Below are positions 1 to 64,000 of a stretch of 64,000 nt of DNA, one piece after another. This stretch comes from an uncultured Alphaproteobacteria bacterium. GTDB lineage: Bacteria; Pseudomonadota; Alphaproteobacteria; Methylaequorales; Methylaequoraceae. Numbering within the stretch: the stretch's first letter is position 1; every line of letters starts with the position of its first letter. Made by a program: the position numbers and the translations under genes. The stretch covers positions 84,089-148,088 of the forward strand of contig CACCYL010000002.1 in the NCBI GenBank assembly GCA_902550225.1, in the 5' to 3' direction. The notes beneath the pieces are model-generated. The model was given only the letters and a program-made list of their open reading frames with translations, had not been told where the DNA came from and did no database searches.

Positions 1-1
1 T

Positions 2-571
2 ACTTACAGTGGAATTAGACAACTGAATAGGAATCCACTGTTATTTAACGAAATTAATGCTGACGGTTTAAAAACTGGACACACATCCTTAGGTGGCTAT
101 GGTCTAGTTGCATCTGTTTTAAAAAATAATCGAAGGTTAATTCTTATATTAAATGGTTTGAAAAGAAATAAAGATAGAAGTGAGGAGTCAGAAAGATTAG
201 TAAAAGTGGGTTTCAATCAATATAAAGTTATCGATCTTTATGACAAAAATCAAACAATTACAAATCTTCAGGTTTGGGGTGGGGGGAAAAAAAATGTCGA
301 TGTGTATTCAAAAGAGAGTGTAAACCTTACTGTGCCCAATAGAATTAAGAATGATTTAGTATTTACAATTAAACATTATAAACCATTACTCGCACCTATA
401 AAAAAAGATCAAAAAGTTGCTGATTTATTTGTAAAAAATAAAAACGCAGAGATTATAAAAAAATTCGAACTTTTTTCGAAAAATGAAATTAAAAAAATGT
501 CTTTTTTTTCTAAAGTTTATAATAACTTAAAATTTTTGTTACTTGGCGACAGTATATTTAAAACAAAATGA
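2..571 (+). CDS. D-alanyl-D-alanine carboxypeptidase (serine-type PBP5/6-like), C-terminal part; the 5' end lies upstream of the window
   Basis: The frame stays open from base 2. It contains the KTG motif (LKTGHTSLGGYG), typical of class A low-MW PBPs, followed by a PBP5-type C-terminal beta-sandwich region. Confidence 0.7.
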   Translation, partial: TYSGIRQLNRNPLLFNEINADGLKTGHTSLGGYGLVASVLKNNRRLILILNGLKRNKDRSEESERLVKVGFNQYKVIDLYDKNQTITNLQVWGGGKKNVDVYSKESVNLTVPNRIKNDLVFTIKHYKPLLAPIKKDQKVADLFVKNKNAEIIKKFELFSKNEIKKMSFFSKVYNNLKFLLLGDSIFKTK

Positions 572-1206
572 AGAAATTTATAACTTTTGAGGGTGGGGAA
601 GGAACCGGAAAATCAACCCAAGCTAAATTGTTATCAAAATCATTATCATCAATAAATGAAAATAATTTGCTCACAAGAGAGCCGGGTGGCACCAAAGTAT
701 CTGATAAGATAAGAAGAATTTTAGTAGAGGACATAAATAATAATATTTCCTCTGATGTTGAATTACTTTTAATTTATGCATCTAGACATCAGCATTTAAA
801 AGAAAAAATAATCCCATCTTTAAAAGAAAAAACAGTAATCTGTGACAGGTATATTCATTCAACAATATCGTATCAATTTGATATGAAAAATTTCTCGAAA
901 AAATTAGATTTTTTTCACCAAAATTTTGCTTTTAATTTGATGCCTGACCTAACTATACTCTTAGACTTAGCACCAGATGTTGGTTTAAAAAGAAGTCTAA
1001 AGATTAAAAATAAAGAAATTAGGTTTGAAAACAAAGATAAAATTTATCATGAAAAAATTAGAAAAAATTTTTTAAAATTAAGTAAAAAATACAAAAATAT
1101 GTATAAAATTGATGCATCTTTATCTAAAAAGGTCATCCATAAAAAAATAATTGATCACTTAAATAAATTATTATTTTTCAAACGTAAACTTCCTTGCGTA
1201 ATTTAA
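568..1206 (+). CDS. tmk: thymidylate kinase
   Basis: P-loop FEGGEGTGKSTQ and the DRY motif (CDRYIHS). It is followed by holB, the conserved tmk-holB-metG-tatD order. Confidence 0.9.
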   Translation: MKKFITFEGGEGTGKSTQAKLLSKSLSSINENNLLTREPGGTKVSDKIRRILVEDINNNISSDVELLLIYASRHQHLKEKIIPSLKEKTVICDRYIHSTISYQFDMKNFSKKLDFFHQNFAFNLMPDLTILLDLAPDVGLKRSLKIKNKEIRFENKDKIYHEKIRKNFLKLSKKYKNMYKIDASLSKKVIHKKIIDHLNKLLFFKRKLPCVI

Positions 1207-2093
1207 TTATGATACACCCAAGTAAAATTATTGGACACAACGAGCAATTAAAGATTTTAAATGAAAGCTATCATGAAAAATTTCCACATGCTTGGATTTT
1301 TAATGGAATTAAAGGAATAGGGAAGTATTCAACTGCAGTAAGTTTCATAAGATCAGTTTGTAAAATAGAAAGAGGTTACACTCAAAATCTTTTTGAAATA
1401 AATTCTGAAGAAAATCCTGTGTTGGTAGACGATATTAGATTACTTATAAATCAAATAAACTTGACCAATGCAAATGAAAATCAAAATTGTTTTATAATTA
1501 TTGATAATGCTAACAGCTTAAATTTCAATTCATACAATGCGATGTTAAAAACAATAGAGGATCCACCCTCGAATACTATCATAATAATTATTTCTCATGA
1601 AATTAAAAGAATCCCAAAAACGATATCATCTAGGTGTATTAAACTTGATTTTAAGCCTTTAAGTAAAAAAGATATGTTTGAATTTTGCAAATATAATCAA
1701 ATTGAGTGCAAGCATTTTGACCTAGAAAAAAACTACTTTTTGACAAATGGAAGTATCGAAAGACTTTTTTTTTTTATAAGTGAGGAAGGTAAAATTATTC
1801 AGGAATATTTTGATAAGTTAAATAAAAATAAAAGTTTCAAGATGTCTGAATTTGAGTTGTTTTATGACCTTATAGGTAATAATTATGATAAATCGTTTTC
1901 TTCGATAATGAATCATATATTTTTTATCCAAAAAAGGAGGTTTCTCAAATATTATAAAAATAAAACTTATATAAAAAAAATTTTAATATTTTTTTCGAAT
2001 ATTAGAATTCTTTATACTCAAAATTTAAATATTGATAAAAAAAAGGAATTATACTACTTACTTTCAGAATATATCAAAACAAATGAATATTAA
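1194..2093 (+). CDS. holB: DNA polymerase III subunit delta'
   Basis: AAA+ clamp-loader-like N-terminus (GIKGIGKYSTAVSF) and its conserved position between tmk and metG. Confidence 0.75.
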   Translation: MRNLIMIHPSKIIGHNEQLKILNESYHEKFPHAWIFNGIKGIGKYSTAVSFIRSVCKIERGYTQNLFEINSEENPVLVDDIRLLINQINLTNANENQNCFIIIDNANSLNFNSYNAMLKTIEDPPSNTIIIIISHEIKRIPKTISSRCIKLDFKPLSKKDMFEFCKYNQIECKHFDLEKNYFLTNGSIERLFFFISEEGKIIQEYFDKLNKNKSFKMSEFELFYDLIGNNYDKSFSSIMNHIFFIQKRRFLKYYKNKTYIKKILIFFSNIRILYTQNLNIDKKKELYYLLSEYIKTNEY

Positions 2094-3612
2094 AAAAACT
2101 TATATTACAACACCGATTTTCTATGTTAATGATCTCCCACATATTGGACACGCATATACTAGTATCATATGTGATACTGTTGCAAGATTTAACAAATTAG
2201 ACGGCAAAGAAATACTTTTTACAACTGGTACAGACGAACATGGAATGAAAGTTGAAAAAGCAGCTAAAAAAAAAGGTGAACAACCTCAAGATTTTGTGGA
2301 TAAAGTTTCTCAAAATTTTAAAGACCTTTCTCAAACTCTCGGAATAATAAATACTGATTTTATTAGAACCACAGAAAAAAGACATAAAAGTTCAGCTATT
2401 TATTTTTGGAACGAACTCTTAAAAAACAACCAAATATATAAAAGCAAATATAGTGGTTGGTATTCGGTTAAGGACGAATCTTATTATCAAGATAAAGAGT
2501 TGATAAAAAAAGGTAACGTCTATACAACACAAGACGGAAGTCAAGTGGACTGGATTGAGGAGGAAAGCTTTTTTTTCAAGTTATCAGAATGGCAGGAAAA
2601 ATTATTAAATTTTTATGAAGAAAATCCAGATTTTGTAATGCCTAAATCCAGAATGAATGAAGTTAAAAGCTTCGTAAAAAGCGGATTAAAAGATTTATCG
2701 ATCTCAAGAACAAGCTTTGACTGGGGAATAAAAGTTCCTGAATCGGAACATATCATGTACGTTTGGATTGATGCACTAACTAATTATTTGACTTCAATTG
2801 GTTATCCAAATATCACAGATGAAAAAATGGAGTATTGGGAAAATTGCATTCATATAATTGGAAAAGACATATTAAAATTTCATGCAATTTATTGGCCCGC
2901 TATGTTAATGGCAATAAACCATACATTGCCTAAAACTATATTTGCACATGGGTGGTGGACAAATGAAGGAAAAAAAATATCAAAGTCTTCGGGAAACACA
3001 ATTGATCCAAATCAAATGATTGAAAAATTTGGTTTGGATCAACTAAGATATTTTCTTTTAAGAGAAGTTCCATTGGGAAACGATGGTGATTTTTCTCAAT
3101 CTTCTTTAATCAATAGAATAAATTCAGATCTATCAAATAATCTAGGAAACTTAATTCAGAGAGTTGTTAAATTTATTAACAAGAATTTTAACAACTCTGT
3201 TCCAAATTCATTAAGAGAAGAAGCAGACAAAATAAAACTTATATGTCAAGGTTATGAAATGATAATAACAGTAAAAAAAAAAATGAAGGAATTTCAGATA
3301 AGCAAATGTCTTGAAGATATCTTCTTCTACATAGATGAATTAAATAAATATATGGATGAAAGTCAGCCTTGGAATAGTTTTAAAATAGATCCAAAAAAAG
3401 CAGGCAAAGATCTTTCAATTCTTATAGAATGCTTTAGGGTGATTGGAATTGTACTTCAGCCATTTATTCCAAATGCTTCAAAAAAGATTTTAGACATTTT
3501 AAATATTAATAATGAGTCAAGAGGGTTCAATAATCTCAATTCTAAAAATATACTTATGAGCAACCATGTATTGAATAAACCCTCACCAATATTTCCAAGA
3601 TATGAAAAATAA
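2083..3612 (+). CDS. metG: methionine--tRNA ligase
   Basis: HIGH motif (PHIGHAYT) and KMSKS motif (KISKSSGN). The likely start is the ATG at 2083 (MNIKKTYITT), which overlaps the end of holB. Confidence 0.92.
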   Translation: MNIKKTYITTPIFYVNDLPHIGHAYTSIICDTVARFNKLDGKEILFTTGTDEHGMKVEKAAKKKGEQPQDFVDKVSQNFKDLSQTLGIINTDFIRTTEKRHKSSAIYFWNELLKNNQIYKSKYSGWYSVKDESYYQDKELIKKGNVYTTQDGSQVDWIEEESFFFKLSEWQEKLLNFYEENPDFVMPKSRMNEVKSFVKSGLKDLSISRTSFDWGIKVPESEHIMYVWIDALTNYLTSIGYPNITDEKMEYWENCIHIIGKDILKFHAIYWPAMLMAINHTLPKTIFAHGWWTNEGKKISKSSGNTIDPNQMIEKFGLDQLRYFLLREVPLGNDGDFSQSSLINRINSDLSNNLGNLIQRVVKFINKNFNNSVPNSLREEADKIKLICQGYEMIITVKKKMKEFQISKCLEDIFFYIDELNKYMDESQPWNSFKIDPKKAGKDLSILIECFRVIGIVLQPFIPNASKKILDILNINNESRGFNNLNSKNILMSNHVLNKPSPIFPRYEK

Positions 3613-4408
3613 AATAGTCGATTCACACTGTCATTTAAATTTTGACGATTTTAAAGATGATCTTGATAATGTGATTACAAATGCGAAAGATAAAGATGTA
3701 GATTACATGTTAAGTATATCAATTAATTTAGAAAAGTTTGAGGAGATTTACAATTTAACTCAAAAATATAAAAATATTTGGTGTACTACTGGAGTTCATC
3801 CAAATAATGTTCCAAAGAAGTTAGATATTAAAAATATTATAAAACTCAAATCACAATTGTTGAAAAATTTACTGAAAAAGAAAGTTGTGGGTATTGGTGA
3901 AACCGGACTCGATTATTATAGAAGTTTAGAAAACAAGCAAAATCAAATAGATTTTTTTGAAACACACATGCAAGTCTCTGGAGAAACAAACTCTCCAACT
4001 GTAATTCATACTAGAAATGCAGATGAAGATACAATTTTCTTTTTAGATCAATTTGTAAAGAAATATAATTCTAAAGGCCTAATACATTGTTTTTCATCTG
4101 GAAAATCTCTTGCTAATTGTGCTTTAGATAACGGTTTTTACATATCATTTTCTGGGGTTATTACCTATGATAAGGCTGATGAAATTAGAAAAATTGTTAA
4201 GTATGTCCCCTTAAATAAAATTCTTGTAGAAACAGATTCACCATACCTTGCTCCTGTACCTAAAAGAGGCAAAAGAAATGAGCCTGCATTCACGAAATAT
4301 ACATTAGAGCAAATAGCAAAAATTAAGAAAATTGATATTGAGGAGGTCGCAAACGAAACTACAAAGAATTTTTTTAATTTATTTTCAAAGGCCAAAGATG
4401 CAACTTAA
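3602..4408 (+). CDS. tatD: TatD family metal-dependent DNase/hydrolase
   Basis: N-terminal DSHCHL motif and conserved His/Asp/Glu metal ligands, directly downstream of metG. Confidence 0.88.
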   Translation: MKNKIVDSHCHLNFDDFKDDLDNVITNAKDKDVDYMLSISINLEKFEEIYNLTQKYKNIWCTTGVHPNNVPKKLDIKNIIKLKSQLLKNLLKKKVVGIGETGLDYYRSLENKQNQIDFFETHMQVSGETNSPTVIHTRNADEDTIFFLDQFVKKYNSKGLIHCFSSGKSLANCALDNGFYISFSGVITYDKADEIRKIVKYVPLNKILVETDSPYLAPVPKRGKRNEPAFTKYTLEQIAKIKKIDIEEVANETTKNFFNLFSKAKDAT

Positions 4409-5174
4409 AATAACTGTTTTGGGTTGTGGAAGTTCTTCTGGTGTACCAGCAATTGGAAACAATTGGGGTGATTGTAACCCAGAGAATCCCAAGAACAGAA
4501 GACTAAGATCGTCGATTTTAATTGAATCTCCTAGCGTTTCAATATTAGTTGATGCTACTCCAGATTTGAGACAACAACTTTTGAATGCAAATGTTAAAAA
4601 TTTGGACGCAGTCTTAATTACTCATTGTCACGCAGACCATATCAATGGCATTGATGACTTTAGATTTTTAAACGTCTTAATGAAAAAGGATTTAAATTTG
4701 TATGCTACCAAAGAAAATATAGACGAAATTAGAAGAAGATTTGCATATGTTTTTGATAAACTATCTCCCAAGGCCAAAGGTTTTTACTATAAACCTTGTT
4801 TAATTCCAAATGAAATAAATGGATTATTTAAAGTTAAAAATTTAGATATTTTGAGTTTTCAGCAAGATCATGGCTTTGGATTATCAACGGGATTTAGGAT
4901 AAACAATTTTGCTTATTGTTCAGACGTTTTTGATATAAGTCCAGAGATTTTAAAAAAACTCGAAAATTTGGATTTATGGATTGTAGATTGTTTAAGATTT
5001 GAACCTCATAAATCTCATGCACATTACGATAAAGTTATGAAATGGATAGAAATTATTAAACCAAAAAAAACTATTCTAACTCACATGAACTACGAAGTTG
5101 ATTACGACCATATCAACTCGCTTTGTCCTGATAATTGTCAAGCTGCATACGATGGACTAAGGTTAATTGTCTAA
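4398..5174 (+). CDS. MBL-fold metallo-hydrolase, PhnP/PqqB-like
   Basis: HCHADH motif. The Gly-rich N-terminus (LGCGSSSGVP...RRLRSSILIES) is shared by PqqB/PhnP-type MBL proteins. The start is taken at the ATG at 4398 (MQLKITVLG). Confidence 0.75.
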   Translation: MQLKITVLGCGSSSGVPAIGNNWGDCNPENPKNRRLRSSILIESPSVSILVDATPDLRQQLLNANVKNLDAVLITHCHADHINGIDDFRFLNVLMKKDLNLYATKENIDEIRRRFAYVFDKLSPKAKGFYYKPCLIPNEINGLFKVKNLDILSFQQDHGFGLSTGFRINNFAYCSDVFDISPEILKKLENLDLWIVDCLRFEPHKSHAHYDKVMKWIEIIKPKKTILTHMNYEVDYDHINSLCPDNCQAAYDGLRLIV

Positions 5175-6061
5175 TTATTTAAAATTATTTTTTCAAGTTT
5201 TAATATCTCCCCAAGGAAAGAGGTAACTGCTTTTATTCTTTGTAAGTTGTATAAATTTTCATGAACTACTAACCAATACTCTCTCTTTATATTCACGAGA
5301 TTTGGTAGCACAGGAACCAAATCCTGATGATTTCTTGCTATAAAAGAATGCAAAAGTCCTAGCCCAACCCCTTTTTTAACAGCATGTAATTGAGAACGAA
5401 GGCTATTACTAGAAAATATCACATTAAGTTTGTTGTTAATTTCTTTAAGATAATTTAATTCAGGAAACTCTATTAATTCGTCAACATAGCTAACGAAATT
5501 ATGACTATTTAAATCTTTTATACTTTTGATACTATTAAAATCTTTCTTATAATTTTTAGAACCATATAGTTTTACGAAATAATCACACAATTTCCAAGAT
5601 AAGAGTCTTCCTTTATTAGGTCGGGACAAAGATATAAGTACATCAGCCTCGTGGTTAGATAAACTTCGTGATTTTGTGTCCGCAAGAAGTTCGATTTCAA
5701 TTTCTGGGAATCTTTCGTAGAAAAGATTTAAATTTTTACTTATTATTTCAACACCCAGTCCTTCTCCAACACTTAATCTTACTTTTCCTCTGATTTTGGG
5801 ATTTGATTTTAAAAAATTATCGTTTATTTCAAATACTTCATTTTCAATCTTTTCAACATATCTTAATAACTCAACTCCTTTTTCTGTTAAAATATATCCT
5901 TTAGGAGATTTATTGAATAGATCAGATTCAATGTTTTTTTCCAGTCTTGCAATTCTCCTTGCAATTGTGGTTGGTTCAACTTTTAATTTTTTCGACGCTA
6001 GCTTTAACTTTGAACATCTAGAAAGTGCAAGAAAAGAGCTTAAATCGTTCCAATTAAACAT
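5171..6061 (-). CDS. LysR-family transcriptional regulator
   Basis: N-terminal HTH (PTTIARRIARLE) plus a LysR substrate-binding domain. It is divergent from mmsA. Confidence 0.85.
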   Translation of the reverse strand: MFNWNDLSSFLALSRCSKLKLASKKLKVEPTTIARRIARLEKNIESDLFNKSPKGYILTEKGVELLRYVEKIENEVFEINDNFLKSNPKIRGKVRLSVGEGLGVEIISKNLNLFYERFPEIEIELLADTKSRSLSNHEADVLISLSRPNKGRLLSWKLCDYFVKLYGSKNYKKDFNSIKSIKDLNSHNFVSYVDELIEFPELNYLKEINNKLNVIFSSNSLRSQLHAVKKGVGLGLLHSFIARNHQDLVPVLPNLVNIKREYWLVVHENLYNLQRIKAVTSFLGEILKLEKIILNN

Positions 6062-6164
6062 GAGGAAATAATATATTCAAATCAATGTTTTTAAAATGCT
6101 TTTTTGCATTTTTATAATTCAAAAATTAAAATTGAAATGCAAATAGGTTAATGTACAATAATAT

Positions 6165-7673
6165 ATGATGGTAGAAAATTTAGGACATATAGTCAACGGA
6201 AAATCAATTCATGATTATGGCACTCCCATTGAAGTTTTTGATCCTTCGAATGGTAAGGTCATTTCAACTATTTCGAATGCTTCTGATAAAACAATTGAAA
6301 ACACATTGAACAACTCAACTGAAGCGTTCAATGAATGGAAAACTTTTTCAATTGCTAAACGCTCCTCCATTTTATTTGAATACAAAATCTTGCTAGAAAA
6401 AAATATACAAAAACTTGCGGAAATAATAAGTAAGGATTTAGGTAAAGTTCACGATGATGCAGTGGGCGAGATTAGAAGAGGTATTGAAAATGTAGAGTAT
6501 GCCTGCGGCATAGGAGAAATTTTAAAGGGAGAGTTTAACAAAAATATTAGTACTTCTGTAGACTCATGGAGTGAATTTTCCCCATTGGGACCCGTTTTAG
6601 GTATTACGCCATTCAACTTTCCTGCAATGGTTCCTCTTTGGATGTTTCCACTTGCGATTGCTGCTGGAAACTCTTTTATTTTAAAACCATCAGAAAAAGA
6701 TCCACTTGGTTCTATGTTTATAGTTGAGCTTTTTAATCAAACTAAAGCTCCTCGTGGACTCTTAAATTTATTAAACGGAGATAAGAGTGTAGTAAATAAG
6801 TTAATAAAAGATGACAGAATAAAAGCTGTAAGTTTTGTAGGTTCAACACCTGTTGCTAAAAATATATATGAAACCTCTGCAATTTCAGGTAAAAGATGTC
6901 AAGCTCTTGGTGGTGCTAAGAATCATGCTTTGATTTTACCTGATGCTGATATAGATTATACAACAGATCAATTGATATCTGCTGCTTACGGTTCGTCAGG
7001 TCAGCGTTGTATGGCTTTATCTGTTGCCGTAGTTTTTTCAGATATAAAGGATGAATTTATTCAAGATCTTGAAAGAAAAGTGCAGAAATTAAAATTTGGA
7101 CTAGACGATCTTCATTCTAATAGTTTTGGCCCATTAGTTTCAAAAGAGCATTTAGAATCGGTTAAAAATTATATAGACATGTCTGAAGGGGAGGGAGCCA
7201 GAGTTTTAGTTGATGGGAGAGATCTTCTCAAAAGAAATAATTCTAATGATGGTTATTTTCTTGGTCCTACTATTATTGACAATGTATCCTCTGATATGAA
7301 ATCATACCAGAATGAAATATTTGGTCCAGTTCTTCAAGTTATGGAAGTAAATAAGTTATCAGATGCAATTAAACTTATTAATAATAACAGATTTGGAAAT
7401 GGATGTTGTATTTTTACAAGAAATGGAGAACAAGCAAGGACATTTTCTGAAAATGTAGAAATTGGTATGGTAGGTGTAAATATTCCACTGCCAGTTCCGA
7501 CTTCATTTCATAGTTTTGGAGGGTGGAAGAATTCTCTATTTGGTGATCTAAATATATATGGTCCAGATGGTGTTAGATTTTACACTCAAAGAAAAACAAT
7601 TACTCAAAGATGGCCATCTTCTGGATCGTCTAAAGGAGTAGATTTATCAATGCCTAATAATTTAAAACAATAA
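6165..7673 (+). CDS. mmsA: methylmalonate-semialdehyde dehydrogenase (CoA-acylating)
   Basis: ALDH superfamily with the catalytic Cys (GQRCMA) and the Glu region. The FNFPAMVPLWMFP...ILKPSEKDP block is typical of MmsA. There is a divergent LysR regulator. Confidence 0.85.
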   Translation: MMVENLGHIVNGKSIHDYGTPIEVFDPSNGKVISTISNASDKTIENTLNNSTEAFNEWKTFSIAKRSSILFEYKILLEKNIQKLAEIISKDLGKVHDDAVGEIRRGIENVEYACGIGEILKGEFNKNISTSVDSWSEFSPLGPVLGITPFNFPAMVPLWMFPLAIAAGNSFILKPSEKDPLGSMFIVELFNQTKAPRGLLNLLNGDKSVVNKLIKDDRIKAVSFVGSTPVAKNIYETSAISGKRCQALGGAKNHALILPDADIDYTTDQLISAAYGSSGQRCMALSVAVVFSDIKDEFIQDLERKVQKLKFGLDDLHSNSFGPLVSKEHLESVKNYIDMSEGEGARVLVDGRDLLKRNNSNDGYFLGPTIIDNVSSDMKSYQNEIFGPVLQVMEVNKLSDAIKLINNNRFGNGCCIFTRNGEQARTFSENVEIGMVGVNIPLPVPTSFHSFGGWKNSLFGDLNIYGPDGVRFYTQRKTITQRWPSSGSSKGVDLSMPNNLKQ

Positions 7674-7684
7674 AAGGAGTAAAA

Positions 7685-8566
7685 ATGAAAAAGTTATTGA
7701 TGATACTTGCGATATTTTCGCTAAATTTTTTAGATAAAACTGCCCACGCTGATGGTCACGTTGAGAAAGTCTGGGAAACAGAAAAAATTTTCGAATTGCC
7801 AGAGTCTGTAATTTATGATGCAACGAATGATGTTCTCTATGTTTCAAATATTACAGACCATCCATTCAAAAAAGATGGTACTGGATACATTTCTAAAATG
7901 GGCCTCGATGGAACTATCATTAAGAAAAAATGGATTGATAAGCTTAATGCTCCTAAAGGGCTTACAATTAGTAAAGACAAATTATATATCGCTGACGTTG
8001 ACGAATTAGTAGAAGTAGACATCGCTACTGCTAAGGTTACAAACAAATATAAAGGTTACGGTTCGGTATGTATGAATGACGTAACTCACGATAAGTATGG
8101 TAATGTTTATGTGGGTGATACATATAATGACACTATATATAGGTTGAATCAATTCGGACAACTTCCTGCATGGTTTTATAGTCCTGGATTAGCGCCTAAT
8201 GGAATTCACATTGATGATGAAGAGGGTAATCTAATTGTTGGAAGCTGGGGAGCAGTTATGGAAGGCTGGGGAACTCCAGAGCTGAAAGGAAGCCTGAAAA
8301 GTATTAATATTCACACCAAGGAAATAAAGAATCTTGGTAAGAAACCTATTGGTAATTTAGACGGTATAGAGCCAGATGGTAAAGGCTCATACTTTGTTAC
8401 TGATTGGACCGGTGCAAAGCTTTATAACATTAACAAAAAGGGAAAATTTAAAGTAATAGCTGAAGTTGGTAAAGGTGCTGCTGATCATGAGGTTATTTTA
8501 GATAAGAATCTTATTATTATTCCAGTAATGGCTGAAGGAAAGGTTGTTGCCCTAAAAGTTAAATAA
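7685..8566 (+). CDS. secreted beta-propeller protein (SGL/NHL-like), function unknown
   Basis: Signal peptide MKKLLMILAIFSLNFLDKTAHA, followed by a repeated blade-like organisation. Confidence 0.5.
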   Translation: MKKLLMILAIFSLNFLDKTAHADGHVEKVWETEKIFELPESVIYDATNDVLYVSNITDHPFKKDGTGYISKMGLDGTIIKKKWIDKLNAPKGLTISKDKLYIADVDELVEVDIATAKVTNKYKGYGSVCMNDVTHDKYGNVYVGDTYNDTIYRLNQFGQLPAWFYSPGLAPNGIHIDDEEGNLIVGSWGAVMEGWGTPELKGSLKSINIHTKEIKNLGKKPIGNLDGIEPDGKGSYFVTDWTGAKLYNINKKGKFKVIAEVGKGAADHEVILDKNLIIIPVMAEGKVVALKVK

Positions 8567-8570
8567 GAAA

Positions 8571-9947
8571 ATGTCATCACAAAAACTAGGAATATTTAAT
8601 AGCTTATCAAAACCATTTGTTAAACTAGTTGAAAAATATTATCCAGATGCATTTATTTTTGTAATTGTTTTATCTGTGTTAACATTTGTTTTAGCACTTG
8701 TTAGCACAGATTCAACTCCCACTGAAGTTTTAGAAGCGTGGGGTAACGGTCTGCCAAAACTGTTTACTTTTACTGCTCAAATAACAATTATAATGATAAC
8801 AGCGCATGCTCTAGCGCATACCAAGCCCGTTGAAAATATTTTATCGAAAATAGGCTCTTATCCTAATTCGCAAATAAAAGCTTATGCCCTAGTTACGTTT
8901 ATTTCGGGCTTAGCAAGTTTATTTGCCTGGTCATTTGGATTAATTGTTGGTGGTATTATTTCAAAATTTGTGGCAATTGGATGCACAAAAAAAAGAATAA
9001 GGATTCATTATCCTCTTTTAGTTGCATCTGCTTATTCTGGTTATGTGATTTGGCATATGGGATATTCTTCTTCTGCAGCATTATTTGTATCCTCTAGTGG
9101 ACACTCTTTAGAGGAACAAATAGGAATTCTCCCTGTTACAGAAACAATATTTACTAATTTTAATATAACGTTAGCAATAATAACTCTTGCGATTATAACA
9201 ATCATAAATCCTTTAATGAGACCTACGAATAAAACAGAGATTAAAGAGATAGATCCAAATGTTTTTCGATTTAGTAAAAGTAATGACGATGAAAAAAATC
9301 TAAACCCAAACAATAGAACATTTGCACAAGTAGTTGAAAATAATAGATTAATTAGTCTGTTTGTAGGTTTTGTCTTGTTGTTTTTCATTTTTTATATTTT
9401 CCATCAAAAAGGATTTTCCTTAGATTTAAACCTGGTCAGTTGGACATTTTTAGGGCTGGGACTTATTTTATCTAGTTCGCCAATTCATTATGTGAAATTA
9501 GTAAATAATGCTGCAATAACAGTTGGACCAATTATTCTTCAATATCCGTTTTATGCTGGAATAATGGGCATGATGGCTGATACTGGTCTGATAAATGTAG
9601 TAGCAGCAAAAATTTCTCAAATTTCATCTGCTGAAACTTTAGGTTTTTATTCCTTTTTATCAGGTGGCCTGGTAAATATGTTTATTCCTTCCGGTGGAGG
9701 GCAGTGGGCAGTTCAAGGACCAGTAATGATAGAAGCTGCAAGAAACTTGAATGTGGAGCCATATGTCGTTGTTCTTGGTGTAGCTTATGGAGATCAATGG
9801 ACTAATATGATACAACCTTTTTGGACAATACCTCTTCTCGCAATAGCTGGTCTCCACATGAGACAAATTATGGGTTATACATTTGTAATATTTTTAATTA
9901 CCGGGTTTTTGTACGGAGGGGGTATGCTTTATCTAGGATCTGGATAG
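8571..9947 (+). CDS. atoE: short-chain fatty acid transporter (AtoE family)
   Basis: Polytopic membrane protein with an AtoE-like N-terminus (YYPDAFIFVIVLSVLTFVLAL...EAWGNG). Confidence 0.7.
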   Translation: MSSQKLGIFNSLSKPFVKLVEKYYPDAFIFVIVLSVLTFVLALVSTDSTPTEVLEAWGNGLPKLFTFTAQITIIMITAHALAHTKPVENILSKIGSYPNSQIKAYALVTFISGLASLFAWSFGLIVGGIISKFVAIGCTKKRIRIHYPLLVASAYSGYVIWHMGYSSSAALFVSSSGHSLEEQIGILPVTETIFTNFNITLAIITLAIITIINPLMRPTNKTEIKEIDPNVFRFSKSNDDEKNLNPNNRTFAQVVENNRLISLFVGFVLLFFIFYIFHQKGFSLDLNLVSWTFLGLGLILSSSPIHYVKLVNNAAITVGPIILQYPFYAGIMGMMADTGLINVVAAKISQISSAETLGFYSFLSGGLVNMFIPSGGGQWAVQGPVMIEAARNLNVEPYVVVLGVAYGDQWTNMIQPFWTIPLLAIAGLHMRQIMGYTFVIFLITGFLYGGGMLYLGSG

Positions 9948-10222
9948 CTATAATCTGAAAAAAAAATAAGTACGCAATAAACTAAATTCTGACAAGTTTC
10001 TAAATAAAGATATTCTTTCAGTCGTATAATATATATTATGTTAAATTATTAGTTTAAAAAATTTCACAGTTAATTGTCGTTTATTTAATTAATTTTTAGT
10101 CAGTAAAAAGTTTGGTTTACCAACATTGATTATTATAATCATAACTTTTGATGTAAAACTTTTTCTATTTGATAATTAGTGTATCTTATAATTTTTAAAA
10201 TTAATTGGATTTTAATAAAACT

Positions 10223-12061
10223 CTAAACTAGATTTTCTTTCGTCAACTTTAACTTACTGTATATAAATAAACTCCATAACAAAAGCCGAAAGTCTCCTCC
10301 TCTTTCATGATTAGCAATTATTTTCCGCAACTCTTGAAAATTAAAATTTCCGAAATTTAATGCTCTGTCATCAAAATTTAAATTTTTTAACCACTTAATA
10401 AGTGGTATGCCAAAACCTTTTTTTTGTCTAAATAATATTTTTTTAGGCAATTTTTTAGCATATGTTAGCTTTAGTAGATCTTTATTTATTTTAAATTTAC
10501 TTGGTAAATTAATCGCAAAATCTACTACCTCATTATCTAAGAAAGGTGCTCTTATTTCAAGGCTATTTAACATTGATGCTCTATCAGTTTTAACCAGGAT
10601 ATTTTCACTTAAATAAAAGTTGTTATAAAATTCACTAGTTTTTTCAATTAGATTTTTACATTTAGATTCATTCCACAATTTTACAGCGTCTTCGTAAATT
10701 TCTTCATTTGTGTATTTGCAATCAAACAGATGATTTATTTCTTTAATATATCCTGGAGCTAACCATAAAGGATTCCACAATGATTGTCCTGACCCTAACC
10801 CTCCTAAGCTTCTTTTTATTTTAAAGTCAATTCCCATATTAATATCCGATACAGGCAAGAGATCAGCAATTTTTTTAAATTTATTTAAAGTTTTATTTGA
10901 AAAAAAGTTTTCGAAAATTTGTGCATATTTTAATGCTCTGAATGTATCATAACCACCAAATAATTCGTCAGCTCCATCTCCACTTAGAGTAACTTTTACA
11001 TATTTAGAGGTAAATTTTGACAAATAATAGGTTGGTAATAGTGAAGGATCAAGAATTGGTTCATTAATTTTGTCAAAAATTTTGTCAATGTTTTTTAATA
11101 AATCATTAATACCAAAATTCTTGGTGTAATGTTGAGTATTTAAAAATTGACTGACTATTGATGCGTATTCTTTTTCATCGAATGTAATTTCTGAAAATCC
11201 AATATTGAATGTTTTTATTTTTGAATTTATTTTAATAGCTTCATATGTGATTATACTTGAGTCAATTCCACCACTTAAAAAGACCCCAACTGGAACATCT
11301 GAAATCATTGTTCTTTTCAGAGACCTAGAAAAGACCTCTGAAAATTCTTCCAATATTTCTTCCTTTTTTTTAAATTGTTTATTTTCTTTAATTCTAAATT
11401 TCCAGTAATTTGATGAGACAATTTTCTTTTTATTTATGTCAAATTCAAGATAAGAGCCGTGTTTTAGTTTAAATATATTTTTGTAAATAGTTTCAGTTCC
11501 TGGAATAAAACCGTAAGCTAAGGATTTTGCAACTGCTAGCTTATTTACATCATTTTTTACATAAAAAAATAGAGGCTTTATTTCAGATGAAAAAAAAAAA
11601 TTATTATTTTTAAATACGAAAAATAAGGGTTTTTGCCCAAACCTGTCTCTGGCAAGAAATAATTTACCTTTTTTCTTATCATAAATAGCTAAAGCAAACA
11701 TACCATTAATTTTTCTAAATAGTTTCTCTCTCCATTCACTAAAACCATTTAATAAAACTTCAGTATCAGAGTTATTGGTTTTAAACCTATATGATTTTGC
11801 CAGCAACTGTTTTTTTAATTCATTTGAGTTATAAATTTCTCCATTGAATGTTATACAAAAGTTTCCACAAACAGAAGTCATTGGTTGTTTGCCGTATTTT
11901 AGATCAATTATTGCAAGCCTTGAATGAGATATAAATATTTTATTTTTTGGACAAAAGAAATAATTATAATCATCAGGTCCCCTATGATTTAAATATTTAG
12001 AACTTTTAACTAGCAAACTTTTATTAGGATTCTCTCCATAAAAACCAAATATACCACACAT
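10223..12061 (-). CDS. asnB: asparagine synthase (glutamine-hydrolysing)-like amidotransferase
   Basis: Begins with MCGIFG (Ntn Cys2) and has the PP-loop SGGIDSS. Its position in the glycan locus suggests a WbpS-like sugar amidotransferase role. Confidence 0.85.
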   Translation of the reverse strand: MCGIFGFYGENPNKSLLVKSSKYLNHRGPDDYNYFFCPKNKIFISHSRLAIIDLKYGKQPMTSVCGNFCITFNGEIYNSNELKKQLLAKSYRFKTNNSDTEVLLNGFSEWREKLFRKINGMFALAIYDKKKGKLFLARDRFGQKPLFFVFKNNNFFFSSEIKPLFFYVKNDVNKLAVAKSLAYGFIPGTETIYKNIFKLKHGSYLEFDINKKKIVSSNYWKFRIKENKQFKKKEEILEEFSEVFSRSLKRTMISDVPVGVFLSGGIDSSIITYEAIKINSKIKTFNIGFSEITFDEKEYASIVSQFLNTQHYTKNFGINDLLKNIDKIFDKINEPILDPSLLPTYYLSKFTSKYVKVTLSGDGADELFGGYDTFRALKYAQIFENFFSNKTLNKFKKIADLLPVSDINMGIDFKIKRSLGGLGSGQSLWNPLWLAPGYIKEINHLFDCKYTNEEIYEDAVKLWNESKCKNLIEKTSEFYNNFYLSENILVKTDRASMLNSLEIRAPFLDNEVVDFAINLPSKFKINKDLLKLTYAKKLPKKILFRQKKGFGIPLIKWLKNLNFDDRALNFGNFNFQELRKIIANHERGGDFRLLLWSLFIYSKLKLTKENLV

Positions 12062-12063
12062 AT

Positions 12064-13005
12064 CTAATCAATTGACTTTATTTTATAAGACTTCTTGCTC
12101 TGACTTTCATGATAAGTTCTGGATAGAATTTCTGAAATTATACCAAAAAACAGAGACATAATAGAAGTAATGAAAAAAAAGATTATTAAAATAGGAAGTG
12201 GAGTTAGAATAAAAGAAACCCCGTCAACATACTTCAATTTAAGTGTATATATCAATGTTAGACAAGAAAAAAAAAAAAAAATGAGGCCTACTCCCCCAAA
12301 AAAATAAATAGGCTTATTAATAAATCTTCTAAAAAAAACTAATAATATAACATCAAGTAAAACTTTAAAAATTCTACTCATCCCATATTTTGACTTTCCA
12401 AATCTTCTTGCAAAGTGATTAACTTTTACTTCGCCAATTTTTGCTCCCTCAAGTTTTGCATAAAATGGAATAAGTCTATGCATTTCTCCATAAAGTTTTA
12501 TATTTTTAATTATATCTCTTTTATACGCTTTTAATGTACAACCATAATCATGAAGTTTTAAATTCAAAATAAAAGATAATAATTTGTTAGCTATTTTACT
12601 GAAAAACACTCTAAAAAAACCGTCATTTCTTTTGTATCGCCAACCTGAGACAACATCCAAACCACCATTTTTAATCATATCTAAAAGTTTAGGAATGTCT
12701 GACGGGTCATTTTGTCCGTCAGCATCCATCATAACAATTATTTCACCTTTACAATTATCAATTCCAGCCATGATTGCAGCCGTTTGTCCTAAATTTCTGA
12801 CTAAACTAATAATTTTAAAATTTTTCTGATTAAGTTTTTTTATTATATTTAATGATTTATCAGTACTTCCATCATTCACAAAAATAAATTCAAACTTACT
12901 ATCGATAGATTTTGTACTTTTTATCAACTTTTTAATCAAAATTGCTAGACTATCTTCTTCATTAAAAAGAGGTATAATTATTGAAACTAAATTTGAATTT
13001 GCCAT
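12064..13005 (-). CDS. glycosyltransferase family 2 (polyprenyl-phosphate sugar transferase, GtrB/ArnC-like)
   Basis: The DGSTD and DADGQ motifs and a C-terminal pair of TM helices. It contains the T15 tract. Confidence 0.85.
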   Translation of the reverse strand: MANSNLVSIIIPLFNEEDSLAILIKKLIKSTKSIDSKFEFIFVNDGSTDKSLNIIKKLNQKNFKIISLVRNLGQTAAIMAGIDNCKGEIIVMMDADGQNDPSDIPKLLDMIKNGGLDVVSGWRYKRNDGFFRVFFSKIANKLLSFILNLKLHDYGCTLKAYKRDIIKNIKLYGEMHRLIPFYAKLEGAKIGEVKVNHFARRFGKSKYGMSRIFKVLLDVILLVFFRRFINKPIYFFGGVGLIFFFFSCLTLIYTLKLKYVDGVSFILTPLPILIIFFFITSIMSLFFGIISEILSRTYHESQSKKSYKIKSID

Positions 13006-13018
13006 TTTTAAAAGTTAG

Positions 13019-14491
13019 GTGTTTTTGATATTATATACAAAACCTCCAATGTTAATAAGTCTAATAAAAAATAAAGTTTTCTGGTTTGTAATATTAACAA
13101 TTAAGTTTATTTTTTTATTTTTATTTGGTGTCCAGGAAATGCCTGATTCGAGTGCCTATATAGAACTTGCCGAAGAAATTGAAAATAATATAAACTCAAT
13201 TTTTGATTTTCAAAATAATTCAAGAATGATTGGATACTCATTCGTTATCTATATTATAAAATTAGTTTTTGATAAATACTGGATTGTTTCAATTGGTTTT
13301 TTTCAAATATTTTTTTCTTTTTTTACATTACTATTTATTTTTGAAACACTTAAAAAGCTAAAAATTTCGACTGTTTCGATTAAAGTACTGATTATTCTGT
13401 TTTCATTCTCAACGATTAACAAACTAGAGTTACTAATTCTAACAGATAGTATTTATGGAAACTTATTGGTTTTAATTTTTTGTAACTTTTTAAGAATTTA
13501 TGTAACAAATAATAATCTTCAAATCATAAAAAACTCTTTAATGATTAGTTTACTTCTTGTAATTTGTTTTTTGATTAAAGATACTACTCTTGTTTTCCTC
13601 CCTTTGTTATTAGTATTCTTTACAATAATAATTGTAAAACTTTTTTTAAAAGAGATTACTTTTAAAAACTTTGTAATTAACTTTATGATTATTTTTCTTC
13701 CTATTTTAAGTATCTCAGAGACTATAAAATTTCAAAATTTAAAAAAAGAAAATTACAGATATATAACATTAGGTGGATCTACAATTTATCTGTACGCTAC
13801 AGTTAAACCATTTCTTGATAGGAATTTAAAAAACTTTAATAACAATAATGAAATTGACATTACTTATAAAAAATTTGTAACAAATAATGAGTTTTCAAAT
13901 ATATATAACATGATTTCAGAGCTTAAAAGTAAAGGTTTTTCAGATGTTGAAATATTAAAATATTCAAAAGAAAAATATTTTGAAATTATTCAGAATCCAA
14001 AAAATCTGATGACTATTATTATTGGAAATTTAAAACCAACTTTTGTTTGGGGAGTGTTTCAACCATTTTTAAGTTTAAGTCAACTATATTCAATAAAGAT
14101 AAGTGATAATTCATATTGGAGAACAAGACTAATTTTAAAAAAAATTTTGAGCGAAAAAACTCTTAACTTTGATCTAATTCTGTTTGTTTTATGCTTGTTT
14201 GAAATTTTAGTTGCTTCTTCAATGTTTATTTTATTTTTATTTACCGGTATGACGAATTTAAGAAAAATATTATCAATCAAAAAGAAAAAAAAGCAGAATT
14301 TCTCTTTTATAATTTTAATATCAATAATTTTCTATTTGTTGTTTTGTTTCCTTCATTTAATTGTTCATATTGAGCCAAGATATTTGGTAGGTACCAATTT
14401 TTTGTTTATTCTATCAATAATTTTAAATTTTGAAAAAGACATATCAGTATTTTATGATAAAATTAACAATTTTACAAAAAAAGTTCTATGA
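13019..14491 (+). CDS. polytopic membrane protein of the glycan locus (possible GT-C-type glycosyltransferase or polymerase)
   Basis: About 12 predicted TM helices and no soluble motifs. It overlaps the downstream methyltransferase gene by 4 nt. Confidence 0.5.
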   Translation: MFLILYTKPPMLISLIKNKVFWFVILTIKFIFLFLFGVQEMPDSSAYIELAEEIENNINSIFDFQNNSRMIGYSFVIYIIKLVFDKYWIVSIGFFQIFFSFFTLLFIFETLKKLKISTVSIKVLIILFSFSTINKLELLILTDSIYGNLLVLIFCNFLRIYVTNNNLQIIKNSLMISLLLVICFLIKDTTLVFLPLLLVFFTIIIVKLFLKEITFKNFVINFMIIFLPILSISETIKFQNLKKENYRYITLGGSTIYLYATVKPFLDRNLKNFNNNNEIDITYKKFVTNNEFSNIYNMISELKSKGFSDVEILKYSKEKYFEIIQNPKNLMTIIIGNLKPTFVWGVFQPFLSLSQLYSIKISDNSYWRTRLILKKILSEKTLNFDLILFVLCLFEILVASSMFILFLFTGMTNLRKILSIKKKKKQNFSFIILISIIFYLLFCFLHLIVHIEPRYLVGTNFLFILSIILNFEKDISVFYDKINNFTKKVL

Positions 14492-15213
14492 AAAAATCTC
14501 ATTTTTATTATGAATCAAGTATAGAAAAATACTTTTGGTGGTTTACAGTAAGAAGATTTTTCTTCTCAAGGGAAATAATAAAATTAATTGACAAAAAAAA
14601 AAGAATTTTAGACATTGGAAGTAGTAGTGGAACTAATCTTAGAATGTTAGAAGAAATTGGTTATCACAATTATACTGGTTTAGATCCAAATGATGTAGCA
14701 ATAAACCAATGCAAAAAAAAAGGTTTTACTAAGATTATTAAAGGCAATGCCTGCAACTTACCATTTAAAAGTAATAGTATTGATCTAGTAATTGCATCAG
14801 ATGTCTTAGAGCATATTGAAAATGATAAACTTGCATTATCTGAAATTTATAGAGTTATGAAAAAAAATTCTTATGCTATTATTACTGTTCCAGCCTTTAA
14901 TTTTCTATGGAGTTTACACGACGAAAATTCAATGCATAAAAGAAGATATATAAAAAAATCATTAAAAAATTTAATAAACCATAAAAGTTTTGTAATAAAA
15001 AAAATTTATTATTTTAATTTTTTGTTATTTATACCGATTTATTTTGCCAGAATTATATTTAAACTTTTAAAACTTAATATTAAAAATGAAAATAAGGTAA
15101 ATAGTAAATACTTAAATGTTTTATTAAAAATTATTTTTAAATTTGATGTTCTAATAGCTGAAAAAATAAATCCACCTTTTGGAGTCTCGATTTTCGCTTT
15201 GATTAAAAAATAA
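14488..15213 (+). CDS. class I SAM-dependent methyltransferase
   Basis: Motif I LDIGSSSGTN and the post-I acidic residue, with a C-terminal hydrophobic tail. Confidence 0.75.
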   Translation: MKKSHFYYESSIEKYFWWFTVRRFFFSREIIKLIDKKKRILDIGSSSGTNLRMLEEIGYHNYTGLDPNDVAINQCKKKGFTKIIKGNACNLPFKSNSIDLVIASDVLEHIENDKLALSEIYRVMKKNSYAIITVPAFNFLWSLHDENSMHKRRYIKKSLKNLINHKSFVIKKIYYFNFLLFIPIYFARIIFKLLKLNIKNENKVNSKYLNVLLKIIFKFDVLIAEKINPPFGVSIFALIKK

Positions 15214-15345
15214 AAAGTATCTTATTAAAATTAAATTTTTCAAGAAATAAACAACTAAATTTCAATATAATAAAAAGATAAACATAATGTTCATATTTGC
15301 GTAAAAGAAATAAAAAAGTTTACATTATGAAAGAAGTTAATCCTT

Positions 15346-16185
15346 TTATTGTCTATTGTAAAATAAACTTATTGCATGTTCTTTTATTAAATCTAAATCA
15401 ACAGCTGAACTACTAGCAATAAAGGCTCCATTCTTAAAATTTTTTTTCCCATATAAAAATTCACATATATCGTTATTTTCAAAACCTATAAGGTTAGCAT
15501 TAGCAGTTTGAAGTATTGAATGTCCTGCTGCAATATCCCATTCCATTGTTTTGCCAAACCTAATATATAGATTAGCTTTTGAATCAGCTATCATACAAAA
15601 TTTTAAAGAAGAACCTTTTTTAATTAAATCATTCTCGTAATTAATTTTAGATAAAAAATCCTCTGTCTTTTTATCTAAATGTGATCTGCTGCAAACAATT
15701 GATAATTCAGGTGATTTCGATGAATTAATTATTTGAATCTCATTTTTGATTGATCTGAATGAATTATATCCATTTGAATAATATTGTGTTTGTAGAACAG
15801 GTATATCAATAACGCCGATTTGTGGACGGTTTTGTTGAATAAGTGCAATATTTACTGTAAATTCGCCGTTCTTATTTAAAAACTCTTTGGTACCATCTAA
15901 AGGGTCGATTAATATAAATTCATCAAAATCTGCACCATCAGGAATTTGAGACTCTTCAGAAACCCTCGTGATTGATCTTAATTCTTTTTGAAGTATTTCA
16001 ATTATTATTCTATTGGACTCAATATCCGCTTTTGTTAAAGGTGTGTTGTCCTTTTTAATTTTCTTAGATAATTCATCGCATTCATATATTTCTAAAATTT
16101 TAGTAGCAGCTTTGCTAGAGGCAAATCTAAATATTTCTGTTATTTCTGCAAAGTTATGTTTCTTTATTTTATTTTTTTTTGACAT
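15346..16185 (-). CDS. cysQ: 3'(2'),5'-bisphosphate nucleotidase / inositol monophosphatase family
   Basis: IMPase motifs (IDPLDGTKEF, WDIAAG). Confidence 0.8.
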   Translation of the reverse strand: MSKKNKIKKHNFAEITEIFRFASSKAATKILEIYECDELSKKIKKDNTPLTKADIESNRIIIEILQKELRSITRVSEESQIPDGADFDEFILIDPLDGTKEFLNKNGEFTVNIALIQQNRPQIGVIDIPVLQTQYYSNGYNSFRSIKNEIQIINSSKSPELSIVCSRSHLDKKTEDFLSKINYENDLIKKGSSLKFCMIADSKANLYIRFGKTMEWDIAAGHSILQTANANLIGFENNDICEFLYGKKNFKNGAFIASSSAVDLDLIKEHAISLFYNRQ

Positions 16186-17159
16186 TATATAACTTTTATT
16201 AAAGTCCTACCTCTTATTTGCCCCTTTAATATTTGATTAGATATGTCATGTAAATCATTAAAACTCTTACTAACTTTAATTTCTTTTAAAATTCTTTTGT
16301 CCAAGTATTTTTCTAAAAATTTCCACGCATTTACTCTTTTTGTGTAACTAGCATAAACACAATCAATTCCAGATAAAGTTATATTTCTTAATATAAAGGG
16401 ATAAACAGTCGTATTTAATGTTGCACTCTTCGCTAAACCTGTACTAACAACAATTCCATCATACATTGTTTCAGCTAGTATAGTAGATAGGATTTCTCCA
16501 CCAACAGTATCTATAGCCCCTTGCCACTTTTGTTTTGATAAAGGATTTTTTGAATAATTAAAACTATCTCTTTTAATGATACTTGTAGCACCCAATTTCG
16601 TTAAGAATTTTTCATCTTTATTTGTTAAAGCAACAACTTTATAATTTAAATTAGACAATAAATTTACTGCAATACAACCAACACCTCCTGATGCACCCGT
16701 TACTAAAATATTATTAGTTGAAGGTTTTTTTATTTTTTTTATTAATTCTTGAACGCACAATGCAGCGGTGTACCCTGCTGCGCCAATAATCATAGCTTCT
16801 TGAAGCGAAAAATTATTTGGTAAATGAATTAACCAATCACTTTTGACTTGTGCATATTCTGAGAACCCGCCAAAATGTTTTTCTCCAATACCCCATCCAT
16901 TACATAAAACTTTATCTCCCTTTTTGAATTTTTTTGAGCTTGATTTCACAACTACACCTGAGAAATCTGCTCCTGGTATCATCGGAAATCGTTTAACGAT
17001 TGGAGCTTTATTAAGAATTGCCAAACCATCTTTATAATTAAAACTTGTGTAATGAATTTTAATTAATACGTTTCCTTCCATTAATTCAGAAAAGTTCATA
17101 TTTGTTATTTTACAAGTTTTATCTTCATAAATTACAAATGCTTTAAATGTATTTTTCAT
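16185..17159 (-). CDS. MDR-family NADPH:quinone / acryloyl-CoA reductase (YhdH/AcuI-like)
   Basis: Medium-chain dehydrogenase/reductase fold with a GASGGVG nucleotide motif and a YhdH-like N-terminus. It is adjacent to cysQ with no gap. Confidence 0.75.
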   Translation of the reverse strand: MKNTFKAFVIYEDKTCKITNMNFSELMEGNVLIKIHYTSFNYKDGLAILNKAPIVKRFPMIPGADFSGVVVKSSSKKFKKGDKVLCNGWGIGEKHFGGFSEYAQVKSDWLIHLPNNFSLQEAMIIGAAGYTAALCVQELIKKIKKPSTNNILVTGASGGVGCIAVNLLSNLNYKVVALTNKDEKFLTKLGATSIIKRDSFNYSKNPLSKQKWQGAIDTVGGEILSTILAETMYDGIVVSTGLAKSATLNTTVYPFILRNITLSGIDCVYASYTKRVNAWKFLEKYLDKRILKEIKVSKSFNDLHDISNQILKGQIRGRTLIKVI

Positions 17160-17242
17160 GTTATAAATATTGATTTTTAATGAGATTTAATTATTTTTGA
17201 AATTAGATTAACAAATATTTTAAAAAACACCATTTATAATGT

Positions 17243-17416
17243 ATGTCAAGACGAACATATGAAAAAGATGCAGATTTTGTTGAAGTTGCAGACGATTTAG
17301 AAAATTTAGTTGCTGACAAAAGAATAAGTTGGAGAGCATCAGCAACGAAAGCAAGAAGAAGACAAAGAAGGTATAAAAATAGACTTACTTATGAAATCTT
17401 AAAAATATCTAGGTAA
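17243..17416 (+). CDS. small basic protein (57 aa), unknown function
   Basis: I translated this by hand from an intergenic gap: MSRRTYEKDADFVEVADDLENLVADKRISWRASATKARRRQRRYKNRLTYEILKISR. It falls below the ORF-track size threshold. Confidence 0.35.
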   Translation: MSRRTYEKDADFVEVADDLENLVADKRISWRASATKARRRQRRYKNRLTYEILKISR

Positions 17417-17432
17417 GATTCTTGTCGTTAAG

Positions 17433-18008
17433 TTAAACTGGTAAACCCTTGTAACACTGACCTTCGAAATGGAATGTTTCCTTTGGTTTTAAAGAAAATG
17501 ATTCAAGAGTCTTCAAGGATAGCCTCCCTTTTTTGTTATATAACGGAACATTTTTTGTATTGGCTTCAAGTTTACTTATAGCATTAAAAAATTTCGGATC
17601 ATTAAAACTGTAAAATGATCTTTTTGTTTCACCTGTAATTTTGTTGATTCTATATGATTCTAAATAATAAGCTTGAGAGACAAATGTATTAATAGTTATT
17701 GTATCTTTAACTGTTTTATATTCATCTAGCAGTATTCCTTGATGATTGAACCAGGAATTTCTTAACCTATATTCATTTTCACTATTAGATAAGCTGTATT
17801 GATTTACTTCAATAAAATCTTTACAACCAAGGTTTTTACAAATTTGCTGATTGTCAATCTTATCATTTTCAACAAATCCAATTTCATTTATCTCTTTTTT
17901 GATAAGGCTAGGATCAAATTCACATGTAAGTTTTAAAACGTTCTTAGGATTTGTGTATGCATTGCTTGATGCGAACAAACAGTATAAAAGGATGAGAAGC
18001 TTTTTCAT
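17433..18008 (-). CDS. secreted hypothetical protein
   Basis: Signal peptide MKKLLILLYCLFASSNA. Confidence 0.5.
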   Translation of the reverse strand: MKKLLILLYCLFASSNAYTNPKNVLKLTCEFDPSLIKKEINEIGFVENDKIDNQQICKNLGCKDFIEVNQYSLSNSENEYRLRNSWFNHQGILLDEYKTVKDTITINTFVSQAYYLESYRINKITGETKRSFYSFNDPKFFNAISKLEANTKNVPLYNKKGRLSLKTLESFSLKPKETFHFEGQCYKGLPV

Positions 18009-18456
18009 ACAATTTGTAAAATAGGCGTATAAAGGTTGTTTACATTATCTGCAATTAGCAAAAGTTGTGAGCTATAATCAGCTGTAAACTTTTCTTTTAT
18101 TTCAGGAAATTTTTTTAAAAAGAACCATAAGGTAAAAAAACATGACCAAAATATAATTAAAAATCGTCTGACAATTTTTGGTTTAACTTCAATTTTCATG
18201 GGACTTAATTACTCAGTTAGATGTTATATACATTATTTATGACTGATTATAAATAATTCAATAATTTCTTATGAGTTTTATTAAATTACTCTGTTTGAAA
18301 TAGAAACATAGTTGAAATCTTCTAAGTTTTGTAATATTTTTTGTTTAAAAATGAGTTATATTTTTATATCTGTTTTGATTTAAAAAATATAAGGTTTTAG
18401 AGTTTAGTAGTGAACATTAATTGAAAGCGCTATTATCTAAATCAAACTCGGATGAA

Positions 18457-18495
18457 GGAGAGATGGCAGAGTGGTCGAATGCACCGGTCTTGAAA
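18457..18495 (+). pseudogene. tRNA-Ser 5' half-copy (acceptor and D arm through the anticodon loop), remnant of the original target gene
   Basis: 37 of 39 positions are identical to the 5' half of the intact tRNA-Ser at 20751, and identity stops exactly at the anticodon loop. About 150 bp of upstream flank is also homologous. Confidence 0.75.
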
Positions 18496-18627
18496 GACAA
18501 CAGAGTCACTCCGAACACCCTTATTTGCTTGAGTTTTAAATAAAAATATAGTCGACAACATAGTCGACAACATATATTATCAAATATTCTGTACTAACCT
18601 TACACAGATTATTTAACTAATAGTATT

Positions 18628-19188
18628 TTGACTCGAACTTACATGGAAAACTCGCTCAAAAACATTATTAGAAACTATCAAAATTCTTTTAAAAGGAAAG
18701 TCTACACAAATGAAAATAACGATGTCGACTTATTAATGAACGTTTTTGGTATAACTCCCGATTTAAAGCGAGAAAATCGACAATATTGGGGACGAGAACT
18801 GGGAATGTGCTGGCAACTTTTAGTCATAGAATTATTCAGGAACACAAGAGATGATTTTGGTGCTGCCATAAAAATCGGTTCAGACGAACCCTGTGACCTA
18901 ACTGCCGGAACCTATGCGATTGACACAAAATATAGAATAGGGTCAGGAGACTCTGGTACGTTGAAAAAATTTAAATCTTACGGTCCTAAATTAAAAGAAA
19001 TGGGTTACTCACCAATATTTTTAATAGTTAGAGAAGATAACTTACCTGCGGCGATTACTGCTTGTCGAGTTGGTGGTTGGAGGGTATTAACCGGGAAAGA
19101 TACTTTTAAATTTATCAGAGAATTTACCAATTTTGATCTGGAGCAGTTTCTGCTCGACAATCGTGAAAATTTCAACGTTGAACGTTAA
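18628..19188 (+). CDS. type II restriction endonuclease candidate (PD-(D/E)xK fold)
   Basis: PCD-x9-DTK motif. The gene is convergent with the methyltransferase and overlaps it by 4 nt tail to tail. GC content is elevated. Confidence 0.55.
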   Translation: MTRTYMENSLKNIIRNYQNSFKRKVYTNENNDVDLLMNVFGITPDLKRENRQYWGRELGMCWQLLVIELFRNTRDDFGAAIKIGSDEPCDLTAGTYAIDTKYRIGSGDSGTLKKFKSYGPKLKEMGYSPIFLIVREDNLPAAITACRVGGWRVLTGKDTFKFIREFTNFDLEQFLLDNRENFNVER

Positions 19189-20078
19189 AAAAGAGAATAA
19201 TTGAGTCTTTCCCTGATTATCTCTACATACTTCTTTTCAATCTCAATTCCAAGATATCCTCTACCTAAATGTTTCGCAGCGAGCAGAGTTGTTCCAGAAC
19301 CAGCAAAAGGATCTATTACCACATTTTGAGTTCCTTCTGGAACAAGTATGCTTACTAATTTTTCCATTAATGATAGAGGTTTTACAGTACAATGCACATT
19401 GAACTCTTCCTTTTTGTCTCTTTGAATATTCTCTAAAATATTTGACTGAAATCCTCCATTCTTTAAAGTTGTATTGAAAACTCCAACTCCGTACTTCATT
19501 AATGTTTGTGAATAATTTTGTTCTAAAGGTTTTTGAACCAAGACAATGCCCTCCCATTCATTCCGAAAACAACTATGCCAACCCTGCCACCGATAATGTT
19601 CCTGGTAACCTTTACGTTTTAACTGAGATGCAGCGTTGTAACCCTTTGGGATGCCACTCGAACGTCGATACACAAGTATATCGCGAGCATAAAAACCTGC
19701 CTTTTCGAGGGCAACTTGGACATGCGCCAGTGTCCGGGTACTGTTAAATACAGCAACGGGACTTCCCGGTTTCAAGATTCTATAAAGTTCTTCTGACCAT
19801 TTCAGACACCACTCCTCATAATCAAGTATGTTTGACCGATTTTTATCATACCATCGCTTATTCCTTACCCCACCAGCAAGACCACTTCCGTAAGGTATGT
19901 TTTTCACTAATGTGTTACTTTTTTTGGACCTACTAATCCTTCGTTCAACTTCCTCAGTATCCCAATTTTTTCCGATAAATTCATAGTTATATGGAGGATC
20001 AGTGATACAAGCAGACACCGTATCAGGTTCAAATTGCTTCATGATCTTGATGCAATCTCCATTAAATATCTTATCCAA
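19185..20078 (-). CDS. DNA methyltransferase, beta-class N6A/N4C (DPPY ... FAGSGTT)
   Basis: Motif IV DPPY is N-terminal and motif I DPFAGSGTT is C-terminal. This is the ParB-less beta-class arrangement, as in M.RsrI and M.PvuII. GC content is markedly higher than in the surroundings. Confidence 0.85.
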   Translation of the reverse strand: MDKIFNGDCIKIMKQFEPDTVSACITDPPYNYEFIGKNWDTEEVERRISRSKKSNTLVKNIPYGSGLAGGVRNKRWYDKNRSNILDYEEWCLKWSEELYRILKPGSPVAVFNSTRTLAHVQVALEKAGFYARDILVYRRSSGIPKGYNAASQLKRKGYQEHYRWQGWHSCFRNEWEGIVLVQKPLEQNYSQTLMKYGVGVFNTTLKNGGFQSNILENIQRDKKEEFNVHCTVKPLSLMEKLVSILVPEGTQNVVIDPFAGSGTTLLAAKHLGRGYLGIEIEKKYVEIIRERLNYSLF

Positions 20079-20283
20079 ACCTAATCCTATGTATTTTTAA
20101 ATTAATTTGCTTGAACATATTTTTTCCTTCAACAGAATTGTAAACCCAATTTTAAACCAGATCTCTAAAATACAATTACCAAAATTTTATGAAAAAGTAT
20201 CCTACTTTCCATTTTTTAAAAATTGTAATCTCAAATAATCAAACTCACCATTTTTTTTTCTAAAACTTTTTAGAATTAACTTT

Positions 20284-20640
20284 TCAGTTCATTGAAGTCT
20301 TCAATTTTTTTGAAATTACACATAACCCCTTTGACTTATGAATAATTTTATAACTATCAAATCTTTTTAAACTCTTCTTGTATTTGTCTAATGTCATCCA
20401 GACCAATTTTGGAGTATACTGATTACCTGTAGGAGATTTTAAATTGGAACTATTAAGATAATCACTGATCTCAACTGATGACTTTCCCTCATCACTTAGG
20501 TACTTTATAAGTTTCAATCTATTTTCCCTTTTTGAATTTAAATTAAATATAGATAATTTTTGGGTTTCGATAACAACTCTGAATTTAATGAAAAGGGTGT
20601 TTAAACGCACCCTACCCCCCTTTTTCCTAATCACATTCAA
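20284..20640 (-). pseudogene. remnant of a large serine recombinase (recombinase domain only)
   Basis: YLSDEGKSSVEISDYLN...KSPTGNQYTPKLVWMTLDKYKK matches the HTH/recombinase-domain signature (G.S...IA..LN..G..TP.G..W....V..IL.N..Y). The N-terminal catalytic resolvase domain is missing and a G6 tract lies at the 5' end. Confidence 0.5.
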
Positions 20641-20750
20641 AATAGAATCATAGGTTGAAATCTAGGAAGATTTGTAATAGTTTCTTGATTTAAAATCTGT
20701 GATATTTTATGTCTTTTTTTTGATGTAAAATATGTGATTTTAGGGTCAAC

Positions 20751-20840
20751 GGAGAGTTGGCAGAGTGGTCGAATGCATCGGTCTTGAAAACCGACAAGGA
20801 TGCAAGTCCTTCTAGGGTTCGAATCCCTAACTCTCCGCCA
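20751..20840 (+). tRNA. tRNA-Ser (anticodon UGA)
   Basis: Cloverleaf folded by hand: acceptor GGAGAGT/ACTCTCC, anticodon stem TCGGT/ACCGA with loop CTTGAAA, a long variable arm, T arm TAGGG-TTCGAAT-CCCTA, discriminator G and an encoded CCA. Confidence 0.9.
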
Positions 20841-21172
20841 TTTTAGAGGTCATTAGTCGACAATATAGTCGACAACATTAAAAACCCTGTCCTCTGTAAC
20901 GCAGACTCACATTGACTTATAGAAGTTTTATTAGTTGAATAAACTAGTCTTGAAAACCGGCAAAGATGCAAGTCTTTCCAGGGTTCGAATCCCTGACTCT
21001 CCGCCACTTTTGGGGTCATTAGTCGACAACATAGTCGACAACACTAAAAACTCTATCCTCTGAAAGACAGACTCACATTGATTTGTAGAAAATATATTAG
21101 TTGAATAATCTGGTCTTGAAAACCGGCAAGGATGCAAGTCCTTCCAGGGTTCGAATCCCTGTCTCTCCGCCA
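20781..21172 (+). repeat. 166-bp tandem repeat (about 2.4 units). Each unit begins at the tRNA-Ser anticodon loop and contains the tRNA 3' half plus a GTCATTAGTCGACAAYATAGTCGACAACA spacer
   Basis: The period is exactly 166 bp (20781, 20947, 21113). The tRNA 3' halves recur at 20947-21006 and 21113-21172. Confidence 0.85.
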
Positions 21173-21343
21173 CTAACTCTAACCCTATTATTTCTGTGCT
21201 TCTACGGGCTTTAAATTGGCTTTTATACCTAATCATTATACCAAAACTAGATACCCCACCCCCATATATTTTTACCCGGGGGAGGAAAAATACCCCGGCT
21301 TGTTTTGATTGTTATAGTGTCTTAATAATTTTAAATTCAATAT

Positions 21344-21736
21344 TCATATTTTAAACAGTAAATCCCAACCAGTAATAAGCACCATTAAGTTTAAAAATGC
21401 TATTATAGCGGGGGCGATGTAGCCCTCAGCAGATGTCTTTACACCGTCAACAGTACCCCAATAACTATTTATAGTTTGAAAGCAAACAACTGCCCCGATA
21501 CATGCTTGCACAAAACCATAGACAAACAGTAACCAAGCGCCTTCGATAGAAGTTAGTAAAGCAATAGACAAGGTGACTGCAAAGCCGGCAGCAAAAGTGC
21601 CAACAAGTCTTGTCATAATTGCGCTACCTTCACCAAAGCCATATTTCTCAATGTACTTGCGTGTTTGGAAAATACATTGATAAGCATAAATCAAATTTCC
21701 AAATATTATTAATGCTATGAGTACAAAAATTAGCAT
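21344..21736 (-). CDS. small integral membrane protein, unknown function
   Basis: Four predicted TM segments and no recognisable motifs. Confidence 0.5.
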   Translation of the reverse strand: MLIFVLIALIIFGNLIYAYQCIFQTRKYIEKYGFGEGSAIMTRLVGTFAAGFAVTLSIALLTSIEGAWLLFVYGFVQACIGAVVCFQTINSYWGTVDGVKTSAEGYIAPAIIAFLNLMVLITGWDLLFKI

Positions 21737-22098
21737 TTCAGTAAACCTCTATAATCCTCTCAAACGGGAAACAAATTATCAATCATTTACGTATACTATT
21801 CAAAATGTAATTGAAAAAGTGTTATTTTAATAAATAATCTAACAAATTATTTTCCCAATAGAATCACTACTCTCTGGAACCTTAATTTAGAAACTTTTCC
21901 CCTAAAAAGTATGGCCTGATGGGTTAGGAAAAATATGCTAGTTTTAAATTATAAAATATTATTTGAATTTGAAACTATCATATTTTTTCACTAGTCTGAT
22001 TAACATAGAAAAAGAAAAGTTTGAATTTATAAAGTAAGAATTACTAGATAAAATTAATAATTTTTCAAAATAATCAGATTTGACCTCTGGAAGATTAT

Positions 22099-23703
22099 AT
22101 GAATTTAGAAAATCTAGACTGGTATATTATATTTGGATACTTAGTTTGTTTAATTCTTTTATCTGTTTATTTATCAAAAGATCAAAAAAACTTGAAAGAT
22201 TATTTTGTTGCATCAAGAAAACAAAAATCAAAAAAATTGGCTATTTCTATTCTAGCTACTCAATGTTCAACAAATAGTATCCTAGGTGCTCCTGCTTTTG
22301 TTGCTTTTTCTGTTGGTGGTGGCTTGGGTTGGTTGAAGTATGAATTGGCAGTGCCATTATCAATGATTGCAATCATGATTTTTATTTATCCAATTTTCTA
22401 TAAATTAAAGATAATTTCAATATACGAGTACCTTGAAAAAAGGTTTGATCTCAAAACGAGATTATTAATGAGTTCATTATTTCTTTTTGTAAGAGTTTTT
22501 GCAACTGGAGTAATTGTTTACAGTGTATCAATAGTTATTGAATTAATAACAGGTTTAAGTTTTGTATATTCCGTTCTCATACTTGGTCTTATAACAATCG
22601 TCTATGATGTTTTAGGAGGGATAAAAGCAATTATTTACAGCGATATTATTCAAATGATAATTTTGACTGTTGTACTAATCTTTATTCTTTTTTATTTAAC
22701 AAGTATTTTTGGTGGTTTTAGATCAATGTTTAATTATTTCCCAGATCAAAGAAATGTAAATTTAAATTTCTTTGAGCATGGACTTGGTGATGGAAAAGAA
22801 TTTGCTTTTTGGCCAATGTTAATTGGAGGTTTTTTTTTGTATATGTCTTATTATGGTTGTGATCAAAGTCAAATGCAAAAAGCACTATGTGCTAAAAATC
22901 AAAATGAGGGACAAAAAGTATTTTTTTTAAATGGTATTTTCAGATTTCCTCTTGTATTGCTGTACTGTTTAATTGGTGTAGGAATAGGTTCTTATTCCCA
23001 AATTAATGCTGATTTTATCTCAAGTCTTCCAAAACAAGATGGGATACCTAACTTTAATTTGGCTGTCCCTATTTTTCTAATAAATAATTTACCAATCGGA
23101 ATTGTGGGACTGACGCTAGTAGCTTTGTTTTCTGCTGCTATGTCATCGCTAGATTCAGTGTTAAATAGCTTGTCTGCAGTAACAATGGAAGATTTTGTTC
23201 AAAGAATTAAAACTTTTAGATATCTTTCAGAAAAAAATAACCTTTTCATATCAAGAGTAATAACCTTATTTTGGGGTTCATTAGCAATTATTTTGGCTTT
23301 TTATGTTGAAGACATTTCTAGCAATGTTCTTATTGCAATCAATAAAATAGGTTCTTTGATTAATGGACCAATTATTGGTGTATTTACATTAGGTATTTTA
23401 ACAAAAAAAATTAATGGTAATAGTGCTTGTATAGGAATAATTTGTGGATTTTTATTTAACCTATACTGTTGGGTTTATTTAGTTAACGTATCTTGGCTTT
23501 GGTGGAATGCAATTGGTTTTGTTGTTACTTTAAAAATTGCAATAGTGCACGACTTTTTTTTCTCCAACTTTCAAGCAAATGAAACTTTTGTTTGGTCATT
23601 AAAATCCTTCAAAAAATTGTACTTTAATAACACATGGAAAACTCGATATATTATTTTGTTTATTTGGTTTATTTTAATATTCTTTTTAATTTATTTCTTC
23701 TAG
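22099..23703 (+). CDS. sodium:solute symporter (SSS family)
   Basis: 13-TM architecture and SSS signature regions (AAMSSLDS, GPIIG). Confidence 0.8.
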   Translation: MNLENLDWYIIFGYLVCLILLSVYLSKDQKNLKDYFVASRKQKSKKLAISILATQCSTNSILGAPAFVAFSVGGGLGWLKYELAVPLSMIAIMIFIYPIFYKLKIISIYEYLEKRFDLKTRLLMSSLFLFVRVFATGVIVYSVSIVIELITGLSFVYSVLILGLITIVYDVLGGIKAIIYSDIIQMIILTVVLIFILFYLTSIFGGFRSMFNYFPDQRNVNLNFFEHGLGDGKEFAFWPMLIGGFFLYMSYYGCDQSQMQKALCAKNQNEGQKVFFLNGIFRFPLVLLYCLIGVGIGSYSQINADFISSLPKQDGIPNFNLAVPIFLINNLPIGIVGLTLVALFSAAMSSLDSVLNSLSAVTMEDFVQRIKTFRYLSEKNNLFISRVITLFWGSLAIILAFYVEDISSNVLIAINKIGSLINGPIIGVFTLGILTKKINGNSACIGIICGFLFNLYCWVYLVNVSWLWWNAIGFVVTLKIAIVHDFFFSNFQANETFVWSLKSFKKLYFNNTWKTRYIILFIWFILIFFLIYFF

Positions 23704-23951
23704 TGGTTTTTAACGGATTTATATAACATTTGGGTTAAAGATATTTCTTATCTCTTTCTCTCCTTCTCTATCTGAAATCCCTGAATTCTCATATCTTGAG
23801 CTTCTTTATTTAATAATTTTCCCTCCGAGATTACTCCCCTTAATTTTCAACTAAAAGATTAACCAAATGTGAATAACACCCTCAGAGTTGATTAAGAAAA
23901 AAATAATAATAAGGGTATAATTTTATTAACTTTTTATTTAAGGAGTAAACA

Positions 23952-24029
23952 ATGGCTTGGACAAAACCAATGATTTCTGAAATCTCTGTTGGTCTTGAAA
24001 TCAATTCTTACGCTTGCGCTGAGAAGTAA
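23952..24029 (+). CDS. PqqA-like 25-aa peptide (MAWTKPMISEISVGLEINSYACAEK), copy 1
   Basis: AAGGAG RBS 6 nt upstream. The peptide aligns to alphaproteobacterial PqqA (W..P.[IV]SEI.VG[ML]E[VI].SY..AE), including the E-x3-Y crosslink pair. It is followed by an intrinsic terminator. Confidence 0.6.
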   Translation: MAWTKPMISEISVGLEINSYACAEK

Positions 24030-24058
24030 TTTCGATCTATAAAGATGAAATTTTAAAA

Positions 24059-24087
24059 GCCTGGCTAAGAAGTCAGGTTTTTTTTTT
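24059..24087 (+). terminator. rho-independent terminator after PqqA-like copy 1
   Basis: Stem CCTGGCT/AGTCAGG (7 bp with one G-U wobble), loop AAGA, then T9. Confidence 0.75.
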
Positions 24088-24290
24088 CTTAAATTAAACC
24101 TTTCCTTACCCTTTTATCTTTAAGCCTTGTCTTTTTGCCCTCTAGAGCTGATTTCATATCTACGTATGCCCTATAATAACTATTTATTGTTATCTTTATG
24201 ATTTCTATATATACCTAAAATGATAAATAGTTTTTTATAATAAATTTCTTATTTAATTTACTCTTATTTTTGCAAATCAAACACTAAATT

Positions 24291-26102
24291 ATGTCAAAAA
24301 ATATTAGGAATGTAGCTATTATTGCTCATGTAGACCACGGCAAAACCACATTAATTGATTCAATACTTAAGCAAATTGGAATGTTTAGATCCAATGAAGA
24401 GATTGGGGAAAGAATAATGGATAGTGGCGATTTAGAAAAAGAACGTGGTATTACGATTTTGGCAAAGCCTACATCAATTAAGTGGAATGGAGTAAAAATA
24501 AATATAATAGATACACCAGGACATGCAGATTTTGGTGGAGAGGTTGAAAGGATTTTATGTATGGCTGATGGAGTAATTTTATTAACAGATGCCTCAGAAG
24601 GACCAATGCCTCAAACAAAGTTTGTTTTAGGTAAAGCATTATCGCAGGGTTTAAAGCCAATTGTAATCATTAATAAAGTTGATAAAAAAGATAGTCGTGC
24701 AGATGTCGTTTTAGACGAAGTGTTTGATCTTTTTGTTACTCTAAATGCAAATGAGGATCAGCTTGATTTTCCAATACTATACGCCTCTGGAAAAAATGGT
24801 TGGTGTGTGAATGATCTCAAAGATAAAAAAGAAAATTTGCACCCTCTTCTCAATTTAATAATAGAGCATGTGCCTCCTCCAAAAATTAATTCAGAAACAT
24901 CTTTTTCATTTCTAGCAACCCTTCTCTCTTACGATACTTATGTTGGTAGATGTTTAATAGGAAAAGTTGAAAGTGGGAATGCCGAAGTTAATAAAATTGT
25001 TAAGGCAATAAATCTAAATCAAAAACTTGTAGAAAAAGGCAAATTAACAAAATTATTTTCTTTTGAGGGAAATAAAAGAATTCCTGTTAATGAAATTGTT
25101 GCAGGTGATATAGCTTGTATTGCTGGTTTAACTAATGCTTCAGTTTCAGATACAATTTGTGATAATTTAGTCTCTAAACCCATAAAATCGTCTCCGATAG
25201 ATCCCCCAACTATGTCAATAACCATTACTGTTAATAACTCACCTTTTGCTGGGCAGGAGGGCAAAAAAGTGACTTCTAATAATATTAGAGAAAGGCTTTT
25301 GGCAGAAGCTGAAACAAATGTGGCAATTACTTTTAGTGAAAATGAAAATAAAGATGCTTTTGAAATTGGCGGTAGAGGCGAACTACAATTGGGAGTTTTG
25401 ATCGAAACTATGCGAAGAGAAGGTTTTGAATTATCAGTTTCTAGACCAAAAGTATTATTTAAAACAGAAAAAAATATCAAATTAGAACCAGTTGAAGAGG
25501 TTGTAATTGATGTTGATGAAAGTTTTTCAAGCACAGTGATTAGCTCAATGAATAATAGAAAATCAGAAATGATCGATATGAAAACTTCCTCAGCAAAGAC
25601 TCGTATTATCTTTAAGTCACCTTCAAGGGGACTAATAGGTTATCAAAGTCAATTCTTAACAGAAACAAAAGGAACAGGTATTCTGAATAGAATATTTCAT
25701 GCTTATGAACCATTTAAAGGAGAGTTTAAAGAAAAAAGAAATGGTTCCTTAATATCAACTGAGACAGGTCAAGCAGTTGCATATGCAATCTTTAATCTGC
25801 AAGATAGAGGAGTAATGTACATCAAACCGCAAACCAAAGTATACACTGGAATGGTAGTTGGTGAGCATAATAAAGAAAATGATCTTGAAATTAATGTTTT
25901 AAAAGGAAAACAACTTACTAATGTTAGAGCATCAGGTTCAGATAAAGCTGTTACTTTGGTACCACCAGTTAAGATGACATTAGAGCAGATGATTTCTTTT
26001 ATAAGAGATGATGAATTACTTGAGGTAACACCTATGAACCTAAGACTTAGAAAAAAATATCTTGATTCCAATGAAAGAAAGCGTGAAAAAAAATTAAATT
26101 AA
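24291..26102 (+). CDS. typA: translational GTPase TypA/BipA
   Basis: AHVDHGKTT G1 motif, DTPGH G3 motif and NKVD G4 motif, with EF-G-like domain organisation. Confidence 0.92.
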   Translation: MSKNIRNVAIIAHVDHGKTTLIDSILKQIGMFRSNEEIGERIMDSGDLEKERGITILAKPTSIKWNGVKINIIDTPGHADFGGEVERILCMADGVILLTDASEGPMPQTKFVLGKALSQGLKPIVIINKVDKKDSRADVVLDEVFDLFVTLNANEDQLDFPILYASGKNGWCVNDLKDKKENLHPLLNLIIEHVPPPKINSETSFSFLATLLSYDTYVGRCLIGKVESGNAEVNKIVKAINLNQKLVEKGKLTKLFSFEGNKRIPVNEIVAGDIACIAGLTNASVSDTICDNLVSKPIKSSPIDPPTMSITITVNNSPFAGQEGKKVTSNNIRERLLAEAETNVAITFSENENKDAFEIGGRGELQLGVLIETMRREGFELSVSRPKVLFKTEKNIKLEPVEEVVIDVDESFSSTVISSMNNRKSEMIDMKTSSAKTRIIFKSPSRGLIGYQSQFLTETKGTGILNRIFHAYEPFKGEFKEKRNGSLISTETGQAVAYAIFNLQDRGVMYIKPQTKVYTGMVVGEHNKENDLEINVLKGKQLTNVRASGSDKAVTLVPPVKMTLEQMISFIRDDELLEVTPMNLRLRKKYLDSNERKREKKLN

Positions 26103-26322
26103 TAAATATTTTACCAAAATAGCATAACCATCTCTATGTCATAAATAATAAAACTAAGTGGTTGTTCAGTAAAACCTATACTTTTTCCTATTACTCTGCC
26201 TGTATAAGAAAGCTTCGGATTCTTGGCTCCTTTGGATCAAAATTTGGTAGTCTTTACTTCTAATTTTATCCAAAAAAAATATCGACTTAGTATAGTTTAA
26301 TGCATCGATTTGCTCTGATTTT

Positions 26323-27357
26323 TTACACACGCCAAACTGTAACACCACCTTGTCTATCCAATCCAGCAAGTGCTTTATCATCTTGACGCCAATATAATTT
26401 TGAAACAGAATCACTTACACTAGTTTCACTTAATCCACTTTCTTCATTTTCAGATTTTAAGTCCCAAAGTACTACAACACCATCCCTTGATCCTGAAGCT
26501 AAATTCATACCACGATTTGAAAAAGCTAGTGATGTAATTGGTTTAGTGTGAAGTTTTAACGATAAAGGAGATGTACCCTCAGGCCCATTGCCTTTGAAAC
26601 TCCAAACTGTTACCTCTTCACTTCCCCCTGTGGCCAAGTAGCTTCCAGTTTCGTCAAAAGACAAAGCTGAGGGTTTTAGTGGATATCCAGACATCATTGA
26701 ATCTTGCTCTGTTGATCTGCGCCAAAAATGAATTGTATTATCTTGGCTTCCACATACGACTATGTCGCTGTTTGGGCTTAATACCATTGAAACTAAAGAC
26801 CCTTTCCATTCTAATTTCTGCTTTATTTTTCCTGAAATACCATCAAAAAAGGAAACACGCCCATAGCATGTTGTAGCTAGTTCTTTTTCGATGGACCAAG
26901 CTAAATTACTTACAGTACTATTATGACTGTCAGATTGCCACATTTCATTACCCTCTTTGGTGTATACATAAATGGTTCGAGAGCAAGAAAACGCCAGCAT
27001 TTCTCCATCTTGTGACCACGATAAATTTTCTATCCAACCATCACCCAAATCAATGACTTTTTCCTTTTTTTTTTGTTGAGCATTCCAAATAATAACCTTT
27101 CCATCCTGACCTCCTGTTGCGAACCTATCAATTAATGGATGGATTGCTGTTGAAAGAATACCACCTTCATGAACTTGTCCTTGAGACCATTTCATTTTAC
27201 CAGATGTACCATCAAAGACATATATCCCTCCAGCAGCATCACAAATTATGAGAGCCTCACCATTAAAGTTCCAACCCCCAGAAATAGCGTAATCATTTAC
27301 ATAGGCTTTCCAACCACTTCTGAGAATCTTTTGGGGTTGTGTTTCCATTATACTCAT
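26323..27357 (-). CDS. WD40-repeat beta-propeller protein
   Basis: Seven WD-like blades ending in W/D dipeptides (WNAQ, WRRS, WDLK, WRV). There is a 4-nt ATGA overlap with the upstream COG0523 gene. Confidence 0.75.
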   Translation of the reverse strand: MSIMETQPQKILRSGWKAYVNDYAISGGWNFNGEALIICDAAGGIYVFDGTSGKMKWSQGQVHEGGILSTAIHPLIDRFATGGQDGKVIIWNAQQKKKEKVIDLGDGWIENLSWSQDGEMLAFSCSRTIYVYTKEGNEMWQSDSHNSTVSNLAWSIEKELATTCYGRVSFFDGISGKIKQKLEWKGSLVSMVLSPNSDIVVCGSQDNTIHFWRRSTEQDSMMSGYPLKPSALSFDETGSYLATGGSEEVTVWSFKGNGPEGTSPLSLKLHTKPITSLAFSNRGMNLASGSRDGVVVLWDLKSENEESGLSETSVSDSVSKLYWRQDDKALAGLDRQGGVTVWRV

Positions 27358-28706
27358 ACAAGACAGTCCTCAAAATCCCTTCGCATTTCCTTTTCATCAA
27401 GGTTGCGTCCAATAAATACAAGCTGATTTCGTCGAGGTAAACTTCCCCAAGGGCGATCAGGTTTTCCACTAAAAATCATATGAACACCTTGAAAAACGAA
27501 TCTATTTGACTCTCCAGCAATACTTAGAAAACCTTTCATACGAAAAATATCTACTCCTTTGTCTCTAAGAAGTTTAGAAATCCAAGCTTGTAGTTTTTGT
27601 TCATCCAAATCACCGTCTTTTTCAATTGAAAAAGAACCAACTTCGTCATCATGTTCATGTTGTGCTACCCATGTTCTTTCTACTTCGACTGCAACTTCAT
27701 CGTTATTATTTACTTCAATTAACTTCATATTGAATTCTTCTGCTGTATGTTGAGCAAAAAGACCTAATTTTGTATCTTTCTCAATTTCAATATAAAATTC
27801 TTTTGGACCAGACGACTCAAGGTTTAAGTTGACATGTTTTCCTTTAGGAATTATTTCTTCTGGTTTGATTGATTTGGCGTCTTCAGCGTAAAGGCGAACG
27901 CAGCGCTCAGCAGAATTTCTCAAACTTACATCATCTGCATTCTGATCAGGCACAACAACAAGAGACATAGAAGGGTCAGGACCCTCAGACATAATGATTT
28001 TATATTTACCACATTTAGTTGGATAAATTCCCGTCCATTCAAATGGATATTCTGGTTCTAGAAAAGTAGGACGGCGTGTAAGAGCCTGGTCTAAATTAAA
28101 GGCACTTTTATCAAGGACAGAGTTAATTGGAACATTGGCCATTTCACTCCTAATGAATTTTGCCATTTTATTCATTTCCCGAAGACGGGCTTCTAAATTA
28201 TCAAGTTCTGAGTCTTTGACAAGATCTGTTTTGTTAAGAACAATAACGTCTGCAAATGCAATTTGTTCCGTACTTTCGTTACTTCTTCCAAGTTGTTGAT
28301 TTATATGAAATGTATCAACAAGAGTTATAATTCCATCAAGAGAAAACTCTGAACTTATCTCATCATCCATAAAAAAAGTTTGAGCCACTGGACCTGGATC
28401 TGCAAGACCAGTAGTCTCTACAACAACGTAATCAAATTTATCACGCCTTTTCATGAGGTTCCCAAGTACTCTAATTAAATCACCACGAACTGTACAACAA
28501 ATACAACCATTGGCCATCTCAAAGATTTCTTCCTCTGCATTTATTACAAGAGCTTGGTCAATACCAACCTCTCCAAATTCATTTTCAATCACAGCTATTC
28601 GTTTTCCGTGTTGCTCGCTTAAGATACGATTTAGTAAAGTGGTTTTACCTGAACCAAGAAAGCCAGTTAGAATGGTTACAGGAACCTTTTTAGATGAACT
28701 ATCCAT
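27354..28706 (-). CDS. COG0523 (CobW/ZigA/YjiA) metallochaperone GTPase, long form with an extended linker
   Basis: P-loop GFLGSGKTT, the family-defining metal-binding CxCC (GCICCT), and a CobW_C-like C-terminus. There is a Zur box upstream of the operon. Confidence 0.85.
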   Translation of the reverse strand: MDSSSKKVPVTILTGFLGSGKTTLLNRILSEQHGKRIAVIENEFGEVGIDQALVINAEEEIFEMANGCICCTVRGDLIRVLGNLMKRRDKFDYVVVETTGLADPGPVAQTFFMDDEISSEFSLDGIITLVDTFHINQQLGRSNESTEQIAFADVIVLNKTDLVKDSELDNLEARLREMNKMAKFIRSEMANVPINSVLDKSAFNLDQALTRRPTFLEPEYPFEWTGIYPTKCGKYKIIMSEGPDPSMSLVVVPDQNADDVSLRNSAERCVRLYAEDAKSIKPEEIIPKGKHVNLNLESSGPKEFYIEIEKDTKLGLFAQHTAEEFNMKLIEVNNNDEVAVEVERTWVAQHEHDDEVGSFSIEKDGDLDEQKLQAWISKLLRDKGVDIFRMKGFLSIAGESNRFVFQGVHMIFSGKPDRPWGSLPRRNQLVFIGRNLDEKEMRRDFEDCLV

Positions 28707-28887
28707 TTTCTTCTCCATTTAAAATTGTCATTCTTTTTCCTAGATCTCTGCGAAGTTTTGTAATTGCATATGGTTTCATATTTTTCCACTTTTTGCATTC
28801 CTCACGTGTTCTGCCACAACCAATACACCATGAATTTTTCCCTATAAATTTGCATATGTCAATACATGGACTTTTATTACGTTTCAT
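28699..28887 (-). CDS. DUF1289-family small Cys-rich protein (YdhL-like)
   Basis: SPCIDIC-x7-CIGCGRT-x-EE-x2-W matches the DUF1289 pattern. It is the first gene of the Zur-box operon. Confidence 0.65.
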   Translation of the reverse strand: MKRNKSPCIDICKFIGKNSWCIGCGRTREECKKWKNMKPYAITKLRRDLGKRMTILNGEENG

Positions 28888-28918
28888 ATGTAAAGTTCTA
28901 AATTTTATTTTTTATTAT

Positions 28919-28939
28919 TGTAATGTTATAACATAACAC
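28919..28939. promoter_or_regulatory. candidate Zur box (TGTAATGTTATAACATAACAC) in the divergent intergenic region
   Basis: Perfect palindrome TGTTATAACA within GTAATGTTATAACATAAC. Compare the proteobacterial Zur consensus GAAATGTTATAWTATAACATTTC. Confidence 0.55.
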
Positions 28940-28998
28940 TTTATAGTATAGTTTTATTAAATAAAAAAACATTATGTATTCAAAAACTTTATGTAAAC

Positions 28999-29355
28999 AT
29001 GGATTTAATTATTGAAAATCTTTTAGGCCAAGCAGGCGGAAATTTCAAAGGACTTATATTTGGTTTTGTTCACGTTGCGATAATGATTGTAGGTTATTAC
29101 ACTGGTTTTAGCATAAATAAATTTTTAAAGATTCTTTCCAATGGCTATGTTGCTGGGATCTTTGGCGTAGTTTTGTCTCATATCATTGCAGACATAATTG
29201 CTTGCTATTTAGATCCAGACCTTAGAAAAATGATTTTTGGAGTAGTTATTGGTGGTATAATTCCTCTTTTTTTCATACCAATATTAGAAAGATTTGTTGT
29301 AAAAAGTAAACAAAGTTTTTTAGATGAAACAAAAAAAGAGTTAAATAGATCCTGA
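28999..29355 (+). CDS. small membrane protein (3-4 TM), unknown function, downstream of a Zur box
   Basis: Hydrophobic segments, with Gly-rich GVVIGGIIP. Confidence 0.5.
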   Translation: MDLIIENLLGQAGGNFKGLIFGFVHVAIMIVGYYTGFSINKFLKILSNGYVAGIFGVVLSHIIADIIACYLDPDLRKMIFGVVIGGIIPLFFIPILERFVVKSKQSFLDETKKELNRS

Positions 29356-29484
29356 CTAAAGATCTATTATTAAAAAATTTTTTGTTGTTCTTTTCCTTGT
29401 CATTCCTCCAATATTTAGAAGCCACTGACTCTGACTATTTTGAGGCTTGATTTGATAATTTTTTACCAAAATAAATTTATTATT

Positions 29485-29506
29485 GAAATGTTATATTATA
29501 ACACTT
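29485..29506. promoter_or_regulatory. candidate Zur box (GAAATGTTATATTATAACACTT)
   Basis: It matches the Zur consensus GAAATGTTATAATATAACATTTC at 19 of 22 positions, and lies about 50 nt upstream of the second COG0523 gene. Confidence 0.65.
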
Positions 29507-29555
29507 AATATAAAATCCTTACTTTGATTTAGTTAAATTTTGTGGAGAATTTATA

Positions 29556-30770
29556 ATGAAAGTTTTAGATAAAAAACTTCCAGTCACATTATTGTCTGGA
29601 TTTCTTGGTGCTGGAAAAACAACCCTTTTAAATCACATTCTTAATAATCGACAAGGTCTAAAGGTTGCAGTTATTGTGAACGATATGAGTGAAGTAAATA
29701 TTGATGCAAATCTTGTTGAGCGTGGAGGTGGTAACTTATCTCAAACTGAAGAGAAACTTGTAGAAATGAGCAATGGATGTATTTGCTGTACTTTACGTGA
29801 AGATCTTTTAATTCAAGTTAGAGAGTTAGCAAATGAAAATAAATTTGATTACCTTCTTATAGAAAGTACTGGTATCTCTGAACCTTTGCCAGTAGCAACT
29901 ACTTTTGACTTTCGTGATGAGGATGGAGCTAGTTTATCTGACGTAGCAAAACTTGATACAATGGTGACTGTTGTGGATGCTGCAAATCTTATAAAAAATT
30001 ACAGCTCTACTGATTTTTTAAAAGATAAAGGAGAAAGTCTAGAAGATGATGAACGAACACTTGTTGATCTTCTTGTCGAACAGATTGAGTTTGCCAATGT
30101 TATTCTATTGAATAAAATTGATTTAATATCCTCTGAAGAATTAAAAACTGTTAATGCAATTATAAGTGGACTTAACACTGAGGCAAAGGTCTTTGAATGC
30201 TCTCATTCGACCGTGAATCTCAAAGAAGTTGTTGGTACTGGATTGTTTGATCTTAAAAAAGCTTACACTCATCCGTTATGGGCAAAAGAACTTTATAATT
30301 TTAAAGATCATCTTCCTGAAACAGAAGAGTATGGTATCACAAGTTTCGTATATTTAGCCCGCGAACCATTTGATCCATCAAAAATCTATAATTTCTTCAA
30401 TCAAGAATGGCCTGGTGTAATGAGATCAAAAGGCTTTTTTTGGATTTCGAGTCGACCTGAATTTATTGGTGAGGTTTCTCAGGCTGGTGCGTTTGTTCGT
30501 CATCAGGGAATTGGAAGATGGTGGACAACTGTACCGAAAGATCGTTGGCCAGAAGGACCTAATTTTGATGCTTTGATCGATAAATATTGGAATAAAGATT
30601 ATGGTGACCGTCGACAAGAAATAGTTTTTATAGGTTTAAAGTCTGAAATGAGTGAAAAGAACATTCGAGAGAGGCTAGACGCTTGTCTGATTAAGAACTA
30701 TCTTGATGATCCTAGTGCATATCATAAAGCTCTAGATCCCTTTCCAGCATGGTTTAAAAAAGTAGCTTAA
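29556..30770 (+). CDS. COG0523 (CobW/YjiA/ZigA) metallochaperone GTPase, standard length
   Basis: P-loop GFLGAGKTT, CxCC motif GCICCT and a CobW_C domain. Confidence 0.88.
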
Positions 30771-30967
30771 ATGATTGAAAGCCCTTTATTTACTCTATCT
30801 CTTGAGCATAAAGAGCATCCAAAATCTTTAATTTTTTTAGTTATACTTATTTATTGCCTAGGATCTTATATCATCTCATTTTACCGTCCACCTTTACATC
30901 ACTTTATAAAATTATATGATTAAGAGATGTATTTGATATTTAGTTTTTTTTTTTATTTTCTTCAGAT

Positions 30968-31513
30968 TTGTTTTCAAAAGAAGTAAATGTGTACGATATT
31001 ATTTCAAAAAACTCTAATTTATCTACTTTCAAAGATTATCTCGATAAAACAGGACTTGATAAAGTTTTACAAAAAAAAATTCCATATAATTGGACAATTT
31101 ATGCTCCATCAAATAATGCTTTTGAAAATACTCCAAAAGAACTGGAGAAATCAGTTTTAAAAGATACTTATTATTCAAAGAGGCTGTTCACCGACCATAT
31201 CTTAACAAAAGAAATTTTGGCTTCAGATGTAACAGATCAAATAACCACTGAACTAACAGTGAGTAATAAACCCATTAAATTATATAGAAGTGAAAATCTA
31301 TTTGTTAAAGATGTAGTTATAGTGAAGGAAGATATAATAGCAGAAAACGGAGTTGTACATATAATTGATTGTATAATGTTTATTCAACCAAGTTCACAAG
31401 ATAGTAGGTTAAGTTCAAGTCAACAAGATTCATTTCCAATAACTTCCTGTTGTATGCAAACTGAGAGTGAAATTTCATTATGGAAACAAAATACGAAAAA
31501 AATAGTTTATTGA
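30968..31513 (+). CDS. fasciclin (FAS1) domain protein
   Basis: FAS1 H1/H2 motifs (TIYAPSNNAF ... NGVVHIIDCIM). The ORF as given starts with TTG and shows no signal peptide, so the start is uncertain. Confidence 0.65.
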   Translation: MFSKEVNVYDIISKNSNLSTFKDYLDKTGLDKVLQKKIPYNWTIYAPSNNAFENTPKELEKSVLKDTYYSKRLFTDHILTKEILASDVTDQITTELTVSNKPIKLYRSENLFVKDVVIVKEDIIAENGVVHIIDCIMFIQPSSQDSRLSSSQQDSFPITSCCMQTESEISLWKQNTKKIVY

Positions 31514-31534
31514 CCTTAATTTTAAAATAAAATT

Positions 31535-31894
31535 ATGCATAATTTTTTTTTCTTTTTATTTATCCTCATGTTCTTTCACAGCAAAGCTGATTCGCTTTAT
31601 GACCCACTAGAAAAGTATCTTGGAAAGATTGAAGGTAATAGCACTATACACGACTCACTGGGAAGTTATAAAGGAAGAGTTGAAAGCAATGGAGGCATAT
31701 ATAATTCTTTGGGAAAATACTTAGGAAAAATTGAAACTAATGGGCATTCTTATGATTCACGTGGTGGATATATGGGAAGGATAGACGGTTATGGTAATAT
31801 ATACGATTCATCAGGGAAGTTTAGAGCCAAGTTAGAAAGAAATGGAATTTTTTATGATTCCCTTGGAAGATATTTAGGTAAAATAATTAAGTAA
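31535..31894 (+). CDS. secreted protein made of six tandem ~17-aa repeats (x-YDSLGKYLGKIEtNG)
   Basis: Signal peptide MHNFFFFLFILMFFHSKA, then 6 imperfect repeats. Confidence 0.55.
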   Translation: MHNFFFFLFILMFFHSKADSLYDPLEKYLGKIEGNSTIHDSLGSYKGRVESNGGIYNSLGKYLGKIETNGHSYDSRGGYMGRIDGYGNIYDSSGKFRAKLERNGIFYDSLGRYLGKIIK

Positions 31895-31904
31895 TAAGAT
31901 ATAT

Positions 31905-33053
31905 TTAGGTAATTTTTTTTAAAAATTCTCTTATGTTTTTATCGATAAAAGCTACATCTTCTTGAGATGTTAACGTAGTTGACATTCCTCCAGCTAAATG
32001 ACCATGTTTTGTTTTTATAACTTTGAGTTCAGCGTTCGGCATTCCTTTAACCTCAGGAATATTGTTACGTGCAGGAAAAGATAAATCAGTTGAACTTGGC
32101 ATAACTAGAGCTGGACAATTTATATTTGCAAGAGCTTTTTTTGTGTTGTTGTTGAATTTTTTATGTTTTCCAATATCTCCCATTTGCCAAGTATTCAACA
32201 TACCTAATAAATCATTTGCATCAATACTTCCAAAAAAACTATCCATAAAATTTAAGTATGACTCAGTATCTTCAAATCCATCAAACAAATTGAGATGTAA
32301 CCCCTCTTCATATCCTTCTTTATCAAATAAAGTTGATGTATAATTTCTAGAAAAAGCCTTTAAACCTTTTTTAGGAGGTGAACTATAATCACCGTTATTA
32401 TAATTAACATCAGATTGTAAAGCTAACTTACATCCCTCCAAAGTTATCCAATTCTGTGTTGTAGTTTTTGCAGTTCCACACAAGGGAATTATACCACCGG
32501 TTTTTTCTCCATGTAATGCACCCCAGTGAAAAGCCTGCTGAGCGCCCATAGAAAACCCCAAATACATAAGTGGGTTAGTAATGCCGAAGTACTCTGATAT
32601 AAGTTTATCTTGTGCATTGATATTGTCGTAATATGTAACAGAGGGAAATCTTGGACCATCTTGAAGGGGGCTAGTATTACTCGGAGAGGACGAATAACCA
32701 CTGCAAAATAAGTTTGGTGTTATAATGCAATATTTAAGTGGATTTAGCGCTCTATTAATTCCATATGCCATCTGATTAAATTTGTGGCTTCCTGCAAAAC
32801 AAGTAGCAAATATAATTGCGTTACTCTTTGATTGATTTAATTCACCATTAACGTTAACTAACAAAAAGGCATTGTTTAAAGTTTCTCCACTTTGAAGCTT
32901 AAAGTTCTCCAATGGAAATTTGAATGTATTACTGCTCCAAGGTAACTTTTTTTCATCTTCGGATATGTTTACTTTTGGAAAAAAATTGATAATTGGTACT
33001 GATGCCAGAGCAATTGTTTTTATTGAATATTCAATAAATTTTCTTCTATTCAT
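31905..33053 (-). CDS. Tat-exported alpha/beta-hydrolase (esterase/lipase-like)
   Basis: Twin-arginine motif NRRKFIE at the N-terminus and a nucleophile elbow GFSMG. Confidence 0.7.
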   Translation of the reverse strand: MNRRKFIEYSIKTIALASVPIINFFPKVNISEDEKKLPWSSNTFKFPLENFKLQSGETLNNAFLLVNVNGELNQSKSNAIIFATCFAGSHKFNQMAYGINRALNPLKYCIITPNLFCSGYSSSPSNTSPLQDGPRFPSVTYYDNINAQDKLISEYFGITNPLMYLGFSMGAQQAFHWGALHGEKTGGIIPLCGTAKTTTQNWITLEGCKLALQSDVNYNNGDYSSPPKKGLKAFSRNYTSTLFDKEGYEEGLHLNLFDGFEDTESYLNFMDSFFGSIDANDLLGMLNTWQMGDIGKHKKFNNNTKKALANINCPALVMPSSTDLSFPARNNIPEVKGMPNAELKVIKTKHGHLAGGMSTTLTSQEDVAFIDKNIREFLKKIT

Positions 33054-33430
33054 CTATAATCTATAAACATTTAATATTTTATTATACTAATGCCTCAAAT
33101 ACTCTCAACATAATATGTTATTTTCATTGAGTACGAATAAAAGATGAATAATTTACTGGTTTAAAAAAAAAAAGAATATAATGATATCAATGACTTAAAA
33201 AAAATAGTTTGACAAATGCATCTCAATTTAATATTCTGTAAAAATATATTCATTCGAGTTTTAGATTTTTTTGACATAGAATCAATACATCTCCTCACTG
33301 TTTCTTCATTATGAAGTTTTTACAATCACTTCATACTTGTTTAATTATATTCACCGATAGAGTTGTTTAAGGTGAAATAACAAGTTACGATCACCAATCT
33401 AGTTTAGATAAATTTAAAGGGATTTAATAG

Positions 33431-34267
33431 ATGAAAGATACATTTATGCGAAGTTGTGAACATTGGAGTGAATCAAGTCGCAATGAAATGCAGAATTTTT
33501 ATACTCTTGCCTCTGTCGATTATAAACATCTAGCAGAGAAATTTAACTGGAAAGAATGGCTTGAAGCACATCAGGCTAATATTGGCAAGCGTGGACTAAA
33601 ACTTCTAGATATTGCTTGTGGATCAGGTAAATTTCCTTCAGCACTAATTCAAAATGCTAATTTGTCAAACGCAAAAATATTACCAGTGGAATATTCACTA
33701 CTAGATCCGTCTTCATTTTCAATTGCAGAAGCACGCAAGGTTATTCAGTCACCATTTAAAACTAGTTCAGAATTTGAAACTACTTTACAGGAATTTTCTT
33801 GTGAGCGAGAAACTTATGACATTATCTGGGCAACGCACGCTCTTTACGCAATTCCAAAAAACGAACTTAAAAAGGCTTTAAAACGTTTTATTTTTGGAAT
33901 GGCTAGATCGGGTTTTATTGCTCATGCAAGTGAAAAATCTCATTACCTTCGATTTTACAGACATTATTTAAATGGTTTCAAAGGTGGTTCTGGAGAACCG
34001 TATTCAAGTGCTGAACAAATTTTACAAATACTAAAAGAGATTGATATTCCTCATAAAGTTAAGAAAATTACATACGAAAATGGTGTTTCAGAGACAGCAT
34101 CTTTGCAAGTTGAAGGATATCTGCAACGTTGTGTTTTTGATGATACAATTGACCTTGAGAAAATGCTCAAAAATTCGGTTACTGGACCTTATCTAGACAA
34201 TTGTATCAAAGATGGACAATGGTGTTTTAAGCAAGAAGTAATGATGATTTTTCTATCGAAAGATTAA
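33431..34267 (+). CDS. class I SAM-dependent methyltransferase
   Basis: Motif I LDIACGSGKF. Confidence 0.7.
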   Translation: MKDTFMRSCEHWSESSRNEMQNFYTLASVDYKHLAEKFNWKEWLEAHQANIGKRGLKLLDIACGSGKFPSALIQNANLSNAKILPVEYSLLDPSSFSIAEARKVIQSPFKTSSEFETTLQEFSCERETYDIIWATHALYAIPKNELKKALKRFIFGMARSGFIAHASEKSHYLRFYRHYLNGFKGGSGEPYSSAEQILQILKEIDIPHKVKKITYENGVSETASLQVEGYLQRCVFDDTIDLEKMLKNSVTGPYLDNCIKDGQWCFKQEVMMIFLSKD

Positions 34268-34332
34268 TTTTTATGACTAAGAGTAATTTTTCTAGATGTC
34301 GAATGTGAGAAAGCAATCATAATTTTTAATAC

Positions 34333-35559
34333 ATGTTTATAAAACGAATTTTACTCGCTACCACACCAGAACTTAGTTTAGGTTTATTTTTAATTTTTAG
34401 CTCGAGCGTTGGTCAAACTTTCTTTATTTCTCTTTTCTCTGGAGAAATAAGAAATGCGTTTAATCTCTCTCATGGAATGTTTGGAATACTTTATTCCGTT
34501 GCAACACTAACAAGTGCTACACTTTTTTTTTGGTTAGGAAAAATCACAGACCAATTTAATTTGACTGTTCTTGGATTAATAACTCTAGGAATATTAAGCG
34601 GATTTTCATTTCTTTTATCAAGTGCTGAAACACTTCTCATACTTTTCTTGTCTTTATTAGGTCTTCGCTTGTTTGGTCAAAGTATGATTAGTCATATAGC
34701 AGTAACCGCAATGGCCCGCTGGTTTTCAAAGAAAAGAGGAAGAGCTTTAAGTGTTGCACTAATAGGACACCCTATTGGAGAGGCACTATTACCCTCTCTA
34801 ATTACTTTCTTTTTATTTCAGTACACATGGCGAGAAATCTGGGTTGGAATAGGTACGTGTATAATAATTATTTTTTTACCTTTAGTTTACTGGCTTGGAA
34901 GACACATTAAATTTAATAAGCATAATAGTAAACAAAAAAAATCAAAAGAAAATTTGATTGTTTCTTGGAATCGATCACAAGTCTTAAAAGATTTAAGATT
35001 TTACCAGGTTCTTCCTGGATTACTTGCTTCTCCCTTCATAGTGACTGGAGTTTTTTTTCATCAGATTCACTTGATTGAAACTAAATCTTGGTCGATTACA
35101 CTTTTAGCATCCTCCTACCCTTTTTTTGCTTTAAGTGTGATTGGGGTAACTTTTGGGGCTGGCTGGATAATCGATAGATTCGGCACAGTGCATTTATTGC
35201 GTTTTTTTTTGTTACCGCTTGCATTTGGTTTGCTCTTAATAGTAGCTACAGACAAAGCATTTGCTATTCCTATATTTATGATCTTAATGGGAGCATCTGC
35301 TGGATCAGCAACTATTATCATAAGTACTCTGTGGGTTGAACTTTATGGAATTAATTATCTTGGTTCAATCAGATCTATGTTTTTTTCTATGGTTGTGCTT
35401 GCTACTTCAATCTCTCCAGCACTTATAGGGTTATTATTAGACACAGGTGTAACATTGGAAATCCAATTTATTATATTTACAATTTATATCTTTATTTGCT
35501 CAATTATTTTTGCAATATTAACACCTAATCTTTTAATTGCTCGATCCCCTCCTTCATAG
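34333..35559 (+). CDS. MFS transporter
   Basis: 12 TM helices arranged as two 6-TM halves with a central loop. Confidence 0.75.
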   Translation: MFIKRILLATTPELSLGLFLIFSSSVGQTFFISLFSGEIRNAFNLSHGMFGILYSVATLTSATLFFWLGKITDQFNLTVLGLITLGILSGFSFLLSSAETLLILFLSLLGLRLFGQSMISHIAVTAMARWFSKKRGRALSVALIGHPIGEALLPSLITFFLFQYTWREIWVGIGTCIIIIFLPLVYWLGRHIKFNKHNSKQKKSKENLIVSWNRSQVLKDLRFYQVLPGLLASPFIVTGVFFHQIHLIETKSWSITLLASSYPFFALSVIGVTFGAGWIIDRFGTVHLLRFFLLPLAFGLLLIVATDKAFAIPIFMILMGASAGSATIIISTLWVELYGINYLGSIRSMFFSMVVLATSISPALIGLLLDTGVTLEIQFIIFTIYIFICSIIFAILTPNLLIARSPPS

Positions 35560-35591
35560 AGCTTTTTAGGATTTAGAAGCTCGAACTGATG

Positions 35592-36989
35592 TTATTTTCT
35601 TAATAGTTTAAAAACAAAAAAAGTAAGAACTCCAGATATTATACCTGGAGCTACCTCGTAAATATAAGTATTTAGTTCGTAATGTCTCCATACCATTAAT
35701 GTTATCAAGGGTATAATCATCATCATTAATGATGAAAATTCAGAAACTTTTTGTTTTAGTGAGTTAACTATTAATAAAGGAGAAAAGCAACAAGCTAATG
35801 TTGACCATGACATTAAGACAAGGTTGAAGACGTTTTTATTATCATTTATTGCAATTGTAACAACAAAGACTGTGATAATTAAAGTTGCTAATTTATTTAT
35901 TAAATAATTGTTATTTTTATTCAATGAAAGATCGTTTGTAATTGAAGCGGTACAAGCAAGTATTTGAGAATCTGCTGTTGACATTGTGGCAGCAAAAATA
36001 CCAGCTAAGATTACTCCAACAAAAAATTCAGGTAATAAACTTTGTGCCAAAGTTGGTAAGGCTAATTCTGGGTCCAAATTGTTGGTTTCTGGGATTAGTA
36101 GTCTTGCTACAAAAGCCGCTAAAATGGAAAATAAATAGAATAAAGTATACCAAGTGTAATAATATATTCTTGTTTTTGGTATGTTTTTAGTACTATCAAT
36201 TGTCATAAATCTTACCATAACATGAGGTTGACCTATCACACCCACACCTGAGAAAAACCAACCGATAATGAACATGTATGGAGCTAATAAAAATTCTGAA
36301 AAATTTGTTGATGGAAACCATTTCATATAATCTGGAGATATTTTGTGTAATTCATCTATGAAGATAGAAACCCCACCTACTTCTTTAATTCCAAAAAAAA
36401 CCATTAAAAACATGGCAACTATCATTACAAAAGATTGAGCGGCATCCGTCCAAATAGAAGCTCTTATTCCTCCTGAAAAACAATAAAGTAATACAATAAC
36501 TCCACCGATGATGGCACCTAGTCTATAATCTAAACCAAATATAACATGCATCGACTTACTTCCAGCATTAAGCTGAGCTGCTGCATATGTAGATAAAAAA
36601 ATAAGAATGATTAATCCACCAAACAATTGTACATATTTATAATTTTTGCCATGCCATTGGCTTACCAAATTAGCAAAACTTACAACCTTTAATTCCTGTG
36701 ATTTCTTCCTTAAATTTTTATGTACAAAAAGAGATGAAATAAAATCGCCAAAAATCAATCCAAACATTAGCCAGACAGATTGCAAACCATAAACATATGT
36801 AAACCCAATCTGACCAATAAACATGTATCCACTATTTGATGTTGCGATGGCTGATATAGCTGCCAACCATGGCTTAACTTCTTGATTTGCAAGGAGATAG
36901 TCTAGAGACGTATTTTTTTTCTTAAGAACTGACAAAGATCCTATCAACGTAAATAAGAAAAGAAATAAACAAAAACTAAAAAATATCAT
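35592..36989 (-). CDS. sodium:solute symporter (SSS family)
   Basis: SSS-type N-terminus (DYLLANQEVKPWLAAISAIATSNSGYMFIGQ). Confidence 0.75.
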   Translation of the reverse strand: MIFFSFCLFLFLFTLIGSLSVLKKKNTSLDYLLANQEVKPWLAAISAIATSNSGYMFIGQIGFTYVYGLQSVWLMFGLIFGDFISSLFVHKNLRKKSQELKVVSFANLVSQWHGKNYKYVQLFGGLIILIFLSTYAAAQLNAGSKSMHVIFGLDYRLGAIIGGVIVLLYCFSGGIRASIWTDAAQSFVMIVAMFLMVFFGIKEVGGVSIFIDELHKISPDYMKWFPSTNFSEFLLAPYMFIIGWFFSGVGVIGQPHVMVRFMTIDSTKNIPKTRIYYYTWYTLFYLFSILAAFVARLLIPETNNLDPELALPTLAQSLLPEFFVGVILAGIFAATMSTADSQILACTASITNDLSLNKNNNYLINKLATLIITVFVVTIAINDNKNVFNLVLMSWSTLACCFSPLLIVNSLKQKVSEFSSLMMMIIPLITLMVWRHYELNTYIYEVAPGIISGVLTFFVFKLLRK

Positions 36990-36996
36990 GAAGATA

Positions 36997-37926
36997 TTAT
37001 TTTTTTAGAGAGCAGATTTTTGAAGTCTTCTTTACTACTAATCGATTTACTGGAAGATTAAACTCACTAAAACCATCAACTGAAGTCTTATCAAAGTAAT
37101 CTGAAAGTTCTGATACTAAAATCTCATAATGCTTGGACGATAGAACTAGTGAAGCGTAGAAAAAACCTGAAACTTCTTTAGCTAACACTTCTGGAGTTTG
37201 TTTAAAAGAAAGCACATGAGGGGTAATATTTATTTCACAGTCATAAAATATTTTTTTAACGAGTTTATCTAAAGTTTTTAAAGATCTAACCCTTGGATCA
37301 CCTAATTCTAACAATCCATAATTAGGAAATATTTTTTGAACAAATTTATATATTATGTTGTGGATTTCTAAATATCCAGTTGCAGAATGTAAATCTCCAT
37401 CAACAATTGCTGAGAAAATACCCTGATTTTTAAGTATCCTTTTAATGGTTTTTAACACTGGAACTAAAGGATCCATTAAAGTTAAAGCCCAATGACAAAA
37501 TATAACGTCTTTTGAGGCATCTTTGATAAAGTTTAATTTTTGAGCCTTTGCGTTATAAAAATCTACATCTTGATCATAAAGTCTGGTCCGTGCGAGTTTA
37601 AGTTCGTTATCATTCATATCCACTCCGGAAAGTTTGACGTTAAATGGAAAACGTTTATTACAATACTCTAAAAGAACCCCACTTCCGCATGCCAAATCAA
37701 GAATATCGATGTGAGAATTTGTATCGATAGTATCAATTAGTAATTCATAACTATTCTTTCCATTTAAATCACAACAACTGGTTGCAATCTTTTCTGTAAA
37801 ACCTGCATGTCGATTGTGGATAGTATGAAGATGATCTAGTAAATCTTGACTATTTGGGTTTTCACCTGAATCGATTTTATTCATCCATGAAGAGTTAAAG
37901 TTTTTATAATTATTTTTGAAGAGCAT
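36997..37926 (-). CDS. class I SAM-dependent methyltransferase
   Basis: Motif I LDLACGSGVLL. Confidence 0.7.
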   Translation of the reverse strand: MLFKNNYKNFNSSWMNKIDSGENPNSQDLLDHLHTIHNRHAGFTEKIATSCCDLNGKNSYELLIDTIDTNSHIDILDLACGSGVLLEYCNKRFPFNVKLSGVDMNDNELKLARTRLYDQDVDFYNAKAQKLNFIKDASKDVIFCHWALTLMDPLVPVLKTIKRILKNQGIFSAIVDGDLHSATGYLEIHNIIYKFVQKIFPNYGLLELGDPRVRSLKTLDKLVKKIFYDCEINITPHVLSFKQTPEVLAKEVSGFFYASLVLSSKHYEILVSELSDYFDKTSVDGFSEFNLPVNRLVVKKTSKICSLKK

Positions 37927-37938
37927 AAAATTTTTAGA

Positions 37939-38952
37939 CTAAACTTGATTATTTGCAGGCCAACAAATTGGGTTTAAATTACTTGAGACAATTTCACCTG
38001 GCTTAGTTTCAGGAATAAATTTTTTCCAATCTCCTGAGATCATAGTAGGATTATTTACAACACGCGCACCGTCTGCAAAATAGGTATTGGCTAAAACAAT
38101 TCGACTTTGGGTTGTTTTATTTTCAGAGGCAGTGTGGAAACTAAGATTATGATGAAAACTTACCTCACCTAATTCAAAAGGTTCTTCAACAATTGAAACT
38201 TTTTCCTTTTTAAAAATATCAATTATTTTTTTATCGTAACTAGTATCAAATTCGTTAAATTCAATATTTTCTACAAGTTTATAAATCTCTAATGGCTTTG
38301 CAAAAGTTAAAGGACCCATCTCAATCGGGATTGCTTGAGCAGGAATCCAGGCAGTTACCACATCATTTGTTTCTAATGGAAAATGATGATCATCATAATG
38401 CCAGGGTGTACGACCACAGCCTGATTCTTTAACTAAGGCGTTATCATGATAAAGACGAATTTTTTTTACTGAGAGTAATTCAGCACAAATCTTTGCAATA
38501 CGTGAACTTAAAACAAATTCTTTGATTACAGTATTTTTTAACCACATCATTTCAAGACTTAAAAAACGATCTTTTTTATTTTCGTTATAATTTTCAAATG
38601 TCTTTTTTAAAAGCGATAGGATTTCATGTCTTAAAAGTTGAATTGCAGCTGGTGTTAAAACGTTCTTTAACTTTATAAAACCGTTTTTTTGAAAATTTGA
38701 TATATCTTGTGTTGTTAGGTTGTAAGGTTTTGAGAGTTGCTGTTTTAAATCAATTTTTGATGCATCTTTTATATTTGGTGGTTCAGGCAGTTCTAACAGA
38801 ACCTCCTTGGTTTTAGAATTTGAGTTATCAGCTAGAGAAACATACCAATCCCACCAAGCCTGATTATCCTTATCCCATTGTTTATTCTCACCTGTGCTTG
38901 ATTCGCTGGATTTAAAATCAGTTTCTTTCTTTAAATTTATGTTTTCAGTCAT
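37939..38952 (-). CDS. phytanoyl-CoA dioxygenase (PhyH) family Fe(II)/2OG oxygenase
   Basis: HxD facial-triad motif (TPWHYDDHHF), a distal His and PhyH-like length. Confidence 0.7.
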   Translation of the reverse strand: MTENINLKKETDFKSSESSTGENKQWDKDNQAWWDWYVSLADNSNSKTKEVLLELPEPPNIKDASKIDLKQQLSKPYNLTTQDISNFQKNGFIKLKNVLTPAAIQLLRHEILSLLKKTFENYNENKKDRFLSLEMMWLKNTVIKEFVLSSRIAKICAELLSVKKIRLYHDNALVKESGCGRTPWHYDDHHFPLETNDVVTAWIPAQAIPIEMGPLTFAKPLEIYKLVENIEFNEFDTSYDKKIIDIFKKEKVSIVEEPFELGEVSFHHNLSFHTASENKTTQSRIVLANTYFADGARVVNNPTMISGDWKKFIPETKPGEIVSSNLNPICWPANNQV

Positions 38953-39390
38953 ATTTTAATATGTAATGAAAAGAAATCTTATTTGTATAAAATTTTAAAT
39001 AATTACTATAACTAAATCGCATTAAATAGTTTTATTAATTTATACATTGTTTCTTTTGAATTACCTTTATTTAAAATTCTTAAAACTTGCTTGCTGAATT
39101 TTTAATTTCAGACTTAAAACATTATGAATTTAAACTAAAAATAGCATAAAACATAGAACTTCTTCAAATTTTAACTATTTTTAAATATTATGGAAGTGCT
39201 TGAAAATCTAGCTTACGGTAGAGGCGTTCTATTAATAATCTTCTTCACTGGATTGATTATTTATCTAATTATAAAAAAAAATAAATAAATTCAATTGTTT
39301 ACCCGTGAATTCTAGCTATATAACTTAGATATTTTTCTTCAAAAATATTTCACCATTAATTCTAATTTAGTCTAATAAATCTTTAATATT

Positions 39391-40260
39391 TCATTTGGAA
39401 ATAGTATTAAATTCCCTTGCATAACTGCGAAGTTTATCAATCATCACATTTCGTTGTTTGTCCGACGAAATTGCTAACATTTTTATTAAAAGTATCTTGA
39501 AACGAGATATTGAAGCTTGAGAAAAATCTTCATAATTGGGATTTATAATTTCATGGCCTCTTATCAAGAGTTTGTTTAAATAAGCATTAAGCTCTGCTTC
39601 ATTTGTCTGAGATTTCATAAATCTTACGAATGCTTTTTGACGTAGTGTCCTGTTATGCAAACGAACCCTTGCGTCATTAAGTGTTTCATGCGAATGGGTT
39701 TCTAGAATTTCAATTTGAGCATTTGTTAGATCTCCAAAAAATCTTTTAAAATTTTTACTTAACTTATCAAAACGATCTTTATATCTTATTTCTCTTGGTT
39801 CCGAAAGTTTGATGATACGTTCTTGTTGACGCATCAACATTTGCTTTTTCATAAATTCGATAGCTTCATCATTATTGATGCGAGTGAGAAACCTTGATGC
39901 ATTTGGTGTTAAACCAACAATAGTATCTTCAATTAGAGTACGACCTTCATCAATAATTATAGTTATTTTGTTTGCATCATATTCTCCCATTTCTAATGTA
40001 TCTGCAATATTATCTAGGTAGGAAGCGTAACTTGGCATCATTGATGTTCTGTGCCAATTTATCATTTCTGAAACTTGCTGATTCATCAGTAATTTTTCTT
40101 CTTCATCCAAATCTAGAAAGTAATTAATCTCATCTTTAATGAATTTATCCGTAAATGAATAGATTAGTCGAGTACTTGAACAAGCCGTTACTAAAATGAT
40201 AAAAAATAACAATGATAAGGAATGATAAACCTGTTGTTTAGAAAAAATTGTCATTACCAT
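39391..40260 (-). CDS. lipoprotein, unknown function
   Basis: Lipobox LVTAC after a hydrophobic h-region. Confidence 0.5.
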   Translation of the reverse strand: MVMTIFSKQQVYHSLSLLFFIILVTACSSTRLIYSFTDKFIKDEINYFLDLDEEEKLLMNQQVSEMINWHRTSMMPSYASYLDNIADTLEMGEYDANKITIIIDEGRTLIEDTIVGLTPNASRFLTRINNDEAIEFMKKQMLMRQQERIIKLSEPREIRYKDRFDKLSKNFKRFFGDLTNAQIEILETHSHETLNDARVRLHNRTLRQKAFVRFMKSQTNEAELNAYLNKLLIRGHEIINPNYEDFSQASISRFKILLIKMLAISSDKQRNVMIDKLRSYAREFNTISK

Positions 40261-40355
40261 TTAATTTTATAGCTTGTTATAGTTGACGCAATTACGAAAA
40301 ACTTTGTGCTTTTTTTTATTCTATAAATAATTTAAATAAACCAACTCTATCGTAA

Positions 40356-40730
40356 CTAATCAAAACTAAGTGTGTTAAAATATTCATTTATGTCACCAGA
40401 ATAAAAAATGCAGTCTCCTACTTTTGAATTATTTAAATGAACGCCTATAAAGAGTTCTAAAGTTTTTCGTAAAATTTCTCTGGTAAATATATCACCCTCT
40501 ACATCAAGCTTTATAAACTTTTGAGTGATTTCATAAAGACCATTATTTTTATAATAATCGCTTTCTGAGTTTGACGATGCGTGTCTTATAACTTCATTAT
40601 TATTTAAAAACTCATATCCAAATACTTGGTATTTTCCCTCACAAATAAGATTCTTTCCAATTAAATTATCAAATGACATTACTTCAAAAGATAGAAATGA
40701 ATAAATAAATATTAGTAATAACTTTTTCAT
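40356..40730 (-). CDS. secreted hypothetical protein
   Basis: Signal peptide MKKLLLIFIYSFLSFEVMS. Confidence 0.45.
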   Translation of the reverse strand: MKKLLLIFIYSFLSFEVMSFDNLIGKNLICEGKYQVFGYEFLNNNEVIRHASSNSESDYYKNNGLYEITQKFIKLDVEGDIFTREILRKTLELFIGVHLNNSKVGDCIFYSGDINEYFNTLSFD

Positions 40731-40785
40731 TAATTTTATTTCATTGTAAATGTTTTCAAAGGAATTAATAACCGGATTAATTTAA

Positions 40786-41460
40786 TTACCTAATTCTGGA
40801 AAGGACAGTCCATATCATTCTCAAAGATATTAAATTTTTGAATACACCAACTACATAGGTAAAAGCTGCAGCTCGAAGAATAGAACGACATGAATCATGA
40901 TAAACTGCTGGAATTTTTTTTTTAATAATTGGCATAGCTTTATTAAAACTTGCATCTAATTCCACTTCAAGTGTAACAAGATGAATAACTACCCCAACAA
41001 ATAAGCTTAGTAGAATAAGTAAAATGCATACTTTAATAAGTGGAAGGTAACCTGTAGCAAATATTATTGGTAGTCCAATATAAATAACAGCAAATGCGAT
41101 TTTATTAATCCATAGAGTATTTTTAACAAGTTTTGTTCTTGTAATCAGTGGAGTGTAGTTTTCAGCGTGTTGAATTGCATGACCTATTTCATGACAAATA
41201 ATTGAAATAGATGTTAAACTTTTTTTTCTAAGTCTATCTTCTCTTACTTTGACTTTTCTCTGATCTAGATCATAGTGATCGCCTATTAAGGTTTTCTCCA
41301 AACAAACGTCTTTTAATTCCAATTCTTTAATTAGCTGATTCCCAAATTCAATGCCATTAAAGGGCATATTCGGTAAGATTTCATCATTCTTTTTAAAAAC
41401 ATAATTGATCCAAATAACCGGAAGAATTGATATTGATAAAAGAACAATTAGAAAAATCAT
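40786..41460 (-). CDS. membrane zinc metallopeptidase (YugP family)
   Basis: HEIGHAIQH (HExxH), an N-terminal TM helix and C-terminal TM helices. Confidence 0.75.
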   Translation of the reverse strand: MIFLIVLLSISILPVIWINYVFKKNDEILPNMPFNGIEFGNQLIKELELKDVCLEKTLIGDHYDLDQRKVKVREDRLRKKSLTSISIICHEIGHAIQHAENYTPLITRTKLVKNTLWINKIAFAVIYIGLPIIFATGYLPLIKVCILLILLSLFVGVVIHLVTLEVELDASFNKAMPIIKKKIPAVYHDSCRSILRAAAFTYVVGVFKNLISLRMIWTVLSRIR

Positions 41461-41731
41461 AATATTTATTTAATGTATAAATTAATATTAGCTAGATGTT
41501 TATAAATATAAATTATTTTTCTACGTAATTATCGTATGATTTTGTATTCAATGTGAATAAAAAATAACAGAAGATAATCTACATTTAAAATATTTATTAA
41601 TAATTGCTTACATAGTTTAGTAATAACATTTCTTTTCAAATACATTAACAAGATATGAATATTAGAATCAGTAAACGTTAATTTAGATTTAATATAATGA
41701 ACTTTAATATTAACTTTTTAAAGGATAAATA

Positions 41732-41809
41732 ATGGCTTGGACAAAACCTATGATTTCTGAAATCTCTGTAGGTCTTGAAATCAATTCTTACGCTTGCGCT
41801 GAGAAGTAG
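41732..41809 (+). CDS. PqqA-like 25-aa peptide, copy 2 (identical peptide)
   Basis: AAGGA RBS. The only differences from copy 1 are two synonymous substitutions (CCA/CCT, GTT/GTA) and a TAA/TAG stop. Confidence 0.6.
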   Translation: MAWTKPMISEISVGLEINSYACAEK

Positions 41810-41839
41810 TTTCAAACTATAGATTAATTTCTTTAAAAA

Positions 41840-41867
41840 GCCTGGCTAAGCAGTCAGGTTTTTTTTT
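41840..41867. terminator. rho-independent terminator after PqqA-like copy 2; probably bidirectional, since it also abuts the minus-strand gene at 41873
   Basis: Stem CCTGGCT/AGTCAGG, loop AAGC, then T10. Confidence 0.75.
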
Positions 41868-41872
41868 GTCTT

Positions 41873-42280
41873 TTAAAAATTGCAAATGAATTTAATTTTC
41901 TCGAAGTTTTCACTCATTAATTTCGGATGAATCCATTCTGAATCATCTGATTCAGTGTTTAAATTTTTTTTATATTCAAATGTTCTTCCTCTACCCATAT
42001 TAGTCTTGTAATCAATTATAGTAATAACTTTAAATCTTTTATTTTTACAATCATACTTAGTATAAAACTTTGTACTTAGTTTTTCTTTTTTTTGTGCGAT
42101 TTTGTAATCAAACATACTCCAGATGTAAATAATATCATCGATTTTTTTGATTGATTCCATTTCAAAATATTCTGTAAAAGTTTTATGCGCACGGAATACT
42201 TTCCATTTTCCGTAACAACAGGAAAACGAAAAAAAATAAAGAAATAAAAAAATAAATTTATTTTTAAGAAAAATTTGCAT
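41873..42280 (-). CDS. secreted hypothetical protein
   Basis: Signal peptide MQIFLKNKFIFLFLYFFSFSCCYG. Confidence 0.45.
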   Translation of the reverse strand: MQIFLKNKFIFLFLYFFSFSCCYGKWKVFRAHKTFTEYFEMESIKKIDDIIYIWSMFDYKIAQKKEKLSTKFYTKYDCKNKRFKVITIIDYKTNMGRGRTFEYKKNLNTESDDSEWIHPKLMSENFEKIKFICNF

Positions 42281-42377
42281 GATTCAATTATTATTTTTAA
42301 TTTCTATCCTATAAAATATAGGTTGTCTTTTTAAGACATATTAATATTACATTGATATGAGTCTGGTAATTAGATCC

Positions 42378-42998
42378 TCAAATAACATTATTGAAACTTA
42401 ATAATCGAAATTGTCCACCTTTGTGTTTATTATCCTTTTTGGAAACCATTTCAAGAACACTATAGCTTTGATATGTAACTTCCAATCCAATTGCAAATTC
42501 AGGTTTAATTTGTAAAGCATGAGATAATATTGCCCTTATTGTACCTGCGTGTGTTATGATCAAAATACTCTGCCCAGCTTTTACTTTTAATTTTTTGAGC
42601 CAAATCTCTACTCTTTTACTCTGTTCTAGAAAACTTTCTCCATTTGGCGGTGAAAATTCAGGAGAAATAAATGAAAAATTATGTTTGTCTTCATTTTTAT
42701 TTATAAGTTTCCAAATTTCAGAAATTTTTTTTCCTGACCAATCTCCGAAGCTTTGTTCAACCAGATTGTTTTCTGTAATGATTTTTGAATACTGTTTATA
42801 TCTTGATAAAGCTTCTGCTGTTTGAATTGTTCGTTTTAAAGGACTCACATACCAATCACAATTATCTGGTAAACAAGTTGCCAATTTTTTAATTTTATTA
42901 TTTTTTATAATTGCATCTGGATTATGTTCAGAAAAAAAACCCGTAATTTGTTTTACAGGTGCATGCCGTATTAAAAATAATTTCGACGGTTTAATCAA
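42378..42998 (-). CDS. cobC: alpha-ribazole phosphatase (histidine phosphatase family)
   Basis: RHG-type motif (LIRHAP) and a catalytic His (ITHAGT). It is operonic with cobS and cobT. Confidence 0.7.
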   Translation of the reverse strand: MIKPSKLFLIRHAPVKQITGFFSEHNPDAIIKNNKIKKLATCLPDNCDWYVSPLKRTIQTAEALSRYKQYSKIITENNLVEQSFGDWSGKKISEIWKLINKNEDKHNFSFISPEFSPPNGESFLEQSKRVEIWLKKLKVKAGQSILIITHAGTIRAILSHALQIKPEFAIGLEVTYQSYSVLEMVSKKDNKHKGGQFRLLSFNNVI

Positions 42999-43780
42999 TT
43001 TACAACCAGAATCATTATAATATTTCCAAATAAAAACATTATATCTGTTAAGAAAGCGATTGCTCCTAATATGTCTCCGTTAATACCTCCTATGGCCTTT
43101 TTCGATTTTTTTCCAATTAAAAGTATTGTTAAGGTCATTAAGATTATGCCGAATAATATTCCATAGATATCTAACACAAACAATGTAGGTAATATCCAAG
43201 TTAAAGTAGCTATAAATAAACACTTATTTGAAATTTTTCCAACTATACTCGCTGTTTTTGCAAACTCTGAATTATTGAATAAGTTTCTTGCTATCATAAT
43301 AGAGAGTTTGCCGGTAGCAAATCCAATGGAAAAAATAGCAACTAATGGATACCCTGACTCGAATAAAGCTAATATTATTCCTAGTTTAAGCAAAATACCT
43401 AATACTAATGACATTACTCCATAGGTTCCAAGGCGACTATCATGAATAATTTTATCAATATTTCTAGGAGAGCCTCCTGCACCGAGGCCGTCTGCAGTAT
43501 CCGCTAATCCATCTTCATGAAAAGCGCCAGTAAGGAGAACACTTAATGTGATAGCTATAACACAAGATAAATAAACAGGAAGTCCCACTTGAATTAGTAT
43601 ATCCCCTGCACCACCAGATAAAATTCCTACTAAAAAACCAACTGATGGAAAAGACCAACTAGCTCTTGTTAAATCTGGTGCTTTTTTTGAGAAATAGGAC
43701 CATTTTACCGGTATTCTAGTAAAGAACATAAGTGTTGCAAAAAAATCCATTACATATTTATTTTTAAGAAGTAAATGCAT
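42995..43780 (-). CDS. cobS: adenosylcobinamide-GDP ribazoletransferase (cobalamin synthase)
   Basis: CobS-family N-terminus (FFATLMFFTRIPV) and polytopic membrane topology. Confidence 0.8.
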   Translation of the reverse strand: MHLLLKNKYVMDFFATLMFFTRIPVKWSYFSKKAPDLTRASWSFPSVGFLVGILSGGAGDILIQVGLPVYLSCVIAITLSVLLTGAFHEDGLADTADGLGAGGSPRNIDKIIHDSRLGTYGVMSLVLGILLKLGIILALFESGYPLVAIFSIGFATGKLSIMIARNLFNNSEFAKTASIVGKISNKCLFIATLTWILPTLFVLDIYGILFGIILMTLTILLIGKKSKKAIGGINGDILGAIAFLTDIMFLFGNIIMILVVN

Positions 43781-43782
43781 AA

Positions 43783-44805
43783 TTAAATTTTTTTACTTAT
43801 CCCTGCTTCTGAAAACGTCGACATTTTGTTGTGAGTGGTCAAAGCTGCTCTTATTATCAAACTTGCTACTACTGCTCCGCTTCCCTCACCAAGTCTCATG
43901 TTTAAGTTAAGTATAGGCTTTTTTTTAAGATGAGAAATTACTCCTGAATGACCTGGTTCAGAAGATTGGTGAGAAATTAAACAATGATCCAATATATTCT
44001 TTTTAAAAAGAGTTAGAGTAGCAGCAGATACAGTTGTAATAAAACCATCCAATAAAACAGGTATACCTTTGACCCTTGCTGCGATTACTGATCCTGCAAT
44101 TGCTGCCATTTCTCTTCCACCAAATGCCTCAAAGATTTTACCAACAGTTTTAAAATTCTTACCATGTAACTTCAATCCACTCTTAATAATAGAAATTTTA
44201 TGTTTAAGTTTTTGTTTAGAAATGCCCGTACCTAAACCTGTCCATTTTTCAACAGATTCATTAAAAAGTGCGCATGAAATAGCAGTTGCTGCTGAGGTAT
44301 TAGATATACCCATTTCTCCCAATATTAACAAATCACAATCTTTTGAAACAGAATCAAATCCTAATTGCATTGCTTCAATTATCTCGCTTTGTTCCATTGC
44401 TTTTTCTTTTGAAAAATCCTTAGTAGGTGTTTCAAGCTTTATTGGAATAACTGATAATTTTACTTTAGCTAAATTACATAGTTGGTTAATTGCAGCTCCT
44501 CCATTTTTAAAGTTAGCAACCATTTGCTTTGTTACTTCTGCAGGATAAGCAGACACTTTTTTATTTGCTACACCATGATTAGCAGCATAAATGATGCATT
44601 GAAAACTATCCATTTTAGGTTTTTTTCTTTTTTGCCAACCAGCCATCCAAATAGCATAATCTTCTAATCGACCTAAACTCCCAATTGGTTTTGTAAGTTT
44701 ATTTTGATGTTTTCTAGCCAAATTAGCATAATATTCATGGAACGATTTAAGTGGGACTTTGCCATTATTATTTAGCAAAATTTTAATAATATTATCATTA
44801 GACAT
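43783..44805 (-). CDS. cobT: nicotinate-nucleotide--dimethylbenzimidazole phosphoribosyltransferase
   Basis: CobT signature (GEMGISNTSAATAI, GEGSGA). Confidence 0.85.
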   Translation of the reverse strand: MSNDNIIKILLNNNGKVPLKSFHEYYANLARKHQNKLTKPIGSLGRLEDYAIWMAGWQKRKKPKMDSFQCIIYAANHGVANKKVSAYPAEVTKQMVANFKNGGAAINQLCNLAKVKLSVIPIKLETPTKDFSKEKAMEQSEIIEAMQLGFDSVSKDCDLLILGEMGISNTSAATAISCALFNESVEKWTGLGTGISKQKLKHKISIIKSGLKLHGKNFKTVGKIFEAFGGREMAAIAGSVIAARVKGIPVLLDGFITTVSAATLTLFKKNILDHCLISHQSSEPGHSGVISHLKKKPILNLNMRLGEGSGAVVASLIIRAALTTHNKMSTFSEAGISKKI

Positions 44806-44975
44806 ATTTAAATATCAAATATACTCTTTAAAATTAAGCTATATTACTTTTGTAATTGATAGTCTAGTTTTTAATAAAAGCTGTAATAAATTAGTCCAAT
44901 ATTGGTATTCATAATTGAAAAGTATTAAAATTAACTTTTTAGTTTTTTAAATTAGTAAATATTAAAACCTTAATT

Positions 44976-46034
44976 TTGAGAGCAAAATTGCGAAGATTTT
45001 TATTTTATCCATTATTTATTATTTTTACTTATCTATTTTACGTTTATCCCTTTAGAACTCTTATTTCTATGATTACCGATGACGAAATCTTAAATTTCAA
45101 TTCGTTTGTTGTAAGTTTATTTTTTTCAGCGTTAATAATTTATAACTCAAAATTAAAAAATACTTTTTTATTTTCTAAATTGTTAATTTATGAAGGATTA
45201 GGAATTGGGTTCATAAGTTTTTGGATAGTTAATTTGGGATTATTTATTGACATTTTTAATATCATAGAATCTTACAACTTAGGTATAGTCTGCATTCTAA
45301 TTATATTGATTCTGACATTATTAAGTTTTTATAATGGTAGTAAAATTAACATTAAAAAATTAAATGTTTATTCTTCAAAATTAAAAAAACCTTTAAAATT
45401 AATTTTTCTCAGTGATATTCATTTAGGAACAAATACTATTGAGCACTTAGAGAAAATTAATAAAAAAATAATTAAGCTTGAATTTGATTTTATATTGGTG
45501 GGAGGAGATTTAATTGATTCGAGTTCATTTGAATTAAAAGATTTAAAGATTTTAAAAAATTTAAAAAAACCAATTTATTTTATAAGTGGTAATCATGAGT
45601 ATTACATCAAAAACTATCAAGAGAAACTAGGTAAGTTAAATGAATACAACATTAACTTTTTAGATAATAAATCAATAAAATATAAAAATATGAATATTAT
45701 TGGGGTTAGTGATAATCAAAGTACATTAAATCAAACTGAAACTGTTAATAAATTTTATAAGCCAAACTTATTTAATTTGGTAGTTGTGCATAAACCTACC
45801 TTATGGGAATTTATAAATAAACAGATAGATTTGACTTTATCAGGACATACACATAATGGACAAATAGTACCTTTTAACTTTTTAGTAAAACTGAGATTTA
45901 AAAATATTTATGGGTTATACGAAAAATTTCAGTCTAAACTTTATGTTTCGTGTGGCGTTGGTTGTTGGGGGCCAAGAATGAGGCTTGGAAGTACAAATGA
46001 AATTGTTTTACTATCAATTAGTAATCAAGCATAA
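44976..46034 (+). CDS. membrane-anchored metallophosphoesterase (calcineurin-like)
   Basis: LSDIHLG, GGDLID and GNHE motifs with an N-terminal TM region. The annotated start is TTG; an internal ATG start is possible. Confidence 0.7.
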   Translation: MRAKLRRFLFYPLFIIFTYLFYVYPFRTLISMITDDEILNFNSFVVSLFFSALIIYNSKLKNTFLFSKLLIYEGLGIGFISFWIVNLGLFIDIFNIIESYNLGIVCILIILILTLLSFYNGSKINIKKLNVYSSKLKKPLKLIFLSDIHLGTNTIEHLEKINKKIIKLEFDFILVGGDLIDSSSFELKDLKILKNLKKPIYFISGNHEYYIKNYQEKLGKLNEYNINFLDNKSIKYKNMNIIGVSDNQSTLNQTETVNKFYKPNLFNLVVVHKPTLWEFINKQIDLTLSGHTHNGQIVPFNFLVKLRFKNIYGLYEKFQSKLYVSCGVGCWGPRMRLGSTNEIVLLSISNQA

Positions 46035-46114
46035 CTAGATACCTTTCTATATTAAAACTTTGTCGACTAAATTTTAATAAATTAACTTTTTCTTATTTTT
46101 TAAAAGAAGACTAT

Positions 46115-46498
46115 TTAGTAAAAAATTAAGTCAGCTAAAAAAGCAAAGAAAAAACCTGTGATATAAACTACAAACGAAAAAGTCAATATAACGGAATTTG
46201 TTGACCTTAATTTCAAACATATTTTAGCTTCTGCTGGGTTTGTTGGACATGAAGCATTATTTCTTCTCCATGCCATATAACATGATAAAGCCAACATAAA
46301 ACCTGCTAATATAAAGACATATAATTTATATTTTGATAGAACAACAATCCACGGAAATATTGATACAATGCTAATTAAAGTTGTACCCAATCCAACAGTC
46401 ACAAGCAGAGCTGGTAAAGCACAACAAACTAGCGTACTTAAACTTGTAAATAAACTTAATATTGGTGCAAACAATTCTTTATAGAAATTATTTAACAT
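46115..46498 (-). CDS. MerT-like metal-transport inner membrane protein
   Basis: Three TM helices with a vicinal Cys pair in TM1 (LVCCALPALL) and a second Cys pair in the cytoplasmic loop (SCP...ICL), which is the MerT topology. Confidence 0.55.
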   Translation of the reverse strand: MLNNFYKELFAPILSLFTSLSTLVCCALPALLVTVGLGTTLISIVSIFPWIVVLSKYKLYVFILAGFMLALSCYMAWRRNNASCPTNPAEAKICLKLRSTNSVILTFSFVVYITGFFFAFLADLIFY

Positions 46499-46799
46499 TT
46501 TTTATTTCTCTGACGTCATAACCAGAATCCTTAATCATTTCAGTGATTTTTTCATAACTTAATTTTTGATTTTCTTTAAAATTAATAGTAATCAACATAT
46601 TTTGTAAATTTACTTTTATACCTGCAACTGATTTTTGTTTTGAAAATATTTTTTCAATTGAACGAGCACAAAAATCACACACAAGTCCATTAACGTATAC
46701 GTACAAAATATCACCATTGTATTGTTCATCCGATAGAATTTTACTGCTGTTAAACAATACAAATTGTAAAATAAACAAATAGATAATAATTTTTTTCAT
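46488..46799 (-). CDS. periplasmic heavy-metal-associated (HMA) domain protein, MerP/CopZ-like
   Basis: Signal peptide MKKIIIYLFILQFVLFNSS and the HMA motif GLVCDFC. The start is taken at the internal ATG at 46799. Confidence 0.6.
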   Translation of the reverse strand: MKKIIIYLFILQFVLFNSSKILSDEQYNGDILYVYVNGLVCDFCARSIEKIFSKQKSVAGIKVNLQNMLITINFKENQKLSYEKITEMIKDSGYDVREIKNVK

Positions 46800-46809
46800 T
46801 TTTGCTCCT

Positions 46810-47457
46810 CTAAAATCTTTTAATGAAGTTAAACATAAAGTCTTTGTAGTTATTAAGACCAAACTCTGCTAAATAATCTCCTTTAAAAACTCTCAACATT
46901 GGAGTAAATGTCAAGTTTTTACGACTTCCAGGCATATGATTGGCTTGAAGCATTATCCAAGTATGTAAATATCCATATTCAGCCAAATAAGGAGCCACTC
47001 CAATTCTAAATTGTTGTGAAAAAAATCTATCTATTGAAGATGCATAAGTAGCTTGATTCTGATAACTTGTAAAAAAACTTCTATCTTCCCAATCAAATAA
47101 AATGCCTGTGAAAAGGGATGGTTCAAATTTATTTTCAAAAGCTTCATAATTACTATTTGCTAAACCTATTCCGTTCTTTAAATAAAAATTTGTTTGCGAC
47201 TTAGGTTTATTTAGTCTTTTTATGAGATAATTTAATTGAAGTCCATGAAATTGCCATTCTTTTTCTCTCCAATATTCTGCTCTATAACCTATTGAATAAT
47301 CAATTGATGGACTATAATGCAAATGAAAACTATGTTTACTAAAATCATTTGCCTGCATTAATGTCCAGCCTCCAGGATATGAAATTGGTCTAGCATTAAT
47401 ATCTTTTATGACTATAAAAGTGCACAAAAGAACTATTTTGCATAAAAATATCTTCAT
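46810..47457 (-). CDS. secreted hypothetical protein, aromatic-rich (possible beta-barrel)
   Basis: Signal peptide MKIFLCKIVLLCTFIVIKDINA. Confidence 0.45.
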   Translation of the reverse strand: MKIFLCKIVLLCTFIVIKDINARPISYPGGWTLMQANDFSKHSFHLHYSPSIDYSIGYRAEYWREKEWQFHGLQLNYLIKRLNKPKSQTNFYLKNGIGLANSNYEAFENKFEPSLFTGILFDWEDRSFFTSYQNQATYASSIDRFFSQQFRIGVAPYLAEYGYLHTWIMLQANHMPGSRKNLTFTPMLRVFKGDYLAEFGLNNYKDFMFNFIKRF

Positions 47458-47520
47458 CTTTTCTCCTAATAATCAGAAATAAATTCAAGACAAACTTTGT
47501 CTCAAAACTTTGAAATAAAA

Positions 47521-47856
47521 TTAGGAAAAAAGTTTTGGCGGGGGTGGTCTTAGTAAAGGGTTTAGGGAATCAAATGTAAACGTTAAGTTATCAAAAAAAG
47601 AATTAGCGATTTGAGCATCTAAAATATAGTCAACTTGAAATGTATTTATTTGAGTATAATAACACTCACAATTAAAACATACGTCTTCAACATCATTTGA
47701 TTGAGAATGACATGATTTGTTAGAGTGAGCATTATTTGTTTCATTAAGTTGAGAATATTTTTTATCTAAACAATACGAAATAACTTTAGCTGAGATCGTC
47801 AAACTAGACAGACTAAATATTAAAACACTTAAAATAAAAAATTTTACGTGACTCAT
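47521..47856 (-). CDS. small secreted Cys/His-rich protein
   Basis: Signal peptide followed by CHSQSNDVEDVCFNCECYY and a PPPP tail. It is divergent from the Zur-box promoter. Confidence 0.45.
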   Translation of the reverse strand: MSHVKFFILSVLIFSLSSLTISAKVISYCLDKKYSQLNETNNAHSNKSCHSQSNDVEDVCFNCECYYTQINTFQVDYILDAQIANSFFDNLTFTFDSLNPLLRPPPPKLFS

Positions 47857-47909
47857 AATTACAAACTATTAAAAGTTTTAAAAAAATCAATGATTTTATT
47901 TGATTGGGG

Positions 47910-47941
47910 TTGACATAGAACAAAGTGTTATAATATAACAT
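47910..47941 (+). promoter_or_regulatory. sigma70-like promoter (TTGACA -35, TAATAT -10) overlapping a Zur box (GTGTTATAATATAACAT)
   Basis: TTGACA at 47910-47915, then a 15-nt spacer and TAATAT at 47931-47936, which lies inside the box. The palindrome TGTTATAATATAACA at 47927-47941 overlaps the -10 and sits 36 nt upstream of the TBDT start codon. Confidence 0.65.
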
Positions 47942-47976
47942 AAATTAATATCAACATCTTATTTAATGGAAAATCA

Positions 47977-49941
47977 ATGTATAAAATAGTTACCTTCGTC
48001 TTGACTGTATTACTTGTAGCTAATGTAAACGCTGAAAAGTTAGAATCTATATTTGTTGCACCTGATGTATTTATAACATCTAAAATTAAGCCGAGTACTG
48101 AATATGAAAGTGATAGGGGTAATATTTTATATGATTCTCATGAACTAGAAAAAAGCAGACAATACTCTATTGGTCAGATGCTCAAAGATTTACCAGGAAT
48201 TGCTTCACAAGGTCTTGGTAACGCTTCACGTCCAATAATCAGGGGTCTTGGTAATTCGCGAGTTAAAATTTTACAAAACAGTTCTTCACTCGGTGATGTT
48301 TCCGAATTTGGTGAGGATCATATTGTTGGATATGATCCATTATTAATTGATAAAATAGAAATTATTAAGGGGCCCGGTACGTTACTTTATGGAAACAATG
48401 GTTTTGCTGGAGTTGTAAATATTATAAACCCTTTAATTGCAGTAGATAAGCCTCTTTCTGACGAAAACGTCCAATTAGGTTTTGGATACAAGACCTCAGG
48501 TGGAGAGTTGGGAACAGCATTAAAACTTGGTAAATCTGTGGACAATTTTACTGTTAGAGGTTCTGGAAGTTTTGTAAGTGCAGGACCTTACGATTTAGCA
48601 AATGTTTCAACTAAGCAAGCAAATTCATCAAAGTTCATGACATCTGGTGGCGTTGGAATAACATACAATGATGGTCAGAACCATTTTGGAGTTTCTTTGG
48701 ACAAACTTGAAGCTGTATATCAAAATCCTGGTCCTGAAGGTGAAGAAAATATGACATCGCTTAATCCTACAAGAAATACAATAAATTTTGATTCTTCACT
48801 TGCATTAAATTATTTAATCTTTGAAAAGTTTAACCTAGAAGGCACTGTTTCTGAATATAATCATGCTGAAAGAACAGGCGATGGGAACAATCATAATATA
48901 ACATTTTTCAATGATATATATGAAATAAAAACATCACTGAATCACAAATCTCTATTCAATCAAAATGAAGAAGGATTAATAGGTTTTCATTTTATGAATA
49001 AAAATCAAGGTGCAACAGGAGCTGAGGAAGGTCATTTAACTCCAACGAAGACCAATAGTTTTGCTTTATTTGCTCTCGAAAAATTAAAATTTGATTTATT
49101 TGATTTAGATCTTGGTGGTCGAATTGAATCTGTAAATTTGAAAACAACACAGCATGAGCAAGGTTTTTTCCCTGCTGCATTTTCTTCCACTGTCAAAAGA
49201 GAAATCATTCCAAACAATAGTGTATTTTTAGGTTTTGATTTTACACAAAGAGCACCGAATGCTGTCGAACTATTCGCAGACGGTCCTCACCACGCTCTTG
49301 AAAATGTTGAGACAGGTAACGTGAACTTAGAAAAAGAGAGTTCTTACAATGTATCACTTGGATATAATTATGATGAAAATCTAAATAAATTAAAAATTGA
49401 AGCTTATTATAACTACATTAATGATTTTATTGCTGCAGATAGAAACGGTAATACTCAAAACGTTGAAGGTGAAGATTTTAATGTTGTTATTCACGATCAA
49501 TATAATGCATTATTTACTGGAGTAGAATTAACTGGTCAGTATGGCATAACGAAATTGGATGATTTTGATTTCCTTGCTAATTTTGTAGGGGAATTTTTGA
49601 AGGGTTACAGAACATCCAATGACAAGGCTATAACTAGAATTCCACAATCAAAAGTAAATGTTGGTTTACAACTCATTAATGAGGAATGGGATACTAATCT
49701 TAAATATTATCATTATTTTGATAAAGAATTCACAGGTCCCTTTTATACAAGAACAGGTGGTCACTCAAGATTAGATTTTGATCTCACAAAAGATTTCATG
49801 TACTCAGATTTATCTGGCCATGCAATGTTTAGTGTAACCAATCTTCTGAATACAGTTGGTCGTGATCATCTTGAGGCAAAAAAGGGCCAAGTTCAATTAC
49901 CCGGTAGGAGTTTTAATTTTAATTTAAAGCTATTCTATTAA
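47977..49941 (+). CDS. TonB-dependent outer-membrane receptor, candidate zinc (ZnuD-like) transporter
   Basis: Signal peptide, plug region, and a 22-strand barrel ending in aromatic residues (LKLFY). A Zur box lies in its promoter. Confidence 0.8.
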   Translation: MYKIVTFVLTVLLVANVNAEKLESIFVAPDVFITSKIKPSTEYESDRGNILYDSHELEKSRQYSIGQMLKDLPGIASQGLGNASRPIIRGLGNSRVKILQNSSSLGDVSEFGEDHIVGYDPLLIDKIEIIKGPGTLLYGNNGFAGVVNIINPLIAVDKPLSDENVQLGFGYKTSGGELGTALKLGKSVDNFTVRGSGSFVSAGPYDLANVSTKQANSSKFMTSGGVGITYNDGQNHFGVSLDKLEAVYQNPGPEGEENMTSLNPTRNTINFDSSLALNYLIFEKFNLEGTVSEYNHAERTGDGNNHNITFFNDIYEIKTSLNHKSLFNQNEEGLIGFHFMNKNQGATGAEEGHLTPTKTNSFALFALEKLKFDLFDLDLGGRIESVNLKTTQHEQGFFPAAFSSTVKREIIPNNSVFLGFDFTQRAPNAVELFADGPHHALENVETGNVNLEKESSYNVSLGYNYDENLNKLKIEAYYNYINDFIAADRNGNTQNVEGEDFNVVIHDQYNALFTGVELTGQYGITKLDDFDFLANFVGEFLKGYRTSNDKAITRIPQSKVNVGLQLINEEWDTNLKYYHYFDKEFTGPFYTRTGGHSRLDFDLTKDFMYSDLSGHAMFSVTNLLNTVGRDHLEAKKGQVQLPGRSFNFNLKLFY

Positions 49942-49947
49942 TAAAAT

Positions 49948-50313
49948 ATGTTTAAGTATTACTCTTCATACACATTGTTATGGATAGGCCTAACACATCT
50001 GTTGTGCTGTGGTTTGCCTTTGACGTTATCATTTGTTTCATTATCTTCAAATGCATTATTTTTGGACTCACTCCTTTTAAACTCTGAATTATTAGAAGCT
50101 GCTGAACCATATCTCTTTGCAATTACGACGCTTATATTTTTATTAATAATTTCTTTTGAGATCTACAATAAAAAAATAAAGTGCCAAGATGATGAATGTG
50201 ATACTGAAAAAGAATGCAGTACGACCACTAAAAAAATTAAGACCAATCTTATTCTCGCAAGTATTCTTTATACTCTCAATAGTTCAATCTTTTTATCAGA
50301 AGTTATCCTCTGA
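49948..50313 (+). CDS. second MerT-like small membrane protein
   Basis: TM1 with LLCCGLPL and a loop bearing KCQDDECDTEKEC, the same architecture as the protein at 46115. Confidence 0.5.
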   Translation: MFKYYSSYTLLWIGLTHLLCCGLPLTLSFVSLSSNALFLDSLLLNSELLEAAEPYLFAITTLIFLLIISFEIYNKKIKCQDDECDTEKECSTTTKKIKTNLILASILYTLNSSIFLSEVIL

Positions 50314-50316
50314 TTT

Positions 50317-50958
50317 ATGATTTTAAATTGTGAAAATATGAAATCCTTAATGGACTTCAAACATAATAACCATCAATTAGCAATTTTGAATCGTCAAACT
50401 CCCGAGAATTCCAATGTTTTCTTTAGTGAATTAAACATAACTTCTTTTTCAACTTCAGGTTATGTTTCATTAGAGAATAGTTTAAATGACATTAGCAAGC
50501 TTACAGAAGAAAAACTTCCATCAAAAATTAGGAAAAACTTATTTTTTGAAAAATGGTTAAATGATATGAGTGAAATTTGTAAAATGTTTTGTTTATTTCA
50601 AGAAAAAGATAAAATAAGTTTTTGGTTGGGATCCGAGAGAGGTTGTAAACGTTTTCATGTTGATATGGTCCCTTATAGATGTTTAATAACCTATTCCGGA
50701 CAAGGTACAGAATTACTACCTGATAATGCAGCAGACAGGAATGCTTTTATTAGTGGAAAACCAAATGAAAATATAATTAAAGACAGATCAGCGATAAGAT
50801 ATTTAAATAAATGGGATGTTGCAATTTTTCGTGGTGGAAAACATGGAATTTTACATCGAACTCCAGAGTCAGCACTAAATGATAGATCTTCAATTTTAAT
50901 GAGGCTTGATGATTCTTCTTTTTTAGAGCAAATAGAAAAAATAAACAATGTTAATTAA
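50317..50958 (+). CDS. hypothetical cytoplasmic protein (possibly DUF1826-like)
   Basis: No clear motif. The start codon lies 4 nt after the stop of the upstream ORF. Confidence 0.45.
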   Translation: MILNCENMKSLMDFKHNNHQLAILNRQTPENSNVFFSELNITSFSTSGYVSLENSLNDISKLTEEKLPSKIRKNLFFEKWLNDMSEICKMFCLFQEKDKISFWLGSERGCKRFHVDMVPYRCLITYSGQGTELLPDNAADRNAFISGKPNENIIKDRSAIRYLNKWDVAIFRGGKHGILHRTPESALNDRSSILMRLDDSSFLEQIEKINNVN

Positions 50959-51025
50959 ATATTTGTTAAAAGTTCCTAGTTAAATAAAGTAAATAGTTTT
51001 ACAACGAATGTTTAAAACTGAGGAT

Positions 51026-51691
51026 CTATTTCTTTGAATTATCAATAAATTTATTAGCTTTGAACATTCCTTTTTTTATTGATCCGTCTTGTAAAGTTAG
51101 CGTTCCATAACCGTCAAACAAGTTTTTTTTAAAGCTGCCAGTGTATTTATCTCCATTCGAATAAGTTATTGTCCCCTCACCGGATCTCATACCATCTACA
51201 AATTGTCCAACATAAATTGATCCATCGGAAAATGTAAGGGTTCCTTTACCGTGAGGAAGGTCGTCTACGAAATCTCCTGTATAATTCTCTCCGTCTGAAA
51301 AAGTTGAAGAACCTTTTCCATGGTAATAACCATTTTTAAACCCTCCTTCATATTTATCGCCATTTGCAAATGTAAAGGTTCCTTGACCATTTTGTAATCC
51401 ATCTTTAAACTCGCCAATATATACATTTCCGTTAATAAATAAGTATGATCCTTTTCCATTATACTTGTTATCTTTGATTTCTCCGACATATTTTTCACCA
51501 TTTTGGTGAAAGATTGTTCCATAACAATGTCTTACAAAGTTTCCATCACAAGCAGGAAGAGCAGAAATCTTTGATGAAAGAAAAAGAAGTGGTGAAATTA
51601 ATAGAATATATTTTTTTTTTAACATTTTATAAAGATAATCATTCAAAATTAATTTGCCATATCTAGTAAGTAATTCATTAAAGTTGATCAA
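51026..51691 (-). CDS. secreted MORN-repeat protein
   Basis: Signal peptide, then 7 or more MORN repeats (YxGxxxxGxxxGxGxxxxxxGxx). Confidence 0.7.
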   Translation of the reverse strand: MINFNELLTRYGKLILNDYLYKMLKKKYILLISPLLFLSSKISALPACDGNFVRHCYGTIFHQNGEKYVGEIKDNKYNGKGSYLFINGNVYIGEFKDGLQNGQGTFTFANGDKYEGGFKNGYYHGKGSSTFSDGENYTGDFVDDLPHGKGTLTFSDGSIYVGQFVDGMRSGEGTITYSNGDKYTGSFKKNLFDGYGTLTLQDGSIKKGMFKANKFIDNSKK

Positions 51692-52731
51692 CGATTTTCA
51701 TATTTGAAATTTTCTAAGCTTTGATATTGATAGTTCCCAGATAACATGTTCCAATATTCTTTATAAAATTTTTCATTAAAATCTCTTAAATTTTTAAAAT
51801 CAACATGAATTTCAGGTGTATTAGTATTTATTTCAATTCCCCATAAAGATTTATCATCATAAGGCAAAAATCCATATCTAAGATCACCAATTAAAAATTT
51901 ATTTAATGGATGAATGTATATAAAATCATTTGAAAAAAAAGAGAATCTCCGAATATCCTCTCTTTGTATTGAATTTGACTTTAACTCTGGGAAAACTGAT
52001 TCTTTATCAATAGCATTTAATATAGCTCCCGATTTAAATTTTGGTTCATCAAAAAAAGGTGCATATACAGCGTCAACGTAATATTTGTTGTTTGTTCTAT
52101 AAACACTTCTCCAAAGAATTATATTTCCAATTGTTGGTTTAACAATTAACCTTTCTATTTTGTGCCCTCTTCTCTCAGATATTTCCAAAATAAAATCTTT
52201 TACTTGTAGGTGTTTTTGATAACAGAGGAAAATATAAAAAAAACTAAACAAAATGCTTGATCTTATTAAAAATTTTGATTTTTTGAGTAATGAAAAAATT
52301 AAAAAAAATACTATTGTAAAAGTAAATATAGGATCTACAATCGAAATTAGATTCAAAGACACTCTAGATTGATCAAGAGGCCAAAAAAGAGATGTACCGT
52401 AACTTGTTAGAGAATCAAGTAAACCATGACTCAAAAATCCAATAGAAGTAAACAAATATACAAATCGTAATGACATTCTTAACTTGTAAAAACAAATAAA
52501 AATTATAAAGGAAACAAATATACTTCCAATTGGAGCAAAAAATAAAGAATGTGTAAAATGTCTATGGTATTCAATAAAAAGAAGTTGGTCATTTTCGGAT
52601 CTTATAAAAATATCTAAATCTGGCGCTAATCCTCCAATTGCACCGCACAAAGAAGCTTTTCGAATATCTTTTTTATTAGAAAAAAGTGAAGAAAAAGTTG
52701 CTCCAATCAAACCTTGAGTACATGGATCCAT
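51688..52731 (-). CDS. membrane-bound metal-dependent hydrolase (YdjM/DUF457 family) with a C-terminal extension
   Basis: MDPCTQGLIGA...APDLD...HRHFTHS motifs. Confidence 0.6.
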   Translation of the reverse strand: MDPCTQGLIGATFSSLFSNKKDIRKASLCGAIGGLAPDLDIFIRSENDQLLFIEYHRHFTHSLFFAPIGSIFVSFIIFICFYKLRMSLRFVYLFTSIGFLSHGLLDSLTSYGTSLFWPLDQSRVSLNLISIVDPIFTFTIVFFLIFSLLKKSKFLIRSSILFSFFYIFLCYQKHLQVKDFILEISERRGHKIERLIVKPTIGNIILWRSVYRTNNKYYVDAVYAPFFDEPKFKSGAILNAIDKESVFPELKSNSIQREDIRRFSFFSNDFIYIHPLNKFLIGDLRYGFLPYDDKSLWGIEINTNTPEIHVDFKNLRDFNEKFYKEYWNMLSGNYQYQSLENFKYENR

Positions 52732-52737
52732 AAATTT

Positions 52738-54588
52738 TTACTCTGATTTGCTAGCTGCGCATTCTAATTTTTGGCTCTCTAGTATTATTTTTTGTTGTCC
52801 GTCTATTGTATTGTAAATGCAGTATGTGTTATTTCCAGATTTATATGATTTTATCAACCCCATGCCCATTGGACCCGAAAATGTTTTTTCATCTGTTATT
52901 TTCATTTTACTTGAATCATCTTTTTTAAAGTGAAGAAAACAATAAGTGATAATTCCTGATAAGGTAAGATAGTAAATAGTTGGTATTAAAGTAATCCTTA
53001 AAACATTACCCTCCCTTCCAAATAAACCAACTGTAGCTGAAGCTGCTACAACATTATGAATAGCTATCATATTTCCAGCTGCTGCCCCAACACTTTGTGC
53101 AGCGACCATCAATACCCCTGAAATGTCCAAAAGATTTGCAGTTTCATATTGAAATTGACTAAGCATCAGGTTACTAACAGTATTAGAGCCAGCTAGAAAT
53201 GCTCCAATAGCACCAACGGTTGGTGCAAATATAGGATATATTTGTCCCATCAGATTCGATACACCTTGAGCCATAGAAATTGGCATACTAGCAATATCAT
53301 TATAATTAACACCAGAATTAATCATTATTCTTACCAGCGGAACTGTAAATATCAAAACAAAGCCTGCACTTAAAATAGTTTTTGAAGAATCGATTATTGA
53401 AGAACTAATTTCCTTAGAAGTCATTCTATGTAGAAAAAAAGTGATAAAACAGATAAAAATTAAAATTCCTCCAGGAAGATATAGTAATTGAAAACTTGCA
53501 CTTATATTTTCTTCATTAAAAATATTTTCAAACTTAATATTTACAGATTGTAGGAATTTTTTTAACGGTTCAAATGTTCTTGAAAATACAAGTAGTAGAG
53601 CGAGTAATAAATAAGGAAGCCACGCCATAAAACTTCCTATATTTCTTTTATTTTCTATAACTTCTTTATTTAGAGGGTTACAAATCCAGTTTAATGGCCA
53701 ATTTTTTGAAGGTTGAAAGTCCCATTCATCTTTTGGAATAAGAAATTTTCTTTTTGTAGCAATTGTTACTATAAATAATCCAGTTAATCCTCCTATTATA
53801 GATGGAAATTCTGGGCCAAGAAAGATACCTGTTAATAAATATGGTATTGTGAAGCTCAATGATGCAAAGATTGCAAAAGGAAATATTGATAAACCTTCAA
53901 ACCAAGATTTTTTTTTTCCAAAAAATCTCGTCATTATGACTACTAGTAAAATTGGCATAAGTAGTCCACAAATTGAGTGAATTATTGCAACTTTAATAAC
54001 TATAGAATCAAAGAATGAATTCCATTCCAATCCATTTTCCAATAACTTGTTTGAAATGCTTATTTTGTCTAGTCCACCCTGAACACCAACCAATAAAGGC
54101 GTTCCTACTGCTCCAAAAGAAACAGGTGTGGATTGTATCATCATACCAAAAACTACTGCAGCAATTGGAGGAAATCCAACAGCAACCATCAATGGTGCAG
54201 CTACTGCAGCAGGAGTACCAAAACCTGATGCTCCTTCAATAAAACATCCAAACAACCACGCGATTATTATAACTTGAACTCTTCTATCTTTACTTATGCC
54301 AGAAAATCCAGATCTGATAGTGTTTATTGCACCTGAATATTTTAGTGTGTTTAATAACAAAATAGCCCCAAAAATAATCCATAAAATACTTATACTTATA
54401 ATTAGACCCTGAAGAGTTGAGGCTAAAATTCTGGCTTCACTCATTCCCCAAATAAAATAAGAAATAATGCTGGTAAATATAAAAACTAGGGGCATTGCAA
54501 TTTTAGCTGCAATTCTAAAAACAATCAAAAGAATTCCAGCTAAAAAGATTGGAGAAAAAGCTAAAATGGGGAAAAAAATCTCTTTCAT
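52738..54588 (-). CDS. L-lactate/glycolate permease (LctP family)
   Basis: LctP signature [25 protein letters not shown] and its repeat in the second half. Confidence 0.8.
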
Positions 54589-54722
54589 TTCGTCAAAATT
54601 TAAAAAATTTATTTTTAATAAAAACCATTGTTGATAATATAACTTTTTAAATAATTTAATAATAAATTATTATAAAATTCATATGTTCTTTATTTATTTC
54701 TTATAATTACCACATAATTCTT

Positions 54723-55136
54723 ATGATCAAAAAATTATCAACCTTTGTCTTAGTGATTTTTATAGTTTCATGCTCAACGAATAAACTTTCGTATGAATAT
54801 TTCTCCGAATGTGAAGAATTACATAACACATTTTCAACAATTTCAAAATGTGGACTAAATAAAGTTAATGAATCCTGCATAAACGAAAACGATTGTAATT
54901 TATCAAAAGACAGATTTGTTAATATTATTGAACAATTAAACCTAATGGTAACAAAAAAGCAAATTTCAGAGGATGAAGCCTTTTTTAGATACTTAAACAT
55001 CATCAATAGTTTTGAAAATGATAAACAAAAAATGTTAAATCAAATGAAATCTTTTAGAAACGATTACAATTATATTGGCCTAGGCAACCCATTAAATTTA
55101 AATTGTAATGTAAGGTTTTTAAATGTCTGTATGTGA
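54723..55136 (+). CDS. lipoprotein, unknown function
   Basis: Lipobox IVSCS. Confidence 0.5.
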   Translation: MIKKLSTFVLVIFIVSCSTNKLSYEYFSECEELHNTFSTISKCGLNKVNESCINENDCNLSKDRFVNIIEQLNLMVTKKQISEDEAFFRYLNIINSFENDKQKMLNQMKSFRNDYNYIGLGNPLNLNCNVRFLNVCM

Positions 55137-56632
55137 GTAAAACAATGGCTTATGTAAAACTTAAAAATCTTTTTGAAGAACAAAGTCTACTAAATGATAT
55201 TAATGGTATCTTAAATTGGGATATGGCCACATATATGCCTCAAAATTCAAGAAATCAGCGTGTTAGACAAATACAAAAAATTCTTGATTACAAAAAAAGC
55301 ATTTTTGACCAAATTAAAAAAAATGAATTATTTAAAAAGATCAATGATTCCAGCCTGAGTCCGGAAGATAAATTAAACCTTAATTTAATGAGAGATAAGT
55401 TTGAATACTTTGATATCGTTCCATATGAATATATAAAAAAAAAAACTTCACTTGCAATTTTATGTGAAGGGGAATGGAGAAAAGCTAAAATAAAATCAAA
55501 TTTCAATTTAGTTAAAAAATCATTTAAAAAGCTTGTTGATGTTATAAAGATTGAGTCTGAAATACTATCTCAAAAAAAGGATAAAACAAAATATGATTGT
55601 TTATTATCTAAATACGACAGATCATTGACCTCTTCACGCGTTACAAAAATTTTTTCTAGGATAGAATTGTTTTTTAAAAAGAATATCCCGTTAATATTAG
55701 AAAAACAAAGAAGCTATAAATCAATTTCTTTTACCGAAAATCTCTCAGAATCAGAACAATTTGAACTATCAAAAGGTTTTATGAAAAAACTTGGCTTTGA
55801 TTTTTCTCGAGGTAGGATTGACAAAAGTTCACATCCTTTTTGCGGTGGGAGTTCTGAAGATATTAGAATTACTACAAGATATAATGATTCAGACTCATTC
55901 TCATGCTTTGATGCTCTAATGCACGAGACAGGTCACGCTATTTATGAACAAGGACTACCTAAAAAATGGTTGCATCAGCCATTAGGTTCATCTGGAGGAA
56001 TGTCGCTACATGAAAGCCAATCACTTTTTATTGAAATGCAAATTATTAAATCACTTCAAGTAAGTCATTTAATCGAAAAAATAATCAAGAATAATTTTGG
56101 GAAGAAAAATCCTACTTGGAATCAAGAAAATATTTATAGAAACAGAAAGCAGGTAAAAAAGAACTACATAAGAGTAGATGCAGACGAAGTCCATTATCCT
56201 CTTCATATAATGCATAGGTTCAAAATTGAAAAAAAGATTATTGAAGAAGACTTTGATGTAATGTTTCTTCCGGAACTGTGGAATCAAGAGTTTTATAATA
56301 TTTTCAATATAAAAGTTGATAGTGACCAAAACGGTTGTTTGCAGGATATTCATTGGTTTGGTGGAGATTTTGGTTATTTTCCTACTTATAGTATTGGGGC
56401 ATTTATTGCAGCTCAGATTTTTGATTCTATAAAAAAACAGAATCCTAAATTAGAAATCGATTTAAAAAATGGAAATTTTTTACCCATAATCAATTGGTTG
56501 AAAAAAAATATTCATAGCCACGGTAATTATTATAAAATTGACGAACTTTTATTAAATGTGACAGGTGAAAAGCTGAATTTAAAATACTTCGAAAAACACA
56601 TTACAGACAGATATTTAAAAGAAAAAAAATAA
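55133..56632 (+). CDS. carboxypeptidase Taq (M32) family metallopeptidase
   Basis: HETGHAIYEQG (HExxH) and the HESQS motif characteristic of M32. Confidence 0.85.
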   Translation: MSKTMAYVKLKNLFEEQSLLNDINGILNWDMATYMPQNSRNQRVRQIQKILDYKKSIFDQIKKNELFKKINDSSLSPEDKLNLNLMRDKFEYFDIVPYEYIKKKTSLAILCEGEWRKAKIKSNFNLVKKSFKKLVDVIKIESEILSQKKDKTKYDCLLSKYDRSLTSSRVTKIFSRIELFFKKNIPLILEKQRSYKSISFTENLSESEQFELSKGFMKKLGFDFSRGRIDKSSHPFCGGSSEDIRITTRYNDSDSFSCFDALMHETGHAIYEQGLPKKWLHQPLGSSGGMSLHESQSLFIEMQIIKSLQVSHLIEKIIKNNFGKKNPTWNQENIYRNRKQVKKNYIRVDADEVHYPLHIMHRFKIEKKIIEEDFDVMFLPELWNQEFYNIFNIKVDSDQNGCLQDIHWFGGDFGYFPTYSIGAFIAAQIFDSIKKQNPKLEIDLKNGNFLPIINWLKKNIHSHGNYYKIDELLLNVTGEKLNLKYFEKHITDRYLKEKK

Positions 56633-56708
56633 CGAAAATTCTCCATTGTAATTTAAGAAATTGAAAAATAATTTTGTTTTTTAATTAAATAGTGTAAGCT
56701 AATCTTAT

Positions 56709-58844
56709 GTGGAGATTTATATGGATGATTATTCCATAAAAAAACATTTTGGTGGTTGCCCTCACGACTGCCCCGATACGTGCGCAATGATTTATGAAGT
56801 TGCGGGCAACAAACTTCTTAGCGTTAGAGGAAACCCTGATCACCCTATGACTGACGGCGTACTTTGTGTCAAGCTCAAAGACTACGAAAAAAGACACTAC
56901 CATCCTGATCGTTTATTATATCCTCATAAACGTGTTGGAAAAAAGGGAAAGAAAGAATTTGAAAGAATTTCTTGGGATGAAGCACTAGAAACAATAACCT
57001 TAAAATGGAAGTCTCTAATTAATGAATATGGGCCTGAATCAATCATTCCGTATAGTTATTTGGGAAATCAAGGTTTAGTTCATGGTTTAAATGGAGGTGA
57101 TTCTTTCTTTAATGCTCTTGGCGCGACTGTTTGTGAGAGAACTTTTTGTGGGGAAGGTTCATGTACAGCTTGGTTAACCACGATAGGCCCAACAGCTGGC
57201 TTAGATCCGGAAAGTTACATCCACAGTAAATACATTGTTATTTGGGCTTGTAACAGTGTAAGTACCAATCTTCATCATTGGACAATCATTCAAGAAGCTA
57301 AAAAAAGAGGAGCCAAAGTTGTAGTAATTGATTCATATAAATCTAGAACTGCTAAACAAGCTGATTGGCATATCGAACCTATCCCTGGTTCAGACGGAGC
57401 TTTGGCAGTAGCCATGATAAATCATATTATTTATAACGATCTAACAGATATGGATTACATAAATAATCACACTAATGGATTTGAAGAGTTAAAAGAGCAT
57501 GTTAAAGATAAAGATCCTAAATGGGCGTCTAAAATAACTGGAATTAGTGAAGAAGAAATTAAAAAATTGGCTCAAGAAATTGCTACAGTTCAACCAGTTG
57601 GAATAAGAATTGGAGTTGCACTTGAGAGACATTATGGAGGTGGGCAGACGATTAGAGCTGTTACCTGCATACCTGCATTAACTGGTGCATGGAAACATGT
57701 TGGTGGAGGAATCACTCAATTTCCAGTTTGGGAACATCCGTACAAATTTGATGTTATATGCAGACCGGATTTGATACCTGAAGGTACAAGAGTTGTAAAC
57801 GCTCTTCAGATTGGAAGAGCCTTACTAGGGGAAAATATAGATAAGGACAAACCAATTATGTCCATGATGTGCTGGAACGCTAATCCTGTTACTCAAGCAG
57901 CCGAAACAGAGAAAATAATTAAAGGTTTAAAGAGAGAAGATTTATTCTTAGTTTCTGCTGAACATTTTATTTCTGACACAGCATCTTACGCAGATATTCT
58001 TCTACCCGCCACAATGGGTGCAGAACATGAAGATATGATATTATCTTGGGGTCACTTATACCTAACATACAATGAGAAATGTGTTGATGCTCCAGGAGAA
58101 GCTTTACCAAATTATGAAATATTCAGGAGGTTAGCAAAAAAGATGGATTTAAAGCAAGATCAATTCAGTTGGAGTGATGAAAAATGTTTAGAAAACTATG
58201 TAGATTGGTCAGCACCAGCATGTGAGGGAATTACTCTTGAAAAATTGAAGGAAAAAGGGTTTGCAAGATTAAATGTTGGTTGCAAAGATACACGAGCACC
58301 CCACAAAGATGGTAAGTTCCCTACAGAATCAGGTAAATGTGAGTTTATTCTAAAAGATGTGAAAAATTTTGTTGCCGGTCCGTTCAGACAAATGTACGAG
58401 GATTATCAACCAGGTCAAGACCTCCCTCCTCTTCCGGATTATGTTCCTCAACTTGAGTCAAAACAAACTAACCCGCAACTTGCCAAAAAATATCCTTTAA
58501 ACGTAATAACTCCAAAAAGTCATGCGTTTTTAAATTCGTGTTATGCAAACATGACGGATAAGCAGAGGGTTCAAGGAGACCAATTTGTTCTTATAAGCGA
58601 AATTGATTCAAAACAAAGAAATATTAAAGATGGTGATAATGTCAAAGTATTTAATGACAGAGGTTCCTATAAAGGTGTTGCTAAAATAACATCTGATGTT
58701 TCGTCAGGTATTGTCGTTTCAACGCTCGGATATTGGAGACAACTCAACGATGGAACAGTTAACAGTATAAGCTCAGCTAATTTAGCAGATATGGGAAATG
58801 CTCCAACTTTCTCAGATAATCTAGTTGAAGTAATAAAAATATAA
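56709..58844 (+). CDS. molybdopterin (bis-MGD) oxidoreductase, cytoplasmic, substrate unknown
   Basis: N-terminal Fe-S Cys cluster (CPHDCPDTC ... C) and MopB-family length and domains. No Tat signal. Confidence 0.75.
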   Translation: MEIYMDDYSIKKHFGGCPHDCPDTCAMIYEVAGNKLLSVRGNPDHPMTDGVLCVKLKDYEKRHYHPDRLLYPHKRVGKKGKKEFERISWDEALETITLKWKSLINEYGPESIIPYSYLGNQGLVHGLNGGDSFFNALGATVCERTFCGEGSCTAWLTTIGPTAGLDPESYIHSKYIVIWACNSVSTNLHHWTIIQEAKKRGAKVVVIDSYKSRTAKQADWHIEPIPGSDGALAVAMINHIIYNDLTDMDYINNHTNGFEELKEHVKDKDPKWASKITGISEEEIKKLAQEIATVQPVGIRIGVALERHYGGGQTIRAVTCIPALTGAWKHVGGGITQFPVWEHPYKFDVICRPDLIPEGTRVVNALQIGRALLGENIDKDKPIMSMMCWNANPVTQAAETEKIIKGLKREDLFLVSAEHFISDTASYADILLPATMGAEHEDMILSWGHLYLTYNEKCVDAPGEALPNYEIFRRLAKKMDLKQDQFSWSDEKCLENYVDWSAPACEGITLEKLKEKGFARLNVGCKDTRAPHKDGKFPTESGKCEFILKDVKNFVAGPFRQMYEDYQPGQDLPPLPDYVPQLESKQTNPQLAKKYPLNVITPKSHAFLNSCYANMTDKQRVQGDQFVLISEIDSKQRNIKDGDNVKVFNDRGSYKGVAKITSDVSSGIVVSTLGYWRQLNDGTVNSISSANLADMGNAPTFSDNLVEVIKI

Positions 58845-58875
58845 AAAATTTATTTTCAAAATCTCATATTATTAA

Positions 58876-59127
58876 TTAATACTTTGCAAATCTCTTACGT
58901 TTGTTTTTTTGTTTCTTTAATTTCTCACCATAAAATTTACCCCATCCTTTTGGAGCTTTTTCATTGCATACCCAACTGGGTTTGTTTATGTTAGGACCTC
59001 TCACGCATTCAAATCTGGATAATAAATTTAAATAAACAGATTCGTTATTAGTTTTATAAATTTCATTTGACGCTATTTGGGACGATATAAAGCTGGTGGT
59101 AAAAATGATTATCAAAGTTTTTTTCAT
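58876..59127 (-). CDS. small secreted protein
   Basis: Signal peptide MKKTLIIIFTTSFISSQIAS and a basic C-terminus. Confidence 0.4.
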   Translation of the reverse strand: MKKTLIIIFTTSFISSQIASNEIYKTNNESVYLNLLSRFECVRGPNINKPSWVCNEKAPKGWGKFYGEKLKKQKNKRKRFAKY

Positions 59128-59278
59128 AATTCTCCTTATGTTTTAGCCTATTAAAAATTATTATTACATATTTGTAAAATTTATTTTAAAAACAGGCTTT
59201 ATTCATATAAATAATATCATTATTAAGGTTTTATATAAAAGAATTGAATAATGTATTTAAAATAATAAATTTAACCTT

Positions 59279-59593
59279 ATGGAAACTACAACTTACATTG
59301 CAATGAATAGATTTAAAATCGTCAGAGGCAAAGAGGACGTCTTTGAAAAAATCTGGAAAGAGAGAGATTCAAAACTAGGTGAAGTCAAAGGATTCATAAA
59401 TTTTAATTTAATAAAAGGAAAAGAAAACGATGAATTCACAATTTACGCTTCACACAGTACATGGTCATCTGAAATAGACTTTATCAATTGGACTAAATCA
59501 GAATCATTTCGAGAGGCCCACAAAAACGCCGGACAAAGTAAAGAAATATATATTGGGCACCCTGAGTTTGAAGGATTTAAAGTAGTTTTGTAA
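59279..59593 (+). CDS. ABM (antibiotic biosynthesis monooxygenase/Dabb) domain protein
   Basis: About 100 aa with a ferredoxin-like ABM fold pattern (IAMNRFKI..., FEG). Confidence 0.55.
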   Translation: METTTYIAMNRFKIVRGKEDVFEKIWKERDSKLGEVKGFINFNLIKGKENDEFTIYASHSTWSSEIDFINWTKSESFREAHKNAGQSKEIYIGHPEFEGFKVVL

Positions 59594-59630
59594 AGAGCGT
59601 TTACAATTGCAAACACTCATGTATTACAAA

Positions 59631-61790
<2,160 letters not shown>

Positions 61791-61965
61791 TTAAATTAGG
61801 TGGAAAGGTGCAAATAATTTTGTACCATCTCGAATCTCCACAAACTTTATATGTTAAAAAAAATAAAAATTTCAACAAATTTATACTATTAAATTAAGCT
61901 GAATTTAATATTAATAAATTTTTGATTTTTTCTTTGTTTTGCTAAAAACTAAATAAAAAATAAAA

Positions 61966-62718
61966 TCATTTTTTTGTTATAAAAGCTATGTCTGATATAT
62001 TTGTTTTTCCTTTAAAAATTTTAATATCTTTAATATTTTTAAATAAATACTCTTGATCACTATTTGATAAAATATTGGATTTAAACTTTTTCTTTTTCAT
62101 TATATTTTTAAGTAAATTATTCATAAACAATTCTTTACCTTTAGTATCGTTTAATGCTTCAAAATAGACTGGTGCGTTAAAATCCTCAATTACAAAAATG
62201 CCGTTAGAATCTAATTGTTGAAAGAAAAATTTTAAGCTTTTTATCATGTCACTCAATATATGAGAAGCGTCATCAATTATAATCTTAAAATTAATATTAT
62301 TAAATTTCGAAGAAAATCTGTTCATGTCTTTTTTATTGTTGATATCACAATTGAAAAAAGTAATTCTTTTAGATTTAAATTTAAAACGAAAGTTTTTGTC
62401 GATGCAATAAATAGTTGCATTTGGAAAATAATTTAAAAATGCTGCAGAAGAAGCCCCCTCCCATGTTCCGATTTCTAAAATATTCAATTTTTTATTTTTA
62501 TAATGTTTAAATTCTTTTTCATAAAATTTTGCAAAACCATGACCATGGATTTCATTAGACTCTTTTGAATAAGGATTAAGAACTTCTGTTCCTTTGTCGG
62601 TTCCAAAGTGATTGAATAGCTCGTTTAAAGATTTATTATTTACATTCTCAATATCCAAATTTATCTTATTTTTAAAATTAAAAACAAATCGTTTATAAAA
62701 TTTGGTAATTTCTTTCAT
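61966..62718 (-). CDS. class I SAM-dependent methyltransferase (CmcI/TylF-like)
   Basis: LEIGTWEGASSA motif I and a downstream acidic residue. Confidence 0.5.
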   Translation of the reverse strand: MKEITKFYKRFVFNFKNKINLDIENVNNKSLNELFNHFGTDKGTEVLNPYSKESNEIHGHGFAKFYEKEFKHYKNKKLNILEIGTWEGASSAAFLNYFPNATIYCIDKNFRFKFKSKRITFFNCDINNKKDMNRFSSKFNNINFKIIIDDASHILSDMIKSLKFFFQQLDSNGIFVIEDFNAPVYFEALNDTKGKELFMNNLLKNIMKKKKFKSNILSNSDQEYLFKNIKDIKIFKGKTNISDIAFITKK

Positions 62719-62803
62719 TTTTAACTTAAAGAAAACGAATGTATGTAATTAAAACAATATAACAAGTTAGCGTAACTTGTCGAAAAAGATAATAAAATTA
62801 TGT

Positions 62804-63469
62804 TCAACTAACATCATCTGGGTCAGAAATATTATTATTATCAATGATTGTATTATCTAAAGAAGTATTTTCGTTCAAGGGATTTCTATCTATTTTATTT
62901 GATTGATCTTCCATATCAGCTTCCATTTTATCTAAGTTTTTTTCATCTTCAGAAATAATAATATCATTTACGTTATCAACGTTTTTATAATCTGCAACAT
63001 TGGGTGGTCCGTAAAGTTCCTCTGTAGGTTGATTTATTTTATTATTTGCAAACTTAATAGCCTCCTCAGTTGACATGCCCTTAGATATTGCTTCGTCAAT
63101 GAGAATGGACATTTCATTAGACATCGAGCTTGCAAAGCTTAAATCGTAACCACTGTTTTCAGTACTTAATTTTTCAACTGAAGCATCAGTTGATATTTTT
63201 GAATTAATAATTTCAGACAAAGATTCAAATGTTTCTTTAATAGAATTTTCTGGAGTCAAACCGCTTTGGATAAGTGTATTAAATTTTGTTGATAAAGATG
63301 ATGTAACTTCATCAATGATATTTTCTTTAATTCCTAACTTTTCCATACAAACCGAGATATCTGTCAAAATATTATCAAAATTATCGTGAGAGACACCCTG
63401 ATCTGAATTCAGATTTTTTTCAGCAATGTTAAGAATCTCACTATGAATATGATCTGTAAATTTAGTCAT
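62804..63469 (-). CDS. highly acidic low-complexity protein, unknown function
   Basis: Long ORF with a D/E/N/S-rich composition and no motif. Confidence 0.4.
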   Translation of the reverse strand: MTKFTDHIHSEILNIAEKNLNSDQGVSHDNFDNILTDISVCMEKLGIKENIIDEVTSSLSTKFNTLIQSGLTPENSIKETFESLSEIINSKISTDASVEKLSTENSGYDLSFASSMSNEMSILIDEAISKGMSTEEAIKFANNKINQPTEELYGPPNVADYKNVDNVNDIIISEDEKNLDKMEADMEDQSNKIDRNPLNENTSLDNTIIDNNNISDPDDVS

Positions 63470-63525
63470 TATTTGTAAACTTAATTATTTTTGCAATACT
63501 TTAAACGGGGATACTCAAATTTTCA

Positions 63526-63900
63526 TTATACACCAAATATTTTTGCCTTTTCATATAGTCTATCCGTTTCTGAAATATAAACTCCTTTACTTATATATCC
63601 ACCGACATACAACTCCCTGATAGCCGTCATTTCTTCCTCTATAGCGACAAGAACGTCTACAAATTCGTTATCATCACTTACTTTAATATCTCTTTTATCA
63701 ATAATGTCGTCTAAATTTGGTTGTTTTCTTGCGACATCATTGTTTTTCTTAATTGCATTTTTCTTTGTAAGAATTGTAATTAATATAAAAATAGTAAGAA
63801 AAATCGCGCCAAAAATAATTATCAAATATTTGGTATCACCAATATATGGAATAAAATTATTAAATTTTTCTAGATTCAGTGTATTTATTATATTATCCAT
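63526..63900 (-). CDS. membrane-anchored protein with a C-terminal SHOCT-like domain
   Basis: One TM helix, then AIRELYVGGYISKGVYISETDRLYEK, which resembles the SHOCT motif. Confidence 0.4.
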   Translation of the reverse strand: MDNIINTLNLEKFNNFIPYIGDTKYLIIIFGAIFLTIFILITILTKKNAIKKNNDVARKQPNLDDIIDKRDIKVSDDNEFVDVLVAIEEEMTAIRELYVGGYISKGVYISETDRLYEKAKIFGV

Positions 63901-64000
63901 AAATAATCAATATATAGTGTTTACTTCGTTCTAATTATACATTATATTGTAATAATGGGTATCTTTAATATTTATAATAAAGCAAAATATCATATTAACA

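What the first reader, a model, noticed from the sequence alone, without database searches (positions are those of the whole stretch)
18303..21172. tRNA-Ser(UGA) acted as an integration hotspot: a 5' half-copy, a 2.3-kb islet, the intact tRNA, then tandem 3' halves
An intact tRNA-Ser sits at 20751-20840. About 2.3 kb upstream there is a second copy of its 5' half only. That copy (18457-18495) matches at 37 of 39 nt and ends exactly at the anticodon loop. Roughly 150 bp of its upstream flank is also homologous to the flank of the intact gene (18303-18456 versus 20646-20750, diverged). Between the two copies lie a higher-GC restriction-modification pair and a recombinase remnant. Downstream of the intact tRNA, the 3' half from the anticodon loop onward recurs twice. 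The 24-bp motif TAGTCGACAACATAGTCGACAACA, which is two direct GTCGACAAC half-sites, occurs next to each junction: 18549-18572, and in each of the three spacers at about 20856-20879, 21021-21044 and 21187-21210. This layout is what site-specific integration with crossover in the anticodon loop leaves behind when the element supplies a replacement promoter and 5' tRNA half. It is a compact record of repeated integration events in a streamlined genome.
Basis: seen in the sequence. Interest (0 to 1): 0.8.

Follow-up and report, generated by a model that had tools for sequence, protein, structure and literature searches.

The report
Split tRNA-Ser replaced by element's copy
A mobile element cut this marine bacterium's serine tRNA gene in two at the anticodon loop and left its own working copy between the halves, a strategy shown experimentally so far only in phages of actinobacteria.

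Summary
The history can be reconstructed because all four att sites were found.

- **Empty site (attB):** three related genomes (L001, L004, L005) have one tRNA-Ser(UGA). It equals window 18457-18495 plus 21122-21172. So 2,626 bp (18496-21121) lie inside the anticodon loop.
- **attP:** more than 13 marine contigs carry it on an ~11.3-kb element. The order is SprT-like gene, complete tRNA-Ser(UGA), 13 nt, 2x TAGTCGACAACA, 68-70 nt of decayed promoter flank and 5' half, core GTCTTGAAA, 53 nt, 2x TAGTCGACAACA, tyrosine integrase.
- **No rebuilt tRNA:** neither junction restores a tRNA. The only functional gene (20751-20840) is the element's own on both halves, and every stem difference from the host allele is compensatory.
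- **166-bp period:** this is the element's spacing from tRNA loop to attP core. The two units match two element variants (about 95% each). That implies a second element integrated into the first element's tRNA.
- **Backbone loss:** the integrase and ~10.6 kb of backbone were replaced by a horizontally mobile R-M cassette plus a truncated small ORF.

The mechanism matches "tRNA-dependent lysogeny" (mBio 2024). It differs in being on a non-phage-like element of reversed (5'-side) ancestry. The claimed fourth motif copy is absent, and the "recombinase remnant" is not an integrase.

The parts
18298..18456 (+). Original host upstream flank (promoter region) of tRNA-Ser(UGA)
   Evidence: Collinear at 95-97% with L001, L004 and L005 up to 18495. 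A sigma70-like TTGAAA-17-TATTTT lies at 18312-18340.
18457..18486 (+). Host 5' half of tRNA-Ser(UGA), the displaced B arm of attL
   Evidence: Identical to the 5' half of the single tRNA in the empty site L001. Differs from the intact gene at A7 and C27.
18487..18495 (+). Common core GTCTTGAAA at attL (2 nt of the anticodon stem plus the 7-nt anticodon loop)
   Evidence: The only segment shared by attB, attP, attL and attR (alignment A3).
18496..18548 (+). P' arm spacer of the element
   Evidence: 97% identical to the free element (L035 8621-8733; A4). Not significantly tRNA-like (z=1.2).
18549..18572 (+). P' arm motif, 2x TAGTCGACAACA: putative integrase arm-type sites overlapping a promoter-like site for int
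   Evidence: TCGACA-17-TATTAT at 18552-18580 matches 10 of 12. In free elements the int ATG follows about 17 nt later.
18573..18612 (+). int leader and the first ~6 codons of the tyrosine integrase gene (ATG mutated to CTG, 3-nt deletion). This is the left deletion breakpoint.
   Evidence: Alignment A4 with L028, L029 and L035. Homology is lost after about 18612.
18643..19188 (+). Type II restriction endonuclease candidate (181 aa, ApaLI-like family)
   Evidence: 1665 homologs. Several are named 'restriction endonuclease' and some hit PF09499. PADLOC REase_II match is weak. No direct Pfam, PHROG or NCBIfam hit.
19185..20078 (-). N6/N4 DNA methyltransferase (297 aa), convergent partner of the REase
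   Evidence: PF01555 122.7 bits. PADLOC MTase_II 167 bits. The cassette 18627-20118 is 88.5% identical to L046, which comes from a 39%-GC genome.
20284..20595 (-). 5'-truncated small winged-helix-like ORF (a family of ~105-135 aa with weak PF07508 similarity). Not part of the tRNA-targeting element.
   Evidence: 48 homologs. PF07508 is below threshold in 13 of 14 members. The model has three helices and a hairpin with no significant fold match. Residues 1-18 of the 118-aa ORF are the antisense of the element's SprT terminator region. The family is absent from the 11-kb element.
20599..20645 (+). Last ~7 codons of the element's SprT-like gene plus its terminator hairpin. This is the right deletion breakpoint.
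   Evidence: Alignment A5. Terminator-like stem at 20594-20613. The 200-aa ORF in L029 has a weak SprT-like hit.
20640..20750 (+). Element-borne upstream flank of its tRNA gene, homologous to the host's distal flank (-159 to -54)
   Evidence: z=13.9 against 18298-18403. 96.5% identical to L027, L029, L036 and L039-41.
20751..20840 (+). Element-encoded, functional tRNA-Ser(UGA), the only intact copy at the locus
   Evidence: ARAGORN. Rfam 60 bits. Identical to the tRNA of L029 and L027. T7:A66, T27:A43 and T49:A65 against host A:T, C:G and C:G. All stem changes are compensatory.
20854..20877 (+). P arm motif (2x TAGTCGACAAYA) of the L029-type element
20878..20946 (+). P arm of the L029-type element: host-like proximal flank plus a decayed 5' half
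   Evidence: Segment 20790-20946 is 94.9% identical to L029 and 87% to L028. In-register identity of the decayed 5' half is 15/30, reached by 2 of 10,000 shuffles.
20947..20955 (+). Core GTCTTGAAA: junction between the attP of the L029-type element and the anticodon loop of the resident L028-type element's tRNA
20956..21006 (+). Displaced 3' half of an L028-type element's own tRNA-Ser
   Evidence: 51/51 identical to the 3' half of the L028 tRNA, against 46/51 to L029. A compensatory G:C to A:U change in the variable arm shows it comes from a working gene.
21020..21043 (+). P arm motif of the L028-type element
21044..21112 (+). P arm of the L028-type element (proximal-flank-like sequence plus decayed 5' half)
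   Evidence: Segment 20956-21112 is 94.3% identical to L028. Spacer against host -50 to -1: z=6.7. Decayed 5' half 14/30 in register. ARAGORN calls 21085-21172 a tRNA, but Rfam gives only 27 bits (tRNA-Sec model), below gathering.
21113..21121 (+). Core GTCTTGAAA at attR
21122..21172 (+). Host 3' half of the original tRNA-Ser(UGA), followed by host downstream DNA
   Evidence: [quoted passage not shown] The alignment to the empty sites resumes at 21112.

Best explanation
The locus is the decayed, locked-in remnant of two nested integrations by an ~11.3-kb integrative and probably self-replicating element of marine Alphaproteobacteria.

**The element's att region.** It has a divergent tyrosine integrase. 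Its attP shares only 9-10 bp (G)GTCTTGAAA with the host tRNA-Ser(UGA). This core is the last 2-3 nt of the 5' strand of the anticodon stem plus the anticodon loop. Paired 12-bp direct repeats (TAGTCGACAACA x2) sit at about -92 and +54 from the core. They are probably arm-type integrase sites. The right-hand pair overlaps the int promoter.

**What integration does.** Strand exchange in the core splits the host gene, and neither junction rebuilds a tRNA. The element carries a complete tRNA-Ser(UGA) gene of its own, with a promoter-bearing flank, 157 nt upstream of the attP core. That gene takes over decoding.

**History inferred for this genome.**
1. An L028-type element integrated into the host gene.
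2. An L029-type element then integrated into the first element's tRNA, which is a perfect attB. This produced the 166-bp tandem units, because 157 nt plus the 9-bp core equals 166 bp.
3. The integrase genes and ~10.6 kb of backbone were lost and replaced by a horizontally acquired type II R-M cassette plus a fragment of another island gene.

**Consequence.** The bacterium now depends on a foreign tRNA-Ser gene and has no integrase at this locus to restore its own.

**Shown versus inferred.** Shown: the four att sites, the insertion boundaries, the identity of each segment and the covariation of the tRNA alleles. Inferred: the order of events, the arm-site function, the essentiality of the tRNA and replication of the element.
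For: **attB**
- L001, L004 and L005 (95-97% identical flanks) have one tRNA-Ser(UGA) built from window 18457-18495 plus 21122-21172.
- The blastn alignment stops at 18495 and resumes at 21112.

**attP**
- A metagenome scan for the motif found L027, L028 and L029. The integrase cluster P0049 gave L035-L044.
- All carry tRNA-Ser, motif, 155 bp, motif, int. The P and P' arms are contiguous around the core.

**attL and attR**
- These are exact recombinants of attB and attP (A3).

**Integrase**
- PF13102 scores 29.3 bits, above its cut-off. PF00589 scores 23.5, just below.
- R256, R362 and Y396 are invariant and K287 is nearly invariant (at least 90%) in 12 homologs.

**Junctions are not tRNAs**
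- Rfam gives no hit for attL and 27 bits, below gathering, for attR.

**The element tRNA is functional**
- Among 6 distinct alleles, 100% of cloverleaf cells pair.
- 4 of 4 variable stem positions are compensatory double changes.

**The 166-bp period**
- The distance from tRNA loop to attP core is 157 nt in L028, L029 and L035 (158 in L038).
- Window 20790-20946 is 94.9% identical to the L029 type. Window 20956-21112 is 94.3% identical to the L028 type. The 3' halves match at 51/51 in each case.

**Free circular or concatemeric form**
- L035 repeats with an 11,247-bp period.

**Ancestral design**
- L047 is an intact ~10.27-kb integrated relative in tRNA-Ser(CGA).
- It has a 49-nt 5'-half direct repeat and its own paired arm repeats, GACCTACCAAC x2, on both arms.

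**Precedent for the mechanism**
- PMC10865867.

**Independent contigs**
- L045, L013 and L014 confirm attL plus the R-M genes.
Against: - No contig shows an intact L029-type element integrated with both junctions. All integrase-bearing contigs show attP, so integration of the intact element is inferred from the window's remnant and from the relative L047.
- The attR side and the middle unit (20947-21172) have no independent confirming contig.
- Whether the genome has a second tRNA-Ser(UGA) elsewhere is unknown, because only 64 kb is visible. Dependence on the element's tRNA is therefore inferred.
- Arm-site function of the motif rests only on position and conservation. The P' arm is conserved throughout, so only the P-arm copy gives a contrast with its surroundings.
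- PF00589 is slightly below its curated cut-off for this integrase. The usual His of HxxR is a Tyr.
- How the full tRNA gene came to lie between the distal and proximal parts of a host-like flank is unexplained.
Confidence: 0.85

Rival explanations
1. Canonical half-supplying elements acted here. One element brought a promoter plus a 5' half that joined the host 3' half to give the intact tRNA. Other elements each brought a 3' half.
For: - The 5' half copy ends at the anticodon loop, and flank homology exists.
- A relative with a 42% identical integrase (L047) really works this way.
Against: - The 3' half of the intact tRNA is not the host's. It differs from the host's at 4 of 51 positions, is 51/51 identical to the L029 element gene, and pairs with the element-type 5' half through compensatory changes.
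- Free elements carry a whole tRNA gene plus a separate core.
- The sequence left of each core in the array is a decayed, non-functional 5' half.
Confidence: 0.06
2. A single integration. A composite element already carrying both 166-bp units integrated once into the host gene. The composite could have formed earlier, for example as an episomal co-integrate of L028-type and L029-type copies or in a previous host. The mechanism is the same but the history differs.
For: - L035 shows two diverged copies (96%) joined head to tail, so heterologous multimers exist.
- The final layout is equally compatible with this history.
Against: - None of the 14 attP copies sampled (10 distinct sequences) has the extra unit. 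All show exactly two motif pairs 155 bp apart.
Confidence: 0.2
3. Local tandem duplication of the tRNA gene region followed by decay and an unrelated R-M insertion. No site-specific recombination is involved.
For: - The units are head to tail with a regular 166-bp period.
- They contain flank-like sequence.
Against: - The breaks with the empty sites fall exactly at the same 9-bp core on both sides.
- Each unit matches a different free-element variant better than the units match each other (about 95% against 84-87%).
- The P' arm and the start of int lie at the left junction.
Confidence: 0.02
4. Assembly chimera. The window joins reads from a chromosome and from the abundant free element across the shared tRNA sequence.
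For: - The element is abundant. Its integrase is listed in 60 blocks of the collection.
- It shares about 90 bp with the host gene.
- Short-read contigs break in this region.
Against: - L045 (Tara) spans host flank, 5' half, core, P' arm and REase at 100% identity.
- L013 and L014 span from the P' arm to the small ORF.
- The R-M replacement is not present in any free element.
- A chimera would not produce precise reciprocal attL and attR junctions.
Confidence: 0.03

Closest known systems
tRNA-dependent lysogeny of actinobacteriophages (Fionnbharth, LeBron, Cain, Gaia and others; Guerrero-Bustamante & Hatfull, mBio 2024, PMC10865867). The Lj965 prophage of Lactobacillus johnsonii is a suspected case.
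   Same: - A tyrosine integrase.
- attB lies inside a host tRNA gene.
- The common core is only 8-17 bp (9-10 bp here), so no tRNA is rebuilt at either junction.
- The element carries a tRNA with the same anticodon that can replace the disrupted one.
- Paired putative arm sites flank the core.
- Close relatives with related integrases still rebuild the tRNA (Boilgate and Ximenita there, L047 here).
   Different: - The host is a streamlined marine alphaproteobacterium.
- The carrier is an ~11-kb element with no recognisable virion genes.
- The relic of homology lies on the 5' side (promoter flank plus 5' half), so the ancestor had the reversed orientation. The mycobacteriophage relatives rebuild the 3' half.
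- The tRNA gene sits only 13 nt from the P-arm sites, so nested integration into it builds 166-bp arrays.
- Requirement for the tRNA has not been tested.
Integrative elements with reversed target orientation, which supply the promoter and 5' part of the tRNA gene (Zhao & Williams 2002, J Bacteriol, 'Integrative genetic element that reverses the usual target gene orientation'). The title is confirmed as cited in PMC6563490. The content is from my own knowledge.
   Same: - A displaced host 5' fragment lies at one end.
- An element-derived promoter flank and 5'-half-like sequence lie next to the core at the other end.
- The relative L047 is a clean example.
   Different: - In the window's element the 5' half next to the core has decayed (14-15 of 30 nt identical).
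- A separate complete gene does the job.
Tycheposons of Prochlorococcus (Hackl et al., bioRxiv 10.1101/2020.12.28.424599) and marine virion-encapsidated integrative mobile elements, VEIMEs (PMC9618062)
   Same: - Small marine integrative elements (about 10 kb) that target tRNA genes, including tRNA-Ser(TGA).
- They carry a tyrosine recombinase, often a small serine recombinase, and a primase/helicase-type replication gene.
- Successive integrations and degenerate remnants build islands next to the tRNA.
- Concatemeric forms occur.
   Different: - Those papers describe partial-tRNA att repeats of about 40 nt that preserve the gene, not disruption plus replacement.
- Membership of this integrase in their clades was not tested.
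- The element was not found in IMG/VR.

Membership tests
tRNA-dependent lysogeny / integration (PMC10865867) | Tyrosine-family integrase encoded next to attP | tested here: met
   The 420-aa ORF starts about 17 nt after the P' motif. PF13102 scores 29.3 bits (cut-off 22.3). PF00589 scores 23.5 (cut-off 27.1). R256, R362 and Y396 are invariant and K287 is nearly invariant in 12 homologs.
tRNA-dependent lysogeny / integration (PMC10865867) | attB overlaps a host tRNA gene | tested here: met
   Empty sites L001, L004 and L005 against the window. The insertion lies inside the anticodon loop of tRNA-Ser(UGA).
tRNA-dependent lysogeny / integration (PMC10865867) | Short common core (about 8-17 bp), so no functional tRNA is rebuilt at attL or attR | tested here: met
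   The core is GTCTTGAAA (9 bp; 10 bp in the L028 and L035 types). attL has no tRNA hit. attR scores 27 bits, below gathering.
tRNA-dependent lysogeny / integration (PMC10865867) | [quoted passage not shown] | tested here: met
   tRNA-Ser(UGA) is present in every attP-bearing contig long enough to include it. The alleles keep the cloverleaf through compensatory changes.
tRNA-dependent lysogeny / integration (PMC10865867) | The element tRNA is required for survival of integrants, and the host gene is single-copy and essential | not testable with these tools
   Only 64 kb of the genome is visible and no genetics is possible.
tRNA-dependent lysogeny / integration (PMC10865867) | The carrier is a temperate phage | tested here: inconclusive
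   No capsid, terminase or tail hit in Pfam or PHROGs for the element ORFs tested. Most of them are ORFans. The integrase has no tblastn hit in 50,697 phage records.
Reversed-orientation tRNA-integrating element (5' part plus promoter supplied) | The element-borne 5' part next to the core rebuilds a functional tRNA with the host 3' part | tested here: not met
   The sequence left of the core is 14-15/30 identical to the 5' half, and attR is not a tRNA by Rfam. The feature is met in the relative L047.
Reversed-orientation tRNA-integrating element (5' part plus promoter supplied) | A displaced host 5' fragment is left at the far end of the insert | tested here: met
   18457-18495 equals the host 5' half and is followed by the P' arm.
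Tycheposon / VEIME-type marine integrative elements | Integrase belongs to the tycheposon or VEIME tyrosine-recombinase clades | not tested
Tycheposon / VEIME-type marine integrative elements | Replication module (primase/helicase) plus a tRNA-specific integrase on an element of about 5-25 kb | tested here: inconclusive
   The 581-aa ORF scores 27.2 bits on DUF5906 (cut-off 27.6), hits phrog_28855 at E=1.6e-29, and is 27% identical to phage VirE/primase regions. The unit length is 11,247 bp.
Type II restriction-modification system | An adjacent DNA methyltransferase and restriction endonuclease | tested here: met
   MTase: PF01555 122.7 bits and PADLOC MTase_II 167 bits. REase: homologs are named 'restriction endonuclease' and some hit PF09499, but the direct profile hit is only weak. 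The genes converge and overlap by 4 bp.
   There is no PF00239 hit. All 48 homologs are 76-141 aa. PF07508 reaches only E=4.6e-4 at best, below its cut-off. The fold search shows only generic winged-helix similarity.

The most novel reading that the evidence does not exclude
In these streamlined marine bacteria, an element-borne tRNA gene serves two roles. It is an addiction device, and it is a renewable landing pad. Each integration destroys the resident tRNA-Ser gene and installs a new one, which is itself the next attB. Elements can therefore stack by nesting. When the element decays, the host is left permanently dependent on a foreign tRNA allele. This would make small integrative elements drivers of tRNA gene turnover (xenologous replacement of an essential gene). 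It would also create insertions that cannot be lost. The decayed promoter flank and 5' half next to the core, together with relatives that still rebuild the gene, would give the direction of evolution left open in the 2024 phage work: first a reconstituting attP, then gain of a whole tRNA gene, then decay of the attP homology.
Probability: 0.4. Interest if true: 0.72.

Novelty: new variant of a known kind. Interest (0 to 1): 0.62.

Why it matters
**Extends a known strategy.** 'Disrupt the tRNA and bring your own' was demonstrated in 2024 only for actinobacteriophages, and its authors asked how widespread it is. Here it appears in an abundant ~11-kb non-phage-like element of uncultured, genome-streamlined marine Alphaproteobacteria. 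All four att sites are recoverable from public data.

**Shows an evolutionary consequence.** An essential host tRNA gene has been permanently replaced by a foreign allele, and the element's remnant is locked in place.

**Gives a sequence fossil.** The decayed promoter flank and 5' half in the P arm, together with the relative L047, bear on how such systems arise from reconstituting ones.

**Practical warning.** Island finders that look for 'intact tRNA plus displaced fragment' would misplace the boundaries here. ARAGORN also calls a pseudo-tRNA at attR.

Tried and rejected
- **P' spacer as a decayed 3' half.** I first read 18496-18548, just right of the core, as a decayed tRNA 3' half. A local alignment against shuffles gave z=1.2 (339 of 2000 as high) and in-register identity was at chance, so I dropped it.
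- **GTCGAC as the R-M target.** I asked whether GTCGAC (a SalI-type site) in the motif is the target of the neighbouring R-M system. The motif is present in free elements that lack the R-M genes. GTCGAC is not avoided elsewhere in the window: 4 sites against about 3 expected. The REase family is ApaLI-like. I found no link.
- **The 118-aa ORF as an integrase remnant.** Homologs are all small. The fold search gave only generic winged-helix matches (best E=0.13). The PDB profile search found nothing.
- **Searches of viral contigs.** Scans of IMG/VR for the motif and for the integrase found nothing.
- **Exact-protein look-ups.** Look-ups of the 191-aa flank gene, the 118-aa ORF and the 186-aa ORF version found nothing.
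- **Other motif matches.** Fourteen of the 17 metagenome matches to the motif are single hits in 44-66% GC contigs with no tRNA-Ser. I treated them as unrelated.
- **L010 and L012.** These lack the tRNA within 10 kb because synteny breaks there, so they were not usable as empty sites.

Full report
**1. What is in the sequence**

ARAGORN and Rfam agree on one real tRNA, tRNA-Ser(UGA) at 20751-20840 (60 bits against a gathering score of 29).

- A 39-nt 5' half copy at 18457-18495 matches at 37 of 39 nt and stops at the 3' end of the anticodon loop.
- Two extra copies of the loop-to-CCA part lie at 20946-21006 and 21112-21172.
- These copies repeat with a 166-bp period.

The 24-bp motif (2x TAGTCGACAACA) occurs three times (18549, 20854, 21020). 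None is expected by chance. The fourth copy claimed at 21187-21210 does not exist.

The islet is 35-42% G+C against about 27% around it.

**2. The empty site**

The organism is an uncultured marine alphaproteobacterium. Its nearest records are GORG single-cell genomes and MAGs labelled Alphaproteobacteria or Rickettsiales.

An exact-protein look-up of the 130-aa gene downstream of the locus returned a 1.54-Mb contig, L001. A genome scan with the nearby SSF transporter returned L004 and L005.

In all three, the same flanking genes enclose a single tRNA-Ser(UGA). Its 5' half equals window 18457-18495. Its 3' half equals window 21122-21172.

The blastn alignment of the window to these loci ends at 18495 and resumes at 21112. 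So 18496-21121 (2,626 bp) is inserted DNA. The host's own gene is split, with its two halves at the outer edges of the feature.

**3. The intact tRNA is foreign on both halves**

Relative to the host allele it has T7:A66, T27:A43 and T49:A65 instead of A:T, C:G and C:G. The middle 3' half carries a compensated change in the variable arm.

I counted pairs on the cloverleaf across six distinct alleles from hosts and elements:
- 100% of cells pair.
- All four variable stem positions are double compensatory changes.

These are working genes evolving under structural constraint, not hybrids.

**4. The element and its attP**

A metagenome scan for the motif returned three marine contigs, L027-L029. 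The integrase they encode belongs to a 100%-identity cluster seen on more than 47 contigs, ten of which were fetched as L035-L044.

Every contig that reaches far enough upstream shows the same order:
1. An SprT-like gene and its terminator.
2. About 105 nt of flank.
3. A complete tRNA-Ser(UGA).
4. 13 nt.
5. The motif.
6. 68-70 nt.
7. GTCTTGAAA.
8. 53 nt.
9. The motif.
10. About 17 nt, then the ATG of a 420-aa protein.

That protein has a Phage_int_SAM_5 domain above threshold and a Phage_integrase domain just below it. Catalytic-type residues R256, R362 and Y396 are invariant, and K287 is nearly invariant, across 12 homologs.

The window's left junction equals host 5' half, core, then the right side of this site. 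The window's right junction equals the left side of this site, core, then host 3' half (alignment A3). With L001 as attB, this is a complete attB/attP/attL/attR set with a 9-10-bp common core.

The element itself:
- L035, a long-read contig, holds two copies 11,247 bp apart at 96% identity. The free form is therefore circular or concatemeric and about 11.3 kb.
- It also encodes a small serine resolvase.
- It encodes a 581-aa protein with borderline DUF5906 similarity and 27% identity to phage VirE/primase regions.
- Most other ORFs are ORFans, with no recognisable virion genes.
- It is absent from IMG/VR, and the integrase has no match in 50,697 phage records.

**5. The junctions do not rebuild a tRNA**

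Rfam at a permissive threshold finds nothing at attL. At attR it finds only 27 bits (tRNA-Sec model), below gathering. ARAGORN's second 'tRNA-Ser' at 21085-21172 is this pseudo-tRNA.

The sequence left of the core is nevertheless a recognisable fossil:
- Its spacer is homologous to the host's proximal upstream flank (z=6.7, 0/2000).
- The 30 nt next to the core are 14-15/30 identical to the 5' half in fixed register (2 and 23 of 10,000 shuffles).

The 53 nt right of the core are not detectably tRNA-like (z=1.2).

**6. Why the period is 166 bp, and how many events occurred**

In the free elements, the distance from the end of the element tRNA's anticodon loop to the attP core is 157 nt. With the 9-bp core this gives 166 bp.

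The two units match two different element variants:

| Window segment | Best match | Identity | 3' half |
|---|---|---|---|
| 20790-20946 | L029 type | 94.9% | 51/51 |
| 20956-21112 | L028 type | 94.3% | 51/51 |

The most economical history has three steps:
1. An L028-type element integrated into the host gene.
2. An L029-type element integrated into the anticodon loop of the first element's tRNA.
3. The intervening backbone was lost.

Step 2 produces the right-hand array directly, with no further rearrangement. A single integration of a pre-formed composite cannot be excluded. However, none of the 14 sampled attP copies has an extra unit.

**7. Decay of the element**

Homology to the element on the left runs through the P' arm, the motif and the first ~6 codons of int (ATG changed to CTG, with a 3-nt deletion). 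It ends near 18612.

On the right it starts near 20599, with the last ~7 codons of the SprT-like gene and its terminator.

Between these points, about 10.6 kb of backbone is replaced by two things.

(a) A convergent type II R-M pair:
- The MTase is solid.
- The REase belongs to a family of more than 1,600 proteins that sources call restriction endonuclease, some hitting RE_ApaLI.
- The cassette 18627-20118 is 88.5% identical to one in a 39%-GC genome (L046). This explains the G+C bump and shows horizontal mobility.

(b) A 5'-truncated small ORF:
- Its family (48 homologs of 76-141 aa) has only sub-threshold similarity to the 'Recombinase' domain of large serine recombinases.
- It has a winged-helix-like model.
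- It is not part of the 11-kb element.

The true integrase remnant is the ~20 nt at 18590-18612.

Independent contigs reproduce this decayed form. L045 (Tara) is 100% identical over 18445-19607. L013-L015 cover 18483-20415.

**8. The motif**

The paired 12-bp direct repeats lie at about -92 to -69 and +54 to +77 from the core.

They are invariant in five distinct attP variants, while the P-arm spacer beside them varies.

The relative L047 has the same architecture with a different repeat, GACCTACCAAC x2, on each arm.

The P' pair overlaps the best sigma70-like site in the region (TCGACA-17-TATTAT), just upstream of int.

Arm-type integrase sites that double as an int operator are the best reading. 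This is inference.

**9. Relatives and direction of evolution**

L047 lies in a 944-kb contig, and its integrase is 42% identical. It is an intact ~10.27-kb integrated element in tRNA-Ser(CGA):
- A 5'-half copy plus P' arm plus int lies on the left.
- The complete tRNA, preceded by the arm repeats, lies on the right.
- A 49-nt direct repeat is 96% identical.
- There is no extra tRNA gene.

The L029-type attP has the same layout but a decayed 5' half, with a whole tRNA gene 13 nt upstream of the arm sites. This fits one of the scenarios raised in PMC10865867: gaining a cognate tRNA relaxes selection on the attP homology.

**10. Comparison with the literature**

Guerrero-Bustamante & Hatfull (mBio 2024, PMC10865867) define tRNA-dependent lysogeny by four features:
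- A tyrosine integrase.
- An attB in a tRNA gene.
- A core of 8-17 bp that does not rebuild the tRNA.
- A phage-encoded cognate tRNA that is needed for lysogen survival.

The first three structural features and the presence of a cognate tRNA are met here. The requirement for the tRNA is untestable in silico. The carrier does not look like a phage.

Tycheposons and VEIMEs are the closest described element types in marine bacteria. They are reported with gene-preserving partial-tRNA repeats. Clade membership was not tested.

**11. Verdict**

The general interpretation (an integration hotspot with crossover in the anticodon loop and repeated events) is right.

The principle itself was published in 2024, so I rate this a new variant of a known kind rather than categorically new.

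Caveats:
- No intact integrated L029-type copy was seen.
- The right-hand units lack independent confirmation.
- Single-copy status of the tRNA is assumed.

Noticed in passing
L002 1170-1289 (corresponds to window ~21150-21260): In this Tara contig only the last ~22 nt of the tRNA-Ser 3' end precede the host downstream flank. Upstream is a T-arm-like but different sequence (CAGGGCTTTTGAATGGTAATCCCTG). This suggests a second kind of element junction, with crossover in or after the T loop, at the same tRNA.
   Followed up: partly
window 21284-21341; L004 5986-9243; L010 and L012 3220-6130: A 3.3-kb block lies between the tRNA's downstream flank and the 130-aa membrane-protein gene in L004, L010 and L012. 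It holds an O-acetylhomoserine sulfhydrylase-like gene and a flavin monooxygenase-like gene. It is absent from the window, L001 and L005. This is a separate presence/absence polymorphism of metabolic genes beside the hotspot.
   Followed up: partly
window 21173-21270 versus L001 10450-10548: The ~100 bp immediately after tRNA-Ser exists in two unrelated-looking alleles. The window, L004 and L002 share one. L001 and L005 share the other. Both rejoin at the TTTTTACCCGGGGGAGG hairpin. This may be an older scar.
   Followed up: no
L017 2040-2380; L016 1383-1673 and 4551-4883; L046 10019-10759; protein alignment A2: The small winged-helix ORF family begins right at the glmS stop codon in L017, at a conserved TGGAATAACTTTAGAAAA. 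In P0048 it runs into prmA. It occurs in two copies in L016 and L046 and is almost always on very short contigs. It may mark the edge of another, undescribed island or mobile module.
   Followed up: partly
L046 8045-9537 versus window 18627-20118: The R-M cassette is 88.5% identical at the DNA level in a genome of 39% G+C (GCA_902515065.1). There it sits next to a 162-aa ORF and two of the small PF07508-like ORFs. The R-M genes and the small ORF seem to travel together.
   Followed up: partly
L035 1-19989: This long-read contig consists of two head-to-tail copies of the element that are only 96% identical, with a period of 11,247 bp. It is either a heterologous multimer or a population-consensus artefact.
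   Followed up: no
L036 9655-13276: In this contig, gamma-glutamyltranspeptidase and metallo-beta-lactamase-fold genes follow the element's 110-aa ORF where other copies continue with element genes. They may be cargo or a chromosomal junction of another kind.
   Followed up: no
window 18298-18456 versus 20640-20750 and 20878-20916: The host-like upstream region is split in the element. Its distal part (-159 to -54) precedes the element's tRNA gene. Its proximal part (-50 to -1) sits in the P arm after the motif. The motif itself aligns with host TAGTGAACA at about -62. How a whole tRNA gene came to lie between the two parts is unexplained.
   Followed up: partly
window 21085-21172: ARAGORN reports a second tRNA-Ser(UGA) here. 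It is the attR hybrid (decayed 5' half plus host 3' half) and fails the Rfam threshold. This is a trap for automated annotation.
   Followed up: yes
L048 9845-11212; L047 8437-9705: A more distant integrase homolog (35%) sits directly downstream of an intact tRNA-Met, which is the usual orientation. In L047 a resolvase and a second, slightly different pair of repeats (ACCTACCTACTT x2) lie left of the displaced 5' half. This suggests an older tandem element there too.
   Followed up: no
L007 700-9927: In this more distant relative, 9.2 kb separates the 130-aa gene from the SSF transporter gene, against about 0.36 kb in the window. This is another variable spot in the neighbourhood.
   Followed up: no

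What the first reader, a model, noticed from the sequence alone, without database searches (positions are those of the whole stretch)
18628..20078. Higher-GC type II restriction-modification pair embedded in the tRNA-Ser islet
The islet holds a convergent pair of genes overlapping tail to tail. One is a beta-class DNA methyltransferase with DPPY near the N-terminus and FAGSGTT near the C-terminus. The other is a 186-aa protein with a PD-x9-DxK-like nuclease motif (CDL...AIDTKYR). The GC content is visibly higher than the roughly 30% of the surrounding chromosome, for example CGCGAGCATAAAAACCTGCC and GGACATGCGCCAGTGTCCGGG. Defence systems are rare in SAR11-type streamlined genomes, so an acquired R-M module is notable. 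The recognition site is unknown. The flanking arm-like repeats contain GTCGAC palindromes.
Basis: partly seen in the sequence, partly recalled or inferred. Interest (0 to 1): 0.7.

Follow-up and report, generated by a model that had tools for sequence, protein, structure and literature searches.

The report
Acquired restriction-modification cassette beside tRNA-Ser
A complete two-gene restriction-modification (anti-phage) module of a widespread but uncharacterised family was recently acquired by a low-GC marine alphaproteobacterium and sits inside the decayed remains of a mobile element at a tRNA-Ser gene; it is a real but ordinary kind of feature.

Summary
ORFs 18628-19188 (+) and 19185-20078 (-) converge and overlap by 4 bp. 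The 297-aa protein is a beta-class N6/N4 DNA methyltransferase (Pfam PF01555, E 3e-35; DPPY at 27-30, FAGSGTT at 258-264).

In 83 of 87 loci with a relative of this protein, an orthologous methyltransferase lies immediately downstream. In 46 loci a C-protein-like regulator precedes the nuclease gene; the window copy lacks one.

GC3 is 0.32 and 0.31, against 0.20 +/- 0.03 for 45 other ORFs. The same 2.0-kb cassette occurs at 96% identity in an unrelated genomic context. The R-M core occurs at 88% identity in a 45-50% GC genome.

The surrounding islet is an integrase-less remnant of an element that recombines in the tRNA-Ser anticodon loop. The GTCGACAAC repeats lie next to a tyrosine integrase gene in related contigs.

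The recognition site is unknown and SAR11 membership is unverified. Published surveys already report R-M as the commonest SAR11 defence. Verdict: new member of a known kind, modest interest.

The parts
18296..18406 (+). Diverged copy (about 75-80% identity) of the roughly 110-nt region that lies upstream of the functional tRNA-Ser. Probably the original host tRNA-Ser upstream region.
   Evidence: (repeat family D7).
18457..18495 (+). Orphan 5' half of tRNA-Ser (positions 1-39), ending in the shared core GTCTTGAAA (18487-18495, the anticodon loop). Not called as a tRNA. Left attachment junction (attL-like).
   Evidence: (D4, D5; 89-95% identical to the real tRNA). Neither ARAGORN nor Rfam calls it.
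18496..18595 (+). Element arm (P'-like) with two GTCGACAAC repeats spaced 12 nt apart (18549-18573). It is 93% identical to the segment that lies directly upstream of the tyrosine integrase gene in L091.
18581..20597 (.). 2.0-kb mobile cassette (R, M and most of orf118). It is shared at about 96% nucleotide identity with contigs L093-L096, which have different flanks.
18628..19188 (+). R gene: predicted PD-(D/E)XK type II restriction endonuclease. 186 aa from the TTG start; 181 aa from the ATG at 18643.
18889..18930 (+). Catalytic motif P-C-D-x8-D-T-K of R.
   Evidence: Invariant in 25 and in 10 aligned family members. It lies on adjacent strands of the predicted core.
19185..20078 (-). M gene: beta-class N6/N4 DNA methyltransferase, 297 aa. 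Motif IV (DPPY) is at 19989-20000 and motif I (FAGSGTT) at 19287-19307.
20284..20640 (-). orf118, a small ORF upstream of M on the same strand. It has a weak match to the Recombinase-domain family (E 0.014). Residues 16-118 are shared with L093, and its first 15 codons lie beyond the cassette junction. Function unknown.
20581..20750 (+). Region upstream of the tRNA, shared at 96.5% identity with L089 and L091 (90.6% with L090). Sequence to the left of 20581 is unrelated in those contigs.
20751..20840 (+). Functional-looking tRNA-Ser (anticodon UGA).
   Evidence: ARAGORN and Rfam at 60 bits.
20854..20878 (+). Pair of GTCGACAAY repeats, 13 nt after the tRNA 3' end.
20946..21006 (+). First displaced 3' part of tRNA-Ser (from the GTCTTGAAA core to CCA), 90% identical to the real tRNA. 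attR-like remnant.
   Evidence: (D1, D2).
21020..21044 (+). Second downstream pair of GTCGACAAC repeats.
21112..21172 (+). Second displaced 3' part of tRNA-Ser (93% identical to the real tRNA). ARAGORN miscalls 21085-21172 as a tRNA. Right end of the islet.

Best explanation
The two genes form a complete, horizontally acquired Type II restriction-modification module.

M is a beta-class methyltransferase. Its DPPY motif and nearest characterised relatives suggest it makes N6-methyladenine. It would protect an unknown, probably short palindromic, site on the host chromosome.

R is a small PD-(D/E)XK endonuclease, presumably a homodimer. It would cut the same site on unmethylated incoming DNA such as phage DNA.

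The genes converge and share their stop codons. Unlike about half of the family, this copy has no C-protein regulator.

The module travels as a discrete cassette of 1.5-2.0 kb. Here it occupies the body of an integrase-less remnant of an integrative element that recombined in the anticodon loop of tRNA-Ser(UGA). That element appears to have brought its own intact tRNA-Ser copy.

Shown: gene integrity, the family assignment of M, the conserved R-M linkage, the compositional anomaly, sharing of the cassette between different contexts, and the att-like architecture. Predicted from a model: the nuclease fold of R. Inferred: the enzymatic activities, shared specificity, m6A chemistry, present-day activity, and the order of integration events.
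For: M:
- PF01555, E 2.9e-35.
- PADLOC MTase_II, E 1e-49.
- Nearest solved relatives are DpnA, CcrM and M.MboIIA.

R:
- 1650 homologues that stay 57-69% identical across many phyla. Several are named 'restriction endonuclease' by NCBI.
- Invariant E52, P83-x-D85 and D94-x-K96.
- AlphaFold2 model with pLDDT 84 and an alpha-beta-beta-beta-alpha-beta core.

Linkage:
- 83 of 87 loci have an orthologous M immediately downstream of R: 75 convergent and 8 co-directional.
- 46 loci have a 68-aa HTH controller directly upstream of R.
- Relatives lie on plasmids and next to integrases.

Acquisition:
- GC3 z-scores of 4.5 and 4.0, and the worst codon fit in the window.
- 96% nucleotide identity to L093-96 over 18581-20597, with unrelated flanks.
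- 88.5% identity to L002 over 18627-20118 only, in a genome whose core genes are 45-50% GC.

Selection:
- dN/dS for M is 0.04-0.09. For R it is 0.17 against L002.

Islet:
-.
Against: - No biochemical or methylome evidence exists, and no characterised prototype was identified, so the specificity is unknown.
- R has no significant Pfam or NCBIfam match. The PADLOC REase_II match is only E 0.0067, and relatives score 12-16 bits against RE_ApaLI where the cutoff is 25.
- Between the window and L093, R shows dN/dS of 0.64 (20 nonsynonymous against 8 synonymous changes). This is compatible with relaxed constraint on R in one of the two lineages.
- No C protein is present, and no promoter stands out statistically.
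- The element model rests on three related metagenome contigs from one locus. No element with split att sites plus an integrase was observed.
Confidence: 0.8

Rival explanations
1. The module is a decaying remnant. M is active and now works as a solitary methyltransferase, while R has lost or is losing activity. This is the usual fate of R-M systems after acquisition.
For: R against L093 has dN/dS of 0.64, while M has 0.04. There is no C-protein regulator. The surrounding element has lost its integrase and most of its body.
Against: R is full length. It keeps all 67 positions that are invariant in the 10-sequence alignment, and all 57 invariant in the 25-sequence alignment, including the catalytic residues. 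The window-L093 differences fall at variable positions. The one change at a near-invariant position (G79D) is in L093, not in the window. Counts are small (28 changes).
Confidence: 0.13
2. The 186-aa protein is a PD-(D/E)XK nuclease with another role, such as repair, methyl-directed cleavage or a toxin. It is only coincidentally or functionally paired with a methyltransferase, so the pair is not a classical Type II R-M system.
For: No curated restriction-enzyme model recognises the protein. The PD-(D/E)XK fold is shared with Vsr, NucS, XPF and CRISPR ancillary nucleases, all of which appear among the fold hits.
Against: The best and longest fold matches are orthodox Type II enzymes; EcoO109I aligns over 170 of 181 residues. 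The tight, nearly universal adjacency to one orthologous methyltransferase (83 of 87 loci), together with a C-protein-like gene directly upstream of R in 46 loci, is the signature of Type II R-M operons.
Confidence: 0.04
3. The raised GC is not a sign of transfer. It only reflects amino-acid composition or strong conservation, as in the other 36-41% GC stretches of the window.
For: Other windows reach 0.38-0.41 GC: 25951-27351, 56601-57401 and 59451-60551. Conserved host genes reach 0.38 overall GC.
Against: Those host genes have normal GC3 (0.19-0.25), whereas R and M have 0.32 and 0.31. Homology to other genomes stops exactly at the cassette ends.
Confidence: 0.03

Closest known systems
Orthodox Type IIP restriction-modification systems with a beta-class methyltransferase and a small PD-(D/E)XK endonuclease, often C-protein controlled (for example PvuII, BamHI, Esp1396I, EcoO109I). 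This comparison comes from general knowledge of these systems.
   Same: Two separate adjacent genes. A beta-class methyltransferase with DPPY and FxGxG motifs. A small nuclease with an E...PD...DxK core. A convergent gene arrangement. A C-protein gene upstream of R in about half of the family. Carriage on plasmids and islands.
   Different: The R sequence family is not represented in Pfam or NCBIfam and only marginally in PADLOC. No characterised prototype or recognition site could be assigned here. The window copy lacks the C gene.
EcoO109I, and the PspGI / EcoRII-C / Ecl18kI / NgoMIV group of restriction endonuclease folds
   Different: Sequence identity is only 7-14%. R is much smaller (181 aa against 260-290 aa). 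R keeps a canonical D-x-K, whereas from my own knowledge, not tested here, the CCGG-family members use S/T-x-K plus a distal Glu. No shared specificity can be inferred.
ApaLI-like restriction endonucleases (Pfam PF09499)
   Same: The C-terminal catalytic half of several family members aligns weakly with the C-terminal half of the model.
   Different: Scores are 12-16 bits against a cutoff of 25. The window protein has no hit at all. It is not a member by Pfam's criterion.
tRNA-targeting integrative elements and their non-autonomous derivatives. Arrays of partial tRNA copies next to genomic islands, and integrase-less 'cis-mobilisable' elements, are known from general knowledge.
   Same: The islet has att-like direct repeats derived from a tRNA. 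It has paired short repeats next to a tyrosine integrase gene in relatives. It shows tandem remnants of successive integrations, and cargo that includes a defence module.
   Different: The crossover appears to be in the anticodon loop, within a shared core of only 9 bp. The 5' half of the tRNA is duplicated. The element seems to carry a whole replacement tRNA-Ser rather than only its 3' end. No integrase is left in the window.

Membership tests
Type II restriction-modification system | A DNA methyltransferase with a SAM-binding motif I and a catalytic motif IV | tested here: met
   PF01555, E 2.9e-35. DPPY at residues 27-30 and FAGSGTT at 258-264.
Type II restriction-modification system | A separate endonuclease gene adjacent to the methyltransferase, with the linkage conserved across genomes | tested here: met
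   The genes overlap by 4 bp in the window. An orthologous M lies immediately downstream of R in 83 of 87 loci.
Type II restriction-modification system | An endonuclease with a recognised nuclease catalytic fold and an intact active site | tested here: met
Type II restriction-modification system | R cleaves at or near a defined site, and M methylates the same site and so blocks cleavage | not testable with these tools
   No REBASE, methylome or biochemical data were available. A palindrome-avoidance analysis was uninformative.
Beta-class (N6/N4) DNA methyltransferases | Motif order IV (D/SPPY), then the target-recognition region, then motif I (FxGxG) | tested here: met
   DPPY is N-terminal and FAGSGTT is C-terminal. 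The protein aligns to beta-class enzymes M.MboIIA, M.RsrI and CcrM.
N6-adenine (as opposed to N4-cytosine) methyltransferase | The product is m6A | tested here: inconclusive
   The DPPY motif and the best hits (DpnA, CcrM; NCBIfam adenine-specific models) favour m6A. However, N4-cytosine enzymes (8s9m) also match at 1.5e-13.
ApaLI-like restriction endonuclease (PF09499) | A score above Pfam's gathering threshold of 25 bits | tested here: not met
   No hit for the window protein at E up to 1. Relatives score 12.4-16.5 bits.
C-protein-controlled R-M operon | A small HTH controller gene upstream of R | tested here: not met
   Present in 46 related loci but absent from the window, L093-96 and L002 (tblastn). 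Only about 60 bp separate the element arm from the R start.
Integrative element at a tRNA gene (autonomous) | An integrase gene lying between att-like direct repeats | tested here: not met
   No integrase relative is present anywhere in the window (tblastn, best E 2.7). orf118 has only a weak Recombinase-domain hit (E 0.014). The att-like repeats themselves are present.
SAR11 (Pelagibacterales) genome | Housekeeping proteins that are closest to named SAR11 genomes | tested here: inconclusive
   The best named TypA hits are 'Alphaproteobacteria bacterium' MAGs (90% and 79%). No Pelagibacter-named entry appears among the 120 best, which reach down to 74% identity. The 29.9% GC fits SAR11.

The most novel reading that the evidence does not exclude
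The islet may be a non-autonomous, cis-mobilisable mini-element. In this reading, an intact attL (tRNA 5' half + GTCTTGAAA + arm with GTCGACAAC repeats) and an attR (arm + GTCTTGAAA + tRNA 3' half) flank only an R-M cassette and an element-borne replacement tRNA-Ser. A tyrosine integrase supplied in trans by full-length relatives (the L091 type) could then excise and move it. That would make it a dedicated shuttle spreading a defence and addiction module among streamlined marine bacteria. The element family itself would be unusual in splitting the tRNA in the anticodon loop and compensating with its own tRNA gene.
Probability: 0.2. Interest if true: 0.5.

Novelty: new member of a known kind. 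Interest (0 to 1): 0.3.

Why it matters
This is a concrete, well-bounded case of a defence module entering a streamlined, roughly 30% GC marine genome from a higher-GC donor pool. Near-identical copies sit in unrelated contexts, so it documents cassette-level exchange of R-M systems in the ocean.

The endonuclease belongs to a very widespread and unusually conserved family: 57-69% identity across Bacillota, Cyanobacteria, Chloroflexota, Pseudomonadota, Acidobacteriota, Planctomycetota and others. This family is absent from Pfam and NCBIfam and is barely detected by PADLOC. Automated defence surveys would therefore probably score such loci as orphan methyltransferases and undercount R-M systems, including in SAR11-like genomes.

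Beyond that, it is an ordinary Type II system. Published surveys already list R-M as the commonest SAR11 defence.

Tried and rejected
- Assigning a prototype or specificity: sequence searches of R against PDB, both single sequence and profile, found nothing.
- Pfam, NCBIfam and PHROGs gave no family for R. The PADLOC hit was marginal.
- Distant family members do not bridge to RE_ApaLI.
- tblastn against plasmids gave only generically named hits. tblastn against phages gave none.
- The afdb50 fold library was unavailable.
- Literature searches for a characterised enzyme of this size found nothing.
- Pooled palindrome observed/expected ratios over 75 host loci (830 kb) gave the lowest values for ACTAGT, CTCGAG, GGTACC and TTCGAA. 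Without a control set this says nothing specific. TTAA and GTCGAC are not singled out.
- My recollection that R.MseI is of similar size is an untested lead only.
- Looking for an empty site or alternative cargo in close relatives: exact-protein look-ups of the flanking genes failed. The 99%-TypA contig L098 starts 150 nt before the SSF gene, the first gene of at least 150 aa to the right of the islet.
- Identifying the integrative element: the integrase has no relatives in IMG/VR or INPHARED. The repeat motif is absent from IMG/VR. The tRNA region matches phages only as generic tRNA-Ser.
- orf118 is unrelated to the small Recombinase-domain ORFs next to the L002 copy.
- Rejected: that the second ARAGORN call (21085-21172) is a real tRNA.
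- Rejected: that the GC excess reflects protein composition only.

Full report
OBSERVATION. R is at 18628-19188 (+): 186 aa from a TTG start, or 181 aa from the ATG at 18643, which is the form present in databases as P0001. M is at 19185-20078 (-), 297 aa. Their stop codons share the tetranucleotide TTAA at 19185-19188, giving a 4-bp tail-to-tail overlap. M has DPPY at residues 27-30 and FAGSGTT at 258-264, which is the beta-class motif order. R has P-C-D-x8-D-T-K.

The region is 37.4% GC against 29.9% for the window. Overall GC is not decisive, because several conserved host genes also reach 0.38. GC3 is decisive. It is 0.32 (R) and 0.31 (M) against 0.203 +/- 0.026 for 45 other ORFs of at least 150 aa (z = 4.5 and 4.0). 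These two genes also fit the window's codon usage worst of all 47 ORFs.

THE METHYLTRANSFERASE. M matches Pfam N6_N4_Mtase (PF01555) at E 2.9e-35 and PADLOC MTase_II at 1e-49. Its nearest solved relatives are DpnA, CcrM, an N4-cytosine enzyme, M.MboIIA and M.RsrI. The DPPY motif and the adenine-specific best hits favour m6A. N4-cytosine enzymes also match, so the chemistry remains an inference.

THE 186-AA PROTEIN. No model in Pfam, NCBIfam or PHROGs matches it. PADLOC REase_II gives only E 0.0067. No PDB sequence matches it, either alone or as a profile.

It nevertheless has 1650 homologues that stay 57-69% identical across very distant phyla. Several of these NCBI names 'restriction endonuclease'. 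A few relatives touch RE_ApaLI at 12-16 bits, below the 25-bit cutoff.

LINKAGE. In 83 of 87 fetched loci that encode a relative of R, an orthologue of this M (56-68% identity) lies immediately downstream. It is convergent in 75 loci and co-directional in 8. One of the four exceptions ends at the contig edge.

On a Shewanella plasmid the pair is preceded by a 68-aa HTH regulator ending 4 bp before R. Relatives of that regulator sit in the same position in 46 loci. This is the arrangement of C-protein-controlled Type II systems. The window copy, its closest relatives, and the Bacillus pumilus and Vibrio copies lack this gene.

Relatives lie next to integrases, serine recombinases or plasmid replication genes.

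ACQUISITION. The closest relatives define the mobile unit. Contigs L093-L096 (Tara and other marine metagenomes) are about 96% identical to the window from 18581 to about 20597. They have unrelated flanks: a molybdopterin-domain oxidoreductase gene and ThiS on the left, with GC3 of 0.27-0.39.

L002, from assembly GCA_902515065.1, is 88.5% identical over 18627-20118 only. That span is just R, M and 40 bp. There it sits inside a different island of a genome whose core genes are 45-50% GC.

No species representative among 185,579 genomes carries a copy more than 66% identical.

M is under strong purifying selection (dN/dS 0.04-0.09). R gives 0.17 against L002 but 0.64 against L093, from 20 nonsynonymous and 8 synonymous changes. 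All those changes fall at variable positions, and every family-invariant residue is intact in the window copy. I therefore rate 'intact and probably active' well above 'decaying R', but I keep the latter as the main rival.

THE ISLET. Only one tRNA-Ser(UGA), at 20751-20840, satisfies Rfam. Downstream lie two 166-nt units. Each contains a pair of GTCGACAAY repeats and a copy of the tRNA from GTCTTGAAA (the anticodon loop) to CCA, at 20946-21006 and 21112-21172. ARAGORN's second 'tRNA' is the last of these.

Upstream of R lies the 5' half of a tRNA-Ser (18457-18495), ending in the same GTCTTGAAA. It is followed by unrelated sequence that carries another GTCGACAAC pair (18549-18573). It is preceded by a diverged copy of the tRNA's upstream region. 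All six GTCGACAAY occurrences in the window are these three pairs, against 0.28 expected by chance.

A metagenome scan for the repeat found contigs L089, L090 and L091. Read in full in L091, their order is: resolvase, small ORFs, an SprT-like ORF, the same upstream region and tRNA-Ser (96.5% identical in L089 and L091, 90.6% in L090), a repeat pair, an arm ending in GTCTTGAAA, the same 'unrelated' segment with its repeat pair (93%), and then immediately the ATG of a 420-aa tyrosine integrase (Phage_int_SAM_5 above the cutoff; Phage_integrase E 5e-5).

That is an uninterrupted attP-like site (arm, 9-bp core, arm) next to an integrase gene, with a complete tRNA-Ser beside it. A crossover at GTCTTGAAA between such an element and a host tRNA-Ser would give exactly what the window shows. 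On the left: host 5' half + core + integrase-proximal arm. On the right: element-borne tRNA + arm + core + host 3' half. The second downstream unit is what a second round of integration would leave.

In the window the whole element body, integrase included, is missing (tblastn). The R-M cassette fills the space exactly, from the position of the integrase start to about 15 nt inside the region shared with the element upstream of the tRNA. Only microhomology is present at the junctions (ATATT on the left, ATGAAAAGG on the right).

This part is inference from three contigs of one locus. I could not find the element in viral collections, nor an empty-site allele.

CONTEXT AND NOVELTY. The SAR11 label is unverified. 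TypA is 90% identical to an 'Alphaproteobacteria bacterium' MAG, and no Pelagibacter-named protein appears among the 120 best hits, which reach down to 74% identity. The 29.9% GC and the adjacent low-GC glycosyltransferase block are compatible with a SAR11-like organism.

A survey of 321 SAR11 genomes found 51 putative defence systems in 46 genomes, with R-M the most common (bioRxiv 10.64898/2025.12.11.693642). In 135 complete Pelagibacter genomes, R-M genes make up 5.8% of strain-specific genes and are enriched there (bioRxiv 10.64898/2026.04.03.716430). A marine metaepigenome study found most methyltransferases to be orphan and predicted only four complete Type II pairs (PMC8919816).

The finding is therefore a new member of a known kind. 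Two points are mildly interesting. First, the endonuclease family is widespread and highly conserved yet missing from the standard profile libraries, so automated defence annotation would probably miss it. Second, the cassette sits in an integrase-less, att-flanked remnant that could in principle be mobilised in trans.

VERDICT. Observation confirmed and interpretation supported. The recognition site and present activity are untested. Interest 0.3.

Noticed in passing
window 21085-21172: ARAGORN calls a second tRNA-Ser(tga) here. Rfam does not, and the 5' part is not tRNA-like. It is a displaced 3' copy (21112-21172) of the real tRNA.
   Followed up: yes
L097 2785-2991, and 46 of the loci L008-L087 just upstream of R: A 68-aa HTH regulator resembling R-M controller (C) proteins directly precedes R in about half of the family. 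It is absent from the window, L093-96, L002, and the Bacillus pumilus and Vibrio copies.
   Followed up: partly
window 18643-19185 against L093 1584-2126: R has dN/dS of 0.64 (20 nonsynonymous and 8 synonymous differences), while the adjacent M has 0.04. This may indicate relaxed constraint on R in one lineage. All the changes are at family-variable positions.
   Followed up: partly
L091 1-6216 (also L089 and L090): A small element-like contig. In order: resolvase, SprT-like ORF, full tRNA-Ser, an attP-like site with two GTCGACAAC pairs around GTCTTGAAA, a tyrosine integrase, and small ORFs. One of these ORFs shows a weak match to a rolling-circle Rep family. No relatives were found in IMG/VR or INPHARED.
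   Followed up: partly
window 20284-20640 (-): orf118 lies upstream of M on the same strand and has a weak Recombinase-domain match (E 0.014). It is conserved at 92% in L093, but its first 15 codons lie outside the shared cassette. It may be a truncated or chimeric gene, or a small DNA-binding protein.
   Followed up: partly
window 12800-15400: A block of very low GC (0.17-0.255 in 400-nt steps, mostly 0.20-0.23). It covers the first 200 nt of a family-2 glycosyltransferase gene (12064-13005), an unassigned 490-aa ORF and a SAM methyltransferase. An asparagine-synthase-like gene lies just upstream. It looks like a variable surface-polysaccharide region of the kind described for SAR11 HVR2.
   Followed up: no
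window 26323-27357 (-): A 344-aa WD40 beta-propeller protein, 38.5% GC, lies next to a CobW-family GTPase. In contig L098, whose TypA is 99% identical to the window's, CobW follows TypA directly on the same strand and no WD40 gene is called.
   Followed up: no
L098 1-150: The contig carrying a 99%-identical TypA starts 150 nt before the sodium:solute symporter gene, the first gene of at least 150 aa to the right of the islet. This would be consistent with assemblies breaking near this variable locus.
   Followed up: no
L002 14721-16606, and 10019-10759: The island that carries the 88%-identical R-M copy also holds a 770-aa N6_Mtase-domain gene, possibly part of another R-M system. It also holds two small ORFs with weak large-serine-recombinase 'Recombinase' domain matches. 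Together these suggest a defence island in a 45-50% GC marine bacterium.
   Followed up: no
loci L036, L062, L066, L070, L072, L076, L083, L086: In eight loci the orthologous methyltransferase follows R on the same strand instead of converging on it. In seven of these the M identity to the window is 56-59%, in L066 60.5%. This is a distinct sub-lineage of the module with a different gene order.
   Followed up: no
window 21262-21300: A GC-rich stretch just after the last tRNA fragment: CCCCACCCCCATATATTTTTACCCGGGGGAGGAAAAATACCCCGG. It contains a CCGGGG...CCCCGG inverted repeat and may be a terminator or a protein-binding site.
   Followed up: no

Follow-up and report, generated by a model that had tools for sequence, protein, structure and literature searches.

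The 64-kb window (the whole stretch of DNA analyzed) contains a tRNA-Ser gene followed by further copies of its own 3' portion at a constant spacing of 166 bp, which raises the question of how an array of tRNA halves could come to be phased so precisely. Tandem Repeats Finder, run as a check of the 166-bp-period tandem array reported in a preliminary description of this DNA, placed it at 20781-21174 with a period of 166, 2.4 copies, 89% matches, 0% indels and a score of 627. A repeat search recovered three in-register 61-nt copies (20780, 20946 and 21112; spacing 166/166), a T-arm/acceptor 25-mer occurred three times against no occurrence in 100 shuffles, and the TAGTCGACAAC motif formed adjacent pairs at 20854/20866 and 21020/21032, with 7 matches in total against 0.47 expected. 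The period is exact, as had been stated, but the units themselves are not, units 1 and 2 being identical at only 144/166 positions; the 22 differences between units also argue, in line with the earlier description, against assembler duplication. Each unit had been described as a tRNA 3' portion plus a spacer of about 100 bp, which is correct for units 1 and 2, whereas the third is the 60-nt tRNA portion alone: it has neither a spacer nor GTCGACAAC repeats, and runs directly into native downstream DNA. A further GTCGACAAC pair (18549/18561) and a tRNA 5' portion (18457-18495), located 2.3 kb upstream, had been overlooked and are parts of one structure with the array. The array is the right edge of this larger structure (Table 1): a by-product, consisting of a stack of attR scars, and no functional unit.

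Table 1. Features of the split tRNA-Ser locus, from left to right (positions in the window).
Feature	Position	Strand	Support or remark
Native upstream DNA (promoter/leader) of the host tRNA-Ser(UGA)	18280-18456	+	89-94% vs. DNA upstream of intact tRNA-Ser in L002/L004/L032
Displaced native tRNA-Ser 5' portion (positions 1-39), host side of attL	18457-18495	+	30/30 and core identical to 8 relatives
Core GTCTTGAAA in the displaced native 5' portion	18487-18495
Element P' arm	18496-18588	+	Nearly identical to the DNA from attP core to integrase ATG in L051, L048 and L050
Degenerate tRNA-3'-half-like stretch, in the P' arm	18496-18548
TAGTCGACAAC pair of the P' arm (putative arm-type integrase sites)	18549-18571
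Type II restriction-modification cassette, in place of the element body	18589-20587		~2.0 kb
ApaLI-family-like REase	18643-19188	+	Homologues named restriction endonuclease, some with PF09499; weak PADLOC REase_II
N6/N4 DNA methyltransferase	19185-20078	-	PF01555, 2.9e-35; PADLOC MTase_II, 1e-49
Recombinase-HTH-like ORF, 118 aa	20284-20640	-	No convincing family; PF07508, E = 0.009, below cutoff
Element DNA: terminator hairpin (20594-20613), then upstream/promoter region of the element tRNA	20588-20750	+	151/154 vs. L051
Complete element-borne tRNA-Ser(TGA); its 3' 60 nt are unit 1	20751-20840	+	ARAGORN; Rfam RF00005, 60 bits
Spacer S1, P arm of L051-type attP; TAGTCGACAAT/C pair at 20854-20876	20841-20946	+	98/106 vs. 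L051
Unit 2: displaced 3' portion (31-90) of the tRNA-Ser of an earlier L050-type element	20947-21006	+	60/60 vs. L050 tRNA
Spacer S2, P arm of L050-type attP; TAGTCGACAAC pair at 21020-21042	21007-21112	+	97/106 vs. L050
Unit 3: displaced native tRNA-Ser 3' portion (positions 31-90), host side of attR	21113-21172	+	60/60 vs. relatives
Native DNA downstream of tRNA-Ser	21173-21343	+	84-92% vs. the same region in L032, L022, L031 and L002

Using a neighboring 130-aa gene as bait, we recovered 42 related loci from marine SAGs and MAGs labeled SAR116 cluster or Alphaproteobacteria. One identical tRNA-Ser(TGA) sequence is common to 8 of them, and positions 1-39 and 31-90 of this native gene, both 100% identical to the relatives, lie at the two ends of the structure in the window. 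A locus with the corresponding empty site (L002) was found among the relatives: 15377-18495 of the window aligns to 13707-10586 of L002, and 21032-26174 to 10675-5571, with collinearity ending exactly at 18495. The split native halves and this collinearity therefore indicate that 2617 bp (18496-21112) were inserted into the native tRNA-Ser(UGA) at its anticodon loop, with GTCTTGAAA duplicated at each junction. With the junction point marked by a slash, a full-length integrated element would be flanked by GGAGAGATGG...GTCTTGAAA/GACAACAG on the left and by ...AATAA[AT]CT[AG]/GTCTTGAAAACCGG on the right. In L069, a Tara contig of independent origin, the attL junction is matched at 100%; the right-hand array was not seen in an independent assembly. 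Unit 3 continues without a break into native downstream DNA, for which alignments were obtained with L002, L032, L031 and L022. Reading this downstream DNA by eye, we also observed a GC hairpin with a T-run (~21276-21306), shared with the convergent 130-aa gene, which our scan left unflagged because of its 11-nt loop.

The element-borne gene at 20751-20840 is the only intact tRNA-Ser in the locus, and ARAGORN identified no other intact one in the 64-kb window. It is identical to the tRNA of free elements found in metagenomes (L048, L051, L053, L056-58 and L061). In Rfam searches a tRNA was scored only at 20751-20837 and the attL and attR chimeras were not scored as tRNA; a second ARAGORN call (21085-21172) had no tRNA-family match in Rfam, only a sub-threshold match to tRNA-Sec (27 bits vs. 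a gathering threshold of 47). The element tRNA, with U7, U28, A44, U63, A79 and A80, differs from the native one at 6 positions, which form three compensated pairs (7/80, 28/44 and 63/79), and the variant carried by another free element (L050) differs from the native one at 7/80 and 48/59; since the differences among the tRNA variants are all compensatory pairs, each variant must have evolved as a working tRNA. Out of 30 pairs of the native fold, 17 are broken in the attL chimera, composed of the native 5' portion and the degenerate 3' stretch, and 9 and 7 are broken in the two attR chimeras. No functional tRNA is predicted to be rebuilt at either attL or attR, and the element tRNA would take over decoding, as suggested by its being the only intact tRNA-Ser in the window and by the published precedent of tRNA-dependent lysogeny. 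The array had been thought to regenerate the 3' half of the host tRNA; what we found instead are elements that break the host gene in the anticodon loop and bring a whole replacement gene. The element DNA preceding this gene (20588-20750) is partly homologous to native tRNA upstream DNA, and its hairpin stands after the SprT-like gene in free elements; a simple promoter scan revealed no clear promoter for the element tRNA.

The free form of the element was found by scanning metagenome contigs with the pattern tRNA 3' end, 10-16 nt, TAGTCGACAA, which gave six matches, three of them relevant (L048, L050 and L051); the other three (L046, L047 and L049) were rejected as chance matches in GC-rich DNA. 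The relevant contigs carry, in this order, a resolvase, a small ORF, the SprT-like gene, the terminator hairpin, the upstream region and a complete tRNA-Ser(TGA), followed by a 106-bp spacer with a TAGTCGACAAC pair, GTCTTGAAA, a degenerate 3'-half-like stretch, a second TAGTCGACAAC pair and the integrase ATG. The gene order of the ~11-kb element is integrase, small ORFs, DUF5906 protein, resolvase, SprT-like gene, tRNA-Ser and attP. The 12 contigs covering both tRNA and attP (L048, L050-L058 and L061), derived from separate metagenomes, show this free attP with the integrase directly past the TAGTCGACAAC pair, and every free-element contig that reaches the tRNA region, the same set, carries the complete tRNA-Ser(TGA); two others (L059 and L060) begin inside the spacer, so that the attP-integrase part alone is visible. 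The exact integrase is present on at least 47 contigs, the ten longest places all have the same attP-integrase arrangement, and the 8 of these ten that also reach the tRNA all have the full layout. In one long-read contig the complete element recurs every 11,247 bp, which fits either an ~11-kb circle or a concatemer.

The 420-aa tyrosine-integrase-like protein encoded directly after attP matches PF13102 (29.3 bits, above cutoff) and the phrog_1 integrase family (3.5e-28), with a weak match to PF00589 (23.5 bits, below the cutoff of 27.1). A 581-aa protein of the element has a weak match to DUF5906 (27.2 bits vs. a cutoff of 27.6) and a match to phrog_28855, of unknown function, and one element ORF has a faint match to REP_ORF2-G2P. 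Ten proteins of L056 compared with PHROGs included no capsid, terminase or tail family, only integrase and unknown-function families; the integrase and the repeat motif were absent from IMG/VR viral contigs, and the TAGTCGACAAC pair had no matches in genome contigs or viral contigs. The carrier has no recognizable virion genes and is not recognizable as a temperate phage. The members of the integrase cluster come from metagenomes only, and the cluster is therefore without a host label.

Comparison of the empty site (L002), the occupied window and the free attP (L051/L050) defined the core shared by attP and the host gene as GTCTTGAAA (9 bp, L051-type) or GGTCTTGAAA (10 bp, L050-type), located in the anticodon loop; attP lies at about 2250-2460 of L051. 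The spacer before this core shows homology to the -10/leader region of native tRNA-Ser genes, most clearly in L003 and L023, and carries a 12-bp duplication, while tRNA positions 1-30 survive in decayed form (15/30 matches) as its final 30 nt. From these homologies it follows that attP originated as a second copy of the tRNA gene unit and has since decayed (76 + 90 = 166). The best sigma-70-like match in the region, TCGACA-17-TATTAT (10/12), overlaps the left TAGTCGACAAC pair, and in the free element it stands directly before the integrase gene.

The repeat pairs are located ~85 bp before and ~60 bp after the core, and three more distant integrases (38-43% identical) are accompanied by repeat pairs that occupy equivalent positions and differ in sequence. 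The first of these relatives (L062; integrase 42% identical; motif CCTACCAAC) is integrated in a 944-kb chromosomal contig and has the layout tRNA-Ser 5' portion, direct-repeat pair, int, ..., resolvase, direct-repeat pair and full tRNA-Ser; it supplies the 5' half and the promoter of a tRNA-Ser(CGA). The second (L063; motif TTACCAACA) is a short remnant on a MAG contig, with a degenerate 5' portion, int and then a full tRNA-Ser(TGA), and the third (L071; motif CCTACCTA) adjoins rplU/rpmA and has an intact tRNA-Ser(CGA) directly followed by repeats and int, where the contig ends. This variation of the repeat sequence with integrase lineage, at constant positions, supports a role in integrase binding, and the TAGTCGACAAC pairs are most likely arm-type sites.

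The period of the array is that of the free element, in which tRNA position 31 and the attP core are separated by exactly 166 bp in 10/10 short-read occurrences, and by 165-169 bp in four long-read (pilon) occurrences. Unit 1 matches the L051-type unit at 158/166 positions and unit 2 the L050-type unit at 157/166, each with 60/60 identity in the tRNA part. Eighteen positions discriminate between the two variants; unit 1 has the L051 state at 15 of them and unit 2 the L050 state at 14, and the spacer tails are shared in the same way (...AATAAACTA in S1 and L051; ...AATAATCTG in S2 and L050). Unit 2 includes the compensated variable-arm pair of L050, and S1 contains, besides its repeat pair, a leader-like stretch and the wrecked copy of tRNA positions 1-30. 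The chromosomal order is thus element tRNA, L051-type S1, 3' portion of an L050-type tRNA, L050-type S2 and native 3' portion. Because the nearest kin of the units are two different variants, we favor two serial disrupt-and-replace integrations over in-situ duplication or eroded small elements. The preliminary description, which had proposed serial integration at att sites, was right in spirit, but the remainder of its interpretation is not supported: the spacers, taken for deletion remnants of small elements, are each the intact 106-bp tRNA-to-attP-core interval of ~11-kb free elements, and unequal crossing-over is disfavored by units that are nearer to two different free-element variants than to each other. 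The P' arm at the left end is L051-type at 5/7 discriminating sites; as it is mainly of this type, either the first element and the 5' portion of its tRNA were removed, or a composite was formed before arrival.

Between the P' arm and the terminator hairpin, the body of the element is replaced by the restriction-modification (R-M) cassette. The 118-aa ORF at its right end is probably truncated, since its N-terminus is read across the element terminator hairpin. A 96% identical copy of the 2-kb cassette is also found among unrelated genes (L065-L068). In the window the cassette junctions lie at the microhomologies ATATT and ATGAAAAGG, and another three runs (L043-L045) contain the cassette at 99.8-100% identity; all contigs with the exact methyltransferase and REase are short and end at the repeats. 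Searches with tblastn recovered none of the integrase, resolvase, SprT-like, DUF5906 and ORF264 proteins in the window or in the 42 related loci. The insert is therefore integrase-less, and the cell is probably unable to lose it, given that no intact tRNA-Ser(UGA) was found outside it in the 64-kb window.

We consider it likely that the array consists of stacked attR junctions from two related elements, which inserted serially into the anticodon loop of tRNA-Ser and each brought a working copy. In this model, the attP of the ~11-kb family would be a wrecked tRNA-Ser pseudogene that keeps only the anticodon-loop core GTCTTGAAA, and the element would carry a whole tRNA-Ser(UGA) with its own upstream region, placing the tRNA core exactly 166 bp from the attP core. 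Upon integration into the host anticodon loop neither junction would rebuild a tRNA, leaving decoding to the element tRNA. An L050-type element would have entered the native gene, and an L051-type element would then have entered the tRNA of the first, by then the only intact target. Each integration would push the prior 3' portion 166 bp rightward, and the native 5' portion and its promoter would be left behind 2.3 kb to the left. The body of the first element and the integrase-to-SprT body of the second would have been lost later, the latter being swapped at short microhomologies for the type II R-M cassette. The functional steps, namely the specificity of the integrase, the arm-site role of the repeats and the dependence on the tRNA, are those that we infer from the sequences. 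A full-length copy of the L051/L050 family was not found between the native 5' and 3' portions, and the second attL predicted by two serial integrations (5' portion of the first element's tRNA plus P' arm) is absent, so that an extra deletion or a pre-formed composite must be assumed.

A pre-formed composite is central to the alternative that fares best, according to which a single event brought in a 2.6-kb insert, comprising the P' arm, R-M cassette, tRNA, S1, unit 2 and S2, that had been pre-assembled elsewhere as an integrase-less mini-element and was moved in by an integrase acting in trans, its two-variant array dating from an earlier host or an episome. A second attL then need not have been deleted afterwards, and the insert does keep a complete attL and attR, with a P' arm that is a near-intact L051-type arm and an attL-R-M junction that recurs in other samples (L043-45, L069). 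We nevertheless regard a single arrival as rather unlikely: no circular or attP-form contig joining S2 to a P' arm with the R-M cassette was found, and the presence of the cassette away from att sites (L065-68) is consistent with replacement in situ at microhomologies. The single-event account departs from serial integration solely in when and where the steps took place.

A perfectly phased, indel-free 166-bp array could also arise if one unit had been duplicated in tandem in situ, by unequal crossing-over or replication slippage, and the copies had then diverged, and direct repeats favor such events. Duplicated units should be each other's closest relatives, yet units 1 and 2 agree at 144/166 positions with one another and at 158/166 and 157/166 with the external L051 and L050 variants, respectively; among the differences of unit 2 is a compensated stem pair that is also present in the working tRNA of L050, and unit 3 is native, with its 5' portion 2.3 kb away, which makes this origin very improbable. 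An equally remote prospect is that elements bearing only the tRNA 3' half, as in classical islands of the tycheposon or Islander type, serially regenerated the host tRNA and were eroded to ~106-bp stubs, even though islands of other marine bacteria are known to be seeded at tRNA-Ser(UGA) (bioRxiv 10.1101/2020.12.28.424599) and the stretch that follows tRNA-Ser ranges from 0.1 to 8 kb in the relatives. Against this, the 5' half and promoter region of the functional tRNA are element-type (151/154 to L051) and not host-type, the host 5' portion is displaced and the native gene split, the spacers are an intact element interval and not independent deletion products, and attP and the host gene share 9-10 bp only; by the definition of a classical tDNA island used in Islander, moreover, the junctions are non-functional by Rfam, and the window has no integrase or resolvase homologue. 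Least probable of all is that the array is kept for functional RNAs (tRNA halves or the tRNA-derived small RNAs once suggested for it) or is an assembly artefact, for although the stretch from the element tRNA to the native terminator revealed no terminator-like site and read-through could include units 2 and 3, these lie below every Rfam threshold, with neither RNA-family support nor independent conservation beyond that explained by their origin, and an artefact is contradicted by the differences between units and by the independently confirmed left junction.

The closest known mechanism to serial disrupt-and-replace integration is the tRNA-dependent lysogeny described for mycobacteriophages in 2024. 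In these actinobacteriophages (Fionnbharth/K4, Cluster L), the core is ~10 bp, no tRNA is restored, the loss is complemented by a phage-encoded tRNA of the same isotype, and pairs of arm-type sites flank the core; the Lj965 prophage was suggested as a further case, and the authors describe the prevalence outside actinobacteriophages as unknown (Guerrero-Bustamante and Hatfull, 2024; PMC10865867). The locus described here is similar in having attB inside a tRNA gene, a short core (9-10 bp), no rebuilt tRNA and putative arm-site pairs. It differs in its carrier, an element of ~11 kb without recognizable virion genes, from marine SAR116-like Alphaproteobacteria; in a replacement tRNA that adjoins attP at a fixed 166 bp; in an attP that itself derives from the tRNA gene by decay; in a crossover in the anticodon loop, with the integrase adjoining the displaced 5' portion (5'-side polarity); and in a second element that targeted the tRNA of the first, producing a phased array.

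Tycheposons, which target Ser(tga) in Prochlorococcus and leave partial tRNAs with the host gene intact (Hackl et al., bioRxiv 10.1101/2020.12.28.424599), and other tRNA-seeded islands are likewise marine, integrase-bearing, possibly self-replicating and directed at specific tRNAs including Ser(tga); as in tycheposons, serial integrations leave partial tRNA copies, and cargo and defense genes accumulate beside the tRNA. Whereas tycheposons as described have partial tRNAs on both sides and an intact host tRNA, the L051/L050 family breaks the tRNA and supplies a whole gene: partial copies are present here, and the host gene is split and unregenerated. A Prochlorococcus or tycheposon island (30% GC, tRNA-Ser) was considered for this locus and rejected, the relatives of the neighboring genes being the SAGs and MAGs with SAR116 cluster or Alphaproteobacteria labels; an assignment to HIMB59/AEGEAN-169 was likewise discarded for want of support. 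Islands with a displaced 5' tDNA fragment make up 159/3919 in Islander (PMC4383910), and pTN3-like archaeal integrases provide further examples (PMC8371274). The element shares with them an integrase that adjoins the displaced 5' portion and the provision of the promoter-proximal part of the gene, and L062 has exactly this layout for tRNA-Ser(CGA). In those islands, however, the junction regenerates a working tRNA, whereas the 5' copy in the L051/L050 attP is wrecked (15/30) and a separate complete gene is carried.

With regard to the present state of the insert, two kinds of structure are familiar: integrase-less att-flanked remnants (CIMEs) and mobile R-M cassettes. Like a CIME, the insert keeps both att junctions and has no recombinase, and, as with mobile R-M cassettes, its R-M unit is found in at least two genomic contexts, joined at microhomologies. 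Unlike a CIME, the remnant also holds the only intact tRNA-Ser(UGA) found in the window.

Disrupt-and-replace integration has so far been described only for some actinobacterial phages, and the present locus is a new variant of it in a non-phage element. The strategy of disrupting a tRNA and bringing one's own is thereby extended to an ~11-kb element of abundant, genome-streamlined marine Alphaproteobacteria, and the window provides the first host link for an element family known only from metagenomes. It also offers a checkable account of phased arrays of tRNA halves, in which the period is the distance from the element tRNA to attP and the donor variant dates each unit. A route to irreversible integration is suggested as well: the integrase has been lost, an R-M cassette has been gained and the only intact tRNA-Ser(UGA) in the window is foreign, so that the cell probably depends on a stranded foreign tRNA gene. 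Such loci would be missed or misread by island-finding software designed around a regenerated tRNA, one displaced fragment and an internal integrase.

A broader reading, which we put forward tentatively, is that the element tRNA is an addiction device through which elements compete, that the arrays record take-overs, and that the integrase family switches among three layouts. If this were true, a newcomer would integrate into the tRNA of the resident element and so abolish the resident's grip on its host, the cell would come to depend on the newcomer, and the resident could decay. Depending on the part of the tRNA-derived attP that has decayed, members of the family would freely adopt a layout that supplies the 3' half (L071), the 5' half with the promoter (L062) or the whole gene (L051), and phased 166-bp arrays would represent a chronological record of take-overs in streamlined marine bacteria with a single tRNA-Ser(UGA).

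Among the 42 loci related to the window (L001-L042), the distance between tRNA-Ser(TGA) and the conserved gene for a 130-amino-acid protein varies from about 0.1 kb (in L002, an empty site, and in L025) to over 8 kb (in L019 and L031). The interval between the two is a variable island of the classic kind, on the downstream side of the tRNA. The window is empty at this position. L022 carries an island of a different kind at the same tRNA: two tRNA-Ser(TGA) copies separated by 6.2 kb, the downstream one damaged in its first 18 nt (5' end), with approximately 70 bp of sequence downstream of the tRNA likewise repeated.

Two further stretches of the window drew attention. Positions 10000-16000, with a GC content of 24-26% vs. 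about 31% elsewhere, may represent a separate variable region; the sole ORF of this stretch that was scanned (14488-15213) encodes a SAM-dependent methyltransferase. The second stretch (26121-29457) has the look of a metal-chaperone cassette that is mobile or variable: it includes a WD40-repeat ORF and a CobW-like GTPase gene, neither of which occurs at this position in L001, L002, and L032, the closest relatives. In L004, L008, L017, and L019, tRNA-Ser has a second CobW-like gene as its immediate neighbor.

Coordinates of tRNA copies, ORFs and att regions in the window and in related loci
Locus	Feature	Position	Remark
L022	tRNA-Ser(TGA), two copies	10606-10695 and 16872-16961	6.2 kb between copies
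Window	WD40-repeat ORF	26323-27357	
Window	CobW-like GTPase	27354-28718	
Window	Second CobW-like gene	29556-30770	
L071	attP layout	7323-7545	Intact tRNA, then directly repeats and integrase gene
L062	attP layout	9756-9870 and 19945-20114	Element provides tRNA 5' half and promoter
L063	att region	9850-10000 and 11980-12069	Integrase in the 38-43% identity set

Three attP layouts were found among the integrase of L051, a metagenomic contig with the free element, and its relatives at 38-43% identity. The L051 layout supplies neither tRNA half and carries a whole tRNA instead. The layout of L071, whose far end lies beyond the contig, looks like supply of the 3' half. An additional resolvase-to-leader block lies to the left of attL (the left junction) in L062, suggesting that this locus also holds tandem elements.

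The cassette comprising the restriction-modification genes and the recombinase fragment recurs in other marine contigs (L065-L068; e.g., L065 1521-3538), with 96% identity to window positions 18581-20596. Since it adjoins a ThiS-like gene there, the cassette itself shifts between contexts. In L053, another free-element contig, genes for a gamma-glutamyltranspeptidase and a metallo-beta-lactamase-fold protein occupy positions 10044-12500, where other copies of the free element have small ORFs; these extra genes could be cargo or reflect a chimeric assembly.

Finally, the top promoter-like match of the region, TCGACA-17-TATTAT (window 18552-18580; L051 2430-2460), is made up of the TAGTCGACAAC pair, direct repeats that are putative arm-type integrase sites. 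In the window this match now lies upstream of the restriction endonuclease gene. In the free element it stands immediately 5' of the integrase ATG, and integrase binding to these putative sites could therefore repress the integrase's own promoter.

Follow-up and report, generated by a model that had tools for sequence, protein, structure and literature searches.

Two direct repeats in a streamlined marine methylotroph very probably are orphan pqqA copies that share an upstream module

What are the two short, nearly identical repeats that bracket a 17.6-kb block in the genome of an uncultured alphaproteobacterium? The window, that is, the whole analysed stretch of 64,000 nucleotides, contains exactly two matches to the repeat, with 0 expected (100 shuffles). 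Each encodes the same peptide, which scores above the cutoffs of both the Pfam family PqqA (PF08042; 30.8 bits, cutoff 21.1) and its NCBIfam equivalog TIGR02107 (36.7 bits, cutoff 20). We consider it highly probable that each repeat represents an orphan (satellite) pqqA, the gene for the ribosomally made precursor peptide of the redox cofactor pyrroloquinoline quinone (PQQ), in a streamlined marine methylotroph. The two genes and the larger unit surrounding the first are as follows.

23952..24029, + strand: pqqA copy 1 (type c1), 25 codons plus TAA, encoding MAWTKPMISEISVGLEINSYACAEK with the Glu16-X3-Tyr20 cross-link motif; assigned by Pfam/TIGR02107 scores and codon conservation
41732..41809, + strand: pqqA copy 2 (type c2), 25 codons plus TAG; peptide identical to that of copy 1 (MAWTKPMISEISVGLEINSYACAEK)
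23830..24101, + strand: full c1 cassette, the unit that is still homologous (~90% nucleotide identity) when both flanks differ (L075, L099)

Within the coding region, the copies differ at two sense codons, 6 (CCA/CCT) and 13 (GTT/GTA), and in their stop codons (TAA/TAG), and nowhere else; ORF translation and alignment both bear out the claim of an earlier note on this DNA that, the stop codon apart, the differences are synonymous. The repeat finder matched 23937-24041 to 41717-41821 (105 nt, 91%) and 24051-24086 to 41832-41867 (36 nt, 94%). From one segment to the other the register shifts by 1 nt, implying a 1-nt indel within the diverged 3' spacer. Perfect identity runs for at most 38 bp (23991-24028), followed by matches of 20 and 17 bp, all in the same orientation. 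The repeat had been delimited as 23941-24087 and 41721-41867, which accurately covers the span from the RBS through the end of the T-run. Homology at the motif level goes on further 5', to about -95 (23858-23896 / 41644-41682). The alignments that define the c1 cassette pair 1003-1273 of L075 with 24101-23830, and 663-934 of L099 with 24099-23831. Outside the cassette, the c1 and c2 flanks are unalignable to each other.

None of pqqB, pqqC, pqqD and pqqE was found inside the 64-kb window, and thus the link to the PQQ pathway rests on relatives and on the published description of a same-species MAG. The window is ~98% identical at the nucleotide level to MAG CM1_5m.P40 and to AG-908-P05; the host is the same species as CM1_5m.P40, of genus 'Methylaequor' and order TMED127/'Methylaequorales'. 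Both genomes have been assigned to TMED127, and PQQ biosynthesis genes were reported in the methylotrophy island of CM1_5m.P40 (PMC12542740). For the host, the PQQ-dependent XoxF5 is the dominant protein-coding transcript. Members of this order are streamlined marine methylotrophs, xoxF5 accounting for 16-57% of the transcripts mapped to the sister genome AG-892-F10 (PMC12542740). Among the methanol oxidisers of oligotrophic surface waters in the ocean, they were recently identified as those with the highest transcriptional activity, and their metabolism relies on PQQ-dependent XoxF5 and glucose dehydrogenase.

Four pqqA paralog types can be defined in the lineage, c1, c2, a Thr7 (T) type and an operon-linked type, each with its own flank/UTR signature and synonymous markers fixed across species. 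The genomes contain one pqqABCDE operon and two to three orphan pqqA copies, with 2-4 copies counted per genome. Solitary copies, a single pqqBCDE set and a user of PQQ-dependent methanol dehydrogenase are found together here, as orphan pqqA implies, XoxF5 methylotrophy being taken from PMC12542740. A peptide identical to that of the window copies is encoded directly 5' of verified pqqBCDE in relatives L079, L008, L031, L095 and others. For AG-892-F10 (L079), the T-type locus is 97.2% identical at the nucleotide level to that of the same-species genome AG-908-P05. In the host of the window, pqqBCDE would be located outside the analysed stretch and be preceded by a fourth pqqA copy with the identical peptide.

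Judged from sequence, each copy would constitute a self-contained mini transcription unit of ~270 nt, consisting of an operator/promoter module, a leader with the RBS, the ORF and a terminator. The elements around the ORFs are listed below.

23858..23896, + strand: shared upstream module of copy 1 (ATTAAC 23858-23863, gTGAATA 23869-23875, TCAG 23882-23885, TTAAG 23892-23896), putative operator / -35 region
41644..41682, + strand: shared upstream module of copy 2 (ATTAAC 41644-41649, ATGAATA 41655-41661, TCAG 41668-41671, TTAAT 41678-41682)
23892..23921, + strand: predicted promoter-like site of copy 1, TTAAGA - 18 nt - TATAAT, 10/12 consensus matches
23940..23945, + strand: RBS of copy 1, AAGGAG, 6 nt ahead of the ATG; kept in all c1 orthologs
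41720..41725, + strand: RBS of copy 2, AAAGGA; kept in c2 orthologs
24055..24087, + strand: intrinsic terminator of copy 1, hairpin 24055-24082 (AAAAGCCTGGCT-AAGA-AGTCAGGTTTT, 12 pairs), then T10
41835..41867, + strand: intrinsic terminator of copy 2, hairpin 41835-41864 (13 pairs), then T9

At both copies a GC-rich hairpin is directly followed by a T-run, the hallmark of Rho-independent terminators, with folding energies of -17.5 kcal/mol (z = -3.2) at copy 1 and -15.3 kcal/mol (z = -3.0) at copy 2. The stems differ by paralog type with pairing kept (GCCTGGCT/AGTCAGG, GCCTGACT/AGTCAGGC, CCCAGCT/AGCTGGG and GCCTGGCA/TGCCAGGC), and the T-run is exactly 9 in 48 of the 63 orphan copies. At the operon-linked pqqA, the stem of the hairpin is stronger but the T-tract weak, with a median T-run of 5; from what is generally known of pqq operons, it may act as an attenuator.

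The upstream module, AT(G/T)AA(T/C)-N5-ATGAATA-N6-TCAG-N6-TTAAG/T, is helically phased and lies just 5' of a -10-like box. It is present at 65 of 80 pqqA copies and in all four types, namely, the operon-linked copy and the three orphan types, against a background of 2 matches per 1.15 Mb, and within the window it is found at the two pqqA copies only. This common module suggests that the pqqA copies may be co-regulated. A -10-like hexamer (TAYAAT / nACAAT) recurs at equal spacing in c1 and T-type orthologs; at copy 2, a simple sigma-70 scan returned no convincing -35/-10 pair. The promoter and operator assignments are predictions from consensus or conservation.

Could the copies instead bound an excisable or deletable accessory block or, more broadly, could the ultra-conserved pqqA cassettes anchor, through their homology, the exchange of flexible gene cassettes? 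In E. coli, RecA-dependent recombination has a threshold of about 25 bp of uninterrupted identity. The directly oriented copies share 38 bp, enough for homologous recombination, which is therefore physically possible. Furthermore, relatives have other flanks at c1 and c2, and the breakpoints coincide exactly with the ends of the cassette: the gene order is SSF-pqqA-CobS-CobT in MED657, c1 and c2 are just 1.8 kb apart in AG-907-I19, and an SSF gene indel adjoins position 23830. L137 and L128 combine the same 3' UTR type with different 5' types. Metagenome contig L125 unites the 3' flank of one copy with the 5' flank of another (compared with AG-915-O07/L129), but it is a single short contig with sides at 97.6% and 93.4%, as an assembly chimera across the repeat would show. 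In close relatives, 16 copies from genomes and 22 from metagenomes include no c1-upstream/c2-downstream chimera, and no SSF-pqqA-AdhesinE deletion junction occurs in same-species genomes or metagenome contigs. The markers stay type-specific, and the three same-species assemblies, checked for variants without the intervening segment, keep both copies and the block. Length differences between genomes are internal, nested indels beside typA that are not bounded by pqqA, and in AG-907-I19 the shift from high to low identity lies between the PhyH and Zn-peptidase genes, not at pqqA. Integrase or recombinase Pfam domains were not found between the copies, nor was a compositional sign of foreign DNA, GC being flat at 0.26-0.36. 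The interval had been described as mostly accessory, which is apt for the variable spot beside typA (~26.1-31.5 kb) but not for the remainder, since the interval also includes typA, a housekeeping gene, and a block that every close relative retains. Overall, deletion or excision through the repeats, as the earlier note had envisaged, is not supported by these data, and a role of the copies as block boundaries or anchors is unlikely. L125, with its ambiguous flank swap, comes from a different genus.

Similarity between c1 and c2 could also stem from recent duplication or ongoing gene conversion rather than from selection on the peptide. Indeed, there are just 3 differences in 78 nt, and c1 varies in its stop codon within the species: the window has TAA, whereas CM1_5m.P40 and AG-908-P05 have TAG as in c2, which could be a micro-conversion tract. 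However, several genera have orthologs of c1 and of c2 that show the respective flank signatures, codon 6 is fixed by type (CCA in c1, CCT in all c2 orthologs), the operon and T types bear fixed synonymous markers of their own, and the flanks, as noted above, do not align. Such type-specific flanks and markers, fixed across species, argue for old paralogs under strong purifying selection and against recent duplication or an artefact. Among 55 copies from many species, synonymous variation affects 19 of 25 codons, and the amino acids change at position 7 (M/T/I) and in two singletons only; since many of the copies compared are orthologs, the counts do not stand for independent events. At 25 aa, the peptide falls within the ~20-40 aa of PqqA, whose conserved Glu and Tyr become cross-linked to form PQQ. 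The residues E16-I-N-S-Y20 are invariant in 55/55 copies, although E, I, N, S and Y are part of the search pattern. PqqA residues are kept even across lineages whose neighbouring proteins share only 50-80% identity. Thus, recent duplication or conversion is very improbable as the source of the similarity, and the pattern sustains the earlier proposals of purifying selection on the peptide and of a genuine PqqA-type gene, which would be translated.

It might further be supposed that the repeats are a non-coding element, such as an sRNA or a terminator-containing repeat, or that they encode a PqqA-like peptide of a RiPP pathway other than that of PQQ. Maturation genes are absent nearby, the entire transcript has a better fold than shuffled sequences do (z = -2.7 and -4.5) and silent sites are unusually conserved, the fraction of identical codons being 0.86-0.91 in pqqA versus 0.48-0.72 in neighbouring genes. 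Yet variation falls overwhelmingly on third codon positions and leaves the amino acids unchanged, the start codon and its RBS are conserved, the same peptide is encoded directly 5' of pqqB in this lineage, the window has no other radical-SAM/SPASM gene, and Rfam at gathering thresholds has no match at either copy, which together leave this explanation with hardly any probability. Finally, that one locus was assembled twice, for which nothing speaks beyond the general risk posed by repeats, is refuted by the different flanks and fixed differences of the copies, by three independent assemblies of the same species, each of which has both on one contig (spacing 14,435 bp in MAG CM1_5m.P40, 14,438 bp in SAG AG-908-P05 and 14,282 bp in SAG AG-337-K15) and by the recovery of each context on independent metagenome contigs (L127, L130, L119 and L122).

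What would orphan pqqA copies do for such a host? PQQ synthesis would use up one PqqA molecule per PQQ, and hence extra pqqA units would raise precursor supply: strongly terminated and co-regulated, they could provide more precursor for PqqD/E-B-C while enzyme expression is not raised. That a streamlined genome of ~1.5 Mb retains several precursor copies speaks for PqqA supply as the limit on cofactor production, as shown for Methylovorus. A further reading, less likely than not, is that the module defines a dedicated PQQ-precursor regulon under one regulator, with the unannotated orphans rather than the operon copy supplying most PqqA and precursor transcription controlling XoxF5 loading. One candidate, by analogy with Methylorubrum, would be a response regulator of the type that controls mxa/xox/pqq genes there, and precursor transcription would possibly follow the diel cycle of the host. 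More speculatively, the ultra-conserved cassettes may also serve as homology anchors for the swapping of adjacent flexible genes. If the regulon exists, PqqA transcription would be a control point in the ocean's most transcriptionally active methylotroph; the coordinates and the candidate cis-element allow existing metatranscriptomes to be re-mapped, comparing precursor supply with the diel xoxF5 rhythm. Otherwise the finding is an ordinary though useful one, a known genomic pattern (extra pqqA in methylotrophs) in a new lineage. With four conserved pqqA units located, including the two of the window, the annotation of the PQQ pathway is completed for this lineage. While multi-copy orphan pqqA is already well known in methylotrophs, the copies of this lineage are absent from its published gene/transcript table, which has pqqB, pqqD and pqqE and no pqqA entry, and no pqqA annotation for the lineage was found in the literature searched; routine gene calling probably misses ORFs as short as 78 nt.

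Among known systems, multi-copy pqqA of methylotrophs is the closest counterpart. Methylophilaceae have 3-12 pqqA copies and a single pqqBCDE (PMC4109929), Methylorubrum extorquens AM1 (M. extorquens) has the orphans pqqA2/pqqA3 (PMC11317620), and another methylotroph has three solitary copies (PMC9851590). Five copies are present in Methylovorus sp. MP688, where PqqA supply is rate-limiting (PMC11317620), and in strain FJNU-6. As here, one pqqBCDE set is accompanied by dispersed solitary pqqA genes for the same or nearly the same peptide, in a host with a very high demand for PQQ-dependent methanol dehydrogenase (PMC4109929, PMC11317620, PMC9851590). By contrast, the present host belongs to an uncultured, streamlined (~1.5 Mb) marine alphaproteobacterial order, and its copies represent four old paralog lineages at conserved positions with one common upstream module; a comparable shared module in other taxa was not found described in the literature searched. 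The operon-linked pqqA of pqqABCDE(F) resembles the window copies in peptide family, E-X3-Y, RBS and a hairpin right after the stop codon, and that of this lineage encodes the identical 25-mer; unlike it, the window copies have no pqqB behind them and end in a full terminator (T9-T10).

Deletable islands flanked by rrn, IS or tRNA likewise have two direct repeats around a gene block of variable content, but here the repeats are short (~165 nt, <=38 bp perfect), there is no integrase/recombinase, and relatives show no deletion or chimeric products. In prochlorosin procA-type families, short precursor genes are scattered over a streamlined marine genome with one maturation system elsewhere, as they are here. 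Those families, however, diversify the core peptide for many products, whereas the PqqA peptide of the window stays invariant, which argues that its copies serve dosage or regulation rather than diversity.

Two open reading frames on the forward strand, 23952–24029 (copy 1, c1) and 41732–41809 (copy 2, c2), lie exactly where the earlier note had placed its repeated gene and encode the same 25-residue peptide, MAWTKPMISEISVGLEINSYACAEK. The peptide exceeds the curated cutoffs of both Pfam PF08042 (PqqA; 30.8 bits versus 21.1) and the NCBIfam equivalog TIGR02107 (PqqA; 36.7 bits versus 20), and it contains a Glu-X3-Tyr pair (E16, Y20). It is from the Glu and Tyr of this pair in PqqA that PQQ is built. 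Alignment of the two copies confirmed that their coding regions differ only at codon 6 (CCA in c1, CCT in c2), codon 13 (GTT, GTA) and the stop codon (TAA, TAG), and a search allowing up to three mismatches returned exactly two sites in the window versus 0 expected from 100 shuffles. The repeat finder divided the homology into a segment of 105 nt (23937–24041 versus 41717–41821, 91%) and one of 36 nt (24051–24086 versus 41832–41867, 94%), the offset of one base between the two implying a 1-nt indel in the short diverged 3' spacer. Both copies carry an RBS and a terminator-like hairpin, the folding energy of the hairpin region being −17.5 kcal/mol (z = −3.2) in copy 1 and −15.3 kcal/mol (z = −3.0) in copy 2:

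23940–23945, + strand, RBS of copy 1 (AAGGAG)
24055–24087, + strand, terminator-like hairpin and T-run of copy 1
41720–41725, + strand, RBS of copy 2 (AAAGGA)
41835–41867, + strand, terminator-like hairpin and T-run of copy 2

In the 64-kb window, no ORF of ≥100 aa had a Pfam match to PqqC, PqqD or a radical-SAM/SPASM protein; both copies are thus orphan pqqA genes. An MBL-fold ORF (4332–5174) was ruled out as PqqB by its score (27.7 bits versus a cutoff of 245).

A degenerate DNA pattern for the peptide core, scanned against species-representative genomes, matched at least 116 loci. Related peptides of high-GC Rhodospirillales-like genomes are found in canonical pqqA-B-C-D-E operons, whose Pqq proteins were checked with NCBIfam equivalogs and then used as probes. 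The peptide MAWTKP[M/T/I]ISEISVGLEINSYACAEK is encoded by a large group of low-GC (25–36%) marine alphaproteobacterial SAGs and MAGs. Many of these have a pqqABCDE operon with a pqqA for the identical 25-mer (e.g. L079, which is SAG AG-892-F10, and loci L008, L031, L095, L064, L069 and L018), and they also contain one to three solitary pqqA copies. The low-GC copies sort into four types, each recognised by a flank signature of its own on the 5' and 3' sides and by synonymous markers that do not vary between species:

c1 type (window copy 1), upstream ...TTTAAGGAGTAAACA, codon 6 CCA, downstream TTTCGATCTATAAAG...
c2 type (window copy 2), upstream ...AAAGGATAAATA, codon 6 CCT, downstream TTTCAAACTATAGAT...
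T type, Thr7, TCA12, GGA14, GAA24, adjoining an AAA-ATPase-like gene and recQ
operon type (directly before pqqB), GAG10, CTA15, TCA19

A search for pqqBCDE beside the third (Thr7) orphan found instead an AAA-ATPase-like gene, a 398-aa protein and RecQ. Since the copies group by type and not by genome, c1 and c2 are old paralogs with orthologs in several genera, and both recent duplication and wholesale gene conversion between them are excluded. Micro-conversion is a different matter, because genomes of the species differ in the c1 stop codon (the window has TAA, MAG CM1_5m.P40 has TAG), so that occasional exchange of this kind between c1 and c2 is conceivable. Close inverted pairs of identical pqqA were also seen in two genomes, MAGs SAT166 and LRMED-289 (L004, 312–365 + and 471–524 −; L112, 1552 + and about 2400 −); the flanks of L004 are reverse-complementary near a contig end and look like an assembly or amplification artefact.

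The window's lineage belongs to the genus GCA-2691245 ('Methylaequor') of the order TMED127 ('Methylaequorales') (PMC12542740). Members of TMED127 are marine methylotrophs, probably obligate ones, with streamlined genomes of ~1.5 Mb. The PQQ- and lanthanide-dependent methanol dehydrogenase XoxF5 accounts for 16–57% of the transcripts mapped to SAG AG-892-F10, and transcription of a PQQ-dependent glucose dehydrogenase is high as well (PMC12542740). Nucleotide identity to the window is ~98% in MAG CM1_5m.P40 and SAG AG-908-P05 and 94–96% in AG-337-K15, AG-359-F09 and several metagenome contigs, and an exact-protein look-up of the window's TypA returned no match on record. CM1_5m.P40, which is of the window's species, has PQQ biosynthesis genes in its 'methylotrophy island' (PMC12542740), the pqq operon of AG-892-F10 is complete, and the T-type loci of AG-892-F10 and AG-908-P05 share 97.2% nucleotide identity. 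From these relatives, a pqq operon is almost certainly present elsewhere in the window's own genome. The supplementary gene table of PMC12542740 lists pqqB, pqqD and pqqE at the L079 coordinates, without an entry for pqqA.

Comparison of 55 pqqA copies bears out the proposal that this is a real gene under purifying selection: synonymous variation occurs at 19 of the 25 codons, and the encoded residue changes only at position 7 (M/T/I) and in two singleton Ser-to-Ala substitutions. Residues 21–25 (ACAEK) are invariant although they lie outside the search pattern. Silent sites are conserved as well. Relative to the distant genome MED657, the fraction of identical residues encoded by the same codon is 0.86–0.91 in pqqA versus 0.48–0.72 in six neighbouring genes, and C- and G-ending codons (ATC, TAC, TGC, GAG, AAG) are retained within a 30%-GC genome. 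We infer from only 22 comparable codons that this conservation stems from selection on a strongly expressed gene to be translated efficiently. A hairpin within the coding sequence was considered as its cause and rejected, the synonymous changes seen (TAC/TAT, GAG/GAA) being non-compensatory; codon-usage selection is the simpler reading.

The coordinates of the ~147-bp repeat hold, but the conserved unit is larger. Orthologs of c1 are ~90% alike at the nucleotide level over 23830–24101 even between different flanking genes (SAGs AG-907-I19, L075, and AG-892-K07, L099), which defines a cassette of about 270 nt. Upstream of the gene lies a module with the consensus A.ATTAAC..aatATGAATA-N6-TCAGa.tt.aTTAAgat in orphans and aATGAAT.ttaaATGAATA...aaATCAG..TattTTAATa in operon copies. 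It precedes 65 of the 80 pqqA copies having enough upstream sequence, all four types among them, and in the window it occurs at 23870 and 41656 only; the background is two matches in 1.15 Mb, the one inspected falling within a coding region. The module elements recur with a period of ~11 nt, TCAG is 63–71 nt from the ATG in orphans and 80–85 nt in operon copies, and a −10-like hexamer follows ~18–19 nt downstream. A simple sigma-70 promoter scan predicted a site at c1 and gave no convincing promoter at copy 2:

23892–23921, + strand, predicted promoter-like site of c1 (TTAAGA-18-TATAAT)

From this predicted promoter, a transcript would start near 23928 and finish in the T-run, in which case the '147-bp repeat' would be essentially what is transcribed, with the weaker similarity upstream of it as the promoter/operator. 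The T-run is exactly nine nucleotides long at the end of 48 of the 63 orphan copies, whereas hairpins of operon-linked pqqA have a stronger stem (mean −25 versus −18 kcal/mol in orphans) and a median T-run of 5, a contrast that would fit full termination at orphans and read-through into pqqB at the operon copy. Operon-linked copies also have a short hairpin in the leader, after the promoter-like region and before the RBS (L079 4216–4232, − strand; equivalent positions in L031, L036, L018, L103 and L111), which orphans lack; its stems vary by genome with pairing kept (AGCCCA...TGGGCT, GCTCG...TGAGC, CTCAC...GTGAG, GCTTGCA...TGCAAGT).

The copies are direct repeats with a longest perfect match of 38 bp, so recombination between them is physically possible. 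The suggestion that they mediate deletion or excision of the intervening block is nevertheless unsupported by the comparative data. No variants lacking the segment were seen in three same-species assemblies (CM1_5m.P40, AG-908-P05 and SAG AG-337-K15), in each of which the two copies lie together on a single contig, 14,435, 14,438 and 14,282 bp apart versus 17,780 bp in the window. The differences are due to nested indels immediately after typA, at a flexible spot (26107–31534) that is not bounded by pqqA:

26122–29467, interval missing in CM1_5m.P40 and AG-908-P05
27236–30732, interval missing in AG-337-K15
26107–31534, interval missing in contig L127

This spot, which encodes WD40, CobW-like and fasciclin proteins, a 118-aa ORF and a ZigA-like GTPase (585 bits versus a cutoff of 600), varies in presence among genomes that are 94–98% identical elsewhere. 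The description of the interval as mostly accessory is accordingly correct only in part, as it also holds typA along with a block that every close relative has kept. Among 16 genome and 22 metagenome copies of close relatives there were no c1-upstream/c2-downstream chimeras, the compared relatives showed no SSF-pqqA-AdhesinE junction, Pfam scans revealed no mobility genes in the interval, and GC content is flat across the window.

In more distant genomes the surroundings of the copies do vary, which leaves room for a weak form of the idea, with the cassettes acting as recombination anchors. Gene order differs in MED657 (PhyH-c1-like ... SSF-c2-like-CobS-CobT), only 1.8 kb separates c1 and c2 in AG-907-I19, the sodium:solute symporter (SSF) gene at 21812–23829 is an indel abutting the cassette boundary at 23830, and metagenome contig FUFK010785954.1 (L125), compared with AG-915-O07, has its flanks exchanged precisely at a pqqA copy. 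However, L125 may be an assembly chimera, the identity break in AG-907-I19 falls between PhyH and the peptidase gene, away from pqqA, and selection against disrupting a functional unit would equally put breakpoints at cassette ends. In AG-892-K07, which lacks the SSF gene, a 130-aa ORF (window 21344–21736) directly adjoins the c1 cassette. In a related genus, a 2.6-kb block (hyp215-HMA-hyp127-AdhesinE') lies between two c2-type copies (L129, L073+L005), and L125, whether a true recombinant or a chimera of assembly, links the AdhesinE' side of one such copy with the hyp215 side of its partner, the join falling precisely inside the repeat.

Several neighbouring loci deserve mention. The block MT278-MFS-SSF465-MT309-PhyH (33247–39090; L075 2139–8000) is 97.8% identical in nucleotide sequence to AG-907-I19, whereas its neighbours there (Zn-peptidase, DUF6279, HMA cluster) share only 50–77% amino-acid identity with the window's, a mosaic suggesting that the block has moved between lineages recently. 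The Zn_peptidase_2 gene (PF04298; 40786–41460, − strand; L075 1432–2049; L099 17–634) sits beside an orphan pqqA in three arrangements: in the window it points away from c2, in L075 it points away from c1, and in L099 it converges with c1. To regard it as a candidate PqqA-processing peptidase would be pure speculation, and its adjacency to pqqA is missing in MED657 and the AG-915-O07 group. Downstream of copy 2, a metal-related cluster (46115–50958) comprises a protein with an HMA domain, DUF1826 and a ZnuD-like TonB-dependent receptor, whose score of 217 bits is far short of the 950 required for ZnuD; in other genera (L073, L129, L132, L022) the receptor and the HMA cluster have a c2-type pqqA immediately between them. 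Upstream of copy 1, a tandem array of three 166-nt tRNA-Ser(TGA) units (20751–21172; ARAGORN calls units 1 and 3, Rfam unit 1 only) is separated from a 5'-half tRNA-Ser fragment (18457–18502) by a DNA methylase (19185–20078) and hypothetical ORFs; the region 18457–21172 may be a remnant of an integrated element.

Overall, of the earlier interpretation, the gene under purifying selection stands and the repeat-mediated deletion is not supported, and the two copies very probably belong to a set of about four co-regulated pqqA mini-genes that raise PQQ-precursor supply in a XoxF-dependent marine methylotroph. In the papers searched we found no description of four conserved pqqA paralog lineages, a common upstream module or an orphan/operon terminator contrast. 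Methylophilaceae have 3–12 pqqA copies (PMC4109929), and M. extorquens AM1 has orphan pqqA2/pqqA3, which are up-regulated under some lanthanide conditions (PMC11317620). In Methylovorus MP688, with its five copies, the availability of PqqA is rate-determining (PMC11317620, citing Ge et al. 2015), and strain FJNU-6 has five copies, of which three stand alone and show differential expression (PMC9851590). That methylotrophs may have several solitary pqqA genes but one pqqBCDE set is thus well documented, and the window shows this known pattern in a marine order characterised only recently.
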